Below are positions 1 through 64,000 of a stretch of 64,000 nt of DNA, one piece after another (the first letter of the stretch is position 1; every line of letters starts with the position of its first letter). Under the pieces are notes generated by a model. That model did not search any database, had not been told where the DNA came from, and saw nothing but the letters and a program-made list of their open reading frames with translations. The translations under genes and the position numbers were made by a program. The stretch comes from an uncultured Gammaproteobacteria bacterium (lineage in GTDB: Bacteria > Pseudomonadota > Gammaproteobacteria > JAURND01): contig CAVQQD010000001.1 of the NCBI GenBank assembly GCA_963714975.1, positions 1 through 64,000 of the forward strand, written 5' to 3'.

Positions 1-115
1 CGCGCGGTGATTTCACCGGACAACGCAAGAGTAAGGAGACAGGGCGATCGAAACGACCCTTGCCCCGGACCTGGCTATCCCGGAGGGGCCAGCGGGCCGT
101 CGTCGGCGTCTTGTC

Positions 116-1516
116 GTGCTGCTTATTTGCAGCTCAAGCTTGTTTGTCACCTACCTTGATTCGACGATCTTGACCGTCGCGCTGCCGACCTTGCAGAAAG
201 AGCTGCACGCGTCCATCGCCGGGCTGCAGTGGGTGTCCGACGCCTACCTGCTCGTCGTCGCGTCCCTGCTGATGCTGACCGGGTCGACCGCCGACCGCCT
301 CGGCAGGAAGCGGCTGTTCGTCATCGGCCTGGCCGGGTTCAGCCTCGGCTCGCTGCTGTGCTCACTCGCGCCGAACACCGGGTCGCTCGTCGCGCTGCGC
401 ATGCTCCAGGGCCTCGGCGGCTCCATGCTCACCCCGATCTCGCTCTCGATCGTGCGCAACACGTTTCATGACCAGAAGGAGCGAGCGCAGGCCCTTGGCA
501 TCTGGTCGGGGATCTTCGGCGTGGCCGCCGCCTGCGGGCCCGTGGTCGGCGGCGTCCTGGTGAGCTCCGTCGGCTGGCGGAGCATCTTCTGGGTGAACGT
601 CCCGATCGGCGCCGCGATGATCGCCGCGACGCTGCGCTACGTCCCGGAATCGAAGGCACCCAGGCCGCGCCGCGTGGACGTGCCCGGTCAGCTGCTGATG
701 ATCGCGTTCCTCGGCTCGCTGACCTACGCGGTCATCCAGGGGCCGGTCTCCGGGTGGGCGGCGCCACCGATCATCGCGCTGTTCGCCGTCGCCGCGGTGA
801 GCCTAGCGACCTTCGTGATCGTCGAGCGGCGCCACCCCGAGCCGCTACTCGAGCTGCGGTTCTTCCGCTCGCAGCCGTTCACCGGCGCCAGCGTGATCGC
901 CGTGCTCGCCTTCGTCGTCCTCGGCGGGTTCCTGTTCGTGATCACCCTGTACCTGCAGCAGGTGCGCGGCGACTCGCCGCTGCGCGCGGGACTGTCGATC
1001 CTGCCCGCCATGATCGTGATGGCGCTGGCCGCCCCGGTGGCGGGCCAGGTTACGGCCCGCCACGGCCCGCGCGTCCCGCTCGTCGCCAGCGGGTTGCTCA
1101 TCGCGGCGGGCATGGCCATGCTGCTCGGCCTCGGCCAGCAGACGTCCTCCGCCTGGGTTCTCACTGCCCTGGCGGTCACCGGCGCGGGCCTGGGACTGGT
1201 GAACCCGCCGATCACGAACACCGGCGTGTCCGGCATGCCCCCGGCGCAGGCCGGCGTCGCGTCCGCGGTCATCTCCGCGACCCGTCAGTTCGGCTCGGTC
1301 CTCGGCGTCGCCGTGCTGGGCGACCTGGTCACCACCGGCGTGAGCAGCGGCACGGCCCGCGGCGAGACGCACGCGGCCGCGCTCTCGGCGGCCACCCACG
1401 GCGCTTGGGCCGTGGCGCTCGCGTGCGGCATCGTCATCGCGCTGACCGGCTACCTCACCACGACCGCCCGCGCCCACGCCACCGCGGCGGCCGTCGCCGC
1501 CCTCGAGCCAAGATAA
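116..1516 (+). CDS. MFS transporter, DHA2 (EmrB/QacA-like) drug:H+ antiporter
   Basis: 466 aa with many hydrophobic segments; motifs LDSTILTVALPTL, WVSDAYLL, GSTADRLGRKR, WRSIFWVNVPIG. Confidence 0.92.
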   Translation: MLLICSSSLFVTYLDSTILTVALPTLQKELHASIAGLQWVSDAYLLVVASLLMLTGSTADRLGRKRLFVIGLAGFSLGSLLCSLAPNTGSLVALRMLQGLGGSMLTPISLSIVRNTFHDQKERAQALGIWSGIFGVAAACGPVVGGVLVSSVGWRSIFWVNVPIGAAMIAATLRYVPESKAPRPRRVDVPGQLLMIAFLGSLTYAVIQGPVSGWAAPPIIALFAVAAVSLATFVIVERRHPEPLLELRFFRSQPFTGASVIAVLAFVVLGGFLFVITLYLQQVRGDSPLRAGLSILPAMIVMALAAPVAGQVTARHGPRVPLVASGLLIAAGMAMLLGLGQQTSSAWVLTALAVTGAGLGLVNPPITNTGVSGMPPAQAGVASAVISATRQFGSVLGVAVLGDLVTTGVSSGTARGETHAAALSAATHGAWAVALACGIVIALTGYLTTTARAHATAAAVAALEPR

Positions 1517-2063
1517 CAGCAAGAAGCTCGTCGGCGGCCAGCCTGCGAGCTCGCCGAAACGGGGTTGCGAGGTTGCTCGCGTCAGGTGAATCTTGATCGC
1601 CCTGGCCTGCCAGTATCACAGCGGGCAACGGGGGGCGCATGCCAGCAGCGCGAAGTCGTGGTCGTAATCGTTGAGCCCGTTTTGCCCGCAAAACAAAATC
1701 GCAGGGCGGGCGCGGAGCCGTAAGAGATTACCGGACAGGATATCTAGTGGGAAAAATACCCTGAACCGCGTAAAGGCAGTTAAACGGAAGAACATTGGAG
1801 TTGCGGCCCTCAGTAGTCCGGGGGCGGATCCGTACTAGTGCCAGATGGCTCAAAGTAGCCCGCTCGGGCCTGACCGGGTTTATTGAGGTGGGGAGGTTAG
1901 CGCCTGTTTGGCGGTCAGGGTTGATTCGAACAAGGCTTCAGATTCATAATCCGCCGATCATCGTTCGACCTTGCCTAGCTGCTAGCGTCTATGACGGCGA
2001 ATTCCGAACCGCGCGCGACGTGAAAAATCGTCCCACTCCGCGATCGGCGTTAAAGGCGGGCAA

Positions 2064-2088
2064 GCCCCCGGTCCTGGCGGCCGGGGGC
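2064..2088 (-). terminator. GC-rich hairpin, probable terminator of the secreted-protein gene
   Basis: gcccccgg...ccgggggc inverted repeat about 45 bp downstream of the stop at 2132. Confidence 0.5.
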
Positions 2089-2131
2089 GATGCCGGGAGC
2101 GTCCGTCGTAGGAGAAGGCCTGGGTTTGGGA

Positions 2132-2611
2132 TCAGGCGTAGGGATTGGTGAAGACGCGGCTGTAGCCGGGAGTGGTACACCCGCCGGGAGTTTCGCAGGC
2201 CTGAGCCTCAATCTGCAGCGAGTACATGGTGGCGCGCGTGTTGTCCCAGGTCAACGAGGACCACGTTACAGTCGTGCCGCAGATGCCGTTCTCGTAGGGC
2301 GTGTACGTGGTACCGAGGCCGTCGGTGATCACTGCCCGCCAGCGGGGGCCACGGCCCTGGCACACGTCGTAATACAAGGTAACGTCCGTGAACTTGACCG
2401 TGTTAAAACTGGTCCAGTCGACACAGCCGGTGCTGTGAACGCTGGAAGCGGTGAAATTCCAGCAGCCGTCGTACGTTGTGGCGGGGGACACCGATGCTGA
2501 TGCCGATCCCGGCCAGGCAATCAACGACGCGGCGGCAAGCGTGGCCACGGCACCCAGCCACGCCGAGCGCTTTGCGGCCATGAGTCGGAGGAACGTTGAC
2601 TTGAAGATCAT
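2132..2611 (-). CDS. Secreted hypothetical protein (signal peptide, 6 Cys)
   Basis: Purine-rich RBS aaaggggg before ATG 2611; basic N-region, hydrophobic stretch, ASA cleavage motif; Thr/Trp/Cys-rich mature part. Confidence 0.75.
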   Translation of the reverse strand: MIFKSTFLRLMAAKRSAWLGAVATLAAASLIAWPGSASASVSPATTYDGCWNFTASSVHSTGCVDWTSFNTVKFTDVTLYYDVCQGRGPRWRAVITDGLGTTYTPYENGICGTTVTWSSLTWDNTRATMYSLQIEAQACETPGGCTTPGYSRVFTNPYA

Positions 2612-2959
2612 CTTGCCCCCTTTTGTCGATGAACGCAGCTTAATGAGCTTATATAGGCCCGTCAACGGTTCTCATCGATGTTTTCGGACAATTCCGAACC
2701 CGGCTGGTTATGTAATTCCTGTTTGAGTGGACATGCGGACATAACCGGAACTCATAAGTGGGCGTGTGCAACAAGTCTCGCTACGGTCCCTTTCGCCATC
2801 GCTTGCGTCATCGGTGCGTTTTCCGTATCGGTGCTTTTGTTCTGTGTCCTGCATAGGGCGAGACCGAAGCATTTGAAAATTGAAATGATATGAAATGATT
2901 CTCTGGCTACTGTTGCCTTGAACGTTTCACCAGGAGCGCAGTGCGGATGCGGTCAGTTC

Positions 2960-3241
2960 TCAGCTGACGTGTCGACTTCTCACGCGGGCTGTCGGTTGAT
3001 CGACGATCCCTGGCGCGGCTTCTGAGGCACCCGGCTGCGTAATGTGGCGAGGAAGGCGAACACTCGCTAGCGGCAGGGCGGCGTGCGGGCGGCCGTCGGC
3101 GCGAGCGGAGCTGACCACGGCGCAGGCGCGCCAGTCCAGGTAACGCGCCAGTTGTGCCCGGTCAGGCGGCGCTCCGGCGGGCAGGCCCTGACGGTCGCGG
3201 CGCCCGGCCGGAGGACCGGTCCTGGGCGGCGCCGGGCTCAC
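2960..3241 (-). pseudogene. Remnant resembling the N-terminus of a pyridoxamine 5'-phosphate oxidase-family protein
   Basis: YLDWRACAVVSSARADGRPHAA resembles the family 'vlat.r.dGrPh' motif; similarity is lost afterwards. Confidence 0.4.
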
Positions 3242-3261
3242 CGTCCACGGCTAGCCTTCGG

Positions 3262-4066
3262 CTAGCCTGCCAGCTCGCTGAGTAGGCGTGCTTCCTCGGC
3301 CGGGTCGAGGCCCTCCTTCTCCGGGCCGCCGCGGGCCAGGTCCCAGGCGAGGGTGTCGCGGATCGTCTCGGTGACGGCCCGGCAGTTCAGGCCCGCGCCG
3401 ACCGCGTGGGAGGAGTCGACGTCGTTGAACGCCTCGTAGCCGGGCTCGCCGACCCACAGCGGGATGCCCGTCCCCGGGTCGACGCCGGCGGCCACGAGCT
3501 GGTCGGTGGGAATCCAGGTCAGCTCGGCGTCGCTGTAGGTCGCCGTCCGGCACAGGTCAAGGAGGATCCCGAACGGGCGCGGGGCTCCCGTCAAGTTGTA
3601 CACGCCACCCCGGTCGCGGTGGATGCCGTCGAGCAGGAACGCCGCCAGGTCCCGCACGTCGATCACCTGGGTCAGGTCGCCGGCGTCGCCCGGCGCGAGC
3701 ACCCGGCCGCCGCGGGCGATCCTCCGGGGCCAGTAGGGGAACCGGTCGGTCGGGTCGTGCGGGCCGCTGATGAGCCCCGGGCGGCCGACAAGCGCCCGCT
3801 CGCCGTAGGCCTCCCTGATGATCGCCTCGCACAGTGCCTTGTTCGCGCCGTAGTTCTCGAGCGGGTCCGTGACGTCCGGCTTGAGCTCGGCGAGCGGCGC
3901 GTCCTCCTGCTGCGCCTCGGTCGTCGCCTGCGAGGCGTACACCGACACGGTCGAGACGAACACGTACCGCCCCACCCGGTCCTTGAGCGCCTCGGCCGAT
4001 ATCCGCGCCGTCGCCGGGTCGTAGCAGGCGACGTCGATGACCGCGTCGAACTCCCGCCGCCCAAGG
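3262..4066 (-). CDS. NAD-dependent epimerase/dehydratase (atypical SDR), N-terminus missing at junction
   Basis: FDAVIDV, YVFVSTVSVY, YGANKALCE (YxxxK), RPGLISGPHDPTDRF; Rossmann N-terminus replaced by unrelated sequence. Confidence 0.85.
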
Positions 4067-4068
4067 GT

Positions 4069-4500
4069 CGCAACCCGGAGATCGCGCTGTTCTTCGCTTC
4101 GCACCGCGCCGTTAAAAAAGACGGCGGGCGCTGGTCGTTTGAGCCGGTCGAGCGGGGCGGTCACCACGGCGTCGTCTACTGTTTTGTTTTCGAGTGGCCA
4201 TCCGTGACGGAAACGCAATACCTCATCCGCGATGTCGGTCTCTTTCGAAATCTCCAGCCGCTGCGTCCAATTCGCCAGCATTGCGGTCTGCCGGCCTTTC
4301 ACGTTCACGAGATCGCTGCCGCCGTGCGCGACCTCCACGCGGTTTTCTACCTTGACAAGGCATTCGATACTGTGGGTCTGCCGTCGGCTTCGTATTTGTT
4401 TCCCAACCGCAAAGAAGATCCCTTCTATGGCGCTCTCCTCGGCCTGCGGGATCTCGCGCCCGAGATTTGGGGGCAGATTGCCGAGTATGACGGGCTCTGA
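4069..4500 (+). CDS. FRG-domain-like protein, C-terminal part (5' end cut at junction)
   Basis: NPEIALFFAS resembles the FRG 'NP.VALFFA' motif; later RPIRQHCG. Confidence 0.55.
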   Translation, partial: RNPEIALFFASHRAVKKDGGRWSFEPVERGGHHGVVYCFVFEWPSVTETQYLIRDVGLFRNLQPLRPIRQHCGLPAFHVHEIAAAVRDLHAVFYLDKAFDTVGLPSASYLFPNRKEDPFYGALLGLRDLAPEIWGQIAEYDGL

Positions 4501-4775
4501 CGGGAACCACACGTAACGCCCAAACAAACAGGGTCCGCGCCAACGTCCTCCTGCAAGCTCGTCATCGCACGGATACATTGCACTGTAAAAAAACAGGCGA
4601 TCGTCGGAAACGCCGGGCTTGCTCCTCCTGGCACCAGGTCTAGGCATGATAGATCCGATCACCCCCACCCCCTTCACTCCGCCAAGCTCTACGATGCGGC
4701 GCGACCACATGGGCGACATTCAATTAACTCAAGCTGTATTGGGGCAAGACAAAGCCCGAGCGAGCTTGAATCGAT

Positions 4776-4995
4776 TTGGATTCCAGCCCTGACGGAGTTC
4801 TTTGAGGGCCTGCCGACGCGTCCACCATGTACACTGATCTTTTAACTGCTTGATTATAAAAGAGTTGGTAGCGCTAACGGGGATCGAACCCGGATTTTCC
4901 GCCTTTTAGTAGTTTCTTTAAGTTACTGAAATCGCAATCGCACGAACCGACCAGTTCGCAGGAATCTCAGGTCGCTTGTACAAAATCTATACACG
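4776..4995 (-). repeat. attP-like repeat copy A (tRNA 3'-half core at 4866-4905)
   Basis: Reverse strand reads tttgtacaa..ctgagattcctgcga..tttcagtaactta..aaggcggaaaatccgggttcgatccccgttagcgctacca..aatcaagcagtta..tgtaca..ggctggaatccaa, shared with copies B and C. Confidence 0.85.
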
Positions 4996-5276
4996 GGTTG
5001 CGCCGAGGTTCATTAGTGTTTGGCGCGGGGCTTCGGCGCTACGCAAAAGTGACCCGGTAGAGCTTGGTTGAAGTGACCCGCGCTGGGAACGGAACTGAGG
5101 ACACGATCGGGATCGGAGGGCATCATCCACGCCGAAGGCGTGTTGGGGCGGGCTGTGATCGTGGTTCGGTTACCCTGCGGTTAGGTGGGGAGGAGATGGC
5201 GATATCATCCACGCGCAGGCGTGCGGGTTGGTTTCCATCATCCGCGCCTGAGGCGCGGCGTGACGAGGGACAGGCT

Positions 5277-5609
5277 TTAACGCGGTGACCGGATCCGTGC
5301 GAGCTTGTTGCGGAGATATTCGAAGTAGTCCGGGCTGACGCGCAACTCCAGCACTTCCTCAACCACCGGCAGGAAGTAAGCCAGCGAGCGAATCGTGCTC
5401 AAAGGTGGCGCATCGGCCGGCCGAATCAGGCGGCGCGTCGCCGCCAGCACCAACGCGTTTTCAATCACCTGCAACGAAAGGCCGCGTTGATACAGTTGCG
5501 CCGCCAGCAGCCGGTCCGCACGGCGGACTGTTCCCATCGTGCCCGGCGTCATCCGATACGCGTCCAGCACTTGACGAACATATGCTTCCTGACTCAGGCC
5601 GTTGTCCAC
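5277..5609 (-). CDS. Conserved passenger protein downstream of istB (replication-protein C-domain-like)
   Basis: 110 aa, 10 bp after istB stop; aligns by eye with the C-terminal half of 19509-20197. Confidence 0.7.
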   Translation of the reverse strand: MDNGLSQEAYVRQVLDAYRMTPGTMGTVRRADRLLAAQLYQRGLSLQVIENALVLAATRRLIRPADAPPLSTIRSLAYFLPVVEEVLELRVSPDYFEYLRNKLARIRSPR

Positions 5610-5619
5610 CCCGTTGTCC

Positions 5620-6345
5620 TCAGCCTTGCAACTCGCGCAGCGACGGACCTTTGATGTGCACGGTGTGGCAGTAATGCCGCAGACGGCTCAGCAACGCTTC
5701 CACCATGGGCCGACTGCCCAGAAAGTTCGGCCATTCGTCATAGACCAAGTTCGTAGTGATGATGGTGGAATGCTGGCGGTAGCGCTCTTCCATCAGCTTG
5801 AAGAAAATGTTTGACTGCTCGGGTTTCAGATTCAGATAGCCCAGCTCGTCGATCAGAAGGCAGTCCAGGCGCGCCAGGCGTTTGAGCAGTTGCCGCGTTG
5901 AGCGGTCGGCCAGTGAGGCATACATCTCGTCGAACAGATCCTGGGCCTTGATGAATTGGCACCGGTAGCCGTTCTCCAGCGCCTTCAGCAACAGACCGCA
6001 AGCCAGTCCTGTCTTGCCCCTTCCGGTTTCACCAACCAACACGATATTTTCTGTCTTGGTGATGAACTCCAACTCCGCAAACTCGCGGATCTGCTTCCGG
6101 TTCACACCTGGCTGGCGGGCGAAGGGGAACGTTTCCAGCGTCCATCGCTCGGGCAAATTGGCGCGCCGGATGCGCCACTCGAGTGCGCCCTCCTGCTTGG
6201 CCTGCCACTGCGCACGCACCAGGCGCGTGACGAAATCCGAGTAGCTGATGTCGTCCGTATCGGCGGCGCGCAACTGTTCGTCGTAGATTTCCAGAATGCG
6301 TCGCAGCTTAAGATTCTTCAGCAGTTGTTCCAGTTCTTCAGTCAT
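5620..6345 (-). CDS. istB: IS21 helper AAA+ ATPase IstB
   Basis: Walker A GETGRGKT, Walker B LLIDELGY, IITTN, ALLSRLRH. Confidence 0.93.
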   Translation of the reverse strand: MTEELEQLLKNLKLRRILEIYDEQLRAADTDDISYSDFVTRLVRAQWQAKQEGALEWRIRRANLPERWTLETFPFARQPGVNRKQIREFAELEFITKTENIVLVGETGRGKTGLACGLLLKALENGYRCQFIKAQDLFDEMYASLADRSTRQLLKRLARLDCLLIDELGYLNLKPEQSNIFFKLMEERYRQHSTIITTNLVYDEWPNFLGSRPMVEALLSRLRHYCHTVHIKGPSLRELQG

Positions 6346-7741
6346 CTTCCTGTGGCTCCCTGTCGAGCAGAAAATATTCGCGGGTCACGCGCCGCAGGAT
6401 CATCCGTTCCAACCGATCCAGGTCATAGAGACCATAACGGGCGGCATCGCGCACCGCTCCCACCAGTGGTTCTCGCGGATACTCGCGCACGAACCGCAGC
6501 AGTTGCCGCAGGGCAAGCGTCACCACCTTGCGGCTGCGTTGCTTCAAGGCCGCCACATATTCGGCCAGTTCCGGTGCGGCGCTGAGGATAGCGTTCTCTT
6601 CCGGATGCGGATCGGGCCGCGGCGCCCGCTGGCCCCGCGGCGGCCGGTGCTCCGCCAGCATTACCCGCTGGTGCTCAGCTTCCGCGACGCGGCGATGCAC
6701 CACCAGACGCCGGGCATCCAGTTGAATCTCGATCTTGTCCTTGGTCTCGCGCACTTCCACCCGCCGGCCGATCCAATCCACCGGTACCGAGTAGCGGTTG
6801 GTGTGCAGCACCACATACCCTTCGATATCCACCAGGCGCTGATGCAGCCGGTAGACTTCCGGAATCCACGCCGGCAGCGGCTTCAGATGCAGTCGCTCCA
6901 TGGCGAATAACTCGCGCGGCACTGCGCGGAGGTGTTTCTTGTAAGTCGCGTTGACCTTATCGCACCACTCTCGCGCTTGTCGGTTCAGATCCTCCCAACT
7001 GGCGAAGGTGCGCCCGGCGAAGAAGTTGTGTTCTACGAAATGAAAGGGCCGTTCTACGCGCCCCGAACGATTGGCATTACCAATAGCGTGCGCCACCCAC
7101 TCGAAGCCGAAGCGCTCGCCAAAAGCCGCCATCTCCGGCACTGGCACCATCTCGCGTCCGCTGCCGCGCAGCACCACCACATGCGTGTTATCGATCATCA
7201 CGCGGCGAGTGACACCGCCTATGTAGCGCAACGCGTCGGTGAGAAACACCTTGCAGTCGAAGCGCTGGAACGTCGGATAACACTGGAAAAACAGTATCCG
7301 CGAGTAACACAGCACGGCCGAGGCGGTCTGTACCTTGCGTTTCCTTCCAGCCAGTTCCACCTCGTGCGGAGAGGTATCATGCTGGAGTTCCTCACCCGGC
7401 GCAAAATCATACTGTCCCGCCACTACCGGGGGCTGGTATCCGATCCCGTGCCGCCGGCAGAAGGCTGTCAACGCGGCATACGACAACTCCACGCCGCCCG
7501 CCTGCAACTCCTCATGGACTCGCACGAGATTCCCCTTGCACTGGTCGAAAAGCTCCAGGATCTGTTGGCGGTACGGCTCGGCTTTCTCCGGCCGCCGCAG
7601 TTCCGGAACGGTCGTGGAATTCGAGCGCAGAACTTTCCGCACGGCCACGCGGGAGACCCCCAGCACTCGTGCAATCTCGCGTTTGGCCACTCCCTGCCTG
7701 TGCCGTTCCAGAATCGCGGTCCGTTGTGCTTGGCTCAACAT
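6338..7741 (-). CDS. istA: IS21-family DDE transposase IstA
   Basis: N-terminal HTH, PGEELQHD, IDNT, SGRVERPF, NRYSVP; overlaps istB start. Confidence 0.92.
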   Translation of the reverse strand: MLSQAQRTAILERHRQGVAKREIARVLGVSRVAVRKVLRSNSTTVPELRRPEKAEPYRQQILELFDQCKGNLVRVHEELQAGGVELSYAALTAFCRRHGIGYQPPVVAGQYDFAPGEELQHDTSPHEVELAGRKRKVQTASAVLCYSRILFFQCYPTFQRFDCKVFLTDALRYIGGVTRRVMIDNTHVVVLRGSGREMVPVPEMAAFGERFGFEWVAHAIGNANRSGRVERPFHFVEHNFFAGRTFASWEDLNRQAREWCDKVNATYKKHLRAVPRELFAMERLHLKPLPAWIPEVYRLHQRLVDIEGYVVLHTNRYSVPVDWIGRRVEVRETKDKIEIQLDARRLVVHRRVAEAEHQRVMLAEHRPPRGQRAPRPDPHPEENAILSAAPELAEYVAALKQRSRKVVTLALRQLLRFVREYPREPLVGAVRDAARYGLYDLDRLERMILRRVTREYFLLDREPQEDD

Positions 7742-8618
7742 GGGGTGTTTGCTCCGATGGAAGGTTTTCGCCGATGCGGCGGAGTTGTGTTTGTAGGTGC
7801 TCGATCTGATGCCGTGCGGCCTGGCATTGCCGGTGATCCAGTGCCAGCACCGCGGCACCGGCCAACTGCCGTTGCGCGCGATTCACGATGGCCGCGGCCA
7901 TATCCAGATGACGCAACAGTTCAGCCCCAGCCGCAGACGGGGCTTTCATCTGCGCCTGCCGCTGCGCCTTGAAGAACAGCTCAGGATCATCCAGAATGCG
8001 TTTGCGGATGGCGGGCGAGCCTTGGCGCCAGGCGGCGTAAAGTTGGCTGGCTTCCCGCGTATCGCAGTGGTGCTCGGCAAAGATAGCCGCCATCCGCTGG
8101 CAGTCCTCGAGGCTTTGCCGCGCTGTCGGCACCAGAAACCTCATGGCCACCTGCGCCGCGACTCGCCCCTCGCGCACCTGCTGTTGGATCGTTTCCGGCA
8201 GAACCTCCACCAGCGCCAGCCTCCGCGACACCCAGCTCACGCTGCGGTCGAAGCGCCGGGCTAACTCCTCCAATCCATAACCGAAGCGCTTCTCCAACTC
8301 CGCCAACAGCCAACCCATTTCCAACGCCGTCTCGTGTTCGGACATGCGCAACGAGTGGTCCAGCAGCACGGCCGCAGCCTCACTCATCGGCCACACCACT
8401 GCCTCTACGGTGTCCCGGCCTAACTGCTCCAGCGCCGCGATCCGCTTATAGCCGTCGATGACCACGTAATGCTCGGCCTGGCTTTCGGTGGCTACCACCA
8501 CAATGGGGGTTTGCTGTCCGGCCTCCGCCAGCGACGCCAACAAGCGCCGTTGCCGCGCTGGATGGCGCACCCGCAAGTGCTCCCAGCGCCGGTCGAGCTG
8601 ATGAAACTCCAGTTGCAT
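7512..8618 (-). CDS. ParB/Spo0J N-terminal-domain protein with HTH
   Basis: SLAEAGQQTPIVV, VIDGYKRIAAL, HTH LEELARRFDRSVSWVSRRL; tail overlaps istA by about 230 nt. Confidence 0.85.
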   Translation of the reverse strand: MQLEFHQLDRRWEHLRVRHPARQRRLLASLAEAGQQTPIVVVATESQAEHYVVIDGYKRIAALEQLGRDTVEAVVWPMSEAAAVLLDHSLRMSEHETALEMGWLLAELEKRFGYGLEELARRFDRSVSWVSRRLALVEVLPETIQQQVREGRVAAQVAMRFLVPTARQSLEDCQRMAAIFAEHHCDTREASQLYAAWRQGSPAIRKRILDDPELFFKAQRQAQMKAPSAAGAELLRHLDMAAAIVNRAQRQLAGAAVLALDHRQCQAARHQIEHLQTQLRRIGENLPSEQTPHVEPSTTDRDSGTAQAGSGQTRDCTSAGGLPRGRAESSALEFHDRSGTAAAGESRAVPPTDPGAFRPVQGESRASP

Positions 8619-8668
8619 CGACAGGCTGAATGTACGGTGACTTCTCGGTGGCAATCAATATGTCCGGA

Positions 8669-9161
8669 TTAAATGCGCGCCTGTTTCCAGCGCCGTTCGC
8701 GCTCCTGAACGCGTTCCAGCGCTCGCCGGCACGCTGCGCAACAGAAGCGCTGCAAGGGGCTTCGCCGCTGCTCTGCAAAGCTCTCATAGCACCCCGGCCG
8801 GTCGCACGTCTGGGCGAAAAAAATGTTCCTCAGTGATTACCCTCGCTGGCTCGCTAACTGCCTCTGGCTCTGCCGGTTTCCGGCTCTTGACCTGCTCCCG
8901 GTAGCGCCGGCTTTGCCCCTTGCGTTTCTCTCGGCCCGCCGTCGTTTCCCGGTATCGTTGCTGCGACTTCCACCGCGACCACCTCCGCGCCTGTTCCCGA
9001 CACTCGTCGCTGCAGTACCGCTGCCGCGCTCGCCGCGGATGAAACTTCTGTTCGCACCCTTTCAGCAGACACGTGCGTCGCCGCGGCCGCCGTGTCCGGC
9101 GTTTGGGTCGGCGCGCCACTTGATTTTGGCGATGACGTGTAGGACTCTCGGAAGGGCCCAT
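8669..9161 (-). CDS. Basic tandem Zn-finger-like protein, frameshifted at a T7 run
   Basis: CLLKGC..YCSDEC; after the shift at 8817-8823, CDRPGC..FCCAAC; stop at 8669. Confidence 0.6.
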
Positions 9162-9383
9162 GGGAGGTGATGACTCCCTGAAGCCCATGCCCTGGAGAGG
9201 GACTCTCTCCTCTCCGGGGCGCAGACCTCCGGCTCACAGCAAAACCAACACTCTAACGGAAAACGATGATTGCTGCTGCGGAAGGCCCCGTTCCTCTCAG
9301 GCGGTCAGGCGTCAGCGCTCACTACAGACTGTCTGGGTCACTCTTGGAAAGCACAGGTGGTCACTTCTCGAAAGCGCCGAAGC

Positions 9384-10464
9384 CCTCAGTATCCCGGGTC
9401 CAGATCGCACCAACTTTGGCATTTTCCTTGATTCCTCTCCAGATCGATGGGGACGGGTCCTCATGCAGAAACGGGAAAACCTACGAGCGCGCCAGCAGGC
9501 ACGCAAAGCCCGATCGTTGACCGAGTGGGATTTCCTGCTCGGCGTTCACGACGAAACTCGGCTGGGCGCGCTCCGCTTCCGAGATCCGGATTCCGGGCAA
9601 TTCATCGACAGTGACGATCAGTTAGCGGCACCGCCGATCACGTCGTTACGCGACCTTCAGGCCGCGAGCCTTGAGTTCGAAATCCACGCGGAGGATGAAG
9701 AGCATCCTGACTATCAACGATGGCTCGCGCAATTGTTTGCGCCAGGAACATCTTTGGGTGGCGCACGTCCCAAAGCATCCGTCAGAGACGAAGACGGCGC
9801 CCTCTGCCTGGCGAAGTTTCCCAGCCGACAGGATCGGCGTGATGTGGGCGCCTGGGAGTTCGTTGCCCATCGCCTGGCCGCCAGAGCAGGCATCAACGTT
9901 CCGCCAACCCGAGCATTGCGTGTGCCGGAGAGCGCGTATACGACATTCCTCGCGAAAAGATTTGATCGCACTCCCGAGAATCGACGATTGGCATTCGTAT
10001 CAGCGATGACGCTGACGCAACGGAGGGACGGAGAGCCCGGTGCAAGTTACCTCGAACTGATCGACCTGTTGCAATCGCAGGGCGCCAATACCCGCGAAGA
10101 CTCCAGAGAGCTCTTCCGCCGCGTCGTCTTCAGCATTCTGATTCACAATACTGACGATCACCTGCGCAATCATGGGTTCTTCATCGGCGAGCGAGGGATT
10201 ACCCTTTCTCCAGCGTTCGATCTGAATCCTTCGATTGAGCGGGACGAACTCTCACTGGCGATTAACGAAGTCGATTCCGCCTGCGATGTCTCAATCGCCC
10301 TGGAAGCTCACCGGGAGTACGGGATGTCGAAGACTGAAGCGGAAGAAATCGTCGCTCGGACAAGCCGGGTAGTCGCGGAGTGGAGGCACGAAGCAGGCAA
10401 GCTTCGCATCCCTAAAGCGGAGCAGAAGTTAATGGCGCCAGCATTCGAGACGGCGGCCCCATGA
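9384..10464 (+). pseudogene. hipA: HipA-domain kinase toxin, 5'-truncated and interrupted
   Basis: FLDSSPDRWGR, GTSLGGARPKA, AKFP, KRFDR, NTDDHLRNHGF, LSPAFD; only about 6 upstream codons survive at 5013-5030. Confidence 0.88.
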
Positions 10465-10615
10465 AATACCCCGCGAGAGCCACATTTTTCAGAACGTCGG
10501 GCCCTCGGCAATTCCGAAAACCGTTGGCCCAGTCCGTGTACATGCTTTGTACAAACAGGTCTGAGATTCCTGCGAAGACGGGTGATTCCTGCGATTTCGA
10601 TTTCAGTAACTTATA

Positions 10616-12066
10616 CCTGAATCCGGCGTGAAAACGATGGCAGGAATGTGCCTGTGGCCCTGTTGACAGGGGGGTCGAAGCACTTTTTAGATTCGCGCGT
10701 TAACCTAACTTTTGGTGAGGTTAACGTGGGAATACGCAGGTCGCCAAGAAATCTACGAATCGCCTGTGATCACAGGGGTCTGACGCACTTCGGTGGCGTG
10801 TATTTCTTTCATGAATTTCTACAGGTGCTGAAGATCCGCCGATTCCTGACCCAGAATCTCGACTACCCACGGCGCAATCAGCGATACAGTTTGGCGCAGA
10901 TGATTCTGGCTTTGGTCTACCCCTTAGTGCTGGGTCTGGATCGCCTGGAGACCGCGTCATTCCTACGTTCCAACGGCACGTTTCAATATTTGACCGGGCT
11001 GCAAAGCTTCCCCGATCCGCAGACGTTGCGCCGTTTCTTGCTGCAGGCTCCCGACTCATTCTTACGGCAGATGCACCGCGCAAATGATCGACTGCTGCAG
11101 AACTTCATTCAGCTACCCAGCCACCGATCTCGCCTGATCTTCGATCTCGACAGCACCGTGGTCACTGTCTTTGGGCGTCAGCAGAAGGCAGAGGTCGGCT
11201 ACAATCCCCGTTATCGGGGCAAGCGTTCCTACAATCCGCTATTGTGCCTGGAGGCCAACTCCTCCTATCTGTGGGATACCGAACTGCGGCCAGGCAATGC
11301 TGGCACATGGGATGGCAGCGTTGAAGTGTTGGCGTCTTGTTTCGTCAACATACCATCGGATATTCGGGAGCTGCGCGTGCGGGCGGATGCCGGGTTTGGT
11401 TTCAATCCGGTCCTGGAGATTCTCGAGGCCAGAGCCGCGCGGTATGCGGTCGTGGCCCGCCTGACCCAAGCATTCAAGCGATTGCTTCCGGGCTTACGAT
11501 ATGAATCCGTCAACAAGGAGTGGGAGATGGCCGCGTTCGATCACCGATCCCACGGTTGGCCGCACGCCCGTCAATTCGTGGTGGCACGAAGATTCATTCC
11601 CGACGATGAAGTTGAAACCACGCTCTTCACCATGGGTCGCTACATGTATCGCGCCTGGGTAACCAATATGGATCTGACGCCGGCCGGCATCTGGCATTTT
11701 TATGACGGGCGTGCCGCTATGGAGCCAAGGATCTGTGAACTACGCGAAGATTATGCATTGCGGAAGATCCCGACCTCCTCGTTTGCGGCCAACGCGCTGT
11801 ACCTGGAAATCATTCGGCTTGCCTACAACTTGGTCACTGCGTTTCAGCGGAATTGCCTGGAGGAATCCTGGCAGAGCTTGACGCTTCAAAAGCTACGCTA
11901 CAAACTGTTCTTGCTCCCAGGTGAACTGACTCGCCCCCAGAACCGCCCAGTTCTTCGCCTCCGAGAGTCGCCGCTGCTACAGAATCTGACTAATGACATC
12001 CTGCGCAAGGTTCACCGACTGAAACCGATCCAGATCTAGAAACGCAATCTTCACGCCGGATTCAGG
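10616..12066 (+). mobile_element. IS1380-family element, complete
   Basis: 17-bp IR cctgaatccggcgtgaa/ttcacgccggattcagg; 5-bp target duplication TTATA at 10611-10615 and 12067-12071. Confidence 0.95.
10726..12039 (+). CDS. IS1380-family transposase
   Basis: LTHFGG, FDLDSTV, GYNP..GKRSYNPL, LRPGN, VRADAGF, FYDGRAAME. Confidence 0.93.
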   Translation: MGIRRSPRNLRIACDHRGLTHFGGVYFFHEFLQVLKIRRFLTQNLDYPRRNQRYSLAQMILALVYPLVLGLDRLETASFLRSNGTFQYLTGLQSFPDPQTLRRFLLQAPDSFLRQMHRANDRLLQNFIQLPSHRSRLIFDLDSTVVTVFGRQQKAEVGYNPRYRGKRSYNPLLCLEANSSYLWDTELRPGNAGTWDGSVEVLASCFVNIPSDIRELRVRADAGFGFNPVLEILEARAARYAVVARLTQAFKRLLPGLRYESVNKEWEMAAFDHRSHGWPHARQFVVARRFIPDDEVETTLFTMGRYMYRAWVTNMDLTPAGIWHFYDGRAAMEPRICELREDYALRKIPTSSFAANALYLEIIRLAYNLVTAFQRNCLEESWQSLTLQKLRYKLFLLPGELTRPQNRPVLRLRESPLLQNLTNDILRKVHRLKPIQI

Positions 12067-12397
12067 TTATAGAGAACACGAGAAGGGGGAAATCCGGGTT
12101 CGATCCCCGTTAGCGCTACCAACTCCCGTGGAATCAAAAACTTAGAATTTGGCCGTACCAAGGCTGGAATCCAAAAGGATTCGGACAGTGGGGAGCCGGG
12201 GATTGCGCCTTTGATGTTAGCCGCAAAGGAAAATTACTGCCAAGAATTCAGCAAATCAGCATATACTATTGTGGCCGAACGATCCGCGTCGTTGACCGAT
12301 TCACGCCGGTGTGTGTGGTCACTCTCGCGGGCCTTCAGTAACCGCAGTCGCGAACCGAGCGTACGCCTGCCAATTCAGTGCCCAGTGCCGCTGAGCC

Positions 12398-12868
12398 TCA
12401 ACCGTACGTAAGGTCGGTGCTCTGGCCGACCTCAATGATATAACCGTCAGGGTCGCGAATATAGCAGCGCGTTTCGCCATATTTCGGAATCGGCTCGGTG
12501 AGGAACTCGGCCCCTCGACTTTTCCATAATTTGTAGCAAGCCTGAATGTCCGCTACCCTGATATTCATAAAGCTGTTGATCTTATTCGGGTCGGGGACGC
12601 TTAGCGTTACCGTCGGCTTGTTCACGGTAGGCCCACCTCCGACGTTGACAAGCAGCCACGTATTCGCGATCTGAACGTAGGCAGGCGCGCCTTCGCTGTC
12701 GCCTCTGCTCAGGATGCGGCCATCAAAGACCTTTTCGTAGAAGCGAGCTGATCGGTCGATGTCGGCTACGGTAAGGAAATGTGCAACGCTGAACCCCTCC
12801 CGCGGGGGCATCTCATAGCTTTTTTGTTCAATTTGTACGCTGTTCATTGACGACTCCATGTTTTTCAT
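12398..12868 (-). CDS. VOC/glyoxalase family protein
   Basis: LTVADIDRSARFYEKVF, CYIRDPDGYIIEV. Confidence 0.9.
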   Translation of the reverse strand: MKNMESSMNSVQIEQKSYEMPPREGFSVAHFLTVADIDRSARFYEKVFDGRILSRGDSEGAPAYVQIANTWLLVNVGGGPTVNKPTVTLSVPDPNKINSFMNIRVADIQACYKLWKSRGAEFLTEPIPKYGETRCYIRDPDGYIIEVGQSTDLTYG

Positions 12869-12908
12869 TCCGATTCTCCTTGTCCCCACTCGCGGGCGAG
12901 CGTTCCCA

Positions 12909-13763
12909 TTAGCCGCCCGGGAATCCAAACATCAACCACGACTGGTTGGCTGCCCAGTGGGGGTAGAGCCTGGTCATATGGTCGAACAACTCTTTGTCAG
13001 ACGCCGTGCTCTGCCGCAGTCGGTCAAAGTCGAGTAGATATTGTTTCGTGTCCTCGATCGCCGACGGCGAGTCGGGCGCACCAGGCTTCTTGTGACCGGC
13101 GACAACTATCGCCGGCTTCAGCGCTGCCAGCCGGTCCAGCGCCGCGACCCAGTTCTTGCGGCTCTCGGGCGTGGTGTCGCCGACATACATGTGGCACTGG
13201 TTGTAGACCACGTCGCCAGCGACGACCAGGCCGATCGATGGAACGTATAGAGACGTCGTATCGGCGCTATCGGTGTGGCCCTGCTCGAGAATGCGTAATT
13301 CCTGGCCCTCCAGAGTGAACCTGTCGTGCTCATAGGCCTGGGGTGCAACAAATTTAGTAGCCAATTGCCCGGGAAACAATCGGCGCGCAAGCCGCTCTAC
13401 CGGGGGAGTGAAAGACGCCTGCATCGCGCTCAAGGTCTTGGACGTTGCTATCGCCCGAGCGCCAGGGAAACGGTCGAGCAGAATGCTCAGACCGTAGAAG
13501 TGGTCAAAATGCCCGTGCGTTATATAGATGGTTTCGAGGTTGCGGTTGTGCAGGGCAACCCAGTCAGCGAGCGTCTCCGCCTCAGCCACGGTCGTCATTG
13601 CATCGACCAGCACAGCGTCGTATTCGCCGAAGATTAGGGTCAACGTCATCGGGTCGAAGCCAAACGCTTCGCCGAAGGGCTTTGGCGGCTCGCCTACCAT
13701 CACCTTGCCCGGCGCTGTAAAAACGTTAACGCCAAGCGTGTTCGACGTGACGGGGACTGTCAT
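12909..13763 (-). CDS. MBL-fold metallo-hydrolase
   Basis: THGHFDH, GHT, AGDVVYN, VAGH. Confidence 0.92.
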   Translation of the reverse strand: MTVPVTSNTLGVNVFTAPGKVMVGEPPKPFGEAFGFDPMTLTLIFGEYDAVLVDAMTTVAEAETLADWVALHNRNLETIYITHGHFDHFYGLSILLDRFPGARAIATSKTLSAMQASFTPPVERLARRLFPGQLATKFVAPQAYEHDRFTLEGQELRILEQGHTDSADTTSLYVPSIGLVVAGDVVYNQCHMYVGDTTPESRKNWVAALDRLAALKPAIVVAGHKKPGAPDSPSAIEDTKQYLLDFDRLRQSTASDKELFDHMTRLYPHWAANQSWLMFGFPGG

Positions 13764-14448
13764 GGGTCTCTCCTTAGGCTCATGGGTGTCTTAGGCCCGA
13801 ACTCTTAACGAAGCGGATTTGCGTTTCGCGCCCCCCAGCCTAGCCAAACGATGCAATCGCCGGGCCCACACGAAAACGCTGAAATTACGGGAGAAGTCGG
13901 ACGATGTCGAAGACAGGCGGCGGGGGCGGAGTCGAATGGCGGACACGAGACCGGAGACCGGCGGTTGATATCGCGGCGACTTGGTAGGTCAGCCTCAAGC
14001 GCGGCGGGCAAGTCGAAATCCGGTTCCGGCCCTGGGTGGATGCCGTTTGGTCGTCCGCTACCAGAACTATCACGTGAATGGTAGCCCCGCTACTCGGGGC
14101 GGGCAGAGAGCTTACAATGGATGCGTACTTGCGTGCGATGCTGACTCCGTTTGTCACGACGCGCGTCGGCCATGTGTTGGAGAAAGTCGGACTGCAATCC
14201 TGAAAAACTCGTCTTCTTTGCGCTCGGTGAATTCTCGCCCGTAGGATGGCTTCGTAAGCCACCTGGAATCACGGCGTCAACGGATTTCTAAAGGTGAACG
14301 CATGACCGAATCTGCCAAGTCAAAGATTGCCCTTCGGCCGGCGAAATCAGCCGGCGCGGCTTCATTGCAGTCGATCCTCCACACGGAGGAATACAGCGAC
14401 GCTGTTCTCGCCCGCCGAATAGCGCGAACGAGTCGCCGATAGCGCGAA

Positions 14449-14629
14449 ATGCGGGCCGTACCAACCTTGGATGCTGGCAACACCTTTGGCAGTCCTCTTT
14501 TCCTTTGGTGCATTATCGCAGACCCAGCTTGCGACTGTATCCGGCACTATCACCGACCCCAGTGGAGCAGTTGTCCCTGGCGTTAGCGTAGCGATTGCCA
14601 GCCAAGGCACCGGATTGAAACGGAGCGTT
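14449..14629 (+). pseudogene. TonB-dependent receptor fragment 1 (signal peptide and carboxypeptidase-regulatory-like domain)
   Basis: ATVSGTITDPSGAVVPGVSVAI. Confidence 0.75.
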
Positions 14630-14654
14630 GAGATTGAATTCCACCACGCGACCT

Positions 14655-16340
14655 TCAGAACGTAAACCGGCCGGTCAGTTGAAGCTGGCGGCCGGTGCCG
14701 ACCGTGGTCAGGATTTGGCCTGCGTTAGCGGCAAAATGCCCCGCCGCATCCTTGAAGACGGCATCCCCATTACCCCCGAAGGAAAGTGGGCTTTGTGTAT
14801 TACTGGGAACACCAAGATTCGGATGGTTGAACAGATTATAGGCTTCTATTCCAACTGCAATCTCCCGGTGTTCAGCGATCCTAAAATCCTTGTGCAGTGC
14901 CGGGTCAAATTGCGCGAACGCCGGCCCCCGCAGGATATTTCGTCCGGCATTGCCAAACTGACCGGCCGGCGGCACCGCAAAAGCACTTGGATTAAACCAG
15001 CATGACGAAGTACCAACTCTGGCCCCGTTCGGACAGACACCCGCGTAGGGATTGCCAACAAGGTTCGGGCGTTCCGCAGTAGTGAGCGATTGCAGATCGG
15101 CATTGTCGAAGGCTAGTACCGGGGTAAATGGGGAACCGCTATGAACGCTGGCTACAGCCGAGACCTGCCAGCCGCCCAGGAGACGTCCGTGTCCGGGCAG
15201 CGCGTAAACGACATTTGCCACGAAATTATGCCGAATGTCGAAATCTGACGGGCCTCGGCTTCCCTTGCGATCGAAAATGTTCTGCGATCCGGGGGAATCG
15301 TTCACGGATTCCACGGAAAAATCCACCGAAGCATCATCCACGGAATGGGCTAGCGTATACGACGCCTGCCAGAAAAGGTTATGTGCATAGCGTTTCGAAA
15401 CAGACACCTGAAAGGAGTTATAGAAGGATTGCGCGTCCGTCAACATCCGTTAGCAGAGGTGACTGCCAGGTTCGGATTGTAGCGATGGCCTAACGCCGGC
15501 TCAAAGGGGTTCTCCTCGGCTTGGCGGGTGAGGTGATTGCCGCGCGTGCCAAAGTATCCCGCGCTGAGGATCATGCCCTGCGCGAGTTCCCGTTCCACGT
15601 TGAGGTTATACTCCAGCGCATATGGGAATTTCGGGCGGTATGTTGCCGCAAAAGCGTCGAGCGGCTGGGTCAGGACAGCATTTTGTGGGTTTAGAAATTG
15701 AGGGAAAACGAATTCCTCCAGACCGAAAAAAGGCGGTAGCAGCCCGTTGAGACCGAACAGGATCGCCGGGAGTTGGTCGCGATAGATGCCGAATCCGCTC
15801 CGCACCACAGTTTTACCGTCGCCCGAAGACATTCCATGCAAAGCCTGCCTGGGGCGACAGAAGATCCAGCGGTGTCCCGGCAAATAGCTTGCCGACGGTT
15901 GGGACGGAATCCGTCGCTGGGTTTGGAAAAGCTGAGAGACGTCCGAATGCCTCGGTCGGATTAGAGTAGAAATCGTAGCGCAACCCGATATTTACGGTTA
16001 AGCGGCTGTTCACGCGTATGAAGTCCTGGGCAAAACCAGACGCGATTGTTTCACGGTATCCGCGGTCAGAATCGGCGTTGGAGGGATTGACCCCCACGTA
16101 CGACAGAGGCAAACCCTCGAGGAAAAATTCGAAGGCAGTGTTCATGCTAGATGCCGGCAAACCGAAGGGAGTCAAATCCTGGAAGCCGTACAGTCCGTTG
16201 ACAGCGAAATCCAGCGTCCCGTTGTTTTGGAGCCTTCTAAACTCCACGCCGAATTTCAAGGTGTGACGGCCAATCGTATGCGACAGTTGGTCTTGAAACT
16301 GATAAGCCGTCGAAAAATCGGCTATAGGAAATACGGGCTG
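14655..16340 (-). pseudogene. TonB-dependent receptor fragment 2 (C-terminal barrel, inverted, frameshifted)
   Basis: HTLKFGVEFRR, FAQDFIRVNSRLTVNIGLRYD, GNAGRNILRGP, ends GRQLQLTGRFTF. Confidence 0.85.
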
Positions 16341-16347
16341 TTGCCTA

Positions 16348-16913
16348 GCAACTAGCACCGGACTACTTCCCGAACAGAGCCTGGGGGACTCCCCCTCGAC
16401 AACCGCGATCTTTTTAGTGCGGTTACGCTGCAGCCGGGAGTCGCGCCTAACCCCAGCAGTGGTCCTTCGTTGCTTTCGAGCGGCAAGTCCGCGCAAGTGG
16501 CAATCAACGGCTCACGTCCGCTATTCGCCCGCGGGTGCTTCCGGATTTTTTCTCGGGCTGAATGAACTTGCCGAGGTCCGCGTTCTCACTCAAACGTTCA
16601 ACGCGGAGTACGAGGGGCATGGCGGAGCAGTTATCGAGATGGTCACCAAGTCAGGCAGTAACCAATTTCACGGATCCTTGTGGGAGTTGCATCGGGATGC
16701 GTCGATCGACGCTAAGAACTATTTTGATTTGGGCAAAAGTCCGATTCCGCAATTCGTTCGGAACCAGTTCGGCACCGGAATTGGAGGGCCGCTCAAGCGC
16801 GATCATACGTTCTTCTTTGTAAACTATGAGGGGCTTCGCGAAGTACAGGCGACCACGGCGATCGCCACGGTACCCAACGCCCTCGCCCATCTAGGACTGC
16901 TGCCATCCTCTAG
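16348..16913 (+). pseudogene. TonB-dependent receptor fragment 3 (plug and early barrel), cut by IS
   Basis: PLDNRDLF..LQPGV, EVRVLTQTFNAEY, VTKSGSNQFHGS, RNQFG..GGPLKRD. Confidence 0.8.
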
Positions 16914-17077
16914 TCTAGAGTTTTGCACTTTTTGAAGGCTCGCGTCCCCTGGCCGTAGCTTGTTCCGCTTGGCTCCGCCCTTGGAAACCGCTGCCGTTTG
17001 CTCCAAACATTTTTTGACGTTTTGTCAGTTTTCTCTTGCATCCAAGGCTGATTTATGATATCTTTCATAGTTAATAA

Positions 17078-17422
17078 ATGAAAGATAAGGTTGCTCAACT
17101 TACCGCTTCACGCAAGCAACTCATTCAGAAGATGCCTGACCCTTCCGCCATCTTGCCGGGTTCCTTATTGAGCCGTATGGTGCGCTGTAATAAGCCCGGT
17201 TGCCGTTTTTGCGAGAAGAGCAAGGGCAAAGGCCACGGACCGATCTGGATTCTCTCCGTCAGTCTCGGCAATCGCCAGGTACGCCAAGTCCCCATCCCCA
17301 GCGAGCTGAAAGAAGAGGTGGAGGAAAGCCTGCGCGCGTTCGCTCAGACGCAAGCACTACTGAAGCAGATCGCGCAAGTGAACTTCGAGCTTTTGAAGGA
17401 ACGTAAGCGCCAGCGATCGTAA
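17078..17422 (+). CDS. DUF6788-like small transposon accessory protein
   Basis: GSL..RCNKPGCRFC..GHGP; directly upstream of the transposase. Confidence 0.75.
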   Translation: MKDKVAQLTASRKQLIQKMPDPSAILPGSLLSRMVRCNKPGCRFCEKSKGKGHGPIWILSVSLGNRQVRQVPIPSELKEEVEESLRAFAQTQALLKQIAQVNFELLKERKRQRS

Positions 17423-17481
17423 GGTCTTTTTTTTGCGCTCTTTATCTTTCATTTATTAGAAATGAAAGAAAAGGACGCTCG

Positions 17482-18486
17482 ATGCCCGATCTCTTGGTCC
17501 GTTCCTTCGCTCCACTCCTGCTCGCTTTTCAATCGTGCTTCACTCAGCCGAGCTTCCAGTCCTTCTGGGCCGTGACCTGCGCCTGGATCCTCTGCTCGGG
17601 CCGCCGTTCCCTCACTCGCATCATTCAATCCGGGCAACTGACCGAGTTCAAACACTACTGCTCGTTCCATCGCTTCTTCAGCCAGGCCCGTTGGAGCCTT
17701 GACGATCTGGGCCACTGCGTCTTCCAACTCCTGTTACCTTTTTGCGCAGAGGTTCTGGTCGCTGCGGTCGACGATACCTTGGCCCGCAAATCCGGGCGCC
17801 ACATCTGGGGCGCCGGCATGCACCACGATCCCTTGCGTTCTACCCAGAAACGCCCCTTCTTCGCCTTCGGCCACAACTTCGTGGTCTTCTCTTTGCAAGT
17901 GGCCTTGCCCTTCGCTCCTGACAAATACTGGGCTTTCCCCATCCTCGTTCGCATGTACCGCAAGCGCCAGACCAACCAGCGCGCACCCGGCAAAGGGGGA
18001 AAACTGGAGCGCAAACAAACCGGCCAGGCCACCGCCAAGCAATATCGCACCCGTCCCGAACTGGCCCTGGAGATGATTCAGACCGTGGCCAGTTGGATTC
18101 CCCAGCGCATGCTTCGCGTCCTCGGAGATAGCGAGTATGCCGGCCAATCCATTAGCCGCCACCTTCCCCCCAACGCGAAGTTGATCAGCCGCATGAACAT
18201 GAAGGCCGCTCTCTATGAACCCGCCGGGAAGATTGCCAAACGGGGGCGACGCCGCAAGAAAGGCAATCGCTTGCCGAGTCCTCTACAGATGGCGCAAGGC
18301 AAAAAAGCGAAATGGATCAAGACCACCGTCGCGCTCTATGGAAAGCAGGTCAAGCTCTGGTACCAAACCATCGATGCCCTGTGGTACCCCAGCGCCGGCC
18401 AACAACTCCTCCGCATCGTCGTGGTGCGCGACCCCAGCGGCCGCCGCCGTGATGATTGCTTCTTCTCACTGGATCTCGCCCTAACA
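17482..18486 (+). pseudogene. IS701-like transposase, 5' part
   Basis: VDDTLARKSGRHIWG, GHNFV, GDSEY; interrupted after FFSLDLALT. Confidence 0.85.
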
Positions 18487-19344
18487 CCTGAATCCGGCGT
18501 GAAAACGATGGCAGGAATGTGCCTGTGGCCCTGTTGACAGGGGGTCGAAGCACTTTTTAGATTCGCGCGTTAACCTAACTTTGGGTGAGGTTAACGTGGG
18601 AATACGCAGGTCGCCAAGAAATCTACGAATCGCCTGTGATCACAGGGGTCTGACGCACTTCGGTGGCGTGTATTTCTTTCATGAATTTCTACAGGTGCTG
18701 AAGATCCGCCGATTCCTGACCCAGAATCTCGACTACCCACGGCGCAATCAGCGATACAGTTTGGCGCAGATGATTCTGGCTTTGGTCTACCCCTTAGTGC
18801 TGGGTCTGGATCGCCTGGAGACCGCGTCATTCCTACGTTCCAACGGCACGTTTCAATATTTGACCGGGCTGCAAAGCTTCCCCGATCCGCAGACGTTGCG
18901 CCGTTTCTTGCTGCAGGCTCCCGACTCATTCTTACGGCAGATGCACCGCGCAAATGATCGACTGCTGCAGAACTTCATTCAGCTACCCAGCCACCGATCT
19001 CGCCTGATCTTCGATCTCGACAGCACCGTGGTCACTGTCTTTGGGCGTCAGCAGAAGGCAGAGGTCGGCTACAATCCCCGTTATCGGGGCAAGCGTTCCT
19101 ACAATCCGCTATTGTGCCTGGAGGCCAACTCCTCCTATCTGTGGGATACCGAACTGCGGCCAGGCAATGCTGGCACATGGGATGGCAGCGTTGAAGTGTT
19201 AGCGTCTTGTTTCGTCAACATACCATCGGATATTCGGGAGCTGCGCGTGCGGGCGGATGCCGGGTTTGGTTTCAATCCGGTCCTGGAGATTCTCGAGGCC
19301 AGAGCCGCGCGGTATGCGGTCGTGGCCCGCCTGACCCAAGCATT
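18487..19344 (+). mobile_element. Truncated second copy of the IS1380 element
   Basis: Near-identical to the first about 860 bp of the copy starting at 10616; cut by the IS21 end. Confidence 0.93.
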
Positions 19345-19508
19345 TGCGGATTCCGACGATGTGAATAACCGATTCCGGGCTGATGTGAATAATTTCTGAG
19401 CGTCGCGGCGCTGACAGTTTTGATGATGCCGAGATTATTCACATGAGTCAAGCGGCGGGGCCGCCGGAGGCGGCCGGCTTCTTGATGGTGGGGTGTATCA
19501 AACAGCAT

Positions 19509-20197
19509 TATTTCGTAACCCTTATTTCGTCTGATTTGCGCGGGGACTCGAAACCGCGCCATTGCCGTTCGGCGTCCCGGACCCGGCGTTCGACATGCAC
19601 CCAGTAGCCTCGGCGAGATGTCCTGCTTGACCTCATCGAAGAGTGCGGCGAAGTAGCGCAAGCTGGTGATGGGTGTCCCGCGGCCGTTGTTGATCAGTGC
19701 GACGTACTTCCGAAGCGAGCCCAGCAGAATCGCGTGTTCGAGCATCCGCGATGGCCACGCCGGCAGTGGAAAAGCTCGGTCGCGATTTTCTCGTCCGCGG
19801 CAGTGAAAGCGCTCCGGACACAGCGCCGTTCCAGGAAGGCGCGCTTTAGCTGGTTGATATAGGTGGCGAGGTTTTCCGCTTGCTGGCCAGTTGGCGCCCG
19901 CTCGTATGGCCAGTAGCGATCCGCAATCTGAATGGCTCCGTCCGGCGTTGGCTGACCTATTTCAGACTGAAATAGGTCTCGCAGATTTGCGCGGATCTCG
20001 GCTTCCGTCTTGCCCAAGACGCGAGCGATTTCGTTGGGTTCGATCCGGATTGCGCCAAGGCTGCGGTCGGCGTTCAGACAGATCCACATGAACAGCCTGA
20101 ACGCGCCGTCGGAAAGCAGACTGAGCGCTTGAGCGACTTCCTTTCCGGCGGCGAACCAACCGGTTGGCTGTTTGAGTCGTAGCTGTGACCCGGTCAT
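19509..20197 (-). CDS. IS21 passenger: winged-helix N-terminus plus conserved C-domain (frameshifted)
   Basis: ATGA-coupled to istB; LSDGAFRLFMWICLNAD..EIARVLGKT; LEHAILLG..ITSLRYF..DEV; 3' end approximate. Confidence 0.7.
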
Positions 20198-20949
20198 TGC
20201 GGTTGCTCCTCGCGGGGTTTTCGGCCGCGCTTCTTGCGGATCGATTCGCCGTTGAGTTCGATGCGGTAGGCATTGTGAACCAGGCGGTCGAGAATGCTGT
20301 CGGCGACGGTGGGATCGCCGATCTGTTCGTGCCAGTGCGCGATCGGCATCTGCGAAGTCAGGATCATGGAGCGGCGCTGATAGCGGTCATCGCAGATTTC
20401 CAGAAAGTCGCGGCGCTCGTTGTCTTTCAGCGGAGCCATGGCGAAGTCGTCGAGCACGAGCACATCGATGCGCGAGAGTTTCAGCAGCACCCGGCCGATG
20501 CTGCCGTCCACATGGGCGACCGCGAGATCGCGGAACAGTTCGGTCGTTCTTTTGTGCAGGACGGAGAAGCCGTCACGGCAGGCTTTCTGCGCCAGGGCGC
20601 AGCCCAGCCAGGTTTTCCCGATGCCGGTGGGCCCGATCAGCAGAACGTTCTGGTGCTGGCGAACCCATTCGCTGTTGGCCAGCGTCCGCATGAGTTTGCG
20701 GTCGAGGCCGCGCGGGTGCTGGTAATCGATGTCTTCGATGACGCCGCGCTCCTTCAGACGGGCGGATTGAAGACGGCGCGCCAGCGCCCGGTTCTCTTTC
20801 CATAGCCACTGCTGATCGACGAGCATGCCAAAGCGCTCTTCGAAGCCGAGCTGGCTCGTGTCGGTGGTTTCCAGTTGAGCGCGGAAGGCGTCGGCCATTC
20901 CGTGCAGTTTCATGGTGTGCAGTTTTTCAATCGTCGGTTGATTCAACAT
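20194..20949 (-). CDS. istB: IS21 helper ATPase IstB
   Basis: GPTGIGKT, LVLDDF, ILTSQ, ADSILDRLVHNAY. Confidence 0.95.
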   Translation of the reverse strand: MLNQPTIEKLHTMKLHGMADAFRAQLETTDTSQLGFEERFGMLVDQQWLWKENRALARRLQSARLKERGVIEDIDYQHPRGLDRKLMRTLANSEWVRQHQNVLLIGPTGIGKTWLGCALAQKACRDGFSVLHKRTTELFRDLAVAHVDGSIGRVLLKLSRIDVLVLDDFAMAPLKDNERRDFLEICDDRYQRRSMILTSQMPIAHWHEQIGDPTVADSILDRLVHNAYRIELNGESIRKKRGRKPREEQPQ

Positions 20950-20973
20950 GTGTTCTCTCCTTGGGGTTGTGGT

Positions 20974-22547
20974 TTACTGCAGCAGAGTGGTCGGCGGATC
21001 GTAGTAATGAGCGCCGCGAACGTTTTCATGCTGGGGGCCGGGCCTTTCCGGCTCCAGCGCGAGGGTGGTCTGCCGATCGAGCGAGCGTTTCAGAATGGAC
21101 TTCAGGCTTTGATAGGAGCAGGCCTGCGAGTGCGAGTGCGCGCTGGCTGGCGGCTTCGAGCCGCGCGATTGGAGTAGGTCTTGCCCAGGCGCATGATTCC
21201 CAGGCAGGCGCGATAGCCCATCTCGGGATGCGGCTTGCTTTCGAGGATCGTGCGGACCACTTGCGCGGTGGCCTCGCCCACGGTTTCGGCCCAGTGAATC
21301 AGCCGCGAAGGCGTCCACTCCAGATGCGCCTGATGGCTCTTGGGCATGTGCTCTTGAACCGTGGTGTGCCGGTAAGCCGCGGAGCTGCGCAGATGCGAGG
21401 CGACGCGCTTGCCGAATGGAAGATCTCGACGGTGCGTGGCGGTGAAGCGCGCTTCCAGTTGCTGGCCGGCAAGCTGGTAGGGAACGCTGTAGTAATGACG
21501 GTCGATCTCGACGTGATAATCGATGTTGGCGCGGACCGTTTTCCAGTCGGCGATCACATAGCGTTCGGCGGGCAGCGGCTGCAGAGCGGGCCGGTCCACT
21601 GCGGCGAACAGCGAGGCGCGCGTGCCTTCCCGTTTGCGGAAGGGCCGGTGGTTGAGCCGTTCGAGCAGCTGGCCGATGGCCTCGATTCAGTTCCGCCAGC
21701 GAGAAGAACTTGTGGTGCCGCAGCGCCGCCAATATCCAGCGCTCCACGAGCAGAACGGCATTTTCGACTTTGGCTTTGTCTCTCGGTTTATAGGGCCGCG
21801 CCGGCATGACGGCGATGCCGTAATGCTGCGGCCATCTCGTGATAGGTGCGATTGAGATCCGGCTCATAGCGGCAGGCGCGGTCGACGCCGGTCCGCGGGT
21901 TATCCGGCACGATCAGCTTGGTGGTGCCGTGGAAGAACTCGAAGGCGGCAATGTGGCAGTCGATCCAGTTCGCCAGATCCTGGCTCCAGGCGGCTTGCGC
22001 GAAGGTGTAGGTGCTGGCGCCGAGCACGGCGACGAAGAGCGAAGCCGGCGTGACATCGCCGGTCTGGCGATCGTGGATCGGCACCGTGGGGCCGGCCCAG
22101 TCGACGAACATCTTCTCGCCGGGCTTTGTGTCCTGCCGGAGCACGACGTTGTGATTCCGGTTCCACCGCTGATACAGCTCGCAGAAACGGCTGTAGCCGT
22201 AGCCGTCCGGTTGCGTTTCGCGATACTCTTCCCAGAGCAACTGCAGGGTCACATGTTTGTGACCTTTGAGCTGGCGATGGATTTCGGCGAAGTCCAGGCC
22301 CGGCCGCGAGTTGCTGAGGCGGGCATACGCGGCCGCGTCGGAAACAGCAGCTCATTGAGCCGCCGGTCGTCGCAATCGTCCGGCAACGGCCAAGTCAGGC
22401 CGGCGGCGGCGGCTCTTTCCAGATACCGATGAACGGTCGCCTGACCGATCGAGCAACTGCGGGCGATCTGGTCCTGTCCCAGGCCCAGACCGAACCGCAG
22501 ACGTAGAACTTCCTTGATTTTTCGCATAGACAACCTTTCTGGGGCAC
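20974..22547 (-). CDS. istA: IS21 transposase IstA (several frameshifts)
   Basis: [41 protein letters not shown] in successive frames. Confidence 0.9.
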
Positions 22548-22773
22548 TCAGTTCCCTCCACTTGCCAGTGGAGACAACCGGCGCCCCCTGTTGTCCAGCG
22601 CCGCCGCTCAGATGAAGTTCTTTTCAGAAAATCATTCCGGGGATGTGAATAACGATTCCGGGCCGGGCCGAATTTTTCATCCACTTCGGCCCCGGAATCG
22701 ATTATTCACATCGCCCGGAATCCGTTATTCACATCGCTCCGGAATGATTATTCACATGCCCCGGAATATAGCA

Positions 22774-23145
22774 GCCACGCAAATTCTGGAGATCTTTCCT
22801 CGACGTTGGCCCTTGGAGATTTGCTTCCGCGACGTCAAGCAGTTTCTCGGCTTCGAAGATCCACAGAACCGTGTGGCTGACGCAGCTAAACGCACTGCTC
22901 CCCTAATCTTTTATATCTACGACCTGGTCCTGCTCTGGTACGCGCATTCGGGACATCAACTGGCAGCGAAGTCCGCTCTCGACCGCTTATGGTATCCGAA
23001 AAAAGTCTCGGTTTCCTTCGAGGACATTCTTCGGACCTTACGTCGCGCGACCTGGCAGGAAAGGATTTTCAGTGACTCCGCTCTAGATGCACACACGCGA
23101 AAACTCCTCCAACCCTTTGTGGAATGGGCGAAAGGGCTGGCGTAA
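22774..23145 (+). pseudogene. IS701-like transposase, 3' part
   Basis: ATQILEIF.RRWPLEICFRDVKQ.LG; joins in frame with 18486. Confidence 0.85.
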
Positions 23146-23162
23146 AAGTGCAAAACTCTAGA

Positions 23163-24137
23163 CTAGGACACCGCGCTTAAGGATGGTGCGAAAGATAAAT
23201 CAACCCCAGAGACCTTGACGACGGCCTGCCACGCAGCCTCTTGGCTGGCGCGATCGTGGAGGTGCGGCTGGCGCTGCAGCTCAATCGGGCCGGAGAACTT
23301 TCCTTGTGCCGAAGCGAAGAATTGCCCTGAGACGTCGGTACCAAATTCCGACGCCCGGAGGTAGCGACGGGCCGCGGTCTCCGGCGTCTGATTCATACCA
23401 GGGATGAGGTTCATGATTGGGATCATCAGATACTTCAACGCGAAGCCAGCGCTTCGCACCACCTTGGTCGCGGTCGCGCCACCGGGCGACACGGCGTACA
23501 CAGCCATGCCGGAGGGCAGCCGGCGAGCCAGAGCCGCGACCCACCACGCGATAATGAGCTTCGCGTCGGCATACGCATTGTTGGGCACGTACTTCACGTT
23601 CGGCCCGTTGCGTATCAGGGCTTCGACAGCGGCGGTTCGGTGGCCTTGGTGGTATTTGGCCGCGAAGGCTGGCAGGTCGGTGTATTTGAACATGGGTACG
23701 CCCCCGCGAGCAGGTTCTGCGCCTGCGATAACAATTCGCGCGCTGGGACTCAGCAGGTTGGCGCGGAGCAATCCAACAGCCAGTTGATGATGGCCGATGA
23801 GCGGTGCCTGAGAAGCTTCCATGCCCTCCGCAGTGAGCGCCCGCTTTTTGAAGGGGACCAACCCGGCATTGAGCAGCAGGAAATCGATCTGCTGACCTCG
23901 TTTGACCAGTTCGGCGACGGCGGACTGAACGCTGGACTGCGAGTCCAGATCCAGCTCCAGCGGCGTGAAGATCTTTTTCTTGGTCTCAGCCGCGAGTTGA
24001 GCAGCCGTTTGCTGGACCCGGGCCAGGCTGCGCCCGGTGACGATGACCTGTTTATAGCCCTTGGCGGCGAGCAAGCCGGCTGCCGCATAACCGAGCCCGG
24101 ACGTGGTGCCGGTGACGAGCGCGAACGAATCTTTCAT
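23163..24137 (-). CDS. SDR family NAD(P)-dependent oxidoreductase
   Basis: VTGTTSGLG, LLNAG, YADAK, VSPG. Confidence 0.9.
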   Translation of the reverse strand: MKDSFALVTGTTSGLGYAAAGLLAAKGYKQVIVTGRSLARVQQTAAQLAAETKKKIFTPLELDLDSQSSVQSAVAELVKRGQQIDFLLLNAGLVPFKKRALTAEGMEASQAPLIGHHQLAVGLLRANLLSPSARIVIAGAEPARGGVPMFKYTDLPAFAAKYHQGHRTAAVEALIRNGPNVKYVPNNAYADAKLIIAWWVAALARRLPSGMAVYAVSPGGATATKVVRSAGFALKYLMIPIMNLIPGMNQTPETAARRYLRASEFGTDVSGQFFASAQGKFSGPIELQRQPHLHDRASQEAAWQAVVKVSGVDLSFAPSLSAVS

Positions 24138-24262
24138 GGCGTCTCCATGGTGAAGGGTGAATCTCGAAGGGGCCCCGCGAGGCAGGCGCCACCTTGTAAT
24201 TTTGAACTGTTCAGTTCTATATTGATTGGTACGATGGAAATTGTCAAGGAGTTTTAAACTGA

Positions 24263-24877
24263 ATGGTTCAGAATACCCCTAAGCCGCGTGGACGGCCGCG
24301 TAGCTTCGACGAGACGGGGGCGCTGGAAAAGGCGACTCAGGTGTTCTGGTCGAAAGGCTACGACGGCGTGACGATTGACGATCTGGTCGCCGGGATGGGT
24401 GTCGGACGGCCAAGCCTGTATGCCTTCTTTGGTGACAAGCGGGCGATATTCCTGCGTGTCCTCAAGGCGTATGCCGAGGCGAAGGGCGCTCGCGCTGCGA
24501 AGGCGCTCCTCTCTCCACAGAGTCTCCGCGACTCGATCGCGGCCTTTCTGAGGTACGCCGTCGAAAGTGCGACCGAGAAAGGGTCCGCCCGGGGCTGCCT
24601 TCTGATTTGCGTCGCGCCACTCGTGGACGATGCTGAGGTTAAGCGGTTCCTGCAGAACGCGGTCGCGGGCGGCGCGGCGCTGGTGGAAGGCCGTTTCCGG
24701 GACGCGATCAGCGCAGGCGAAATCCCGTCCGACTTTCCGGTGGTCGAACGCGCGACCCAAGTCACGGATTTTGCTCGTGCCCTGACGATGCGTGCGCTGA
24801 TAGGCACGCCGCGCAAGACGCTCCTCAAAGATGCTGAGGAAGCGACCGACTTGGTGCTCCTGTCACGGCGCGTCTGA
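24263..24877 (+). CDS. TetR/AcrR family regulator, divergent from the SDR gene
   Basis: RGRPRSFD, FWSKGYDGVTIDDL..MGV.RPSLYAFFGDK, GCL. Confidence 0.93.
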   Translation: MVQNTPKPRGRPRSFDETGALEKATQVFWSKGYDGVTIDDLVAGMGVGRPSLYAFFGDKRAIFLRVLKAYAEAKGARAAKALLSPQSLRDSIAAFLRYAVESATEKGSARGCLLICVAPLVDDAEVKRFLQNAVAGGAALVEGRFRDAISAGEIPSDFPVVERATQVTDFARALTMRALIGTPRKTLLKDAEEATDLVLLSRRV

Positions 24878-25194
24878 CGACGCGCCCGAGCGAAGGACTG
24901 TTGCGAGTCTGACCCTGCTGGCTCCCTGCTGGCCCCGTGATGACGACCGTTCGCCCCGCTCAAGCGCAGATCGAGGCTCTGGGGGGCGGTCATCCCGAGC
25001 CAGAACAGCGCCCATGGGCTACACGTCCACTTCAAGCATCGCATCGCTTCCGAGCATGACCAGCAACTCGATCATTGCCCGTCGGGCGTATTCTCCTTCA
25101 TCCATTTCGGGGAAGAGTTTCCTCACTTACGGTAGATGTGGTCTTCGTGGTCGTTTTGGCTGAACTCGTTTTCCATTTCAGTTCTCCCGTACTC

Positions 25195-25350
25195 AATTAA
25201 GCTTGAGAAAATCTCCAAACCGCTCGGCAGCCACGCCGAGGGCGCGCGCCAGACTGAGCTTTGCCACGTTAGGGGCGAAAACGCTGATTGATGTAGTCCA
25301 GTTAGGCTCCGGCGACCGCGTCCTGTGCCTGCATCATCCGCGTGCTCAAC
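25195..25350 (-). pseudogene. TolC-family outer-membrane efflux protein C-terminal remnant
   Basis: QAQDAVAGA*LDYIN then, after a shift, VFAPNVAKLSLARALG. Confidence 0.55.
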
Positions 25351-25649
25351 CAGGGGTTGTCGGCGGTCGAGACGGCGCCGCCGCTTGGCTCGGTCCCGCG
25401 GACCACCTTGATGGCTCGGTTGAACAAATTGGGATCGTACGTGGTGAGCGATACCAATCCGCAGTCACCATAGGCTAACGTGACCGCCGGAAGAATTTTT
25501 CGCACAGGTGTAGGGTGCTGTCAGGAAGAAGAAGCTTCAGCGAGGGTTGGGGTGCGATCGCCGTAAGCGACAGCTCTCCGTGGATGCTCGTCGATCCATA
25601 GCACCGAGTGTCGTCCCCTTCGGGAACGCGAAAACCTCCTGCAAGACGG

Positions 25650-25868
25650 CGTACAGGATTTGTACAAAAGGCCTGAGATTCCTGCGAACACGGTGGTTCC
25701 TGCGATCGCGGTTTCAGTAACTTACACAAAACACTAGAAGGCGGAAAATCCGGGTTCGATCCCTGTTAGCGCTACCAACTATTTTAAAATCAACTACTTG
25801 CAAAAATGCCTGTACATGGTAGGCCCCGCGGACACCGCGATGAAGATGGTGCCAAGGCTGGAATCCAA
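25650..25868 (+). repeat. attP-like repeat copy C (core at 25738-25777)
   Basis: Same motif order as copies A and B, including aaggcggaaaatccgggttcgatccctgttagcgctacca and aatcaactacttg. Confidence 0.85.
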
Positions 25869-26088
25869 TTGTATGCTGGCAGAACTGAGCGACGCTACAT
25901 GGCGTCCCCTCGGAACTAGGCCCTTATCCGGCTCCGGTGACCCCAGGGATTTCGATAGGCGAACGTGAACAATATACATGGACGGCCGGGTCGGGGAATT
26001 AATGACGACTCCTGTTGATGATTTCCGTCTTTGATTTTTGGTGAGTTTTCGGTGAGCGTGCGTAACGGCGGTGAGCCCGACCGGAGAA

Positions 26089-26457
26089 TCAGAAAAGGTA
26101 GCCTCTCGCCACCCAGTAATGCCAGTCCCCAATGGCTTCGGTGGTTGCTTCGTCAGGGTCAATGGGTGTGAGTTGGGACAAGGGAACTGCCATGACACGA
26201 CCGTGCCAGCGGATCAGCACGAGCATGTCAGCGGAGCAGACATCTTCTGGCGCCATGCGATGGACTTCAATGGTTTCTCCTTCCCTGAGCGGTGAAACGA
26301 TCCTGCGAGTGATGCACCTGGCCTGAAAAGGGAATCGGATTTTGTCATCCAGGTAGCTATGCCAGCCCATGGCCTGCTCTTCCGGCCCATTGGCGTCCGC
26401 GATCGCTTCGTTGTGGATTCGGTCTTCCCGTACGGGATCTTTGGCTGTCTTCTTCAT
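26089..26457 (-). CDS. Calcium-binding protein CcbP-like family
   Basis: EDRIHNEAIADANGPEEQAMGW..YL.D.I.FPF.A.C; AVPLSQL; AIGDWHYW. Confidence 0.8.
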   Translation of the reverse strand: MKKTAKDPVREDRIHNEAIADANGPEEQAMGWHSYLDDKIRFPFQARCITRRIVSPLREGETIEVHRMAPEDVCSADMLVLIRWHGRVMAVPLSQLTPIDPDEATTEAIGDWHYWVARGYLF

Positions 26458-27108
26458 GGTTGATGTGCTGTCAGAATCCGGCGGACCGAGGTGCGGCCGA
26501 TTTGCAGACGGCGGGCGATCTCGGCTTTGCTGACGCCGGCGCGGTGCAGCTTCCGGATCTCGGCGGCTTGCAGTCCTGCTGTCATCGGCCGGCCCAGCCG
26601 TTTGCCGTTCTGCCGGGCGTGGGCCAAGCCAGCCCGCAGTTCGTTCCTGTAGAATCTCTCGTTCGAAACTCGCAAACACGGCCAGTAAGCCGGCCATCGC
26701 TCGACCGGCTGGTGTGGTCAGATCCAGCGCCTCGGTCAGCGACACGAAACCGACGCCGAGATGCTCCAGTTCCTGAAGCGTCGCCAGCAGATCCGTCACT
26801 GACCGGCCCCAGCGGTCCAGTCGCCAAACCAGCACGACATCGATCTCCCGGCGGCGTGCAGCCTCCAGCAGTTTCTCGCGAGCTTCTCGTTCGCCGCACC
26901 GGAGCCAACTTCGCGGACCTGCAGGGCGATCGTCCAGCCGCGCCGGGCGACATACTCCCGCATGGCGCGGTTCTGCATCGGGAGCGTCTGCTGGTCGATG
27001 GTGGACACGCGCGCATACAGCCCAGCCCGCAACATTTTCGGCCGTTTTCCGTCGCTGGCCAAAAACGTTATCAGATTTCGCCTTCTGAGATGCCCGTTTG
27101 GCGGCCAT
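26454..27108 (-). CDS. Serine recombinase (resolvase/invertase) with C-terminal HTH, frameshifted
   Basis: YARVST, VWRLDRWGRS, FVSLTEALD.TTPAGR, GRP, IARRLQIGRTSVRR. Confidence 0.88.
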
Positions 27109-27169
27109 TTCGAGAGATCCTCCTGCCTGGCCGAAGACGATCCTTTTCGGCCAGGCAGGATTCATCATA

Positions 27170-28796
27170 TTACGCGGCAGCGGGCGTCGCCAGCCGAGCC
27201 AGCGTCTCGCGGTAGTTCCACGGCATCCACTCCGACGGGTTTCGCTTCAGCTCCTCGGCGTGCCGCAGCAACTCCGTGAGGTAATCGAATGCATTGACGT
27301 CGTTGAGCTCGCAGGTGTGGATCAGGCTCATGAACAGGTCCCCCATCTGCGCTCCCTTCCGGGTCTTGTAAAACAGCGAGTTCTTGCGATGCAGAATGGC
27401 CTTCTTCAGGGCCCTTTCCACGATGTTGTTGTCCAGGGGTACGCCCGGCTTTTTCGAGAAAGAGCGTCAGTTTCTGCCAGTGGTTGAGCAAGTAGGAGAT
27501 CGCCTGCCCCAATCCGGAGTTCGGTTCTACCAGCCTTTCGTCGAACTGGGCCTCGAGCCAGGCGTGCAGTTTGTCCATGACAGGCTTACTGTGCTCCTGG
27601 TGGAAGGCGAGGCGTTCCTCCGCTGACATGCCCTGTTTCCGCGCCTCTGCATCATAGCGGTAAATCTCGCGGAAAGTTTCCAGCACAAATCGGCACGGCT
27701 CAGGAAAATTCGCTGTCACCTTTACAAAATTCCGCCGGCCGTGCGCATTACAGTTGGCAACCAGCGTCTCGACTGTTTTCGGCACGTTGCGCGAGAGGGC
27801 ATCGCACATTTGAATGATGGGTGGCAGGTCGGGAGACCGCAGTTTCAACACCTCCGCCAGATTCTCGCCGGCGTGTTTGCATCCGGTGAAATACAGCGCA
27901 ATCCGGCGCTCTTGAACGATCCACACCAGCCCGCTGGTGAACACGCCGGTCCGCTCCGGCGAGATATCCGCATCCCGGTCCAGCGACAGCACGCGCATGG
28001 AAGTGTCATCATTGTGCACCACTTCGGCTTGCGCGGCCTGGCGCTTGAGTTCCTCCAGGGCTGGTTGGAGCGGGGGCGCGGTCTGCGCCATGATCTCGCA
28101 TTGTGTCGCCGCTGGGAGCGGGATTCCGAGGTTCGCTTCCAGACCTTCCGTCCGATTCCATGGGACCCCGCTGCCGTAGCGCAGCAGGGCGATCATGGCG
28201 GCAGCCGATTCGTCGTACTTCTTCTCGCCGGCCTCGGGCGGAGCTTCGGCCGTGTACACGTTCCCGCACAGATTACATCTCAGCTTTTCCAACTCATAGA
28301 CGGTCGCGGCCAGCGGCGCCTGCCCTTTGATCCGCACCAACACGCCGGGATCGCGCTGCGGATAGACTTTGCCGCTGCACTGCGCATCCGGACACGCGAT
28401 CTCCCGGCTTTAACGACGCGTGCGGCACTTGGCACCTTGGTGCGCCCCGCGATACGCCGCCGCGCTATTACGCCCGTGCCCGGCAGCCGCGCCCTTCGGC
28501 TTCTTCGAAGGCGCTTTCTGACTCGGTTTCTTCTCACCCGTGTCGATACCTGCCTGCTTCAACACCTTGTCGGTTTTCTCGGTGCTGGCAGGACACAACA
28601 ACTCGCGCAATGCCGCCAGGGTCGTTTCCTTCTTCTCCAGCAGTTCGGTCACATAGCCCAGCGTGCGGATCGCAGCTTTCAGCTTGTGATAGCCTTCCTC
28701 CCGCAACGGTTCCTGCTTGGCCTGCTCCAGCAACGCCTCCAACTCCTCCGTGGAAACGTCGATTCGTGGAATGCCCTCTGGGTCGGGCGCCTTCAT
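27170..28796 (-). CDS. IS66-family transposase (frameshifted)
   Basis: GHGRN, LRCNLCG, HNDDT, CNAHGRR, EPNSGLG.AI.Y, ERALKKAILHRKNSLF. Confidence 0.88.
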
Positions 28797-29116
28797 GCTC
28801 CCGCCTCCTGCAGTAACTCGCGAAACCGCCGGTGCACGGGAAGCCCCAGCACCTCTTTGATCGACCGGTTCGGCCGATTCGTATGATCGTCTTTGCCACG
28901 CCCCGTCGTTCTCCCCAGCATCACCCAGTTCGCCGCCCGGTAGCAGGTTCCGCGAAACCGTTCCGGGTCCACGAAGGTTTCCAGAAAATAGATGGGGTGC
29001 CCGTAGAGGCGCTCCCAATCCTGCGATAGCAGGCGGGCCATGCGGCCGAGAAGGTACGAGGCCAAGTGAGGCACCGTCACCCAGGGCAGAATCAGAAAGC
29101 GCGTATTGTAAGCAAC
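28793..29116 (-). pseudogene. DUF4338-domain protein, 3' part
   Basis: NTRFLILPWV.VPHLAS, LETFVD..RF.GTCYRAANW..LG.T.GRG. Confidence 0.85.
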
Positions 29117-29196
29117 GTAGGGTCGAGGACTGGCGCGGTGTTCCGAAGGTCAAGCCTATCTGTAGCTCCCCGTTTCCTCTGGGAGTGCCTCACTAG
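29117..29196 (-). ncRNA. 3' remnant (domain VI and 3' splice site) of a group II intron
   Basis: Reverse strand tagtgaggcactcccagaggaaacggggagctacagataggc..accgcgccagtcctcgaccctac, followed directly by DUF4338 codons. Confidence 0.8.
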
Positions 29197-30428
29197 CCTA
29201 AGTTCGTCACCAAACCGGCGAAACCAAGCCTAAGCCATTGAAAATAGGTTCAGGCGATCGCCGAGTCTGCACTACATTCGCGATGGAACTGAAGATGTTC
29301 GGGCAGGCTGATGCCAAGTTGCCGGAGCAGTGATTTCTGCTCCGCTGTTGGCTCGGTAATGCGGCGCAGGCGGATCTCCCGGCCGTCGGTGGTGGGGAGA
29401 ACGATGTCGGCGCTTTGCAATGTCGAAAGCAGCGCGATCGCCTTCATCGGCGTCATCGGCTGGGCGTTCTCGACTCCACTCGCCGATGGCTTTGGAACAA
29501 TCGCCGGCCGGCGCTTCAGCAGATGTTTAAGCGTGACCCACAGCGCGTAGCCCAGAAACGCCACCATCACGTGAGCCTTGACGCGCGGCTCCAGTTGATG
29601 AAACAAAGGCCGAATCGAAAGCTCGCTCTTCAATGCCCGGAACGACGCCTCCGCCTCCGTCAACTGCATGTACTTGGACCACAACTCTTCCGCCGTCTCC
29701 GCTTGCAGATTCGTGCGCAGCAGATAAGCGCCCTCGCGCGATTCGCGCCAGTTCTTGCGGTCCTCTTTGATCTGCCAGAACAAGCGCACGCCTTCGGCCG
29801 TGTCCTTCAGCGCCACGTCGTACAGATCGTTCACCTGCGGATGCCGCGCCTGGATCTTACCCAGCCGCCGCTCCATCTTGTTGCGGTCTTTCAGCCGCCC
29901 CGTGGCGATGGCTTTCTCCAGACCTTTCAGCGCGGTCTCCATGCTGTTGGAAAATCGATTTCGGATGGCTTTCTCTTTTTCCTTGCGGCCCGAAGTGCGG
30001 CACAGAATGTAAGTCTCCTCGCCTTGCGGAATCGCAACCTTCTTCACTTCCACTTCGGGCCGCACTTGCGTCCAGTCTTCCTTCAGCAACTCCGCTTCAA
30101 ACTGCTTCATCTGGCTGCGCGGCGTGCCCGTCAGATACTGCCCATCGCGTTTGCGGATCGCCGCCAGATTCTCTTCGCTCACAATGCCGCGGTCGAACAC
30201 CCAGATCCTGCGCGCCTTGCCGTACTTACGTTCCACCATGCGCAGAATCGTCTCCATAGTCGAGACATCGGTGCGATTGCCATCGAAGGTTTCGTAGCTG
30301 AACGGGAAACCTTCGTTGTTCACAATCAGCGCGATCACCAACTGTTCGCAGTCGGGTCTGTGATCGCGCGAGTAGCCGCGGCGAATCATCGGATTCTTCT
30401 CCGCCGCGCCTTCCACATACGTGCTGGT
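29197..30428 (-). mobile_element. IS1634-family element, 3' half (transposase C-terminal part 29250-30428)
   Basis: TSTYVEG, RGYSRDHRPDC.Q, FDGN..D, FDRG, AEASFRALKSEL.IRP.FHQ..RV.AH. Confidence 0.88.
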
Positions 30429-31121
30429 CCCGGGCACGAACCTTGTGTGGTACTCCAGACCAGCCCCGGCAATCTGCAAGCCTGGGTGCGAGTCAGCACC
30501 GGACCCATCGAGCCGACCATCGCCAGCTTCGTCGGCAAGTATTTGGCTCTCGCCTATGGCGGCGACCTGGCCAGCACCGATTGGCGTCACTTGGGCCGTT
30601 TGGCTGGGTTCACCAATAAAAAACCACAGCGACGCAACGGACGCGGCTATTCTCCGTGGCTGAAGGTGCTGTACGCCCACGCTGGCTTGGCCTCTCGGAG
30701 TGGCGCTCTGCTGCAACAGGCCGAACGCGGTGTGGCTGGTCCTGCCAACCTGACGCTGCCTCCGCGCGCGGTTCCGCCGGACGTGCCCGACGATGCCGTC
30801 GATACAGACCGTTTGACGGGCCGCAAACCAACCACCGGCGCGCCCCGCAGCTATACTGCTTGGTTGCACCGACTGCGGATTCTTGAACGCTTCCCAGAGC
30901 CGGACTGGAGCATCGCTGATAAATGGATCGCTAAAGAACTGCTGCGCCGTGGCACCGCCGCGCCACAAGTCGTCGCCATCCTGCGCGACGGCAGCCCGGG
31001 GTTTCCACGTCGTCACTCCCGACCCGACGATTACCTCCGCCGCACTCTCGCCCGCGCCATATATGAACTCCAGGCCCGTCCTTTTCCTGGGCGCGAGCTT
31101 CTCCGACAATGGCAACAGTGA
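30429..31121 (+). pseudogene. RepB-type DNA primase domain protein, 5'-truncated
   Basis: VLQTSPGNLQAW, GGDLASTDWRHLGRLAGFTNKK, DWSIAD, DYLRRT. Confidence 0.75.
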
Positions 31122-31153
31122 TCCCCCCGCGCGCCCGCCCCTGTGTGGAATGA

Positions 31154-32020
31154 TCATGCCGAAATCCTCCCGCTCTCCGAGGCCATCAGGGTGCGCTCAA
31201 ACTGCACCGGCGATCGATAGTCCAGCGCCGAATGCAATCGCTTTTCGTTATAGACCTTCTCCAAGAACTCACCGATCCCCGTGCGAGCGTGTGCCATATT
31301 CCGATATTCAGTTCTGTATACCTCTTCATACTTGAGGGTCTTCATGAACGACTCACACGTGGCATTGTCCCAAGGATTCGCCTTGCGACTCATGCTGATG
31401 TCGATGCCATGCTTCTTCAACAGGTCTGTGTAATTGCCGCTGGCGTACTGCACTCCGCGGTCGGAATGATGGACCAAGCCCGGCCTCACCGTCCTCCCTG
31501 CCAGCGCCATGCGTAGTGCAGCCAGACTCAACGAATCATCCAGACCTTCGGCCAAATGCCATCCAATCACCCGCCGCGAATAGGCATCCAGAATCACCGC
31601 CAGGTACACGAACTCCTCTTCCAACCGGATGTAGGTAATATCTGCCACCCACAACTGATCCACTCCGGTCAGAGTCATCGTTGCCGCCCCATTGGGATAG
31701 ACCTTCAGTCCGTGCGCGGAGTCGGTGGTCACCACGAACTTCCGCTTCGTCACGCACAATAAATTATCTTCCCGCATCAGCCGCTGCACCCGTTTGCGAT
31801 TGACTTCCCAGCCCCGAGCTTTCAGTTCCTGGGCGATCCGCCGGCTTCCATAGCTGGGCCATTCCAGCGCGATCTTCTGGATCTCGTCGCGCAGATCCAT
31901 GTCCGCCGCCGCAGGCTTCTCCGGGTGCAGGAAACGGTAGTAGCCTGCCCGGCTAATTCCGGCCACCTCGCACATCCGGATCGCACTCAACCGGGTCCCG
32001 GTCTTCACTTCTTCCTCCAC
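31154..32020 (-). CDS. IS3-family transposase OrfB
   Basis: YGSRR, WVADITY, LDAYSR, HSDRGVQY, DNA.CESF..LK.E, RLHSAL. Confidence 0.95.
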   Translation of the reverse strand: MEEEVKTGTRLSAIRMCEVAGISRAGYYRFLHPEKPAAADMDLRDEIQKIALEWPSYGSRRIAQELKARGWEVNRKRVQRLMREDNLLCVTKRKFVVTTDSAHGLKVYPNGAATMTLTGVDQLWVADITYIRLEEEFVYLAVILDAYSRRVIGWHLAEGLDDSLSLAALRMALAGRTVRPGLVHHSDRGVQYASGNYTDLLKKHGIDISMSRKANPWDNATCESFMKTLKYEEVYRTEYRNMAHARTGIGEFLEKVYNEKRLHSALDYRSPVQFERTLMASESGRISA

Positions 32021-32346
32021 CTGCCCGTAGAAGGCGCGCCGTTGTTCAGTGCCCGCAGCAGGCGCTGCTCCTCGACATGCTGCAAGGCTCGCTTTAAAAA
32101 ATCGATTTCCATAGCCTGTTGGCCGACCTTCCGTTCCAGTTCGGCCACCCGGCTCTCCTCGGCGCGCTTCTTGCCCACACCGCTGAAGGCGTGCTCGCCG
32201 TGCTCGTGCAGTTCCCGGCGCCAGCGGTGCAGTTCGCTTGGATTCACTTCCAACGCGCGGGCCACCTCGGCGATGCTCTGTCCACTGTTCAGCCGGCGTA
32301 CCGCCGTCTGTTTGAACTCCTTGGTGAATTTTCTTCGAGATTTCAT
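32005..32346 (-). CDS. IS3-family transposase OrfA
   Basis: RRKFTKEFKQTAV, HTH, leucine zipper; IR tggagtggacccc begins at 32414. Confidence 0.93.
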   Translation of the reverse strand: MKSRRKFTKEFKQTAVRRLNSGQSIAEVARALEVNPSELHRWRRELHEHGEHAFSGVGKKRAEESRVAELERKVGQQAMEIDFLKRALQHVEEQRLLRALNNGAPSTGRWRKK

Positions 32347-32519
32347 TTTTCCGGTTTCCCCATTCAATGATTTTTATGGGTTAACTGGTTGTCTCAAAAA
32401 TGGGGTCCACTCCACCGAGCCGACCTTAGTTCTATGCTTATGATGGTTGAACCTATCGGGAGCGCTTAAGTTCGGGTCCCCCGTTTCAGACGCTAGACTG
32501 ACTTAAGAAGCACGGAGAA

Positions 32520-33373
32520 ATGTCGATGAAATTTGTGAGAACAGCTATGCTTTTCACCTTGTTGTCGATGGTGGCCTGGGCCCAGGTCAATATAGGCGAA
32601 CAGACGCCTGAAGCGAGCGTACCATTCATCATGACCACGGTCACCACCTTTAAACTGCCCTGGCGGCTGGCCTTCCTGCCCGATGGGCGGATGCTGATCA
32701 CGGAAAAGCCCGGGGGGCTTTGGCGGTCACGCAACAGGGACAGAAGACGCAGGTGAGCAATGCGCCGGCGGTCTACTGGCAGGGGCAGAGCGGCATGCAT
32801 GGTGTTTTTCTCTCGCCGCATTACGCCACCGATCATAATGTCTATCTCACCTATGCGGCGCCGGGCGATTACGGCGGAGGGCTGGCGTTGGCGCGCGCGA
32901 AGCTGAATCTCACCGCCGCGCCGCCGGCGCTCGAAAACTTCGAGGTGCTGTGGCGGCAGATGCCGACGGGCAAAGGCGGCCAGGAGGGCGCGCAGGTCGC
33001 GTTCTCGCCGGATGGACGGTATCTGTTCCTCACGGTTGGCGACCGTCAGCGGTTCACTCCCGCTCAGGATCCGAATCAACCGGAAGGTAAGATTTTGCGG
33101 CTGACGCTCGATGGTAAGCCGGCAGCCGGCAATCCGAACTACGGCAAAACGGGCGCAGCCACCGTTCCCCTGATCGATCCGCCTCGAGATACGGAAGCGG
33201 CCAAGACCGCGAAGGTGGTCAGCAACTATACGTTTTCCGGTCCGAACCTGACGCCGGCTGAGACCTGGGCGAGCGGGGTCCGGACGCCGTACGGTCTGGC
33301 GTTTTCGCCGACGGGCGAATTGTGGGAGGTGGAACATGGTCCGCGCGGAGGGGATGAGTTGAACCTAGTTGAT
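32520..33373 (+). CDS. PQQ-dependent sugar dehydrogenase (YliI/GSDH-like), one frameshift, cut at junction
   Basis: Signal peptide, PWRLAFLPDGRMLITEKPG, GKILRL, GVRTPYGLAF, EHGPRGGDELN. Confidence 0.9.
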
Positions 33374-33704
33374 TGATTTGTACCCTAATGCGCTCCACCA
33401 GTTTATCTAATCCCTCATCTTGCTCTCCTTGAGTCAGATTAAAATGACGCACACAGTCCAATTGTTGAGAAATTTCAATTTCAGTACGGCACTGAATAAT
33501 TCTGTTTAGGACTTTAGCAATAAATTTTTTATTTCTAGTATCTGTTTCATGATCGTGAAGATAATAATCCATGAAACACCCGATAATATAATTTTTCATC
33601 ACAGCCAGTGTGGGGTGTTCTGTGATGGGTCCCCGATTCTCTGGGTAGAGATCCTTATTTTCCCTTTGATCCGTTTGGCTAGCTTCATAGTCATGTAGTT
33701 TCAT
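33374..33704 (-). CDS. Hypothetical protein, 3' end cut at junction
   Basis: RBS aggag before ATG 33704; AT-rich ORF running into the GC-rich segment. Confidence 0.5.
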
Positions 33705-33910
33705 AAAGTATTCTCCTATCATTGGGGTTGATGGAATATTAGGGAACCTAACTACCCTAAACAGGTCTTTACTCTAGAATAATTGAGGGCAAAAAAATGT
33801 CCCGTGAACACCGGACTTCTCTTCGCATGGGGTCAGCATTATAATGATTGCCATTGCTAGCTTCTCTTAGCCATAACGCTTATTGGGCAACCTACGCAGG
33901 AGGATCTGTC

Positions 33911-34514
33911 ATGAATAACAACTTATTATCCATCGGCGTTGAAACCTTAGTAAATTTACCCTGTTATGTTTTTTGGAAAGATAAGCAAGGGGTGTACCTA
34001 GGATATAATGACTTCGGAGCGATCAATTTGGGTTATAAAAATGGTCAGGAAATCATTGGAAAAACAGATTTTGAGCTTTTCCCAAAATCTATCGCCAAAA
34101 TTTTTAGGGGGAATGACGACGCGGTGTGTACCGAAGAAAAACCTGTATGTGTCCCCGAAAAAGGCGTGCTTAAAAATAATTATTCCGTGGTATTTTTGAG
34201 TTATAAGATGCCACTTTATGACCCCAACTTTCAATTGATAGGTATAGCTGGAGTCGCTTTTATCCATCCTGCCTGCGACATTCAATGCGCTACCAAAGAA
34301 AACGATGATTCTCTGGCTTCTTCACTATCCAATAAAGAGCGAACCTGCTTGCAGTATTTATGCCAAGGAATGACGCTTAAAATGATTGGAAAAAAATTAG
34401 AAATTTCCCCAAGAACCGTTGAAACCTATTTAGAAAGATTCTAAGATAAAAACCAACACCCACAACAAAGCGCAGCTAATCTCTATGTTCACTAAAACAT
34501 CAAGTCAGCTTGTA
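33911..34514 (+). CDS. PAS plus LuxR-type HTH transcriptional regulator (frameshift near the end)
   Basis: VFWKDKQGVYLG.N, IIGKTDFEL, LSNKE..CL, GMTLK.IGKKL.ISPRTVETYL. Confidence 0.88.
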
Positions 34515-34518
34515 GAGG

Positions 34519-34944
34519 CTAAGCAATCGACATAACAGGAGATTCTTGCTGTTCAACACCAGCTTTTTGGGTTCGCTTTTTAGCCTTGCGGGTTGTGCTA
34601 AGTTTTTTGACCCATTGCTTTTCCAATTGCTGCGCCAATTTTTTCTGAGCCTTGAATTTTTTAAAATCAGCTTTCAGAGTTGCAACGCCTGCTTTTAATT
34701 CGGCTAAGTCGTTAGCCATGGTCTTCGCCTTGGGGGATGGCAATCGTTGGCTTTTCGCGGATTTATCTGCCTTAGATAGCTTCAATGACTTGGTCAAGCG
34801 GGCCACTTCTTTTTCAGCGCTTGCAATAGCTTTCGGATAGGCTTTTTCAAGCTTCGAATAACCTGCTTGAATACAAGCCTCCAATTGAGAAATGGGTTGC
34901 CTCCACAAAGAAGTTTTAGAGGAACTCTTCACTTTCTTGACCAT
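34519..34944 (-). CDS. Lys/Ala-rich basic protein, AlgP/histone-like
   Basis: Strongly basic coiled coil; LEKAYPKAIASAEKEVARL resembles the AlgP N-terminus; co-oriented with HU. Confidence 0.5.
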   Translation of the reverse strand: MVKKVKSSSKTSLWRQPISQLEACIQAGYSKLEKAYPKAIASAEKEVARLTKSLKLSKADKSAKSQRLPSPKAKTMANDLAELKAGVATLKADFKKFKAQKKLAQQLEKQWVKKLSTTRKAKKRTQKAGVEQQESPVMSIA

Positions 34945-34974
34945 AGCTGGATTCTCCGACAGGTTTAGGGGGTG

Positions 34975-35289
34975 TTATTTTTTAGCAGCTTTTTTCTTAG
35001 CGGCCGTGGGTTTCTGAGCCATCATCGCCTTAATTTTAGAGCTGACCCGAATATAAGGCAGGGTAGCTTCTGGAATTTGTATGGCTTTCCCGGTGGCTGG
35101 ATTACGACCCGAACGTGCCGCACGTTTCTTGACACCAAAGGTCGCAAACCCGGGAAGTGCCAACACCTCATGCTGCAAGAACACATGTTGTAGCGTATCG
35201 AGCACTACGTCGACCGTGCGCGCGGCTTCAGCTTTAGAAGATTGAAGTTGTTCGGCAATGTGCGCAATAAAATCAGTTTTTTTCATCAA
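34975..35289 (-). CDS. HU family DNA-binding protein with Lys/Ala tail
   Basis: GFATF..KKRAARSGRNPATGK.IQIP. Confidence 0.93.
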   Translation of the reverse strand: MMKKTDFIAHIAEQLQSSKAEAARTVDVVLDTLQHVFLQHEVLALPGFATFGVKKRAARSGRNPATGKAIQIPEATLPYIRVSSKIKAMMAQKPTAAKKKAAKK

Positions 35290-35564
35290 AATTTTCCCTC
35301 GCGTTGGTTAAACTTCCCAGTTACAGATTGATCATTGATTGGCGCAAGATAAACTTTTTGAAAAAAATTGTAAAGGACTATTTGGTGAGCTTTCTATATT
35401 ATTTCATGTCCTCATTTTAAGGGAAGCGGTACCCACTTACGCCCTAGCCCCAAGAGGGCCGAGTCTGCCTTTAACTTAATGATATGCGCCATGGTGAGAA
35501 GTGTATTTAAGTTGTATTATGATCAGCCTGGATCCACACACCTCCCAAAAAGGAGACTTGAATT

Positions 35565-38067
35565 ATGAATGAGCCACCCAGTGAGCAAACGGAAAAAGCG
35601 AAAACCTCAAGTGTAGATGAAGATATTGAGGCTGAAGTCCCCCGAGGCAATGGCACTACCTTAAGCCACAGAATATTTTAAAATCCTTTTATTTATTTTA
35701 CGTAGCAATTTTTCTTTTTCGATTGCTCTGTTTCTCTTCAAGGCTGGAAATGGTTTCGGTCTTTGCTTGACTAGCCTGGGCTCCACCCTATCTGGTCTAT
35801 TTCCAACTTTGTTTTGCACAATTAATTTTAACATCTCAATATACATTTTATGGTTGCTCACCTGATTTGAGCTTATAAAATAAGGAATAAATTCATTTAG
35901 TAGCTGCACACTTCCCTTAAAGCTTATTTCCCATGGATTAACGCCATACTCATAACAAGCTTTTGCTATAATTATTCTGATAAAATTATATGCTAATAAA
36001 TGAATTCCTATTTCTTTTCTAACCATTTCTGGTGTTTTGCACGATAACATATCCATATTCATGATACTTTTAATACTTCGCAAATTAAGCTCCACCTCCC
36101 ACCTTCGCTTATATATTTGGGCAAGCTCTGCTTTGTGGTATTTTTTGTCTAAAAATGTTGTAACGTATATGTGGCCTGATACTTTAAATTCCCGTATGGA
36201 AATTTGATCGGGGTATGCCTCATATTGCTTTTGTGTCATCCATTCCGGTTTCTGTGGTTTCTCCCAGTTGACAATGTGATCATTTTTACCCAATTTTTGT
36301 CCCATTCTAAAATCATAATTCCTTTGACTTTGTCCGCGAAAAACACCATCAGCTCCTATTTTTTTTAAGTCCGCCATAAGAAAAAAATTGGGGTAATAAC
36401 GGTCACCCAGCACAATATCGTCGGCTTTAATGCAGTTTATAATTTCTCTTAATAATGAGATTTCTCCTGTGCCCTTTCCTTTGTGAGCCCCTATTGCATA
36501 ATCTATTACGGTTCCCCGCGTCAGTGACATAACGGCTACTATTCGCGCCATAGGAAATCCAGCCCCTTTTTTCTGATTACCATGCTGAGGAAATTTTTTT
36601 TGATTAGCTTTTGTATCCGACATTTTGACGGTAGATCCATCAAATGCTTTTAATTCTCGGCCATAGACTTTCCATCTCATTGGAATAGATTTCAAAGGGA
36701 AAGCTCCAGATTCTTTAACTAATGCCTTCACAGTATCTTCAGGCAATCGCTTTCTGGCCTTACAATAGGGGCCAGTATTTGAGCTTATTTTATTCTGCTT
36801 TTTTTTTTTACTATGCAGCTGCTCCACAACAACACCAGCAACCGCTTTTTTGCAGGATTTATCTGGATTTAAAACTTGTTTAATAAACGTAAATAAGGTT
36901 TTGGTGGGGCTATATATCCGGTCACGATATTCCCGGCACTCTCTAAGTATCTTCTGACATTTTTCTGAATTCAATAGGTTTAACAGGAAAATGTCTGGTG
37001 CACCATCAGCCAATTCTTGTCTTTTATTTTTAACTTGCTTAATTTTATTTTTCTTTTTAAAATTCACAGATCAGTTTCCTTTTTTTATTATTGTGTGTTT
37101 GCTACAACAATAATATTAAATTTGGAAACTGATTTCATCTTTTTTCATCTAAATCATAGGCTTATATTCATCTTTGCTCCTTAAGGTAGTGCCATTGGTC
37201 CCCCGAGGATGTAAGTGCCCTATTACCAAAGCTATCATGCGTGATCCTGTTGTAGCTGCTGATGGTCATACGTATGAAAAATCTGCAATAGAAGTGTGGT
37301 TTGCAGCTGGCAATAATAAGAGCCCCATGACAAATGAAACTTTAGCGCATAAATTCCTGTTGCCTAATTATAATACTAAGCAAACTATTGCAGAATACTG
37401 TGAGCGTAACAAAATCACTTTACCCCCAATAAAATTTGAGATTCCAAATAAAAATACACAATTACCTTTAGAACAGGACATTCCAACCGTTGAAAAGAAA
37501 AAACCAAAAGAGCCAGAAATTCTTACACCCCCAGTTAAATCGCAGGCGAGAGAAAACGCCACTGGACAAAATGAAAGTAAAAAGCCTAGCTACTCATTTC
37601 GCTGGAATTCCCCCTATTTACTCTATCCAAGCATCATAGGAGGCATTCTTTTAATAGGTTGGGTCCTGACAAGCCGAGGTGGTAGCAAAACAAGTGCTCC
37701 TTTTTCCTGGAAAGAAGCAGCAAGTATGCTGGGAGGTGCCGCATTAGCCACGGGCAGTGCAATCTCATTAATCTTTAAAAACGTGGCAGAAGGGAAACGA
37801 CATAAGACTGGGAATAAAGAAGAAGAAAAACGTGGTTACAGAGAAAATAAACAATTAGGAACAGATATTTTTTTTAAATTTTATGAAAAAGCCGAGATAG
37901 AAGTTTGTAAAAAATATAAAATACACCCCCTGGAAACTGACTCAGAATTAAGATTTCGCTTGGGAAAGGAAAATTATGAGCAATTAATTAAGGTTGAAAC
38001 TAAAAAATTAGTTGAAGAAGAAAATAAATTTCGTAGGAATTTTATGCCACAATTTAGCACGACATAA
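35565..38067 (+). CDS. U-box domain protein (candidate E3-ligase effector) interrupted by IS4
   Basis: RBS aggag and ATG 35565; removing the IS gives EAEVPRGCKCPIT..MRDPVVAADGHTYEKSAI..W..SPMTN..L.PN; two hydrophobic segments. Confidence 0.88.
35648..37197 (-). mobile_element. IS4-family element, complete
   Basis: 18-bp IR caatggcactaccttaag; 11-bp duplication gtcccccgagg at 35637-35647 and 37198-37208. Confidence 0.95.
35661..37067 (-). CDS. IS4-family transposase
   Basis: YCKARKRL, FDGS, GDRYY, YKRRWEVELNLRSIK (YREK motif). Confidence 0.94.
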   Translation of the reverse strand: MNFKKKNKIKQVKNKRQELADGAPDIFLLNLLNSEKCQKILRECREYRDRIYSPTKTLFTFIKQVLNPDKSCKKAVAGVVVEQLHSKKKKQNKISSNTGPYCKARKRLPEDTVKALVKESGAFPLKSIPMRWKVYGRELKAFDGSTVKMSDTKANQKKFPQHGNQKKGAGFPMARIVAVMSLTRGTVIDYAIGAHKGKGTGEISLLREIINCIKADDIVLGDRYYPNFFLMADLKKIGADGVFRGQSQRNYDFRMGQKLGKNDHIVNWEKPQKPEWMTQKQYEAYPDQISIREFKVSGHIYVTTFLDKKYHKAELAQIYKRRWEVELNLRSIKSIMNMDMLSCKTPEMVRKEIGIHLLAYNFIRIIIAKACYEYGVNPWEISFKGSVQLLNEFIPYFISSNQVSNHKMYIEMLKLIVQNKVGNRPDRVEPRLVKQRPKPFPALKRNRAIEKEKLLRKINKRILKYSVA

Positions 38068-38171
38068 ACAATCAATTTAAAATTAACCATTGATTTAAAG
38101 TTTTTGGCATGATACTTTAAAAAAATACTCAATACCCTCCTCAAACACCAATTATATTAGTAGGAAAAAAA

Positions 38172-38846
38172 ATGACAGAAGAAAATCAAACCCCCAAAAA
38201 TCCAACCTCAGCCACTTCAACCTCACACACGAACATTGTTCAGCTGCTATCTACTCCTTCTGGAACCCCCAATCCTCAGCCGTTTAGTGTAGAACAAACT
38301 CAACTGGGTGGTGGCGCTAAAATAAAAATAGATGGAATTGACTTAAACTTGGGCTATGCTACTTCGGCTACTCATGTGGGTACTTCAGACCCTGCTAAAG
38401 GGCTAGGAAGTTCAAATAATCCTGCATTGAATGAAGTAAAAAAACAACCCAAGGAAGACTCAAGCACGTTCGCTTATATCAAATCAAGCTTAGAAATCAC
38501 TAAACTTGGCACTGGTATTGGCAATGACCTCTCCTCAGCTAGATTTCACTTTATTCAGGCACGAGAAGTTGAACGAGATGGTTATAGAAAAGACAAAAAA
38601 GCTGCTTCTGACCAAGAAGAAGTAACTTACCAAAAAGCATTAAAGCGTATTCATAACGCCTATGCACAAAAAGACGAGGATTTCATTAGCTTTCGGAATC
38701 GAATGGAGCAAGAAGAGCCTGGGAAGTTGGAAAGATTAGTTAAAGCGGAAATAAAGAGTATTAATGAAGCCGTGCAAACCATGGTACATCAAGATGGGAA
38801 AGATTTTAATAAGTCAAGACCATCCACAGCATGTTTAATGATGTAA
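38172..38846 (+). CDS. Hypothetical candidate effector with C-terminal CaaX motif (CLMM)
   Basis: Low-complexity N-terminus; ends STACLMM*; C-half resembles the U-box protein C-terminus. Confidence 0.7.
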   Translation: MTEENQTPKNPTSATSTSHTNIVQLLSTPSGTPNPQPFSVEQTQLGGGAKIKIDGIDLNLGYATSATHVGTSDPAKGLGSSNNPALNEVKKQPKEDSSTFAYIKSSLEITKLGTGIGNDLSSARFHFIQAREVERDGYRKDKKAASDQEEVTYQKALKRIHNAYAQKDEDFISFRNRMEQEEPGKLERLVKAEIKSINEAVQTMVHQDGKDFNKSRPSTACLMM

Positions 38847-38910
38847 AACAGATACTTGTAGAAAAGTACTGGTTTAACAAATAAATAGCTATATCGAACA
38901 GTTACAGTAA

Positions 38911-38956
38911 TAAAAAAAAGGCTCCCACCCCGAAGTAATTTTCTTCGGAGTGGGAG
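38911..38956 (-). terminator. Intrinsic terminator
   Basis: ctcccac.ccgaag / cttcgg.gtgggag stem followed by a T run on the minus strand, between convergent genes. Confidence 0.8.
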
Positions 38957-38962
38957 GTGAGT

Positions 38963-39349
38963 TTACCGCTGCAAGGTTTGAACGATCAAGATCGCCGTAG
39001 CCATAACACCTGGTAAAGACGCTAGCAAAAGCCAGCCTGCTTTGAATCCGTAATCCAGAAATCGACTACGTAATTCACTGCGGACTTGCTCTCGCATCCC
39101 CAAGCGTTCTTTCACGGCAGACATATCTTTTTCCAAAGAGGAAAACCGTGAATTCATTCCCGCTTTAAGCTCGGAAATTTCACGGTGCATTTCGGAACGA
39201 AGTCCCGTAATTTCCCGATGCATCTCCTGTTTTAAGCTCATGATCTGCTCGACCACACGAGTAATAGATTTATTCACCGACATATCAATTTTAACCTCGA
39301 TCATTTCAGTTTGCAGTTGAAAAAAAGACTTTGCTGAATCAGGGAACAT
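38963..39349 (-). CDS. Coiled-coil protein with 11-residue repeats and C-terminal membrane anchor
   Basis: LKQEMHREITG/LRSEMHREISE repeats; hydrophobic C-terminus. Confidence 0.7.
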   Translation of the reverse strand: MFPDSAKSFFQLQTEMIEVKIDMSVNKSITRVVEQIMSLKQEMHREITGLRSEMHREISELKAGMNSRFSSLEKDMSAVKERLGMREQVRSELRSRFLDYGFKAGWLLLASLPGVMATAILIVQTLQR

Positions 39350-39350
39350 A

Positions 39351-39767
39351 TTATACCTTCCCCCTATCAGAAAAGGCAGCACTTTCTCGCAACAACGCTA
39401 GGCAGCGCAAGGATTCGGTATCGAAAGGCATCCAAACGCCATCCCGATACCAAGCCGTAACCGCCTGAAGCTGACAATGCAATCCCAGTATATGCTTAGG
39501 ATCTTCCTCGGCCCGTCCGCTATGGTAAAAGCCAAATTTTTGATACGCGGCTTTAAATAACAATTCTACGGTATGCTGCTTCATCCGCGCTTGGTAGAGC
39601 GGATCGAGAATTGTCAGCAACGCCAAATTGTCGACGGTACACTGCAAGGTCACTTCTTCGAGCTTCCCAGTCAAGCGAATATGCACCACAATCGCTTGTT
39701 GCTGGGTGATCTCAACTAAATGGCCCCGACCCACAAAGCCTAAATTTTGTAACTGGTTCATCAACAT
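39351..39767 (-). CDS. ICE-associated hypothetical protein (possibly STY4534/DUF3577-like)
   Basis: RBS aaggag; lies behind ssb with a shared leader motif; family call is weak. Confidence 0.45.
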   Translation of the reverse strand: MLMNQLQNLGFVGRGHLVEITQQQAIVVHIRLTGKLEEVTLQCTVDNLALLTILDPLYQARMKQHTVELLFKAAYQKFGFYHSGRAEEDPKHILGLHCQLQAVTAWYRDGVWMPFDTESLRCLALLRESAAFSDRGKV

Positions 39768-39789
39768 TTCTCCTTAATAAAATGAAAAA

Positions 39790-39845
39790 GGGGAAATGTG
39801 AACCCCCGAGGGGAAATCAATTTCCCCTCGATGGGTGGGTTTAAC
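39790..39845 (-). promoter_or_regulatory. Structured leader motif, copy 1
   Basis: aaacccaccc-cgaggggaaat/atttcccctcg-ggggt-cacatttcccc. Confidence 0.65.
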
Positions 39846-40252
39846 TAGTTCAGAGATTTCGCTTCTGACAATTCAGGACAATCCTGAGTCGCAGCGGCTT
39901 CAATCTCTGTATCCGCTGACGGTCGATGGTTTAAGAGTTGGAACTCTTTGGCATAGACTGCAGTGTCATAACAAGGTTTCGAATTTTTATCCACCCAAGA
40001 GCTGGTTCGCAGCTCTCCGATGACATAAATTCGATTGCCTTTTTTCAGGGTGGTTTGTGCGGCTTTAGCTGATCCGTTACTCAAATAAACCGTATGCCAT
40101 TGGGTATCTTGCTGCGGATGCCCTTGGTTATCGGTATAGTGTCGCGTCGTCGCTAAAGAAAGCCGCGTCAAAGGCCCCTTGATTTTTGTTGCTAGCACCT
40201 CGGGATCTTTGCCTAAACAACCTAATAACATCACTTGATTTAAATACGCCAT
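39845..40252 (-). CDS. ssb: Single-stranded DNA-binding protein
   Basis: LNQVMLLGCLGKDPE, LATT, TQWHTV, LKKGNRIYV.GELRT..W. Confidence 0.93.
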   Translation of the reverse strand: MAYLNQVMLLGCLGKDPEVLATKIKGPLTRLSLATTRHYTDNQGHPQQDTQWHTVYLSNGSAKAAQTTLKKGNRIYVIGELRTSSWVDKNSKPCYDTAVYAKEFQLLNHRPSADTEIEAAATQDCPELSEAKSLN

Positions 40253-40288
40253 ATTTTCCTCCTAGGAATAAGTTACGAAAAATCCATT

Positions 40289-40348
40289 GAGGGAAAAATG
40301 TCGACCCACAGGGGGAAGCACATTTTTCCCCGCCTGGGTTGGTTTACC
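40289..40348 (-). promoter_or_regulatory. Structured leader motif, copy 2 (upstream of ssb)
   Basis: aaaccaaccc-ggggaaaaatgt-ttcccc-tgggt-acatttttccc. Confidence 0.65.
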
Positions 40349-40860
40349 ACTAAACACCGAGTCAATTACATTTTGCCTACTCGATGCGCTTTACACGTCG
40401 GGATAAGCCAGCCATCCTCCACGAAGTGCAATTCAGGATGAGAGCCCAAGCTCCCTTGAGACACCACTTTACTCATGAATCGCTGTCAATAATTCAATTC
40501 ACACACCTAGATGGGGCATAAATTCGTGGCCAACTCTGCGGTGAAAACTCGATTTTTTTCCAGGCGACTTGAAAAAAACCAACGAATGGTTTTTGACAAA
40601 CGAAAATCGCTAGTGGAAAAATAATTCAATAGGAAATCACAAAATCAACCTGTTTTTGTGAAGAGACTGCTGAGGGAATGAACACCACTTCGGTGAACAT
40701 GACGCAACACAATCCGAGGATTGCGATCAGTCGTTTCATTGCGGCAAAACTAATCTTCATTGGCTAGTATTTTTAGTCGACTAGCACCACGACTCTACCG
40801 CGTAGGATAACAAAATTAGGCGATAATACAAGTGAAAAATTACAATTTTGTCGGGAGTCA

Positions 40861-40952
40861 TGGACAAAATGGGGATAGCGCTGCTGGACGAAACCGGGAA
40901 AACCTCCTTGTTTTCCCCTTTACCGCCCACAGCCTACTCCCCAATTTGCCCA
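40861..40952. repeat. Long imperfect inverted repeat
   Basis: tggacaaaatggggatag..gctgctggacg..gggaaaac pairs with gttttccc..cgcccacagc..ctactccccaatttgccca. Confidence 0.7.
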
Positions 40953-41189
40953 CAACGGTTTTATGTTAGCTACTACCACTAAGGATTATTTATTTTGGTA
41001 TTTTTTTCATGAAAAAATTACCGAATCCTGTCAATAGTTTGGGTCAACGAAATGCAGCAAAACAGGAATGATTTTTTGAGTGACATCACCCTGCTATTTT
41101 GCTATTAATGTCAGAAATTATCGTGACTGCAAATTTCAGTTTTTGCTACGTTTTAATTTTGTCGCAATAACAAAAACAGGATACCTCCT

Positions 41190-41771
41190 ATGGGCACTAC
41201 TACTCAGGAACAAAAAAACCAAACACCTTCCACAGCCCCTTTGACCTCAACACATTCAAGTGCATTACCGCCACTGGTTCGCGCCCCTAGGCTATTACGT
41301 GATGAAGATCATTTTCGGCAAGATAAAGCCTGGCACAAAGCCTTAGCCGATATTAAAGCCTTAGCAATCGAGCGCAAATTAAAGCGAAAAGTGTTTATCA
41401 GTTATGCCTGGCCTCCGGTAGGTAATGAACGAGATCAACTCCAAGCCTGGCTCAAGCGCTTACAAGATTCTTTAGAGCAGGCAGGCTCCGCGTTTTTTTT
41501 GATCTGCGAGATATGCACGGGCATTTAGATACCACTATGCAAAAAAAACTTAGAAGAAAGTGATTTTGTGATGCCCATTCTCACCCCAAAATTTCTTGAG
41601 CGTGCGCAAGACTCTAAAACCAATTGGGCCTTTGAATTTCGTCAAACGCTTGAAAAAGCTAAAGTCAAACCGGAATCGACCATCCTTATTTTGTACTCAA
41701 CACTATACAGCTGTGTAAAGGCTGTTATCCTGCCAAAGACATTGCTAAAGAATATATTTTTCAATATATAA
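41190..41771 (+). pseudogene. TIR-domain protein, frameshifted and apparently truncated
   Basis: KVFISYAW, then in shifted frames DLRDMHG, EESDFVMPILTPKFLER, FEF. Confidence 0.75.
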
Positions 41772-42050
41772 AAGTATTTTATAATCGGTTTCGTCGCTAT
41801 TGGTTCTGTAGCACCCCAAGTATTTGAGAATCAATGCACAAAGGTCGCATAGTTGTGTCTACCAAAACGGGGTAACGTCAAAATTAGTTCGTCACACTAC
41901 ACCACTGGAAAGACACGAATCGTTAAGTCATCACCACATAACGTTTCATATGTTGCCACGCCAGTTATGTGTTTGATGCATGAAACCTCTATTAATTAAG
42001 CTATTAATAACTTTAAGTAGCACATAAAAAATTTTAATTTTTAATATTCA

Positions 42051-42803
42051 TTAATTTTCCAGTGTCTTTAACATATTTATCGAATACAACCATTTTCTTA
42101 ACACTTCAACATCTTTTTCTAGATTGCTAATATCTCCGTGATTCACTTTGTATAAAATACCATATCTAAGCTGTTCTATGGTTTCCTTAGTTTTGTCCTC
42201 GTATCTTTTTCTAGTTTCAGGATTTTGAAACGAAAGCTTGAGATAATTGAGAAAATATTCTTCGTTTCTATCGTCCACTTTTTCCAAATAATTATTTGCA
42301 TCATCCATTGTTGTTTTATTGTATTCCTTTGCAAGTTCTTCAGAAACAAGAATTCTTGGAACTACAGCCTTTTTGCTTTCTAATTTATATGCTTCTATCA
42401 ATGCTTTTCCAAATACAACACCATCTTGGTGATGCAGCTCTCCTCTTGTTATGCCACCTCTCAAAACATAACCCCCAAACATTAATGAGTCTGCTAACTG
42501 TTGAATAATGTCTCGTAAAATATTAACTGCATGTCTTAAGGCAAAGCCAGAAGAAGACACATCTTTTATTGGTATTGAGATAACAATGCAATCAGAGAAA
42601 GAACTTAACGCAGGAATTGCTTTCATTACAGAAACATTCCCATGCTCAATGCTATGTTCTATGCGAGATTCTTTTGTATTTAGATTTTTTAGATTTTCTA
42701 TGACTGCAAATAATTTCTCTGAATGATTTTTGTTTTCTATAAGCTTCCCAAAACCAAGAATATCAACAAATGCGAGAATACTATCATTTAATTCCATACT
42801 CAT
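42051..42803 (-). CDS. Class III nucleotide-cyclase-like hypothetical protein
   Basis: AFVDILGF, FSDC, LRGGITRGEL, FGKALIEAY.LE, PRIL; AT-rich. Confidence 0.55.
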   Translation of the reverse strand: MSMELNDSILAFVDILGFGKLIENKNHSEKLFAVIENLKNLNTKESRIEHSIEHGNVSVMKAIPALSSFSDCIVISIPIKDVSSSGFALRHAVNILRDIIQQLADSLMFGGYVLRGGITRGELHHQDGVVFGKALIEAYKLESKKAVVPRILVSEELAKEYNKTTMDDANNYLEKVDDRNEEYFLNYLKLSFQNPETRKRYEDKTKETIEQLRYGILYKVNHGDISNLEKDVEVLRKWLYSINMLKTLEN

Positions 42804-42851
42804 TTAAGCATTACCTCTTATTAATCAAAGAAAATTTAAAAAATTCATTAG

Positions 42852-43200
42852 TTATTTATCATTCTTCCAATGTCTCGGTACTGTTTCTTTTAAAGCAGCT
42901 TCGCAACATGCAAGAGCTCTTGCTTTCATTTCTAAAGCCACTTTGGCAGAGATATTAGTGATATTAATTGAAATATGACTGAGCCAAGCTGTAATTGTAC
43001 TAATATCAACACCAGCACGCAACAGATGTGTGGCTGTGTGTGACGGATGAATCGTATGCAGACTAATCCTCTTTTTTTTGAATGGAAGGAATAATGGCAA
43101 TAGCTTTTTGGCATGGCGTTTTACCATAGTGTGGATACCCAAAACGAGTTAATGGTTGATTACAGTGATTCAAAAAGACTTGTTCTGGCAGGCTCTATTG
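42852..43200 (-). pseudogene. Tyrosine recombinase C-terminal remnant
   Basis: Degenerate HT..H.ATHLLRAGVD..TI.AWL.H; catalytic Tyr position reads Ser. Confidence 0.75.
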
Positions 43201-43452
43201 GCAACAATCTCTTCTAACTCTGTTCGATGCACACAATTCGATTAGCAATTCCCTCTGAAACCCTGTTCCCCCGGTGTGTGACGCTGCAATACCCACAGAT
43301 CTAATGACGGAGCAGCGAGAATTTCTGATTTAATTGTGTGCATCAGATAAGATACAGAGTTACTCGAATCTAAATTAGCACAAAAATTGGAAAATGAGGA
43401 GTAGATGTTTAAAACCCGATTGATTACTTTAACCAACAACACAAGTAATAAA

Positions 43453-44193
43453 TCAGTGACCTCTCAAAAAATAATTTTTCCAGGCGTGAGATGGCCAAAA
43501 AATAAAACGCTGCTCTTTGTTTAACACTGGCAGTGGTAGCTCTCCCATTAATTCTGTGGCTTTTTGTGCTTTAGGATTATTATCTAAAATATCTTGGCGC
43601 GTAATATTACGGTACTGCCATTTTCGTGCCTGAGCAAAAAGCTGATGCAAGGCATGGACCAGCCGACCAGGCCGTTGATCGGCTGGCACTGATACGCCTA
43701 ACTGTTTTAGCGTATACGCTTGACGAACCACATAATCCAAGTCGGCCAAAAGACAAGCCCCGAGGTATACCAAAAGGTTGGCAAAATGAATCGGTAATTT
43801 TTGGGGTTCTGGATTGGCAAACACCTCGACTTGAAAGCCGCGTTGCTGGGAGAGCTGCTGGCTATGATAGGTTTCACACGCCCGAATTTCGTGCTGCAAT
43901 TCACGCGCCTTCTGCTGTGTTTGCAGCAAATAATAGTCGGCATAGGGATCGTCTTTTTTAGCGGCTCGACAGAGTTGTCCCATCAGAGAGGCAAATTGCA
44001 ATAAGCCCATCTGATGATAGTGCCAATTTCCTGAATACAGGGATATTGCCTGCGGGGTGTGTAAACAAAGCCAAACTTCTCCAGTTAAAGGAAAAGCCGA
44101 TTTTGGAGGTATTTTAGGTTTTTCGGGTAAGGGATGGGTGGAATCCAACATGATCGTTTTTCTCCAGGATTGGGTAGTAGTAATGGGCTGCAT
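43453..44193 (-). CDS. ICE protein, PFL_4669 (TIGR03761/DUF1845) family
   Basis: LHT.QA..LY.G, GLLQFA, DDPYADYYL, ITRQD..NNPKAQKA..MGELP. Confidence 0.85.
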   Translation of the reverse strand: MQPITTTQSWRKTIMLDSTHPLPEKPKIPPKSAFPLTGEVWLCLHTPQAISLYSGNWHYHQMGLLQFASLMGQLCRAAKKDDPYADYYLLQTQQKARELQHEIRACETYHSQQLSQQRGFQVEVFANPEPQKLPIHFANLLVYLGACLLADLDYVVRQAYTLKQLGVSVPADQRPGRLVHALHQLFAQARKWQYRNITRQDILDNNPKAQKATELMGELPLPVLNKEQRFIFWPSHAWKNYFLRGH

Positions 44194-44265
44194 CAGGGAA
44201 TTTTCTCGGGCCCAGGACGGGCTTCACAAGACTTCAAGGGAAGGCCCTTAAATGAGAAGCTGACC

Positions 44266-44964
44266 CTATTTTTGGGTAGTGACGGTCTTTTCAAAAGCCA
44301 AACTTTTGGCCCGAACCAGGAGTTCTTGTAAGGGATTGGCAAGCGAGGCGGAATCAAATAAACACTCCCACCACGCTTGAAATAATTGAGCATCACTAGC
44401 TAACCAGCGCCATCCTACCGACGGCAGCAACCGCCCCAAGACGATGGCCCATTCCAAGCGACGGGTGACTTCCTCCGGCAAGGGCTTCTCGGTGGGCATC
44501 AGGCGATAGAACGTGGCGGGTTCTGCTAAGCTGCCGGTTAGCCAGGTCCAGCTTCCTAGGCGCTCGGTCTCGGTTTTATATAACTCCAGGGTCAGGCGTG
44601 AAAAATACCGATCGAGCCCCTGCACTAATCCCAAGCTAAACAGCGCATAGGTCCACAGCGGGTCTTGCTGGGCGATGATTTCAGCGTGAGCATGACGCGG
44701 CAGCATCACCCTACGCCTTAATTTCAAGGCCTGGATCGTGAGTTGACATTGCTGGGCGACTAATCCATAGGGCTGCCAGGGCTCGCGATTCAGGGGTAAG
44801 GCTTGGCACAATTCCAACACCCGATGCAGAGTCGTTTGATAGAGGGTGCGATATACAGCTTGGGGGGCACTGATCAAGGCCGGCAAGGCATTGACATACG
44901 GCCGGAGTTGCGGGATTTGAATTAATGCGGCCGCAGATAAGCAGGGGTGTAATTCAGTGAACAT
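44266..44964 (-). CDS. TraI_2/MobH relaxase-like N-terminal domain protein
   Basis: LCQALP, ALKLRR.VMLP..AEIIAQQ..LWTYALF; directly follows TraD. Confidence 0.75.
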   Translation of the reverse strand: MFTELHPCLSAAALIQIPQLRPYVNALPALISAPQAVYRTLYQTTLHRVLELCQALPLNREPWQPYGLVAQQCQLTIQALKLRRRVMLPRHAHAEIIAQQDPLWTYALFSLGLVQGLDRYFSRLTLELYKTETERLGSWTWLTGSLAEPATFYRLMPTEKPLPEEVTRRLEWAIVLGRLLPSVGWRWLASDAQLFQAWWECLFDSASLANPLQELLVRAKSLAFEKTVTTQK

Positions 44965-46942
44965 AGGTCTCCTTAGAGGTTGAGTGATAAAAGCGTTGCT
45001 GCATCAAGCGAACTCGATTGGCCAAATCAGGCTCTCGGGACCGGTGATTCAGCAACACCAGGGGAATGCGAATTTTGATTAACTGCCCGCCATGCACTAA
45101 CGCAAAGGCATGACCCACCGGCAAGTTGAGCACATCGTTCTGTTCGATCAAGCGCTGCTCGATTAACGTGAGGCGGTCTTCTTGATGAGAATGAAACCAG
45201 ATCCCCTGCCCGCTTTGGGGAGTCTCTTGGCTGCTAGAAGCCGGAGTCACCCGATAAATGGGCACGGTAGGCAGTTGCTGTAATAACATCTCGACCGTCT
45301 TGGCCTCTTTACAGCGAAACATAATCACCGTGCCAAAATTGCCGGCTACTTGCCCGGCTTTGGCAACTGGCTTTAAGACGGGCTTCTACATCTGACCAGG
45401 TTTGGGTATAGGCAGTGACTGTAAAGCCAGCGCCTCGCGCTTTATTGAGCAGTGGCACAAATTCATCGCCAATGATTTCATTGAATTCATCGGAATGCAG
45501 GCAGATCCGTGGCAGGTGATTCTTTGCGTGGCGGTTTTATAAAAACCATCGTATAACCCATGTTTATATAGCCGACCGGCCACGGAGACTAAATCAGCAA
45601 ATAAAGCATTGCCTACGGCGGTAGATACTTCTCGATCAGTGAGGGAATCCAGACCCACATACACAATTTGTCTGTTGCGAATAACTTGCAGCCAATCCAG
45701 AATCGGCCGTGGATCATCCATATCCTCGTAGTTGGGAGAGAGTAATTCCGCGACTTTGCCGGTGGTGAGTTTTTTTAGCAACGGGCCTAATGAGGCGGTG
45801 ATTTTACTGAAATATTCCTTGTCATATTTGCAGGCATGGTGCAAATCATCAAATATGGGATTGTGGATAAGTTCGATGGGCTTGTACATAGGCAATCAAT
45901 GCCTGCAAGCGCGAGATGCATTTTTTTCTCGTGGCTATTTTCTTGAATATAGGTTTGAAGCCAAGATTTCTAATTTGATAATCCAGGGACGGTAACCAAA
46001 AATTTAGATATTTCTCTAGCAACACGTCCATTTTGGTGATGTAGAATTTCATTTTTTGGTAATCGGGTTTTTCACCCATCGACACCAAAGCCAGAGCCAT
46101 GGAATTAATAAATTGCCAACCAAATTCTTTAAATGCGGCCGAATCGCCTGAGCTGGGCAGTTGATTGGAAATGCGATTGGCCACTTCGGTGACGCGGGTG
46201 AAATTGCCGACGGGGTTGTAGCGGCAGAAATCTGCGGAAAACCCAAATGCAAAATCAATAAATCGTGCTCTCGACCAGCGAGTTTTGCCTCCGCATAAAT
46301 TCGTTTTAATAAATCGGCATCGCCCTTGGGATCAATCACAATCACCACATCGCCCCGACGAATATCTTGGCTGATTAAAATTTCCGCAAACCGGGTTTTG
46401 CCCATGCCCGGCAAACCGACCACCAATATATGGCTCGCACGATCGGCTAAAGGAATCGTCATCTCCTCCTCCACTTCAGAAATGCCATGAAGACAAGCCT
46501 GACCTCCAATGGCAGGGGGCGCTCGAAAAGGATTCCACCAGGCTCGGTGTTTTTGCAACCAGCGTTGGATTCGAGAGGGATTTTTATAAGGCAAATTATA
46601 GGATAAATCTAAGTCTCGTAAGCGCTGGGTATGTTGAGTAGTCCACAAAAAGCCTTTCCCTAAAAACAACGCTTCAGGAGGAGCTGGAATGTGTTCGGGC
46701 GTGAGGCCATAACGCGGCATCTGTCGTAAACGACGCTGATAACGAATCACCCGATAGCCTTGCTGGAAACGTAACAAGCCGAGAATCGCCAACAGGCTGG
46801 CTACCGAATACGCCCAAGTAGGAGGCAAGACAAACCATTTCGGAAAGAGTATGAGCAGCCCACTACTAATTGCGCTCACTAACGTGGTATACCACTCTAG
46901 GGGCGGGCGTAATAATCCTTCTAACGGGCGTTGCAGATTCAT
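44954..46942 (-). CDS. traD: Type IV coupling protein TraD (TIGR03754), frameshifted
   Basis: EGLLRPPLEW, LFLGKGF.W..HTQRL, GLPGMGKT, IDPKGDADL, VYVGLDSL.D, LPVGHAF. Confidence 0.9.
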
Positions 46943-47205
46943 CTCAAGACTCCTAAAATCTCCTCTCAAGAGTTTTATTACATTTCAAAACGGAACTTCA
47001 CTAATTTTTCTAAAAAATCAATGGATTGCTATAATATGATTAAGCATTAAGTCAAACACGCACGCACATTGTTTGAAGTGAGCCATAAGCCCTTTTTCGT
47101 TACGAAAAAAACAAATCGATAAAGCGAAGCTACGAGAGGTGAAAAAAAAATCTTGAAGTAGCAGAGGTACTTGGAACCCATGCTAATAGACATTGCAGAT
47201 TCCCC

Positions 47206-47571
47206 TCAAGATTTCCCGAAAGTGAGCAGAGTCACTAAGCCGTTTTCACAGATTACGAATTCAAATAACAGCAAACCCACCAGCAGGGCAAAGCGTTGCT
47301 GGTACCAGAATATTTGTTGTGCTTTACTCCAGGCATGTTTCTTGCTAAAGATGGCAATGAAATACGGCCAACCTAAAAAAATACCTCCGATCATCATCAT
47401 ACGCAGCAGGGTAAAAAATAATTTATGATGAGTGACGGTGTGATATACTTGTTGAAACTGGGCCGGATGTTCCACGTACCACCACACGAATGGCAGTACT
47501 AGTAGGCACGTCAGGAACAACCACCATAATAGGTCAACGAGTGTTTTTTTATAAAATTTAATAAATGGCAT
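47206..47571 (-). CDS. ICE membrane protein
   Basis: Three hydrophobic segments, IFLGWP, LLLFE; between traG and traD. Confidence 0.7.
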   Translation of the reverse strand: MPFIKFYKKTLVDLLWWLFLTCLLVLPFVWWYVEHPAQFQQVYHTVTHHKLFFTLLRMMMIGGIFLGWPYFIAIFSKKHAWSKAQQIFWYQQRFALLVGLLLFEFVICENGLVTLLTFGKS

Positions 47572-47799
47572 ATATTTTCTTCCATTAAACATAGGATTAA
47601 AAATGAGACAAAATAAAAAACATTCTTTAGTTTTCAAAATTCTCAAAGGTGTTTGCAATATTGCTGTAGAGATTGTGGTGGCGGGTCTTAGTGCTGAATC
47701 CAATATTAAAAAGAGAACTTTTCTTGATTGGGCTAAACTTGATCCAAGTTTACTTGACCCACGATCGCCTCGTAATCGTTCTTAGCAAGCACGTTAAAA

Positions 47800-49281
47800 T
47801 TATTTTTTGGTCAAACTTCTTACTGCTCCTTTGATCGCTTTAGAACCTTTTGATGCTGCCTCCTCTGCAGAATAATATAAGGTTTCAAATGCAGCATTCA
47901 CCAAACCACCCACCGCCACCCCCATACTCCCCATCAAGCTAAACCAAAACAGGGGCGCCATAATAATCAAAGTGCCCGTGATCATATCGACTAAGCTGGC
48001 ATTGGGAGATTGATGGGCAAACCAGCTACTGCCGTAGAGGGCATTCATTAAACTGGCATCGGTCCAGCTAACTAAGTGCCAAATAAAGCTCCAGAAAATG
48101 AGCGAGAAAATAATGATGGCCCCTGAAATAACACTGGTGAGTTTATAGCTCGTAAACACCAGGACCAGCGGTAAAAAAGCATAGACCATCATCAGCAGCA
48201 GGGACTGAATAATCGGAGCGGCTTGGGCGGCGGCATAAAGCTTAGGATAAGCATCCAGTTGATGAAACCACTCCCCTAACCCCGCGGCGACATGCGAATA
48301 ACCCCAATCTCCGACCAGATCATTGGCTTTGTCATAGCCTTTGTCGGTATTGACTAACACACGTTTTAAAACGGCTTCTTGTTTTTGCTCATTATCCAGG
48401 GGATGGCGAAATTCGTCCCAAAACGACGGAGGTAAGGTGTTGGCTAATCGTATTTTCAACCCGTACTGGGGATGGGTCCACCACGTATCGCAGTGCGGTG
48501 TGCCATAGACAGGTCGAGTCCCCTCAAGATCGGCATTGATATCATCATGGGGGTTATAAGGAAACGGCCGGATGGGTTGAGTCGCTTGAAAGCTCGTGTA
48601 ATAGGTTTGTAAAAAACCGTGAGAGCCTGGCCATTCGGGATCACCGAAACCGTAGCGGTTGATTGCCTGTTGAATTCGTGAAATCACGGGAGCCTGATTG
48701 GTCGAATCCGTGAAATATTGGTTGCGGGCCGGCAGAAAACAGTCCTCTTCAAATTGCCGCACTTCTTGCCGTAACGCCGCATCCGGGATTTGGGTCATAT
48801 TGACTTGGGTAACCATGCGCCGTAAGTCCGGGATACAAGCGACCATGGTATTGGCGGCGCTGGTAATGCCCTGGGAGATGGCCATGACCGCATACCAGCC
48901 AATCGGTACCCGAATGTCACCACGGGGGAGAGTAAAGGCTTTGTCGTAGGTAGTGCCGGTGGAACCAGGATGCACCGTGCCCTTGCCAGAACATAAGGGA
49001 GTGTAGCCGACGACACTGGGATTTAAAACCAAACAAGGAGCCACGGCAAAAAGAATCACAAACAAGGTGCGGATAAAATCCACTTCCATCCGCCGCAATG
49101 AGGTACTACCGGCGTCTTTGGTTTCCTGGGATTGATAGGGCTCGGCCATATGGCGCAAAATTAGGCCAATCAGCGGCAGATAGGCCAAACCAGTTTGGGT
49201 GAGTAATTCCCAAAGTTGATTGTATAACTGCCAGCCAAGTAACGTGGTGTACAGTTCGGGATAGGATTGAACGGCGATCAT
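47800..49281 (-). CDS. traG: TraG N-terminal domain (mating-pair stabilisation) protein
   Basis: SYPELYTTLLGW, F..DCF.PAR, CDTWW, multiple C-terminal hydrophobic segments. Confidence 0.9.
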   Translation of the reverse strand: MIAVQSYPELYTTLLGWQLYNQLWELLTQTGLAYLPLIGLILRHMAEPYQSQETKDAGSTSLRRMEVDFIRTLFVILFAVAPCLVLNPSVVGYTPLCSGKGTVHPGSTGTTYDKAFTLPRGDIRVPIGWYAVMAISQGITSAANTMVACIPDLRRMVTQVNMTQIPDAALRQEVRQFEEDCFLPARNQYFTDSTNQAPVISRIQQAINRYGFGDPEWPGSHGFLQTYYTSFQATQPIRPFPYNPHDDINADLEGTRPVYGTPHCDTWWTHPQYGLKIRLANTLPPSFWDEFRHPLDNEQKQEAVLKRVLVNTDKGYDKANDLVGDWGYSHVAAGLGEWFHQLDAYPKLYAAAQAAPIIQSLLLMMVYAFLPLVLVFTSYKLTSVISGAIIIFSLIFWSFIWHLVSWTDASLMNALYGSSWFAHQSPNASLVDMITGTLIIMAPLFWFSLMGSMGVAVGGLVNAAFETLYYSAEEAASKGSKAIKGAVRSLTKK

Positions 49282-50648
49282 GGCGTCTCTCCTTTCAGAG
49301 CCCCTTGTTGCAGGAAATCGGGGCGGGGGGTAGTTGAGCCACGAGCGCTACTTCGGGTTTGCTGCTCACGGGCATAGTGCATAAGCTGCACTAAGGTTTC
49401 GGACATCAGTTGCCGGCGCAGCTGGGCGGTAAACACCAAGGATTGCCGCTGTTGCTCGAGTTGGGTTAAAGCCAGTTCGATTTGCTGTTGGGCCGGTTTA
49501 TTGGCCGCAATCACCGGTACTTGACGGCCAGCTTGCAGTAAATCCTGAACAATCGCGGCCTTGTGCATGGCGCGTTGCAGCGCCACATTTTCGGCCAGTT
49601 TGTGGGTGACCAGCCCCTGCGACCGGGAATCCAGAGCGCGCAAGGTTTCAAGCATCTGGGGACTTAGCACTAAATCTTCGGCCGAAACGGCGAGCAGCTG
49701 TTCTTTTGACAGGGGCAAGCTGCCTTGAATCAGCGCCTGCAATTTGGCTTCGAGTAGAGTGACGCAATCCTGGCCGTTACGAGTACAATCTTGAGTTAAG
49801 GCCAACAAACCCCGGCCGGCGGCACTGCCTTGGGTCGCGAGTCCCACCACTTGCTCGCCCACCGCGTCGGTCACCCAGCGACTGGCGGCTTGTGGGGTAG
49901 GAAAGAGGGTAGCCAAGGCACTGGCCGCCGGGGCGGATTCACTCGAAGTTACCGGGCGATTGAGCAGAACGTTGTAGCCCGCTTGCACGGTATCGGCAAT
50001 CACTCGAATCGGCGGTTGGTTTTTGCCCGCGGCGGGGCCCGACACCCAGGGAATGCCGGAATGGCCGGCGTGTTGATCAATCTCAGCTTTCGCGTCATTG
50101 ATATCTTCCATTCCCGCGCCAGTTAAGGATAAGTGCTGTTGCCACTGCTCTCCGACGGAGAGAGTCGCCCAGTCGTGGTATGGATTTTTTCCTTGGGCTA
50201 TCTGTTCTTTAGCGGCTTGACAGGATTGGACCGACGCCGCGATTTGGGTTTGGGCACCGAGCAGAGCATTATTCAGTAAGTGGTACAAGGTGGGATTAGC
50301 TTGGGCTAAAAAATACATTGGCATTTGAGCCAAACTGCCGGTGGCATTGCGAATTAGCGTTTGGGTTAAGTTGGTCAGATTATCCTGCAGATGATTTAGG
50401 CTGTTCTGAATCGACAAGGCCGGATTATAGAAGCCACACTGTCTTCCCAATCCTAAATCCACTTCGGCTTTTAATTCGAGTGCTTGAGCATTCATGGCGG
50501 TAGGACGACGCAGGTCACTGGCCCCACCCAACTGATAATATAGGGCATTGGGACTTTGCCCCACCGGAATAACCGATTGGGCCAGCAGCAGCGGGCTCAT
50601 AAGACTTAAAGCGCCACTTAAGATTATTGAACTAAAAATTTTTCTCAT
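49278..50648 (-). CDS. ICE protein, PFL_4711 (TIGR03755) family
   Basis: LYYQLGG, AQANPTLY.LL, GIPWV, AGYNVLLNR. Confidence 0.88.
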   Translation of the reverse strand: MRKIFSSIILSGALSLMSPLLLAQSVIPVGQSPNALYYQLGGASDLRRPTAMNAQALELKAEVDLGLGRQCGFYNPALSIQNSLNHLQDNLTNLTQTLIRNATGSLAQMPMYFLAQANPTLYHLLNNALLGAQTQIAASVQSCQAAKEQIAQGKNPYHDWATLSVGEQWQQHLSLTGAGMEDINDAKAEIDQHAGHSGIPWVSGPAAGKNQPPIRVIADTVQAGYNVLLNRPVTSSESAPAASALATLFPTPQAASRWVTDAVGEQVVGLATQGSAAGRGLLALTQDCTRNGQDCVTLLEAKLQALIQGSLPLSKEQLLAVSAEDLVLSPQMLETLRALDSRSQGLVTHKLAENVALQRAMHKAAIVQDLLQAGRQVPVIAANKPAQQQIELALTQLEQQRQSLVFTAQLRRQLMSETLVQLMHYAREQQTRSSARGSTTPRPDFLQQGALKGETP

Positions 50649-50659
50649 ACCAGGTTCCT

Positions 50660-51634
50660 TTAATGAATGACCGTGCGACCTAAGTACTGACCTGGGGCTT
50701 CAAGACACCCTTCATAGTGGCGCCACATCACCCAGACAGTGCCACCCTGTGCTTTAGCCGCTAACTCTTCCCCGTAGTCGGCCGTTTGTCCGAAGATTCG
50801 GCACTCCCCTTCTGGCTTCGGAGTCAGCCTTTGCCAGCGCGTGTGTGGGTGATTTTCTTGAATGGTGGCCGCGGTACAGGCGGCCCCGCATTGGGTAGGC
50901 AGAGGTTGAAATACATGCCCAAAGTGATTGGGGGCCGTTAACAGGTGTGTGGCCCGAAAGCCAATCACGGCAGCAGCCTTGGCTTCGTTATTGGAGACCA
51001 CTTTACCCTGGTAGGGAAACACTCCACCCCAGTGAATCAGGCCTAGATTTCCGATTGTATGAGTAATGTTTTGAGCGACGGCATCGGCTTGTTCCAGGAA
51101 GATTGAGGCCCAACGCCTCGCCAAGACAGACTATCGAACATCGATTGAAAATATGGCCTGCCGGGCACGGCCGTCGACGGCAACAGCACCGGGTTTTGCG
51201 GTAATAGGACTAAGGCCGGATTGCCAATGACATCGACTTCTTTGAAAAATACAGCCGGGCTCTGGGGCGTCTAACCGATGCTCTCCCCACCCGCGGAACC
51301 TGAGCTCGCCTCAAGAGTTGGTGTTGGACGAGTCGTCCCCCTGATCGAGGGTTTGATGAATTTCTTCCCAGGCGTTGCCGCCTTTTCGGTCATTGAGGGA
51401 ATCAAACACACTGACCACGACATCGGGAAGAAAATGCGCAATATACGGAGTAGTCAGGGTCGTGCCACTGGGACTTAACCAATAACACAAGCCTTTGACT
51501 TGGTAATGCAGGCATTGAGGTAAGGCACTCAAAGTTTTTTCGGTAATATCCACAGTGGTAAGACTGGAAGCGGAGAGACAAACAAGGGACAATCCAAGGA
51601 TTATCACCTGGCATTGGTTAATTAGCTTAAACAT
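50660..51634 (-). CDS. ICE protein, PFL_4710 (TIGR03756, TraU-like), frameshifted
   Basis: CLHYQVKGLCYWL, HFLPDVVVS, WGGVFP, AKAAAV, VWVMWRHYEGC. Confidence 0.85.
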
Positions 51635-52021
51635 CGCAAAAGACCTTATACAATTTTTATGTCACAAGGATTTTTCAATCTCAAATTCGCTACATTTATA
51701 CTAGAGTAAAAAGGAAGAACTATGAGATAAGATAGAAATTAAGGCTATTAAAGATGGGCTTAACAGCGATTTTCTAAAATAATGTAATCATTTCAGTACC
51801 TAATAAACAAAATAAATACCAATTAAAATATATAAATTATTTTTGCAGCCAACACAGAAAAAAAACAGGCATCTATGACCTATTTTTTGGAAAAATTCCT
51901 CGAAAATGCTCATGCACTCGCATGTACACCACGCTTTTCCAAATATTTTTACTTTAAGCCAAGCTCATAGTTGCCTATTTTTACCAACTTCAACAATATG
52001 GATGAAGTATTACTTATTTTT

Positions 52022-52393
52022 TTATAAAAGTACTTCTTCACAAAATATTTCTGTAGTTATTTCCCATATCACCGGTTCTGGTATTTCAGTGTCATGTTCT
52101 GGGTTAAAATTTTTCAGTTTATTATTAATATGATTTTGTATTTTTTTTAGTGATTCTTCTAGTTGTGACGGTGTACAACCCTCAAGGGACTCAATGGCTA
52201 CTTTAGGTACAACGATCTTTATTGTCGGTGATTTTTTATTCAGTCTTTTGGGGTCATTATTTAAATTCCAAAACGCTTGGCAGGTGAATTCCTTATTTTT
52301 TTCATTAGGTGCAAATTTACAATTATTAGAAAAATTACATTCTTCCATGGTTTTCATTAACTCTTTATAAGGACTTTTTTCTATACAATTCAT
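52022..52393 (-). CDS. AT-rich hypothetical protein inserted in the transfer operon
   Basis: 123-aa ORF with RBS aggag; composition lower in GC than flanking ICE genes. Confidence 0.6.
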   Translation of the reverse strand: MNCIEKSPYKELMKTMEECNFSNNCKFAPNEKNKEFTCQAFWNLNNDPKRLNKKSPTIKIVVPKVAIESLEGCTPSQLEESLKKIQNHINNKLKNFNPEHDTEIPEPVIWEITTEIFCEEVLL

Positions 52394-52575
52394 ATCTAAA
52401 TCTCCTATTAAATTAATTAATTTAATTCACACATTACTCATTCATAACCATTTTAGTAGTCCCTGAAATATAAACAACAATAATTATTAATGCATTTAAG
52501 CGTTATAAACTATAAAACAAGCAAAGCTACACAATAATTCAAAATAAAGTTCGATACACTCGTAACTCATTTTTT

Positions 52576-55244
52576 CTATTTCAATGTAGATATAGTCATC
52601 ATCTGCTGAGCTTGATATGCTACAGCTTCTAATTCCGTACATCCAAATTTAAGCATCAGTTGCCTACGGGCATGTTTTTCATGCTGTTCGGTCGCAGCCA
52701 TGGCCAAATAGAGCCGCGGCGGGACCGAACGAAATAAACTGCTAAGCTTGGGGCTAAGCAACACCCCTTCGGTGTACTGACCCCTCGCTTTGCGGGCCGA
52801 TAAAAATAACTGGCGTTGTTCGCGCGTTAAGGGTTTGAACTGTTCGATCTTAGCGATTTCATCGGGGGTCGAGCTCAAGCACATCCAGGTTTCGATCATA
52901 CTCAGCATCTTGTGGGCTTCTTCAGCAAAGTCGGTCATATTTTGCGTGGCAATCCACAGCCACCAGCCGAGTTTGCGTCCCATTTTGGCACCGCGGGTTT
53001 CTAAAGCCGCTAACAATGGCACTTTACTGAAAATATGATTTTCATCTAAAACCGAGATCAAGGGGCGGTTGGAGTACTGATTGGCCTCGGCCAGGGCTTG
53101 GATTTTGTTAAATACTCCACAAAACGCAATGGCGCGTTGGGCTTCGTAGCCTTCTTGGGCAAATAAGCCAAAATCCACGACCGTGATATCTGCTAAGGGC
53201 CAGGGTTGGCCTTCGGTATTAAAAAACTGCGCGCCCAAGGGGTCGCGAATAAAATAGCACAGACCATCAGCCATCTCCCGACTGCGGCGGATTTTGTCGC
53301 GCTCACGCAAGGGATCTAAGGTGCTGCTGACCCGCTCTAAGGCTTCGACGATATCTTGGGTAATGAGCTGCGTTCGCTGTTGCTGACGAGCCTGTTCCGC
53401 CGCAGAAATAATCGCCTCCATCATCAACAAGCGATCACAGCGACGAATCCGCTGCTCTTCTTTGGGTTCGCCGCCGGTCATCATCACTAAGGCCGCTAAG
53501 ACCATATCGCCTAAGATATCGCGGGTCATGGCCCTCAGATTCTTCCAGCAGATCGGCAGAGTACCTGTTCAGGGCGAAGCGCCGCCAGTTGATCTAGCAC
53601 TTTTAAGCCGTCGTGAAAAGGATTTAAGGAGACCGGATGCTTGGGATCGATTTTGACTTTGTTGACCGATAGTCCTAGGCTGTGACAATAATCGGCTAAT
53701 AAATCAAAGGACCCCCCGGCATCTAGAATAAAAAAGCGCGGGTTGTATAAGGCCAGATGATGCAGGATCAAAAAATTTAAGGTGTTGGATTTTCCGGTGC
53801 CGGTTTCTCCCAGCAATAAAAAATGCGCATTTTTAGTCCGATCTTGCAGCAGGTCATAGAACCAGGGCTCCCCTCCCCGATTAAACATCAGCATCCCCGG
53901 AGTACCCGTCCCGCGACTGCGCCCATAGAACGGCAGTAATTTGGCCACATCACTCAACACCACATAGCGCGAGCGATAGTGGTATTTCCGATCCAGGGCA
54001 AAATCATAATTCATCGGCAAATAACGCAAATACGCATCACTCGGAAATAATTCCTGGTCGGTAATGATATGAAAGCCGTGGCTATTCAATAACACCTCGA
54101 CCTGGGCTTCGCGTGCTTTTAATTGCGCTAGGTTCTCACCCCGCAGATAAACCGCCAGGGTCAGGGGAATTAAATAGTCGCCCTCGGCCATTGCGGTTTC
54201 GGCCTCCTGTACTTCAGTTTTGACTTTAATGGCTAAGGCATGGTGTCCCACCGCACTGTGTTGAATCTGTTTTAAATGCCAGGCGACTTCGCTCGGCGCT
54301 TGCAGCACTAAGGTGAGAGACAAGACACTGCCTTCAGGGAGATGGTCGATCAGGGTCACGACCTTCTGATCGGTGGAACTGGCCCGCTCGGCACTCAAAT
54401 GGCCAATGGTGGGATTGCTGCGGATACTTTGGATGGTCAGCACTTTGTGCGGCATCCCGTCAAACAGCCAGCCCTCGGCACAGGATTCCGGGTGCGGAAA
54501 AAAATAACTGTTCGCTCAAATTCCAGGTCATGGGTTTATTTTCGGCATCGGGATAATGAGATTCTAAAGACCGTTTGGGATTAAACCAGCGCACGAGCCA
54601 CTGGTAAAAATCACTTCCCATTAGGCGTTTGACGCCTAAGCCACAAGCCCGCCATTGCGCAGCAAGCTTCTCGGCAATGCGCAGGATTTCGGCGACGTCC
54701 TTTTCCCGTTCGGGGAGGGGTTTAGTGTCATGGCAAGGCCGGTAAAGGACGGCATAGATGTGCCACTGTCCTCCTTGAAAGGCACATTGAGTCACATCAG
54801 TATCCACAAAAATACCGCCCGGTTGACTGACGTAATCTAAGTGGGTTTTTAGAGTATTGAGATGGGCTTGGACTAAGAGCGTGTCGCGTCGCGCTCAGGG
54901 ATTGCTTGGGTCACCTTGTCCAGCACCCAAGATAAATTGCTATCGCGTTGCACAAAAATTTGCAAAATCCAGGGATGGTCCTTTTCAAACGGAATGGCGT
55001 GTTGCAAGGCATTTTTCAAGGACTGATGAATCGCCTCTAACATCTCGGGAGGACGGGCTTCACAGGCAACGGGGGTAATTTCAAAGCCAACCCCCAGGCT
55101 GCATAAATCTTGCAGTAAAAAAACCTGATGAGCTTCGTGATAATCACGCCAGGGCAGCCGATGAGCCAGCGAAGGATGCTGCGCATAACTGCACGCGATA
55201 TCGGCCCTTGAAATTCGAGCACTTGTGCGTCGCTTAAAAAACAT
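52576..55244 (-). CDS. Conjugative transfer ATPase (VirB4/TraC-like, TIGR03744), frameshifted
   Basis: FNRGGEP, GETGTGKS, DAGGSF, LDENH, KMGRKLG.W.W.ATQ, YTEGV. Confidence 0.9.
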
Positions 55245-57031
55245 AGTCTGTTCAACCTGAAGAAATGAATGGTAGGGATGGACTGCAGCAAATCACTGAC
55301 ATCCCCCAGCACCCGAGTCTAGAGTGCCCCATGCTAGGATATTGATACCAGGAAGACACGATCATTTCGGCTTTAAGCTTAAAAATTAAATAGCGGTATA
55401 CAGATTGATGGCAACTGATCAAGACCATGCCAAAGCCAATCCCCTCGAGTGTCTCTTTACTCCAGAAGAGTTATACCTTAGAATCCTATTATTAACGGCG
55501 CGGCAGAATTACTATTAGATCACATGAGAGATTAATCAGCGCTACGAAGAATATGAAAAAAATCAATGCGCATTGGCTGAGATTTAAGTGACCACACGGG
55601 CAATTCGCAGTCGTATTGCCCCATTTGAGCGAAATTATCGAGTTTGTTTTGATCAATCACTACACGGAGCCAACTCCATGATGACGAAGAGCCAAGAAAT
55701 CTTCCGAAACAAAGCCAAAATTGCGGAATATGCCAGAGAATGTGGCATTGAAAAATTTTCTTACATAAACCCATTTTGGACGAAAACTGGAAAGAAAATG
55801 AAACGTGTATTGGATGATTAGCACGAATTTAAATTTGTTGATTAAAGAACAAGAAGATAATCACAGTTCAAAACTGGGCAGCTTAATTACCGATAAAGGA
55901 AATCACCATTTTCCAGCGACGTTATTCCCCAAGATTTGATGCGACCAGATTGGTGAACAGTATCAGCGATCCCACGGATAGACAAGCCACTCCGCTATTG
56001 AAGCGGCTATCACTTGTGCAGGAATTAACCGAAGAGCCGTTATTGAGCATTCATAAAGGTCAACTTGCATGCTAGCATGTAAGACAATCGAAAAAATAGC
56101 ATCTTCTGACAATGTACTAATCGAAAGAAGCAAGATCCAGAATTAGTACATGCCATAGTATGAAAAATCCAAAAGAAACATGAAAGCCGATAAAAAACTA
56201 GTCAACTGGTAATGCCGCGATATATTTTGCCCATAAAAATAAGAAAGCCACCACTCATAACGGGTCAGTCACCCTTTTGATGCGGCTTGCGAACTAAACC
56301 ACCTGCTGTTCTAAAAGTCTGATCGGTTGGAACCAAAACGAGTTAATTCAACTCACCTATACCTAGGGACAATACGGAAAACCCTTGTCATATGAGCGCT
56401 TCTTATATTTAATAGGCCCAACTAATTAGCATCAATTAATACTCAAAAATTTCGGAATAGCAACTACAATTGGATTAGTGCAATTTTAGGTTCTTCAAAG
56501 TGCGAAATTATTTATTTGACTTGGAAAGGGTCAGAAAAAATAATCAAGACACAAAATTGGTATCAAACTTCCATAAAAAATGATTTTAAAGAAGCATATC
56601 TGGTATTAAAACCCATCTGCAGACTTATCCATTATCAGAAGAACCATATTTAGGGGAGCGCATCCACAATAAGAGTGTTAAACTGATCAGATAAAAAATG
56701 ACGGAAAGATAATTTTTCCGTCACTTTCTCAGTTCAAACATCATTAGGGCAATATTTTACCTAATTGTATGATCGAATTTTTTTCTCGAATTGCCTCCAA
56801 TGATCAACAACAAAGATAGCTTTAAGGCAAACTAATTTTTTATCTTAGTTTACCAATTATCGAAATCAGTGGTCATTTAACTCGACTAACTCAGTAATAA
56901 AGAGTATTCTAGACCATGAGAGTTAATATCACCGGGTGATGAAATTACTTAGTCCATCGAAAACAGCGATTAGTAATTAATTCTGCCCTAGATTTCGAGA
57001 AATAATCAAACGAATTTACAGTAACTACATT

Positions 57032-57400
57032 TTAATTGTTATAAACATTAACTGTAATGATCCTGCGCATAAACATAAACACCGTTTCATACCCTGGGAT
57101 TGGAATTTGGGCATTGCCTGCTAGATGCGGATACACATACATCATCAATTCAGGATTGGGTAATTTTCGAAAAGCAGAGGTATTTTCTAGTGCGGTCCTC
57201 TTAGGTTCTTCGGTGATTAATGGAGTCGTTAATTCTTGTGCCAGTGATCTTGCGGGTTTAGGTTCTGCAGTACGGGATGGCTCAACCGCCTCATAGACTT
57301 GCTCCATGGTCGGCCCCTGGTGCGGGACGACATTGCCAACATAACTTTGACAGGCCGCAAGATTAATCCACATCAAGGGCATCAGGTAACGGATGCGCAT
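57032..57400 (-). CDS. TIGR03751 conjugal transfer lipoprotein
   Basis: Lipobox LAAC; FRKLPNPEL.MYVYPHL..PIPGY.TVF. Confidence 0.88.
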   Translation of the reverse strand: MRIRYLMPLMWINLAACQSYVGNVVPHQGPTMEQVYEAVEPSRTAEPKPARSLAQELTTPLITEEPKRTALENTSAFRKLPNPELMMYVYPHLAGNAQIPIPGYETVFMFMRRIITVNVYNN

Positions 57401-58595
57401 AGGTAATTTTCCTCCCGTTGGGGTCATAATCAATGGTAATTTCTTTTGCAAAATTCACGACAATGCGTTGGGGCTCGCCATTGGGCTTTAGGGTGGGCAC
57501 AAACACCGCATCAAAGGAATTCTCGACGCGGTCATGCCACCACGCTTGGACTGACTGCGTGGAACGGCTCAAAGCCTGAGCGGCGACATAAGCACTGTGT
57601 GAACCCGTAACCGCTTGGGTGTTCTGACCCACCAGAGCATTGCTCGTGGTGGTTTGGGCTGAAGCATAGGCGTTGGCGGCGCCTTCAGCCGCTCCCAGTG
57701 CTACATTAATCCCTAAATACGCCGGAGCATTAGTGATGAGTTGGCCACGAATGGCGGGATTGCCATATTCATCGGAGAGATAGCCCAAAGCATTTTCTTT
57801 GGTGAAATGCCCAATATTATTGTCATTGGAGGTGGTGGTGGAAATCGTGCCATCGGCAAAGACAAAGGTCAACGAGGTGACCCAGCCCCGGGTACTGACT
57901 AAATTTAAATCCCCTTCGGCATAGCCACTGACAATGAGTTGCCGTAAATTCGGAACCCGCAAGCCATTGGCCGCTAAGGTGTCATCGGCAAATACAATTT
58001 TAAAGGGATAAGGGTCGGTCACCACGCCTTTAATTGGAATCCGGCCAATCAGGGGCGACATGAGGCGATCGTGCACCGAAGTCGCATTGGCGGGAATGGT
58101 GTAGTAAGGGAGCGGTTTTTTCAAAGCGACGGAATCCGTCAGGGGTGGTATCGCGGCCGCCTTCAGGCGGGGATCGGGCCATTCTTCGGTCACATCTGAC
58201 ACCAGGGTAATCGGTTTAGCAGCTGAAAGGTTGGGTTCGCTGACGGAGCGGGTATTGAATTGGGCTTTGAGTTGTTCGATTTGTTGGGTAAGTTCGGCCA
58301 CTCCCTGAGGCTTTGATTCCAGTTGGTGTAAGAGTTCCTGGTTTTGCTGTTGCAAGCTTTGGTTTTGGGTCACGATGGCTTGTACTTTGTGTTCGGTGGC
58401 GGAGAGTTGGGCGGTTAAGGTATCGAGAGATTCGGCCGCACTGTCTTGGGAGGCGGTATTTTTGGTCGCTGTCGGCAGAGGTACCAGATCAGGAGCCGCG
58501 TGATGCAGTAGTTTTTGGGTGACTGTTACAGCCAAAATAGCGATCAGCAGCGGAACACCCCATTTGAGTAATCGATTGGTTTTATGTGCGGCCAT
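57363..58595 (-). CDS. ICE protein TIGR03752 (VirB10-like)
   Basis: YTIPANAT, LIGRIP..G.V.DPYPFK, LAANG, FDAVFVP, IDYDP.GRK. Confidence 0.9.
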   Translation of the reverse strand: MAAHKTNRLLKWGVPLLIAILAVTVTQKLLHHAAPDLVPLPTATKNTASQDSAAESLDTLTAQLSATEHKVQAIVTQNQSLQQQNQELLHQLESKPQGVAELTQQIEQLKAQFNTRSVSEPNLSAAKPITLVSDVTEEWPDPRLKAAAIPPLTDSVALKKPLPYYTIPANATSVHDRLMSPLIGRIPIKGVVTDPYPFKIVFADDTLAANGLRVPNLRQLIVSGYAEGDLNLVSTRGWVTSLTFVFADGTISTTTSNDNNIGHFTKENALGYLSDEYGNPAIRGQLITNAPAYLGINVALGAAEGAANAYASAQTTTSNALVGQNTQAVTGSHSAYVAAQALSRSTQSVQAWWHDRVENSFDAVFVPTLKPNGEPQRIVVNFAKEITIDYDPNGRKITYAHPLPDALDVD

Positions 58596-59447
58596 GGCAC
58601 CTCGTCAGACTCTCGTTAAAGCCTTGCTTGGAAATTAAGAATAAGGTCGTGCTATCGCCGGTTTTATCTCCCGCGGATTTCAAAGTACGACGCGGATATA
58701 GGCTCGCGGCTTGCCACGTTCCGCAGAGATCCCGGTCTAAATGCAGCATCGTGGAATGCGCCCAAGGATTGCGTAATTCCACCGCAGTAATCGTGAGCTC
58801 TTCATGCGTCCAGGAAGCGATGGGGTGGGCCAAAACCGTCTCGGGATAGAGCAAGTGACTAACCCAGAAAGAGTATGCATTGGCGTGCGGATAAATCCGG
58901 TTTCTGAGACGACATGGTCCAGTGTATACAGCTGTTGCCAAGCCAAGCGCAGGGCCTCAACCAAATCATCCGCTTGGGAAGGTTTTTCGGTAGCGTCGGG
59001 TGAATCCTTAATCTTATCGGCATTTTTGTGATTTTTGGCATTTAAAATCCTAATTACTTGGCATTTGGCATTGGCCTGATCAGCAGTTTCAATATCCACT
59101 AACATGATTTTTTGGGAATCCTTGAGCAGGATAGACAGGCGCGTGCGCGGAATAGCTTTTAAAGCGGTCAAATAGAGGCTGCGGTCATGGTTAATGATCC
59201 GCAATTGTTCGGTGGTCAGGTGCCCAGCCAAGTCCACTTGCACCGGCTCGGGAAAGATCACCCGTTTTTCCTGGGCTAGGGGCAAGGGAATGAGAATGGG
59301 GTCGCCTTGCCACTGCAACGGCTGATTGGATTCTATAGGAGTCGCCTCCTGCAAGGCGTGGATTTGCGTGTCAGTTAAAGGCAATACCGGGGCGACCCAG
59401 GACACCGAAGAAAAGGTCAATAGCACGAGGAAAAGGCGTATGTTCAT
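58582..59447 (-). CDS. ICE protein TIGR03749 (DUF3438), frameshifted
   Basis: W.GDPI.IPL..EKRV.F, LRLAWQQLY, TAVELRN, STTLFLIS. Confidence 0.85.
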
Positions 59448-60083
59448 GGGAGCAAGCTTCCAAGGCAGGCGTTGCGGAGGAGACACATATCCGGCCAGGA
59501 CCAATCCGTAGGGGTTGCTGCTGGGAGAGACATCATGACGGGTAATTTTTAACGGATAGCGAATGACCGCCTCTTTCACCCGTTGGTCGTTTTTATATTC
59601 TTGCAGATGCATGGTTAAATCCACTTCCCAGGTTGAAGCACTTAATTTTTTCACGGAACGGGAATCGAAGGCCGCTCCAGCGAGACCTTGCATAAAACGT
59701 TGGCGTTGGCTTTGACCACTGCGGCTTAATTCCTGGACTTCGCGCTTGAGGACCGCCTGAAATTCGGGCGTCAAGTAAGCGGCATAAGTGTGTAAGTGAT
59801 TTAAAGCCTCAACACTGCCATTGCTGGGCCAGTGATTGAGCTCTTGCCAGAGTTCATAAGCAAAGCTGTACAGAAACGGCTCGGGAATGTCCTGGGGATT
59901 GAGGACCGCACCCTGGTGCAAATCCGGTGGCAGGTAGAGGCGTAATCGTGAAGGAGCAGTCATCCACCCCAGCAATAACAGTAACACCAAAAGTAATAAC
60001 ACCGCGATGCTGTATTTTTGGAACTGAATCACCGCGACATCGCGGTCCTCTTTTTTCCAAGCGCTAAAGAAGTAATTTTTCAT
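59444..60083 (-). CDS. ICE protein PFL_4703 (TIGR03746/DUF2895)
   Basis: AP..L..YLPPDL..G, YSFAY..WQELNHW, YLTP, IRYPL, NPYGL. Confidence 0.88.
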
Positions 60084-60134
60084 CAGACTTGTTGATCCTA
60101 TTCGACACACATATCTCATTTAAAACCCAGAGGA

Positions 60135-60233
60135 TTCGTCGTCCCGGCATGAATGCCGGGATCTAGAATCACAGGGACGTAAAAACTTTGCGTCCTGCAG
60201 ATTGGATCCCGGCATCCATGCTGGGACGACGAA
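60135..60233. repeat. REP-doublet/RPE-like palindromic element
   Basis: ttcgtcgtcccggcatgaatgccgggatc ... gatcccggcatccatgctgggacgacgaa with a central ggacg/cgtcc hairpin. Confidence 0.8.
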
Positions 60234-60234
60234 C

Positions 60235-60585
60235 TCAGGATAGCCTGTTAACCGACCAACGGCCTTGGCGTTGGAGCCAAGGGGCTTGCCAAAAATAATC
60301 CACATAAGGCCACGCACTTACGCGCTTGAGAAACACGTGTTGGTAGTAGCCATAGGGTTTGCCGTATTTAATTTGCTGCAATTTCCCCAGGAAAAACCGC
60401 GTGGCATGAATGAGACTCAGTAAAATTAAGGCCATACCAATCGCGGCATAATCGAACAGGAGCTGAGTTAAAAAGGCGAAGAGCGCCCCTCCTACAATCA
60501 GATAGAGACTGCCCACGCTCATCAGTTCTAGAAAAGTGCAATCTTTGTAGATCGGCATTTTGTGATGAATATGATGGAAAATCAT
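60235..60585 (-). CDS. TIGR03750 (DUF3487) conjugal transfer protein
   Basis: PIYKDCT..EL, two hydrophobic segments, LQQIKYGKP.GYY, W. Confidence 0.85.
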   Translation of the reverse strand: MIFHHIHHKMPIYKDCTFLELMSVGSLYLIVGGALFAFLTQLLFDYAAIGMALILLSLIHATRFFLGKLQQIKYGKPYGYYQHVFLKRVSAWPYVDYFWQAPWLQRQGRWSVNRLS

Positions 60586-60593
60586 GTAATTCC

Positions 60594-60949
60594 TTAGTGC
60601 GGAATAATGGAAAAGCCCATGTAGAGGAGCCCGGCGCCAATCGCGACGGTAGCAATCGCGACCGCCGTATGTTTAAAAAAGTGGCCCAAGTCTTGGCGTT
60701 CTTGGGCGACGTGATAGGACTTAAAAATGCCAAAGGCCGCGCCCGAAGCAATCATGGCGCCCATCGCAATTAAGGCATAACTTAAGGTCTTATAGGCGAG
60801 ATTGCCCCCAACGTCGATCCAATCGTTACTGCTATTTGCCAAACTACTAGCCGGGGGTTTGGGTAAGTCCGCCAAGGCCAAGGCACAAAAGGCCTGAGCA
60901 CTGAGCCAAGACAAAGCCGGGATAATTTTTGAATCCAAGGGAGTTTCAT
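60594..60949 (-). CDS. TIGR03745 (DUF2976) ICE membrane protein (frameshift near the start)
   Basis: LADLPKPP, two hydrophobic segments; position in operon. Confidence 0.75.
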
Positions 60950-60964
60950 AGTCATTCCTATTTA

Positions 60965-61199
60965 AGGTGTTAAGGGGTAAAAGCCACGAGACAGCAATGG
61001 CCACTAAAAACAAAATGCGCAACACATAGCGCTGGACATCGAGGATATCCACCGCATGATGGCGCAAGTAATGTAATAGGCTGTACAGCAAGGCTCCCGC
61101 CCAAAAAAAGACCAGGATCAGCCAGAGACTACGCACCAGCAGGCTCAGCTGGGCCGCTGATACCCCGGCGGCGGCCGCAAATGCGTCGAGACTAGTCAT
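60965..61199 (-). CDS. TIGR03758 (DUF3262) ICE membrane protein
   Basis: AFAAAAGVS..LSLL, LW..W; 3' end approximate. Confidence 0.75.
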
Positions 61200-61537
61200 G
61201 TTCTTAGCTCTTCATAATCCCCGCTAATTGAGGGAAGGATTTTAGGAGTCAATACGGGATGATTGAGTTTGGCTTGAATGCCTTGTTGGATGGCGTTCAC
61301 ATCATCAAGTAATCCGGCGTGCTTATTTCCTTGGGCATCCGTCCAGGCCGTGTAATGAAATTTTACTCGTTGATTAGGGGATTGCTGGTGGCGTGCGGCC
61401 TCAATCATCGGCTTCATGGCTTCGAGCTGGTGAACAAGGTGGGTTAAATACACGCTTTCGAGTTCCGGGCTAGCCAAGCAATTGACACAACCACCGAGGA
61501 AAAGCACGCCAACTAAGGAATGTAATCGCATCTGCAT
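61196..61537 (-). CDS. RAQPRD family ICE protein
   Basis: L..LVHQL, R..F.Y, L..DV..IQQGI..L, ISGDY. Confidence 0.82.
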   Translation of the reverse strand: MQMRLHSLVGVLFLGGCVNCLASPELESVYLTHLVHQLEAMKPMIEAARHQQSPNQRVKFHYTAWTDAQGNKHAGLLDDVNAIQQGIQAKLNHPVLTPKILPSISGDYEELRT

Positions 61538-61766
61538 TTCTCACAATATTTTTTAAAACCACACAGGCTCCCTTGGACCGCAAACCCTAATCCCGAGCGC
61601 TAACGGGACGAGGATTACAAAGGGAGCCAACGGCCAAGGAAGAACAAGTAAAGAAATAATGGCACCGACCAGATACCGGTCAGGCGCCGTTTGATCGCAT
61701 GAAAAAATAACGCACGGTCGGGAGCGGCTTGGAATTTACGAATATCGCGCTGACCTAAGCCATCAA

Positions 61767-63478
61767 CCTAAAAACGGCAGTTGAAGGACTTCCTAACCGA
61801 TAAAACTCTGATCAAATATCTTCCAACAAAGTACCTTTTTTTCAATTTTATGTGGGTGCTGATAAACCAAGTGGTGGCTGCAGCGACTTTCCATTTAAAT
61901 ATTTTCCTACTGCTTGGCTCAAAATTCGATACCAACATTGATCATGTGTTAACTGCTCCGCATCTTTTTTTAATCCTTTAAAAAATTTCACCACGCGGCT
62001 TAATAACATTTGAACTTTATTAATATTTCCATGCGTGCTGCTGATAACAATGTGTGTTTGTCTTGCATGGACAGTTTGTTTTGCCATAGCATGCAATAAT
62101 AAGGGACGACTCGTAATAGCTTCTAAATGTTTGTCAGGTTCTGCCAGGCGAGCAAATATATTCCACCAATTATAAATAAGAGCAACCACGCGCGACATAA
62201 AGCGGCAACGCTTCATGTCTTGGGTTGTAAACCCGCTCCAACCCCATTGATTTTTCAATTCATCAAATATATTTTCACTGTCCGCACGATCGCGATAATG
62301 TTGCGCAATAGTCAGTATTTCATCCGGTAATGAAGTAACTAATACAGCGTATTCATAAACATAGGTTTTATCATCAACCTCACCAAAACATATCTCTAAT
62401 TGTTTTGTTCCTGCATGTTGTGAAATAAGCATTAAATTTTTTTGTATTTTTTTTCTCAACACGATGACTCGACGCGATCTTTCCCAACCATCTAATTTCA
62501 ATAAGGCATCAGTCCCTTCCCAGCCCTGATCAGCAAAATACCAATCTTGACGAACCATTTTTACTTCTTCTATTAAACGCTTTACATTCTTCGTTGATTT
62601 CAATTTAAATAAATAGGGTATTTGCTTTTCTTCAGCAATTTTCATCACACCATCTGTACCAAAAGCACAATCACCTCGCAAAAATTGAGGCCACTGTGCA
62701 CGCGGAATACGATCTAATAATTCCCATAAATCAGGCGCCGAATAACTGGATGCCATTTGATTACCAGGCTGTACTTCAACATCCAGTACTAAACGTAAAT
62801 TGGCGATAAAATAGGAATGATAGGTATGAGAAGGGCGGCCAGGTTTTGTTGGATTATAACCCAATACAGCTCCTTCCTGTTTTCCATAAAGTACTTTAAC
62901 TGTGGTATCAACATCTAATATCCATGGCACACTCAGCAATGGCACATAACATTTATTTAAATGTTTTTGTAGCCATACTATTCCAGCTTCTTCTTCCATT
63001 TTTACAAAAGCACGCCGGAGTGAATCTTCACTCACTATTTTTTTCATACCCAATAAATCTGGATTTACTCCATCACAACGCAATGTAGTGATATGAGCAT
63101 AGCGACTATGACCTGCTAAAACAGCTAATAACAGCGTACCTAAAATGTCACGATTTGAAGGAGCGTTGGGACTTACTAATTGCAATGGACAATCTTCAAC
63201 CCAAGGGTCAAATAAATTTCCAATCTTTAAAAATTCAATAAAAAATGCCAATTGTCCTAGCGGAGTTACAGCAGCTTGAGGATCCCATTCCACATAGATG
63301 CGACCACCAAAAGTATCTAGGGCTAATGAGACATTTTTGGCTAATAAATTTTCTTCTTTTAAGTCTTCTGGCAGTTCACCCGTTGGGTGAAGAGGAGCCG
63401 GAGGTAGTTTCATGCGATTTCCCCTGTAATTTTGTTATAAGGGTCGCATTATCTCATAGTTCAACTGCTTTTTTTAGG
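61767..63478 (-). mobile_element. IS1380-family element, complete
   Basis: Imperfect IR cctaaaaa..gcagttgaa / ttcaactgc..tttttagg; 5-bp duplication ATCAA at 61762-61766 and 63479-63483. Confidence 0.93.
61848..63413 (-). CDS. IS1380-family transposase
   Basis: ILDVDTTVK.LYG.QEGA..GYNP.KPGRPSH, RGDC, YRDRADSEN.FDELK. Confidence 0.92.
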   Translation of the reverse strand: MKLPPAPLHPTGELPEDLKEENLLAKNVSLALDTFGGRIYVEWDPQAAVTPLGQLAFFIEFLKIGNLFDPWVEDCPLQLVSPNAPSNRDILGTLLLAVLAGHSRYAHITTLRCDGVNPDLLGMKKIVSEDSLRRAFVKMEEEAGIVWLQKHLNKCYVPLLSVPWILDVDTTVKVLYGKQEGAVLGYNPTKPGRPSHTYHSYFIANLRLVLDVEVQPGNQMASSYSAPDLWELLDRIPRAQWPQFLRGDCAFGTDGVMKIAEEKQIPYLFKLKSTKNVKRLIEEVKMVRQDWYFADQGWEGTDALLKLDGWERSRRVIVLRKKIQKNLMLISQHAGTKQLEICFGEVDDKTYVYEYAVLVTSLPDEILTIAQHYRDRADSENIFDELKNQWGWSGFTTQDMKRCRFMSRVVALIYNWWNIFARLAEPDKHLEAITSRPLLLHAMAKQTVHARQTHIVISSTHGNINKVQMLLSRVVKFFKGLKKDAEQLTHDQCWYRILSQAVGKYLNGKSLQPPLGLSAPT

Positions 63479-64000
63479 ATCAACCGCTCCTACCATCAGT
63501 GCTACTAAAAATAAGGGCAGCAGGTAGTAAACCATCAAAGCCTTAACCCACACCAGGTGGGTGATCGTCCCTAAAAAGGCTCCTAGGCGGCAGACATGCT
63601 CAATTCCCTCCTTGAGCTTTGAAAACCTAGGGGGCAACACCGAAGTGAAACGAAAGACAGGCTGCTGGATCTCGTGAACAAACCCTATCGCCAACGTTTC
63701 TTTTACCCAACTCACTGGCTTCGGGAGCGTCCTCTCTTGCGGGAGCTCCTGTTCAACGCGTTGGGTGATTCGCAGTAAATGCCCTTGCGTTTGTTGGGGG
63801 CCGTGCCAAAATTGATACCCACCAAATCCAATCACTAATAATAGCCACGCCAAACCAAAAAGCCAACACAGGAGCAAGACTTGACGGCATACTCCTGCTA
63901 CCAACCCCCGACTCCGAGGGGGCAACGGATTAGGGGGCGGGGCCATGCGGGTTCGGGTTAAAGGGGCTGAGCTCAAAGCGGCGAATGATCGGCTCCGCGG

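Follow-up and report, generated by a model that had tools for sequence, protein, structure and literature searches.

The window analysed here, a stretch of 64,000 nucleotides, contains three diverged copies of a unit of ~220 bp built around the 3' half of a tRNA gene, and the question is what put them there. A sequence-only reading took them for tyrosine-integrase attachment sites that divide integrase-free cargo, perhaps into cassettes mobilisable in trans as an integron-like array. Unit A lies on the minus strand at 4776-4995, with its P arm at 4906-4995, the tRNA-derived core at 4866-4905 and a P' arm at 4776-4865 that contains an IHF-like AATCAAGCAGTTA, a TGTACA box and GGCTGGAATCCA. Unit B, on the plus strand, is interrupted by an insertion sequence (IS) at 10616-12066, which leaves part of the P arm on the left (10537-10615; 86% identical to unit C) and, on the right (12067-12174; 88%), the end of the P arm, the core (12083-12121) and a short P' arm in which GGCTGGAATCCA is located 40 nt past the CCA. 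Unit C occupies 25650-25868 on the plus strand (P arm 25650-25737, core 25738-25777, P' arm 25778-25868), and its core has a single C-to-T change in the T stem.

The three copies are mutually 80-88% alike, with units A and C sharing 82% identity over 170 bp (E 1.6e-42). All three retain one motif order, namely TGTACA boxes, two ATTCCTGCGA-type boxes, TTTCAGTAACTTA, the core, AATCAA-N4-TTR and GGCTGGAATCCA. Their places, strands, shared motif order and the interruption of one copy are therefore as the sequence-only reading had described them. A whole-genome search at E <= 10 returned no further copy elsewhere in the assembly, the remaining 17 rows being chance matches of 14-22 bp.

Alignment identifies the core as the 3'-terminal ~40 nt of a tRNA-Glu gene from Acidobacteriota. 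A pattern scan recovered at least 120 sequences with the ending ...GGTTCGANYCC-NNN-TAGCGCTACCA, most of them Acidobacteriota; ARAGORN calls a tRNA-Glu at the pattern match at 16 of 24 loci, and the 3' fragment stands alone at the other eight. Agreement between unit and tRNA runs from AAGGC to CCA, and, compared with the 3' end of tRNA-Glu in Acidobacteriota MAGs, the cores of units A, B and C have mismatches at 1-2 of 25 nt. The earlier guess that the parent was probably tRNA-Glu is borne out by these comparisons. None of the 45 tRNAs in the assembly matches the core, and its two tRNA-Glu end in ...AGGGAGCGCCA, unlike the core. The claim that no tRNA gene lies between the copies extends to the whole window, which contains none.

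The whole array sits in a high-GC terminal block at 1-33366, delimited by composition and by the junction sequence. GC content in these 33.4 kb is 57-67%, against 43% in the assembly, and tetranucleotide distances of 0.53-0.69 compare with a genome-wide median of 0.13. The block's eight consecutive 4-kb windows form the only run above 54% GC in 2.56 Mb, a lone 4-kb window on contig C3 reaching 54.8%. The composition switches sharply and intragenically near 33,366, where the block ends within a PQQ/sorbosone-dehydrogenase-like gene that is truncated (about 32529-33366); judged by record title, 79 of its 80 closest relatives are from Acidobacteriota MAGs (77-89% amino acid identity). The same gene was considered as a marker of the native tRNA-Glu site and rejected, with tRNA genes beside 0 of 80 relative loci. 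The sharp contrast points to an assembly chimera or a recent transfer: the block is Acidobacteriota-type DNA that would have arrived either by mis-joining or by very recent transfer. Its foreignness to the assembly had escaped the sequence-only reading. No public sequencing run was found to hold this stretch (shares at most 0.12). Short contigs from four soil runs, compared with 22000-40000, match the high-GC side in places, as far as 33,366 and with zero differences; none passes or bridges 33,366, an absence of cover that proves nothing, and none contains a joint at unit C. A chimera being possible, caution is warranted before any gene in the first 33.4 kb is credited to the organism.

We aligned 22 units from 13 genomes, the three in the window included. 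The P arm plus core has a mean pairwise identity of 84.8% (75-98%, 210 pairs), and the two ATTCCTGCGA-type boxes, the TGTACA boxes and a match to WATCAA-N4-TTR, which we take to be the IHF consensus, are kept throughout. Both sides of the core are thus predicted to carry arm-type repeats and an IHF-like bending-protein site, and each unit is best described as a putative P arm-core-P' arm junction of tRNA-Glu-targeting integrative elements. The tyrosine-integrase att layout with both arms, proposed for the window, is supported there and in the relatives. Unit C is 90% identical to a unit of G014, and the window sequence from hipA through the left P arm of unit B is continuous with G011:C103 (91.6% identical). 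The eight other genomes of the assembly's own family contain no match (nine searched, including G000), as is explained by the block being foreign. At least two of 401 sampled genomes of G010's phylum, one of them G010 itself, contain a match, an undercount that gives no frequency because two candidates were scored per genome and G010's four units were returned as two.

In Acidobacteriota MAGs the units form direct arrays downstream of an intact tRNA-Glu. On G010:C4, recA is followed by tRNA-Glu (120817-120891) and by a 401-amino-acid integrase beginning 51 nt past the CCA; beyond it lie four units, at 162.1, 165.2, 173.2 and 194.3 kb, each in direct orientation, which is also seen in G009, G011 and G417. 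The P' arm of the units can be aligned with the first ~50 nt 3' of the G010 tRNA, a stretch that includes a TGTACA box and an IHF-like site. The first G010 element spans 41 kb, encodes a PF00589 integrase, a ParA-like protein and a MobA/VirD2 relaxase, and has the family P arm at its end. On G011:C102 an integrase 93% identical to that of G010 adjoins tRNA-Glu, and the attL arrangement of tRNA-Glu, P'-like 50 nt and 401-amino-acid PF00589 integrase is present at both loci, in relatives only. The sequence-only reading had named, as an observation that would count against it, that the copies prove to be ends of integrase-bearing islands; this holds in part, in that the P arm closes the 41-kb G010 element.

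Only three of the 13 genomes with this P arm (G010, G011 and G418) encode an integrase at least 50% identical to that of G010. Relatives in G009, G014, G015 and G420 reach just 26-34%, and at the thresholds used no G010-type integrase was found in G012, G013, G016, G417, G419 or the window genome, subject to the incompleteness of MAGs. Because so few genomes with the P arm have a G010-like integrase, we infer the cognate enzyme from one array, with the G010 protein as the candidate. An ORF right of the core at locus L023 was also considered as an integrase and dropped, giving only a sub-threshold fragment (18.6 bits).

No integrase adjoins any unit in the window. PF00589 has no hit in 1-64000 at the Pfam cut-off, the sole tyrosine-integrase match (17.5 bits, 42951-43040) lying beyond the array. 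A tblastn search with the integrase of G010 yields only a 37-amino-acid match in the assembly, and remnants of this integrase or of an excisionase-like protein were found neither in the window nor at inner array positions. With no cognate integrase and no matching tRNA-Glu in the assembly, the window sites are predicted to be inert here. Together with the split of unit B by an IS and the truncation of hipA, this speaks against the earlier proposal of mobilisable cassettes in this window.

The DNA between the direct units B and C (12175-25649), whose cores differ at 1 of 25 positions, was correctly said to be integrase-free: it has neither a PF00589 hit nor a tblastn hit to the G010 integrase. 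Pfam annotation of 14 ORFs within it gives cargo and transposases, with no integration or transfer genes among them. The cargo comprises a VOC/glyoxalase, a metallo-beta-lactamase-fold protein, two TonB-dependent receptor fragments and a partial SDR; the mobile DNA comprises a DDE_5 transposase, a second IS21 istB and a truncated copy (18486-19344, 99.65% identical) of the IS in unit B. That IS, labelled IS1380 in the sequence-only reading, is 1,451 bp long, on the plus strand, with perfect 17-bp inverted ends, a TTATA duplication at 10611-10615 and 12067-12071, and a PF13701/PF01609 transposase at 10648-12039 (PF13701, E 7e-55). Between unit A and hipA lies an IS21-family element on the minus strand (5620-7858), with istB at 5620-6345 (IstB_IS21, E 6.6e-60) and istA at 6338-7858 (Mu-transposase C domain and rve). 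The window array holds many insertion sequences. The hipA gene (9160-10464, plus strand; HipA_C, E 1e-46) has a replaced 5' part: its similarity to the hipBA module of other arrays is confined to residues 79-434 (DNA from 9384), with 95.5% identity to the HipA of G011:C103 by tblastn and 91.6% across window DNA 9384-10615. No hipB lies upstream, and an ORF at 8823-9170 was ruled out as one.

We consider it probable that the units are leftover junctions of elements that inserted at tRNA-Glu in soil Acidobacteriota, and that the window holds a piece of a degraded array within a foreign block. The hosts would be soil Acidobacteriota of the kind represented by Bryobacterales/Terriglobia-type MAGs. 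In standard tyrosine-integrase logic attL consists of the tRNA and P', and attR of P and the core. By this logic, integrative elements would insert at the 3' end of tRNA-Glu and restore the tRNA gene each time; the next element would land at the same site and displace older ones outward, leaving a P-core-P' junction between neighbours. Segments between junctions would be leftovers resembling cis-mobilizable elements, or passengers. The window would then be a decayed fragment of such an array, with three junctions, one inverted and one IS-split, a truncated hipA and several other ISs. Because serial integration at one tRNA gene itself leaves attP-like junctions, no new mechanism is needed. The stacking of unrelated elements also predicts exactly that junctions will mix arms of different families, and in G010 U4, G015 and G418 this P arm is joined to another P' type. 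Homology between genomes likewise supports this reading, since in the shared modules described below it stops where the core ends at its 3' side. A point against accretion is the orientation of unit A, inverted relative to B and C. The 'inversion geometry' earlier ascribed to units A and B has no explanatory value, since recombination between inverted sites leaves them inverted; the orientation of unit A requires another rearrangement.

The alternative that survives best, and which we regard as unlikely, is a family of non-autonomous cassettes in which every small module brings a recombination site of its own, namely the conserved P arm plus core of ~130 bp. In the mechanism that goes with it, to which we give similarly little weight, an integrase encoded elsewhere would excise the module as a circle and insert it at tRNA-Glu or at another unit. 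In the arrays, the segments between units are free of integrases, and their genes serve toxin-antitoxin, detoxification and defence functions; in G010's three inner segments a sample of 12 ORFs contains neither integrase nor relaxase. The integrase-free arrangement noted in the window therefore recurs in relatives, with cargo that differs between arrays. In its toxin-antitoxin genes, its small redox enzymes accompanied by a TetR regulator and its defence genes, such cargo is like that of integrons, and MAGs that are labelled as different orders share these modules at 92-97% identity. A TetR-NmrA-DoxX module is 96.9% identical over 2,953 bp between G010 and G014, ending at 165276/2479; a Fic module is 95-97% identical at six loci in six MAG records (L186, L191, L181, L173, L176 and L166); and hipBA is 91-96% identical among four genomes, the window included.

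Further support for cassettes comes from the position next to the tRNA. In G013, G014, G015 and G016, integrase-free single-module elements of ~2 to 5 kb directly adjoin an intact tRNA-Glu, for example Fic only in G013 (2.1 kb), and a phosphoesterase plus hipBA in G016 (3.3 kb). Occupation of the newest position by integrase-free elements is not predicted by a simple logic of old, decayed elements. In G013 the Fic element is next to the tRNA; in G417 it has a unit on either side. In addition, 12 of the 22 units share a P' arm type with a conserved GGCNNGAWTCCA motif and no integrase behind it, a pattern that fits a propagating small lineage and suggests that an integrase-less form may have spread rather than arisen by independent deletions.

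Several features of the same loci weigh against independent cassettes. The P' arm does not travel with the cargo: the Fic elements of G013 and G417 are 97% identical across cargo plus P arm, whereas their P' sides align loosely with large gaps. On the left, shared modules are bounded by promoters or terminators rather than by cores. In G012, G418 and G419 a larger element ends with the Fic module, whereas in G013 this module makes up a whole 2.1-kb element, which fits deletion; composite excision with an autonomous neighbour (accretion, cis-mobilisation) or deletion in place would give the same pictures. The candidate integrase is absent from most host genomes, the window sites cannot be active, and no circle junction, excision product or empty site was seen, no public run holding the stretch.

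Integrons have IntI and, at the array head, attI with a promoter; their attC sites are short imperfect palindromes that fold as single strands, and their cassettes are mostly promoterless and in one orientation. The arrays described here resemble them in outline, with ordered small accessory modules between recombination sites and arrivals expected at the head, but they are not integrons. The window array is integrase-free, and the integrase at the G010 head belongs to a 41-kb mobilizable element with a relaxase. The sites are two-armed att junctions of ~220 bp, not attC hairpins; they have direct repeats and a tRNA-derived core, and their consensus fold shows no covariation beyond the inherited T arm. 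The modules have their own regulators and genes on both strands, including divergent regulator-enzyme pairs such as TetR against NmrA-DoxX.

Accretion at tRNA genes, by contrast, has close precedents. In the part of PMC5704250 drawn on here, cis-mobilizable elements (CIMEs) of the Streptococcus ICESt1/ICESt3 family keep attL and attR, lack integration and transfer genes, and stand in tandem with an integrase-bearing mobilizable element at a tRNA gene 3' end, with chimeric att sites between neighbours. The G010 array, an integrase and relaxase element followed by integrase-free unit-flanked segments, is alike; it differs from that account in its Acidobacteriota hosts, its tRNA-Glu target, its up to four junctions per array and its several segments of single-operon size (2-3 kb). 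Direct att flanks are present from B to C and in G010, G009, G011 and G417, and the ORFs scanned in the segments include no integration or transfer genes. The likeness lies in the tandem structure, and both ICE/IME origin and mobilisation are putative.

Tandem islands with 3'-end direct repeats between them also lie downstream of one t(m)RNA gene, ssrA, in Dehalococcoides, where fifteen islands without an integration module were proposed as CIMEs, as set out in the sections of PMC3146451 used here. Those arrays likewise have an insertion in the T-loop region. In that account they have a serine integrase, a 20 bp repeat and only an adjacent 15-bp motif conserved, unlike the ~220 bp conserved junction, arm repeats on both sides and associated tyrosine integrase found here. 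Prochlorococcus tycheposons, in the portion of bioRxiv 10.1101/2020.12.28.424599 consulted, are tyrosine-recombinase elements at tRNA genes whose successive integrations push older ones into the island, and the islands have scattered partial tRNAs and degenerate remnants. They share the successive tRNA integrations and differ in element family, hosts and integrases, and the remnants are described there as fragmented, not as intact two-armed junctions around small operons. With serial integration sufficient and integrase-less att-flanked segments already known as CIMEs in the parts of these accounts cited (PMC5704250, PMC3146451), the claim of an integron-like novelty falls away; what the array represents is a new family within an already described type of structure.

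It is highly improbable that the unit encodes a tRNA-like RNA linked to the adjacent toxins or forms a regulatory element of one. HipA, Fic and AbiEii belong to families of toxins whose targets are translation or nucleotide transfer, several arrays have hipBA or Fic immediately upstream of the P arm, and GGCGG...GCGCT-ACCA pairing around the T arm could form a minihelix mimic, the T arm plus a 4-bp GGCG/CGCT pairing being predicted in 18 of 18 units folded. However, the 18-unit consensus fold has a covariation term of -0.69 kcal/mol with a compensatory change in 1 of 29 pairs, and for this lack of covariation the RNA reading is set aside. Rfam gives no real match at gathering (whole window) or at E <= 10 (unit C), only two chance-level hits, and the tRNA 5' half is missing. 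The conserved parts are repeated boxes typical of protein-binding sites, with variable spacers; real tRNA-Glu genes beside an integrase have the same core and P' arm, and unrelated cargo precedes many units. Scarcely any credence attaches to local duplication of one att site, uninformative on separate integrations, for although all the copies in the assembly, three in number, fall within 21 kb, they are only 80-88% alike, each is as close or closer to units of other genomes (the left part of B with hipA, and C, as above), and arrays recur in unrelated genomes with other cargo.

On the preferred reading, accretion at tRNA-Glu, the arrays reveal a family of mobilizable elements that targets tRNA-Glu in a soil phylum of major importance that has been little studied. 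The family has well-conserved att junctions, and its small toxin-antitoxin, detoxification and defence modules recur in MAGs from different orders. To look for such islands in Acidobacteriota, the conserved P arm plus core, 130 bp in length, offers a convenient probe. Were soil Acidobacteriota instead to have an integron-like capture platform at tRNA-Glu, which we think doubtful, with modules (Fic, HipBA, TetR-NmrA-DoxX, AbiE) excised and stacked by an integrase that a visiting mobilizable element supplies in trans, single operons would circulate between orders without a recombinase of their own, and the window would be a dead copy.

Three diverged copies of an att-like unit of about 220 bp lie in the window, as the sequence-only reading had proposed. 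Aligned to unit C (25650-25868, plus strand), unit A (4776-4995, minus strand) is 82% identical over 170 bp, and the two halves of unit B are 86% and 88% identical. No further copy turned up anywhere in the 2.56-Mb assembly at E <= 10. A 1,451-bp insertion sequence (10616-12066) interrupts unit B; its 17-bp inverted ends match perfectly, it is bounded by a TTATA duplication, and taking the element out in sequence comparison restores the consensus spacer. A truncated 860-bp second copy of this element, 99.65% identical, is present at 18486-19344. The AT-rich unit spacer has been hit by two different, independent insertion sequences no more than about 10 bp apart, at 10611-10616 in the window and at ~4166 in an Acidobacteriota locus (L164, G011:C103), one with a PF13701 transposase and the other with an IS630-type DDE_3 transposase, suggesting that the spacer is an insertion hot spot.

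The parent of the unit core was correctly guessed to be tRNA-Glu. A pattern scan with a degenerate T arm plus TAGCGCTACCA gave at least 120 matches, the majority of them in Acidobacteriota metagenome-assembled genomes (MAGs). Of 24 loci tested with ARAGORN, 16 have a tRNA-Glu (CTC or TTC) call that coincides exactly with the match, and the remaining eight hold only a 3' tRNA fragment. Agreement between unit and tRNA runs from AAGGC, the 3' strand of the anticodon stem, through CCA. ARAGORN finds no tRNA gene in the window, in keeping with the earlier claim that no full tRNA lies between the copies, and the core matches none of the tRNAs of the window's own assembly, whose two tRNA-Glu differ in the acceptor stem.

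The array sits in a compositionally foreign block, 1-33366. GC content at 1-32,000 is 57-67% against 43% assembly-wide, and the tetranucleotide distance is 0.53-0.69 (assembly median 0.13, 99th percentile 0.485). Nowhere else in the assembly do consecutive windows exceed 54% GC; apart from this block, at the contig terminus, only a single 4-kb window on C3 does so (54.8%). GC switches sharply near 33,366 (junction 33340-33420), within a PQQ/sorbosone-dehydrogenase-like gene that is truncated, carries one frameshift and breaks off at ...HGPRGGDELN. Among the best 80 relatives of this gene (77-89% amino acid identity), 79 are Acidobacteriota by record title, and GC at the loci of these relatives has a median of 60%. 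Composition and dehydrogenase relatives together place all three units and their cargo in what, judged from sequence, is Acidobacteriota-type DNA at the contig end. The block is possibly an assembly chimera or a recent cross-phylum transfer. The low-GC side encodes a U-box protein (37174-38067, plus strand; PF04564, E 1.4e-17), a eukaryote-like ubiquitin-ligase domain that is unusual in bacteria.

Exact matches to the P-arm motif, left of the core, occur in 22 stretches of Acidobacteriota MAGs that bear the labels Bryobacterales, Terriglobia, Solibacteraceae, Acidiferrales and Acidobacteriaceae. Contigs of other genomes carry the unit several times over, in direct orientation. Across 21 full units the P arm and core average 84.8% identity, with boxes close to invariant and spacers variable. 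The P' arms, right of the core, of 12 of 22 units compared contain GGCNNGAWTCCA at one of two spacings, 39-51 or 74-79 nt past the CCA (window examples 4776-4790, 12155-12174 and 25856-25868); this motif is similar to the P-arm box GAGATTCCTG and also to a tRNA T-arm (GGTTCGAATCC).

The clearest array is on contig G010:C4, where recA is followed by tRNA-Glu (120817-120891) and the gene for a tyrosine integrase of 401 aa, which begins 51 nt past the tRNA CCA, then by genes for an excisionase-like HTH protein, a ParA-like protein and a MobA/VirD2 relaxase, with efflux and hydrolase cargo. Units follow at 162.1, 165.2, 173.2 and 194.3 kb. The first 50 nt or so 3' of the tRNA, which contain a TGTACA box and an IHF-like site, can be aligned to the right arm of the units, and this makes the tRNA plus right arm a predicted attL and each unit a putative P arm, core and P' arm. 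Serial integration by tyrosine integrases at one tRNA leaves a P-core-P' junction between neighbours, and we infer that the units are such junctions: elements would have integrated one after another at the same tRNA-Glu. In some junctions (G010 U4, G015 and G418) the P' arm attached to this P arm belongs to a different family, as stacking predicts.

Pairing of the G010 integrase with this P arm is inferred mainly from the G010 array. Its close relatives (55-93% identical) occur only in G011 and G418; G009, G014, G015 and G420 have nothing closer than 26-34% relatives, and G012, G013, G016, G417 and G419 have none at E <= 1e-10, although such non-matches in incomplete MAGs do not show absence. 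No relative was found in the window's assembly. That assembly has three successive tyrosine recombinase genes (G000:C1:176604-179032), and a similar trio recurs at many G010 loci; both look like recombinase-in-trio elements.

The ORFs sampled between units include no integrase, as had been noted for the window, and this arrangement recurs in the Acidobacteriota MAGs. In G010 the 3-kb segment carries DoxX-NmrA-TetR, the 8-kb segment AbiEii with a Card1-like protein, and the 21-kb segment a CHAT-TPR protein, IS630 and unknowns. Elements measuring roughly 2 to 5 kb and lacking an integrase directly adjoin intact tRNA-Glu genes in G013-G016: a single Fic gene (G013, 2.1 kb), an unknown gene with DoxX-NmrA-TetR (G014), MacB, a bare core and then Fic (G015), and a phosphoesterase with hipBA (G016). 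Modules shared between MAGs at 92-97% nucleotide identity end on the right at the core 3' end, the signature of site-specific recombination there; on the left they end at promoters or terminators, not at a core, and the P' sides of the two Fic mini-elements align only loosely.

These small elements at tRNA-Glu, together with the integrase-less P' arm common to 12 of 22 units, support the bolder proposal of the sequence-only reading, independent cassettes mobilised in trans, which we nevertheless consider unlikely. Its tRNA-Glu core, att layout and integrase-free segments stand, but its integron-like character is not supported: none of three integron features tested was found in the unit arrays. 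It is scarcely plausible that the units act as RNA (Rfam gives no match in the window or unit sequence) or arose by local duplication.

The window's array has decayed. Unit A and hipA are separated by an IS21 element, and the match of hipA to the G011 hipBA module starts only at residue 79, with no hipB upstream. Between units B and C, receptor fragments and a partial SDR gene accompany a DDE_5 transposase, a second IS21 and the 860-bp truncated copy of the element in unit B. Past unit C lie a partial resolvase and three transposases: one of the IS66 family, a further DDE transposase and an IS3-like one with an rve domain. ORF 26089-27168 (minus strand) fuses part of a resolvase N-terminal domain (48-133 of the 145 profile positions) to a CcbP calcium-binding domain, probably through a deletion.

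The review PMC5704250 defines cis-mobilizable elements (CIMEs) as having lost integration and transfer genes while keeping attL and attR, and reports their tRNA-gene accretion with incoming ICEs or IMEs. PMC3146451 describes tandem Dehalococcoides islands 3' of ssrA, separated by repeats of the ssrA 3' end, 15 of them lacking an integration module and proposed to be CIMEs. Tycheposons, described in the preprint 10.1101/2020.12.28.424599, integrate serially at tRNA genes and displace older elements into the island. The unit arrays of the window and the Acidobacteriota are of the same kind. Literature listings on accretion, CIMEs or Acidobacteria tRNA-gene islands yielded nothing on this tRNA-Glu element family, which may be undescribed so far.

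A second tRNA-Glu junction family occurs in Bryobacterales (L043, L056, L087, L114, L118, L126, L131 and other loci); the left arm conserved in it is a different one, and its right arm reads tgttttcatagagttacggg. In the Acidobacteriota tRNA-Glu appears to be a hot spot for integration in general.

The window probably holds a decayed tandem-accretion array of a mobilizable-element family that targets tRNA-Glu, inert here.
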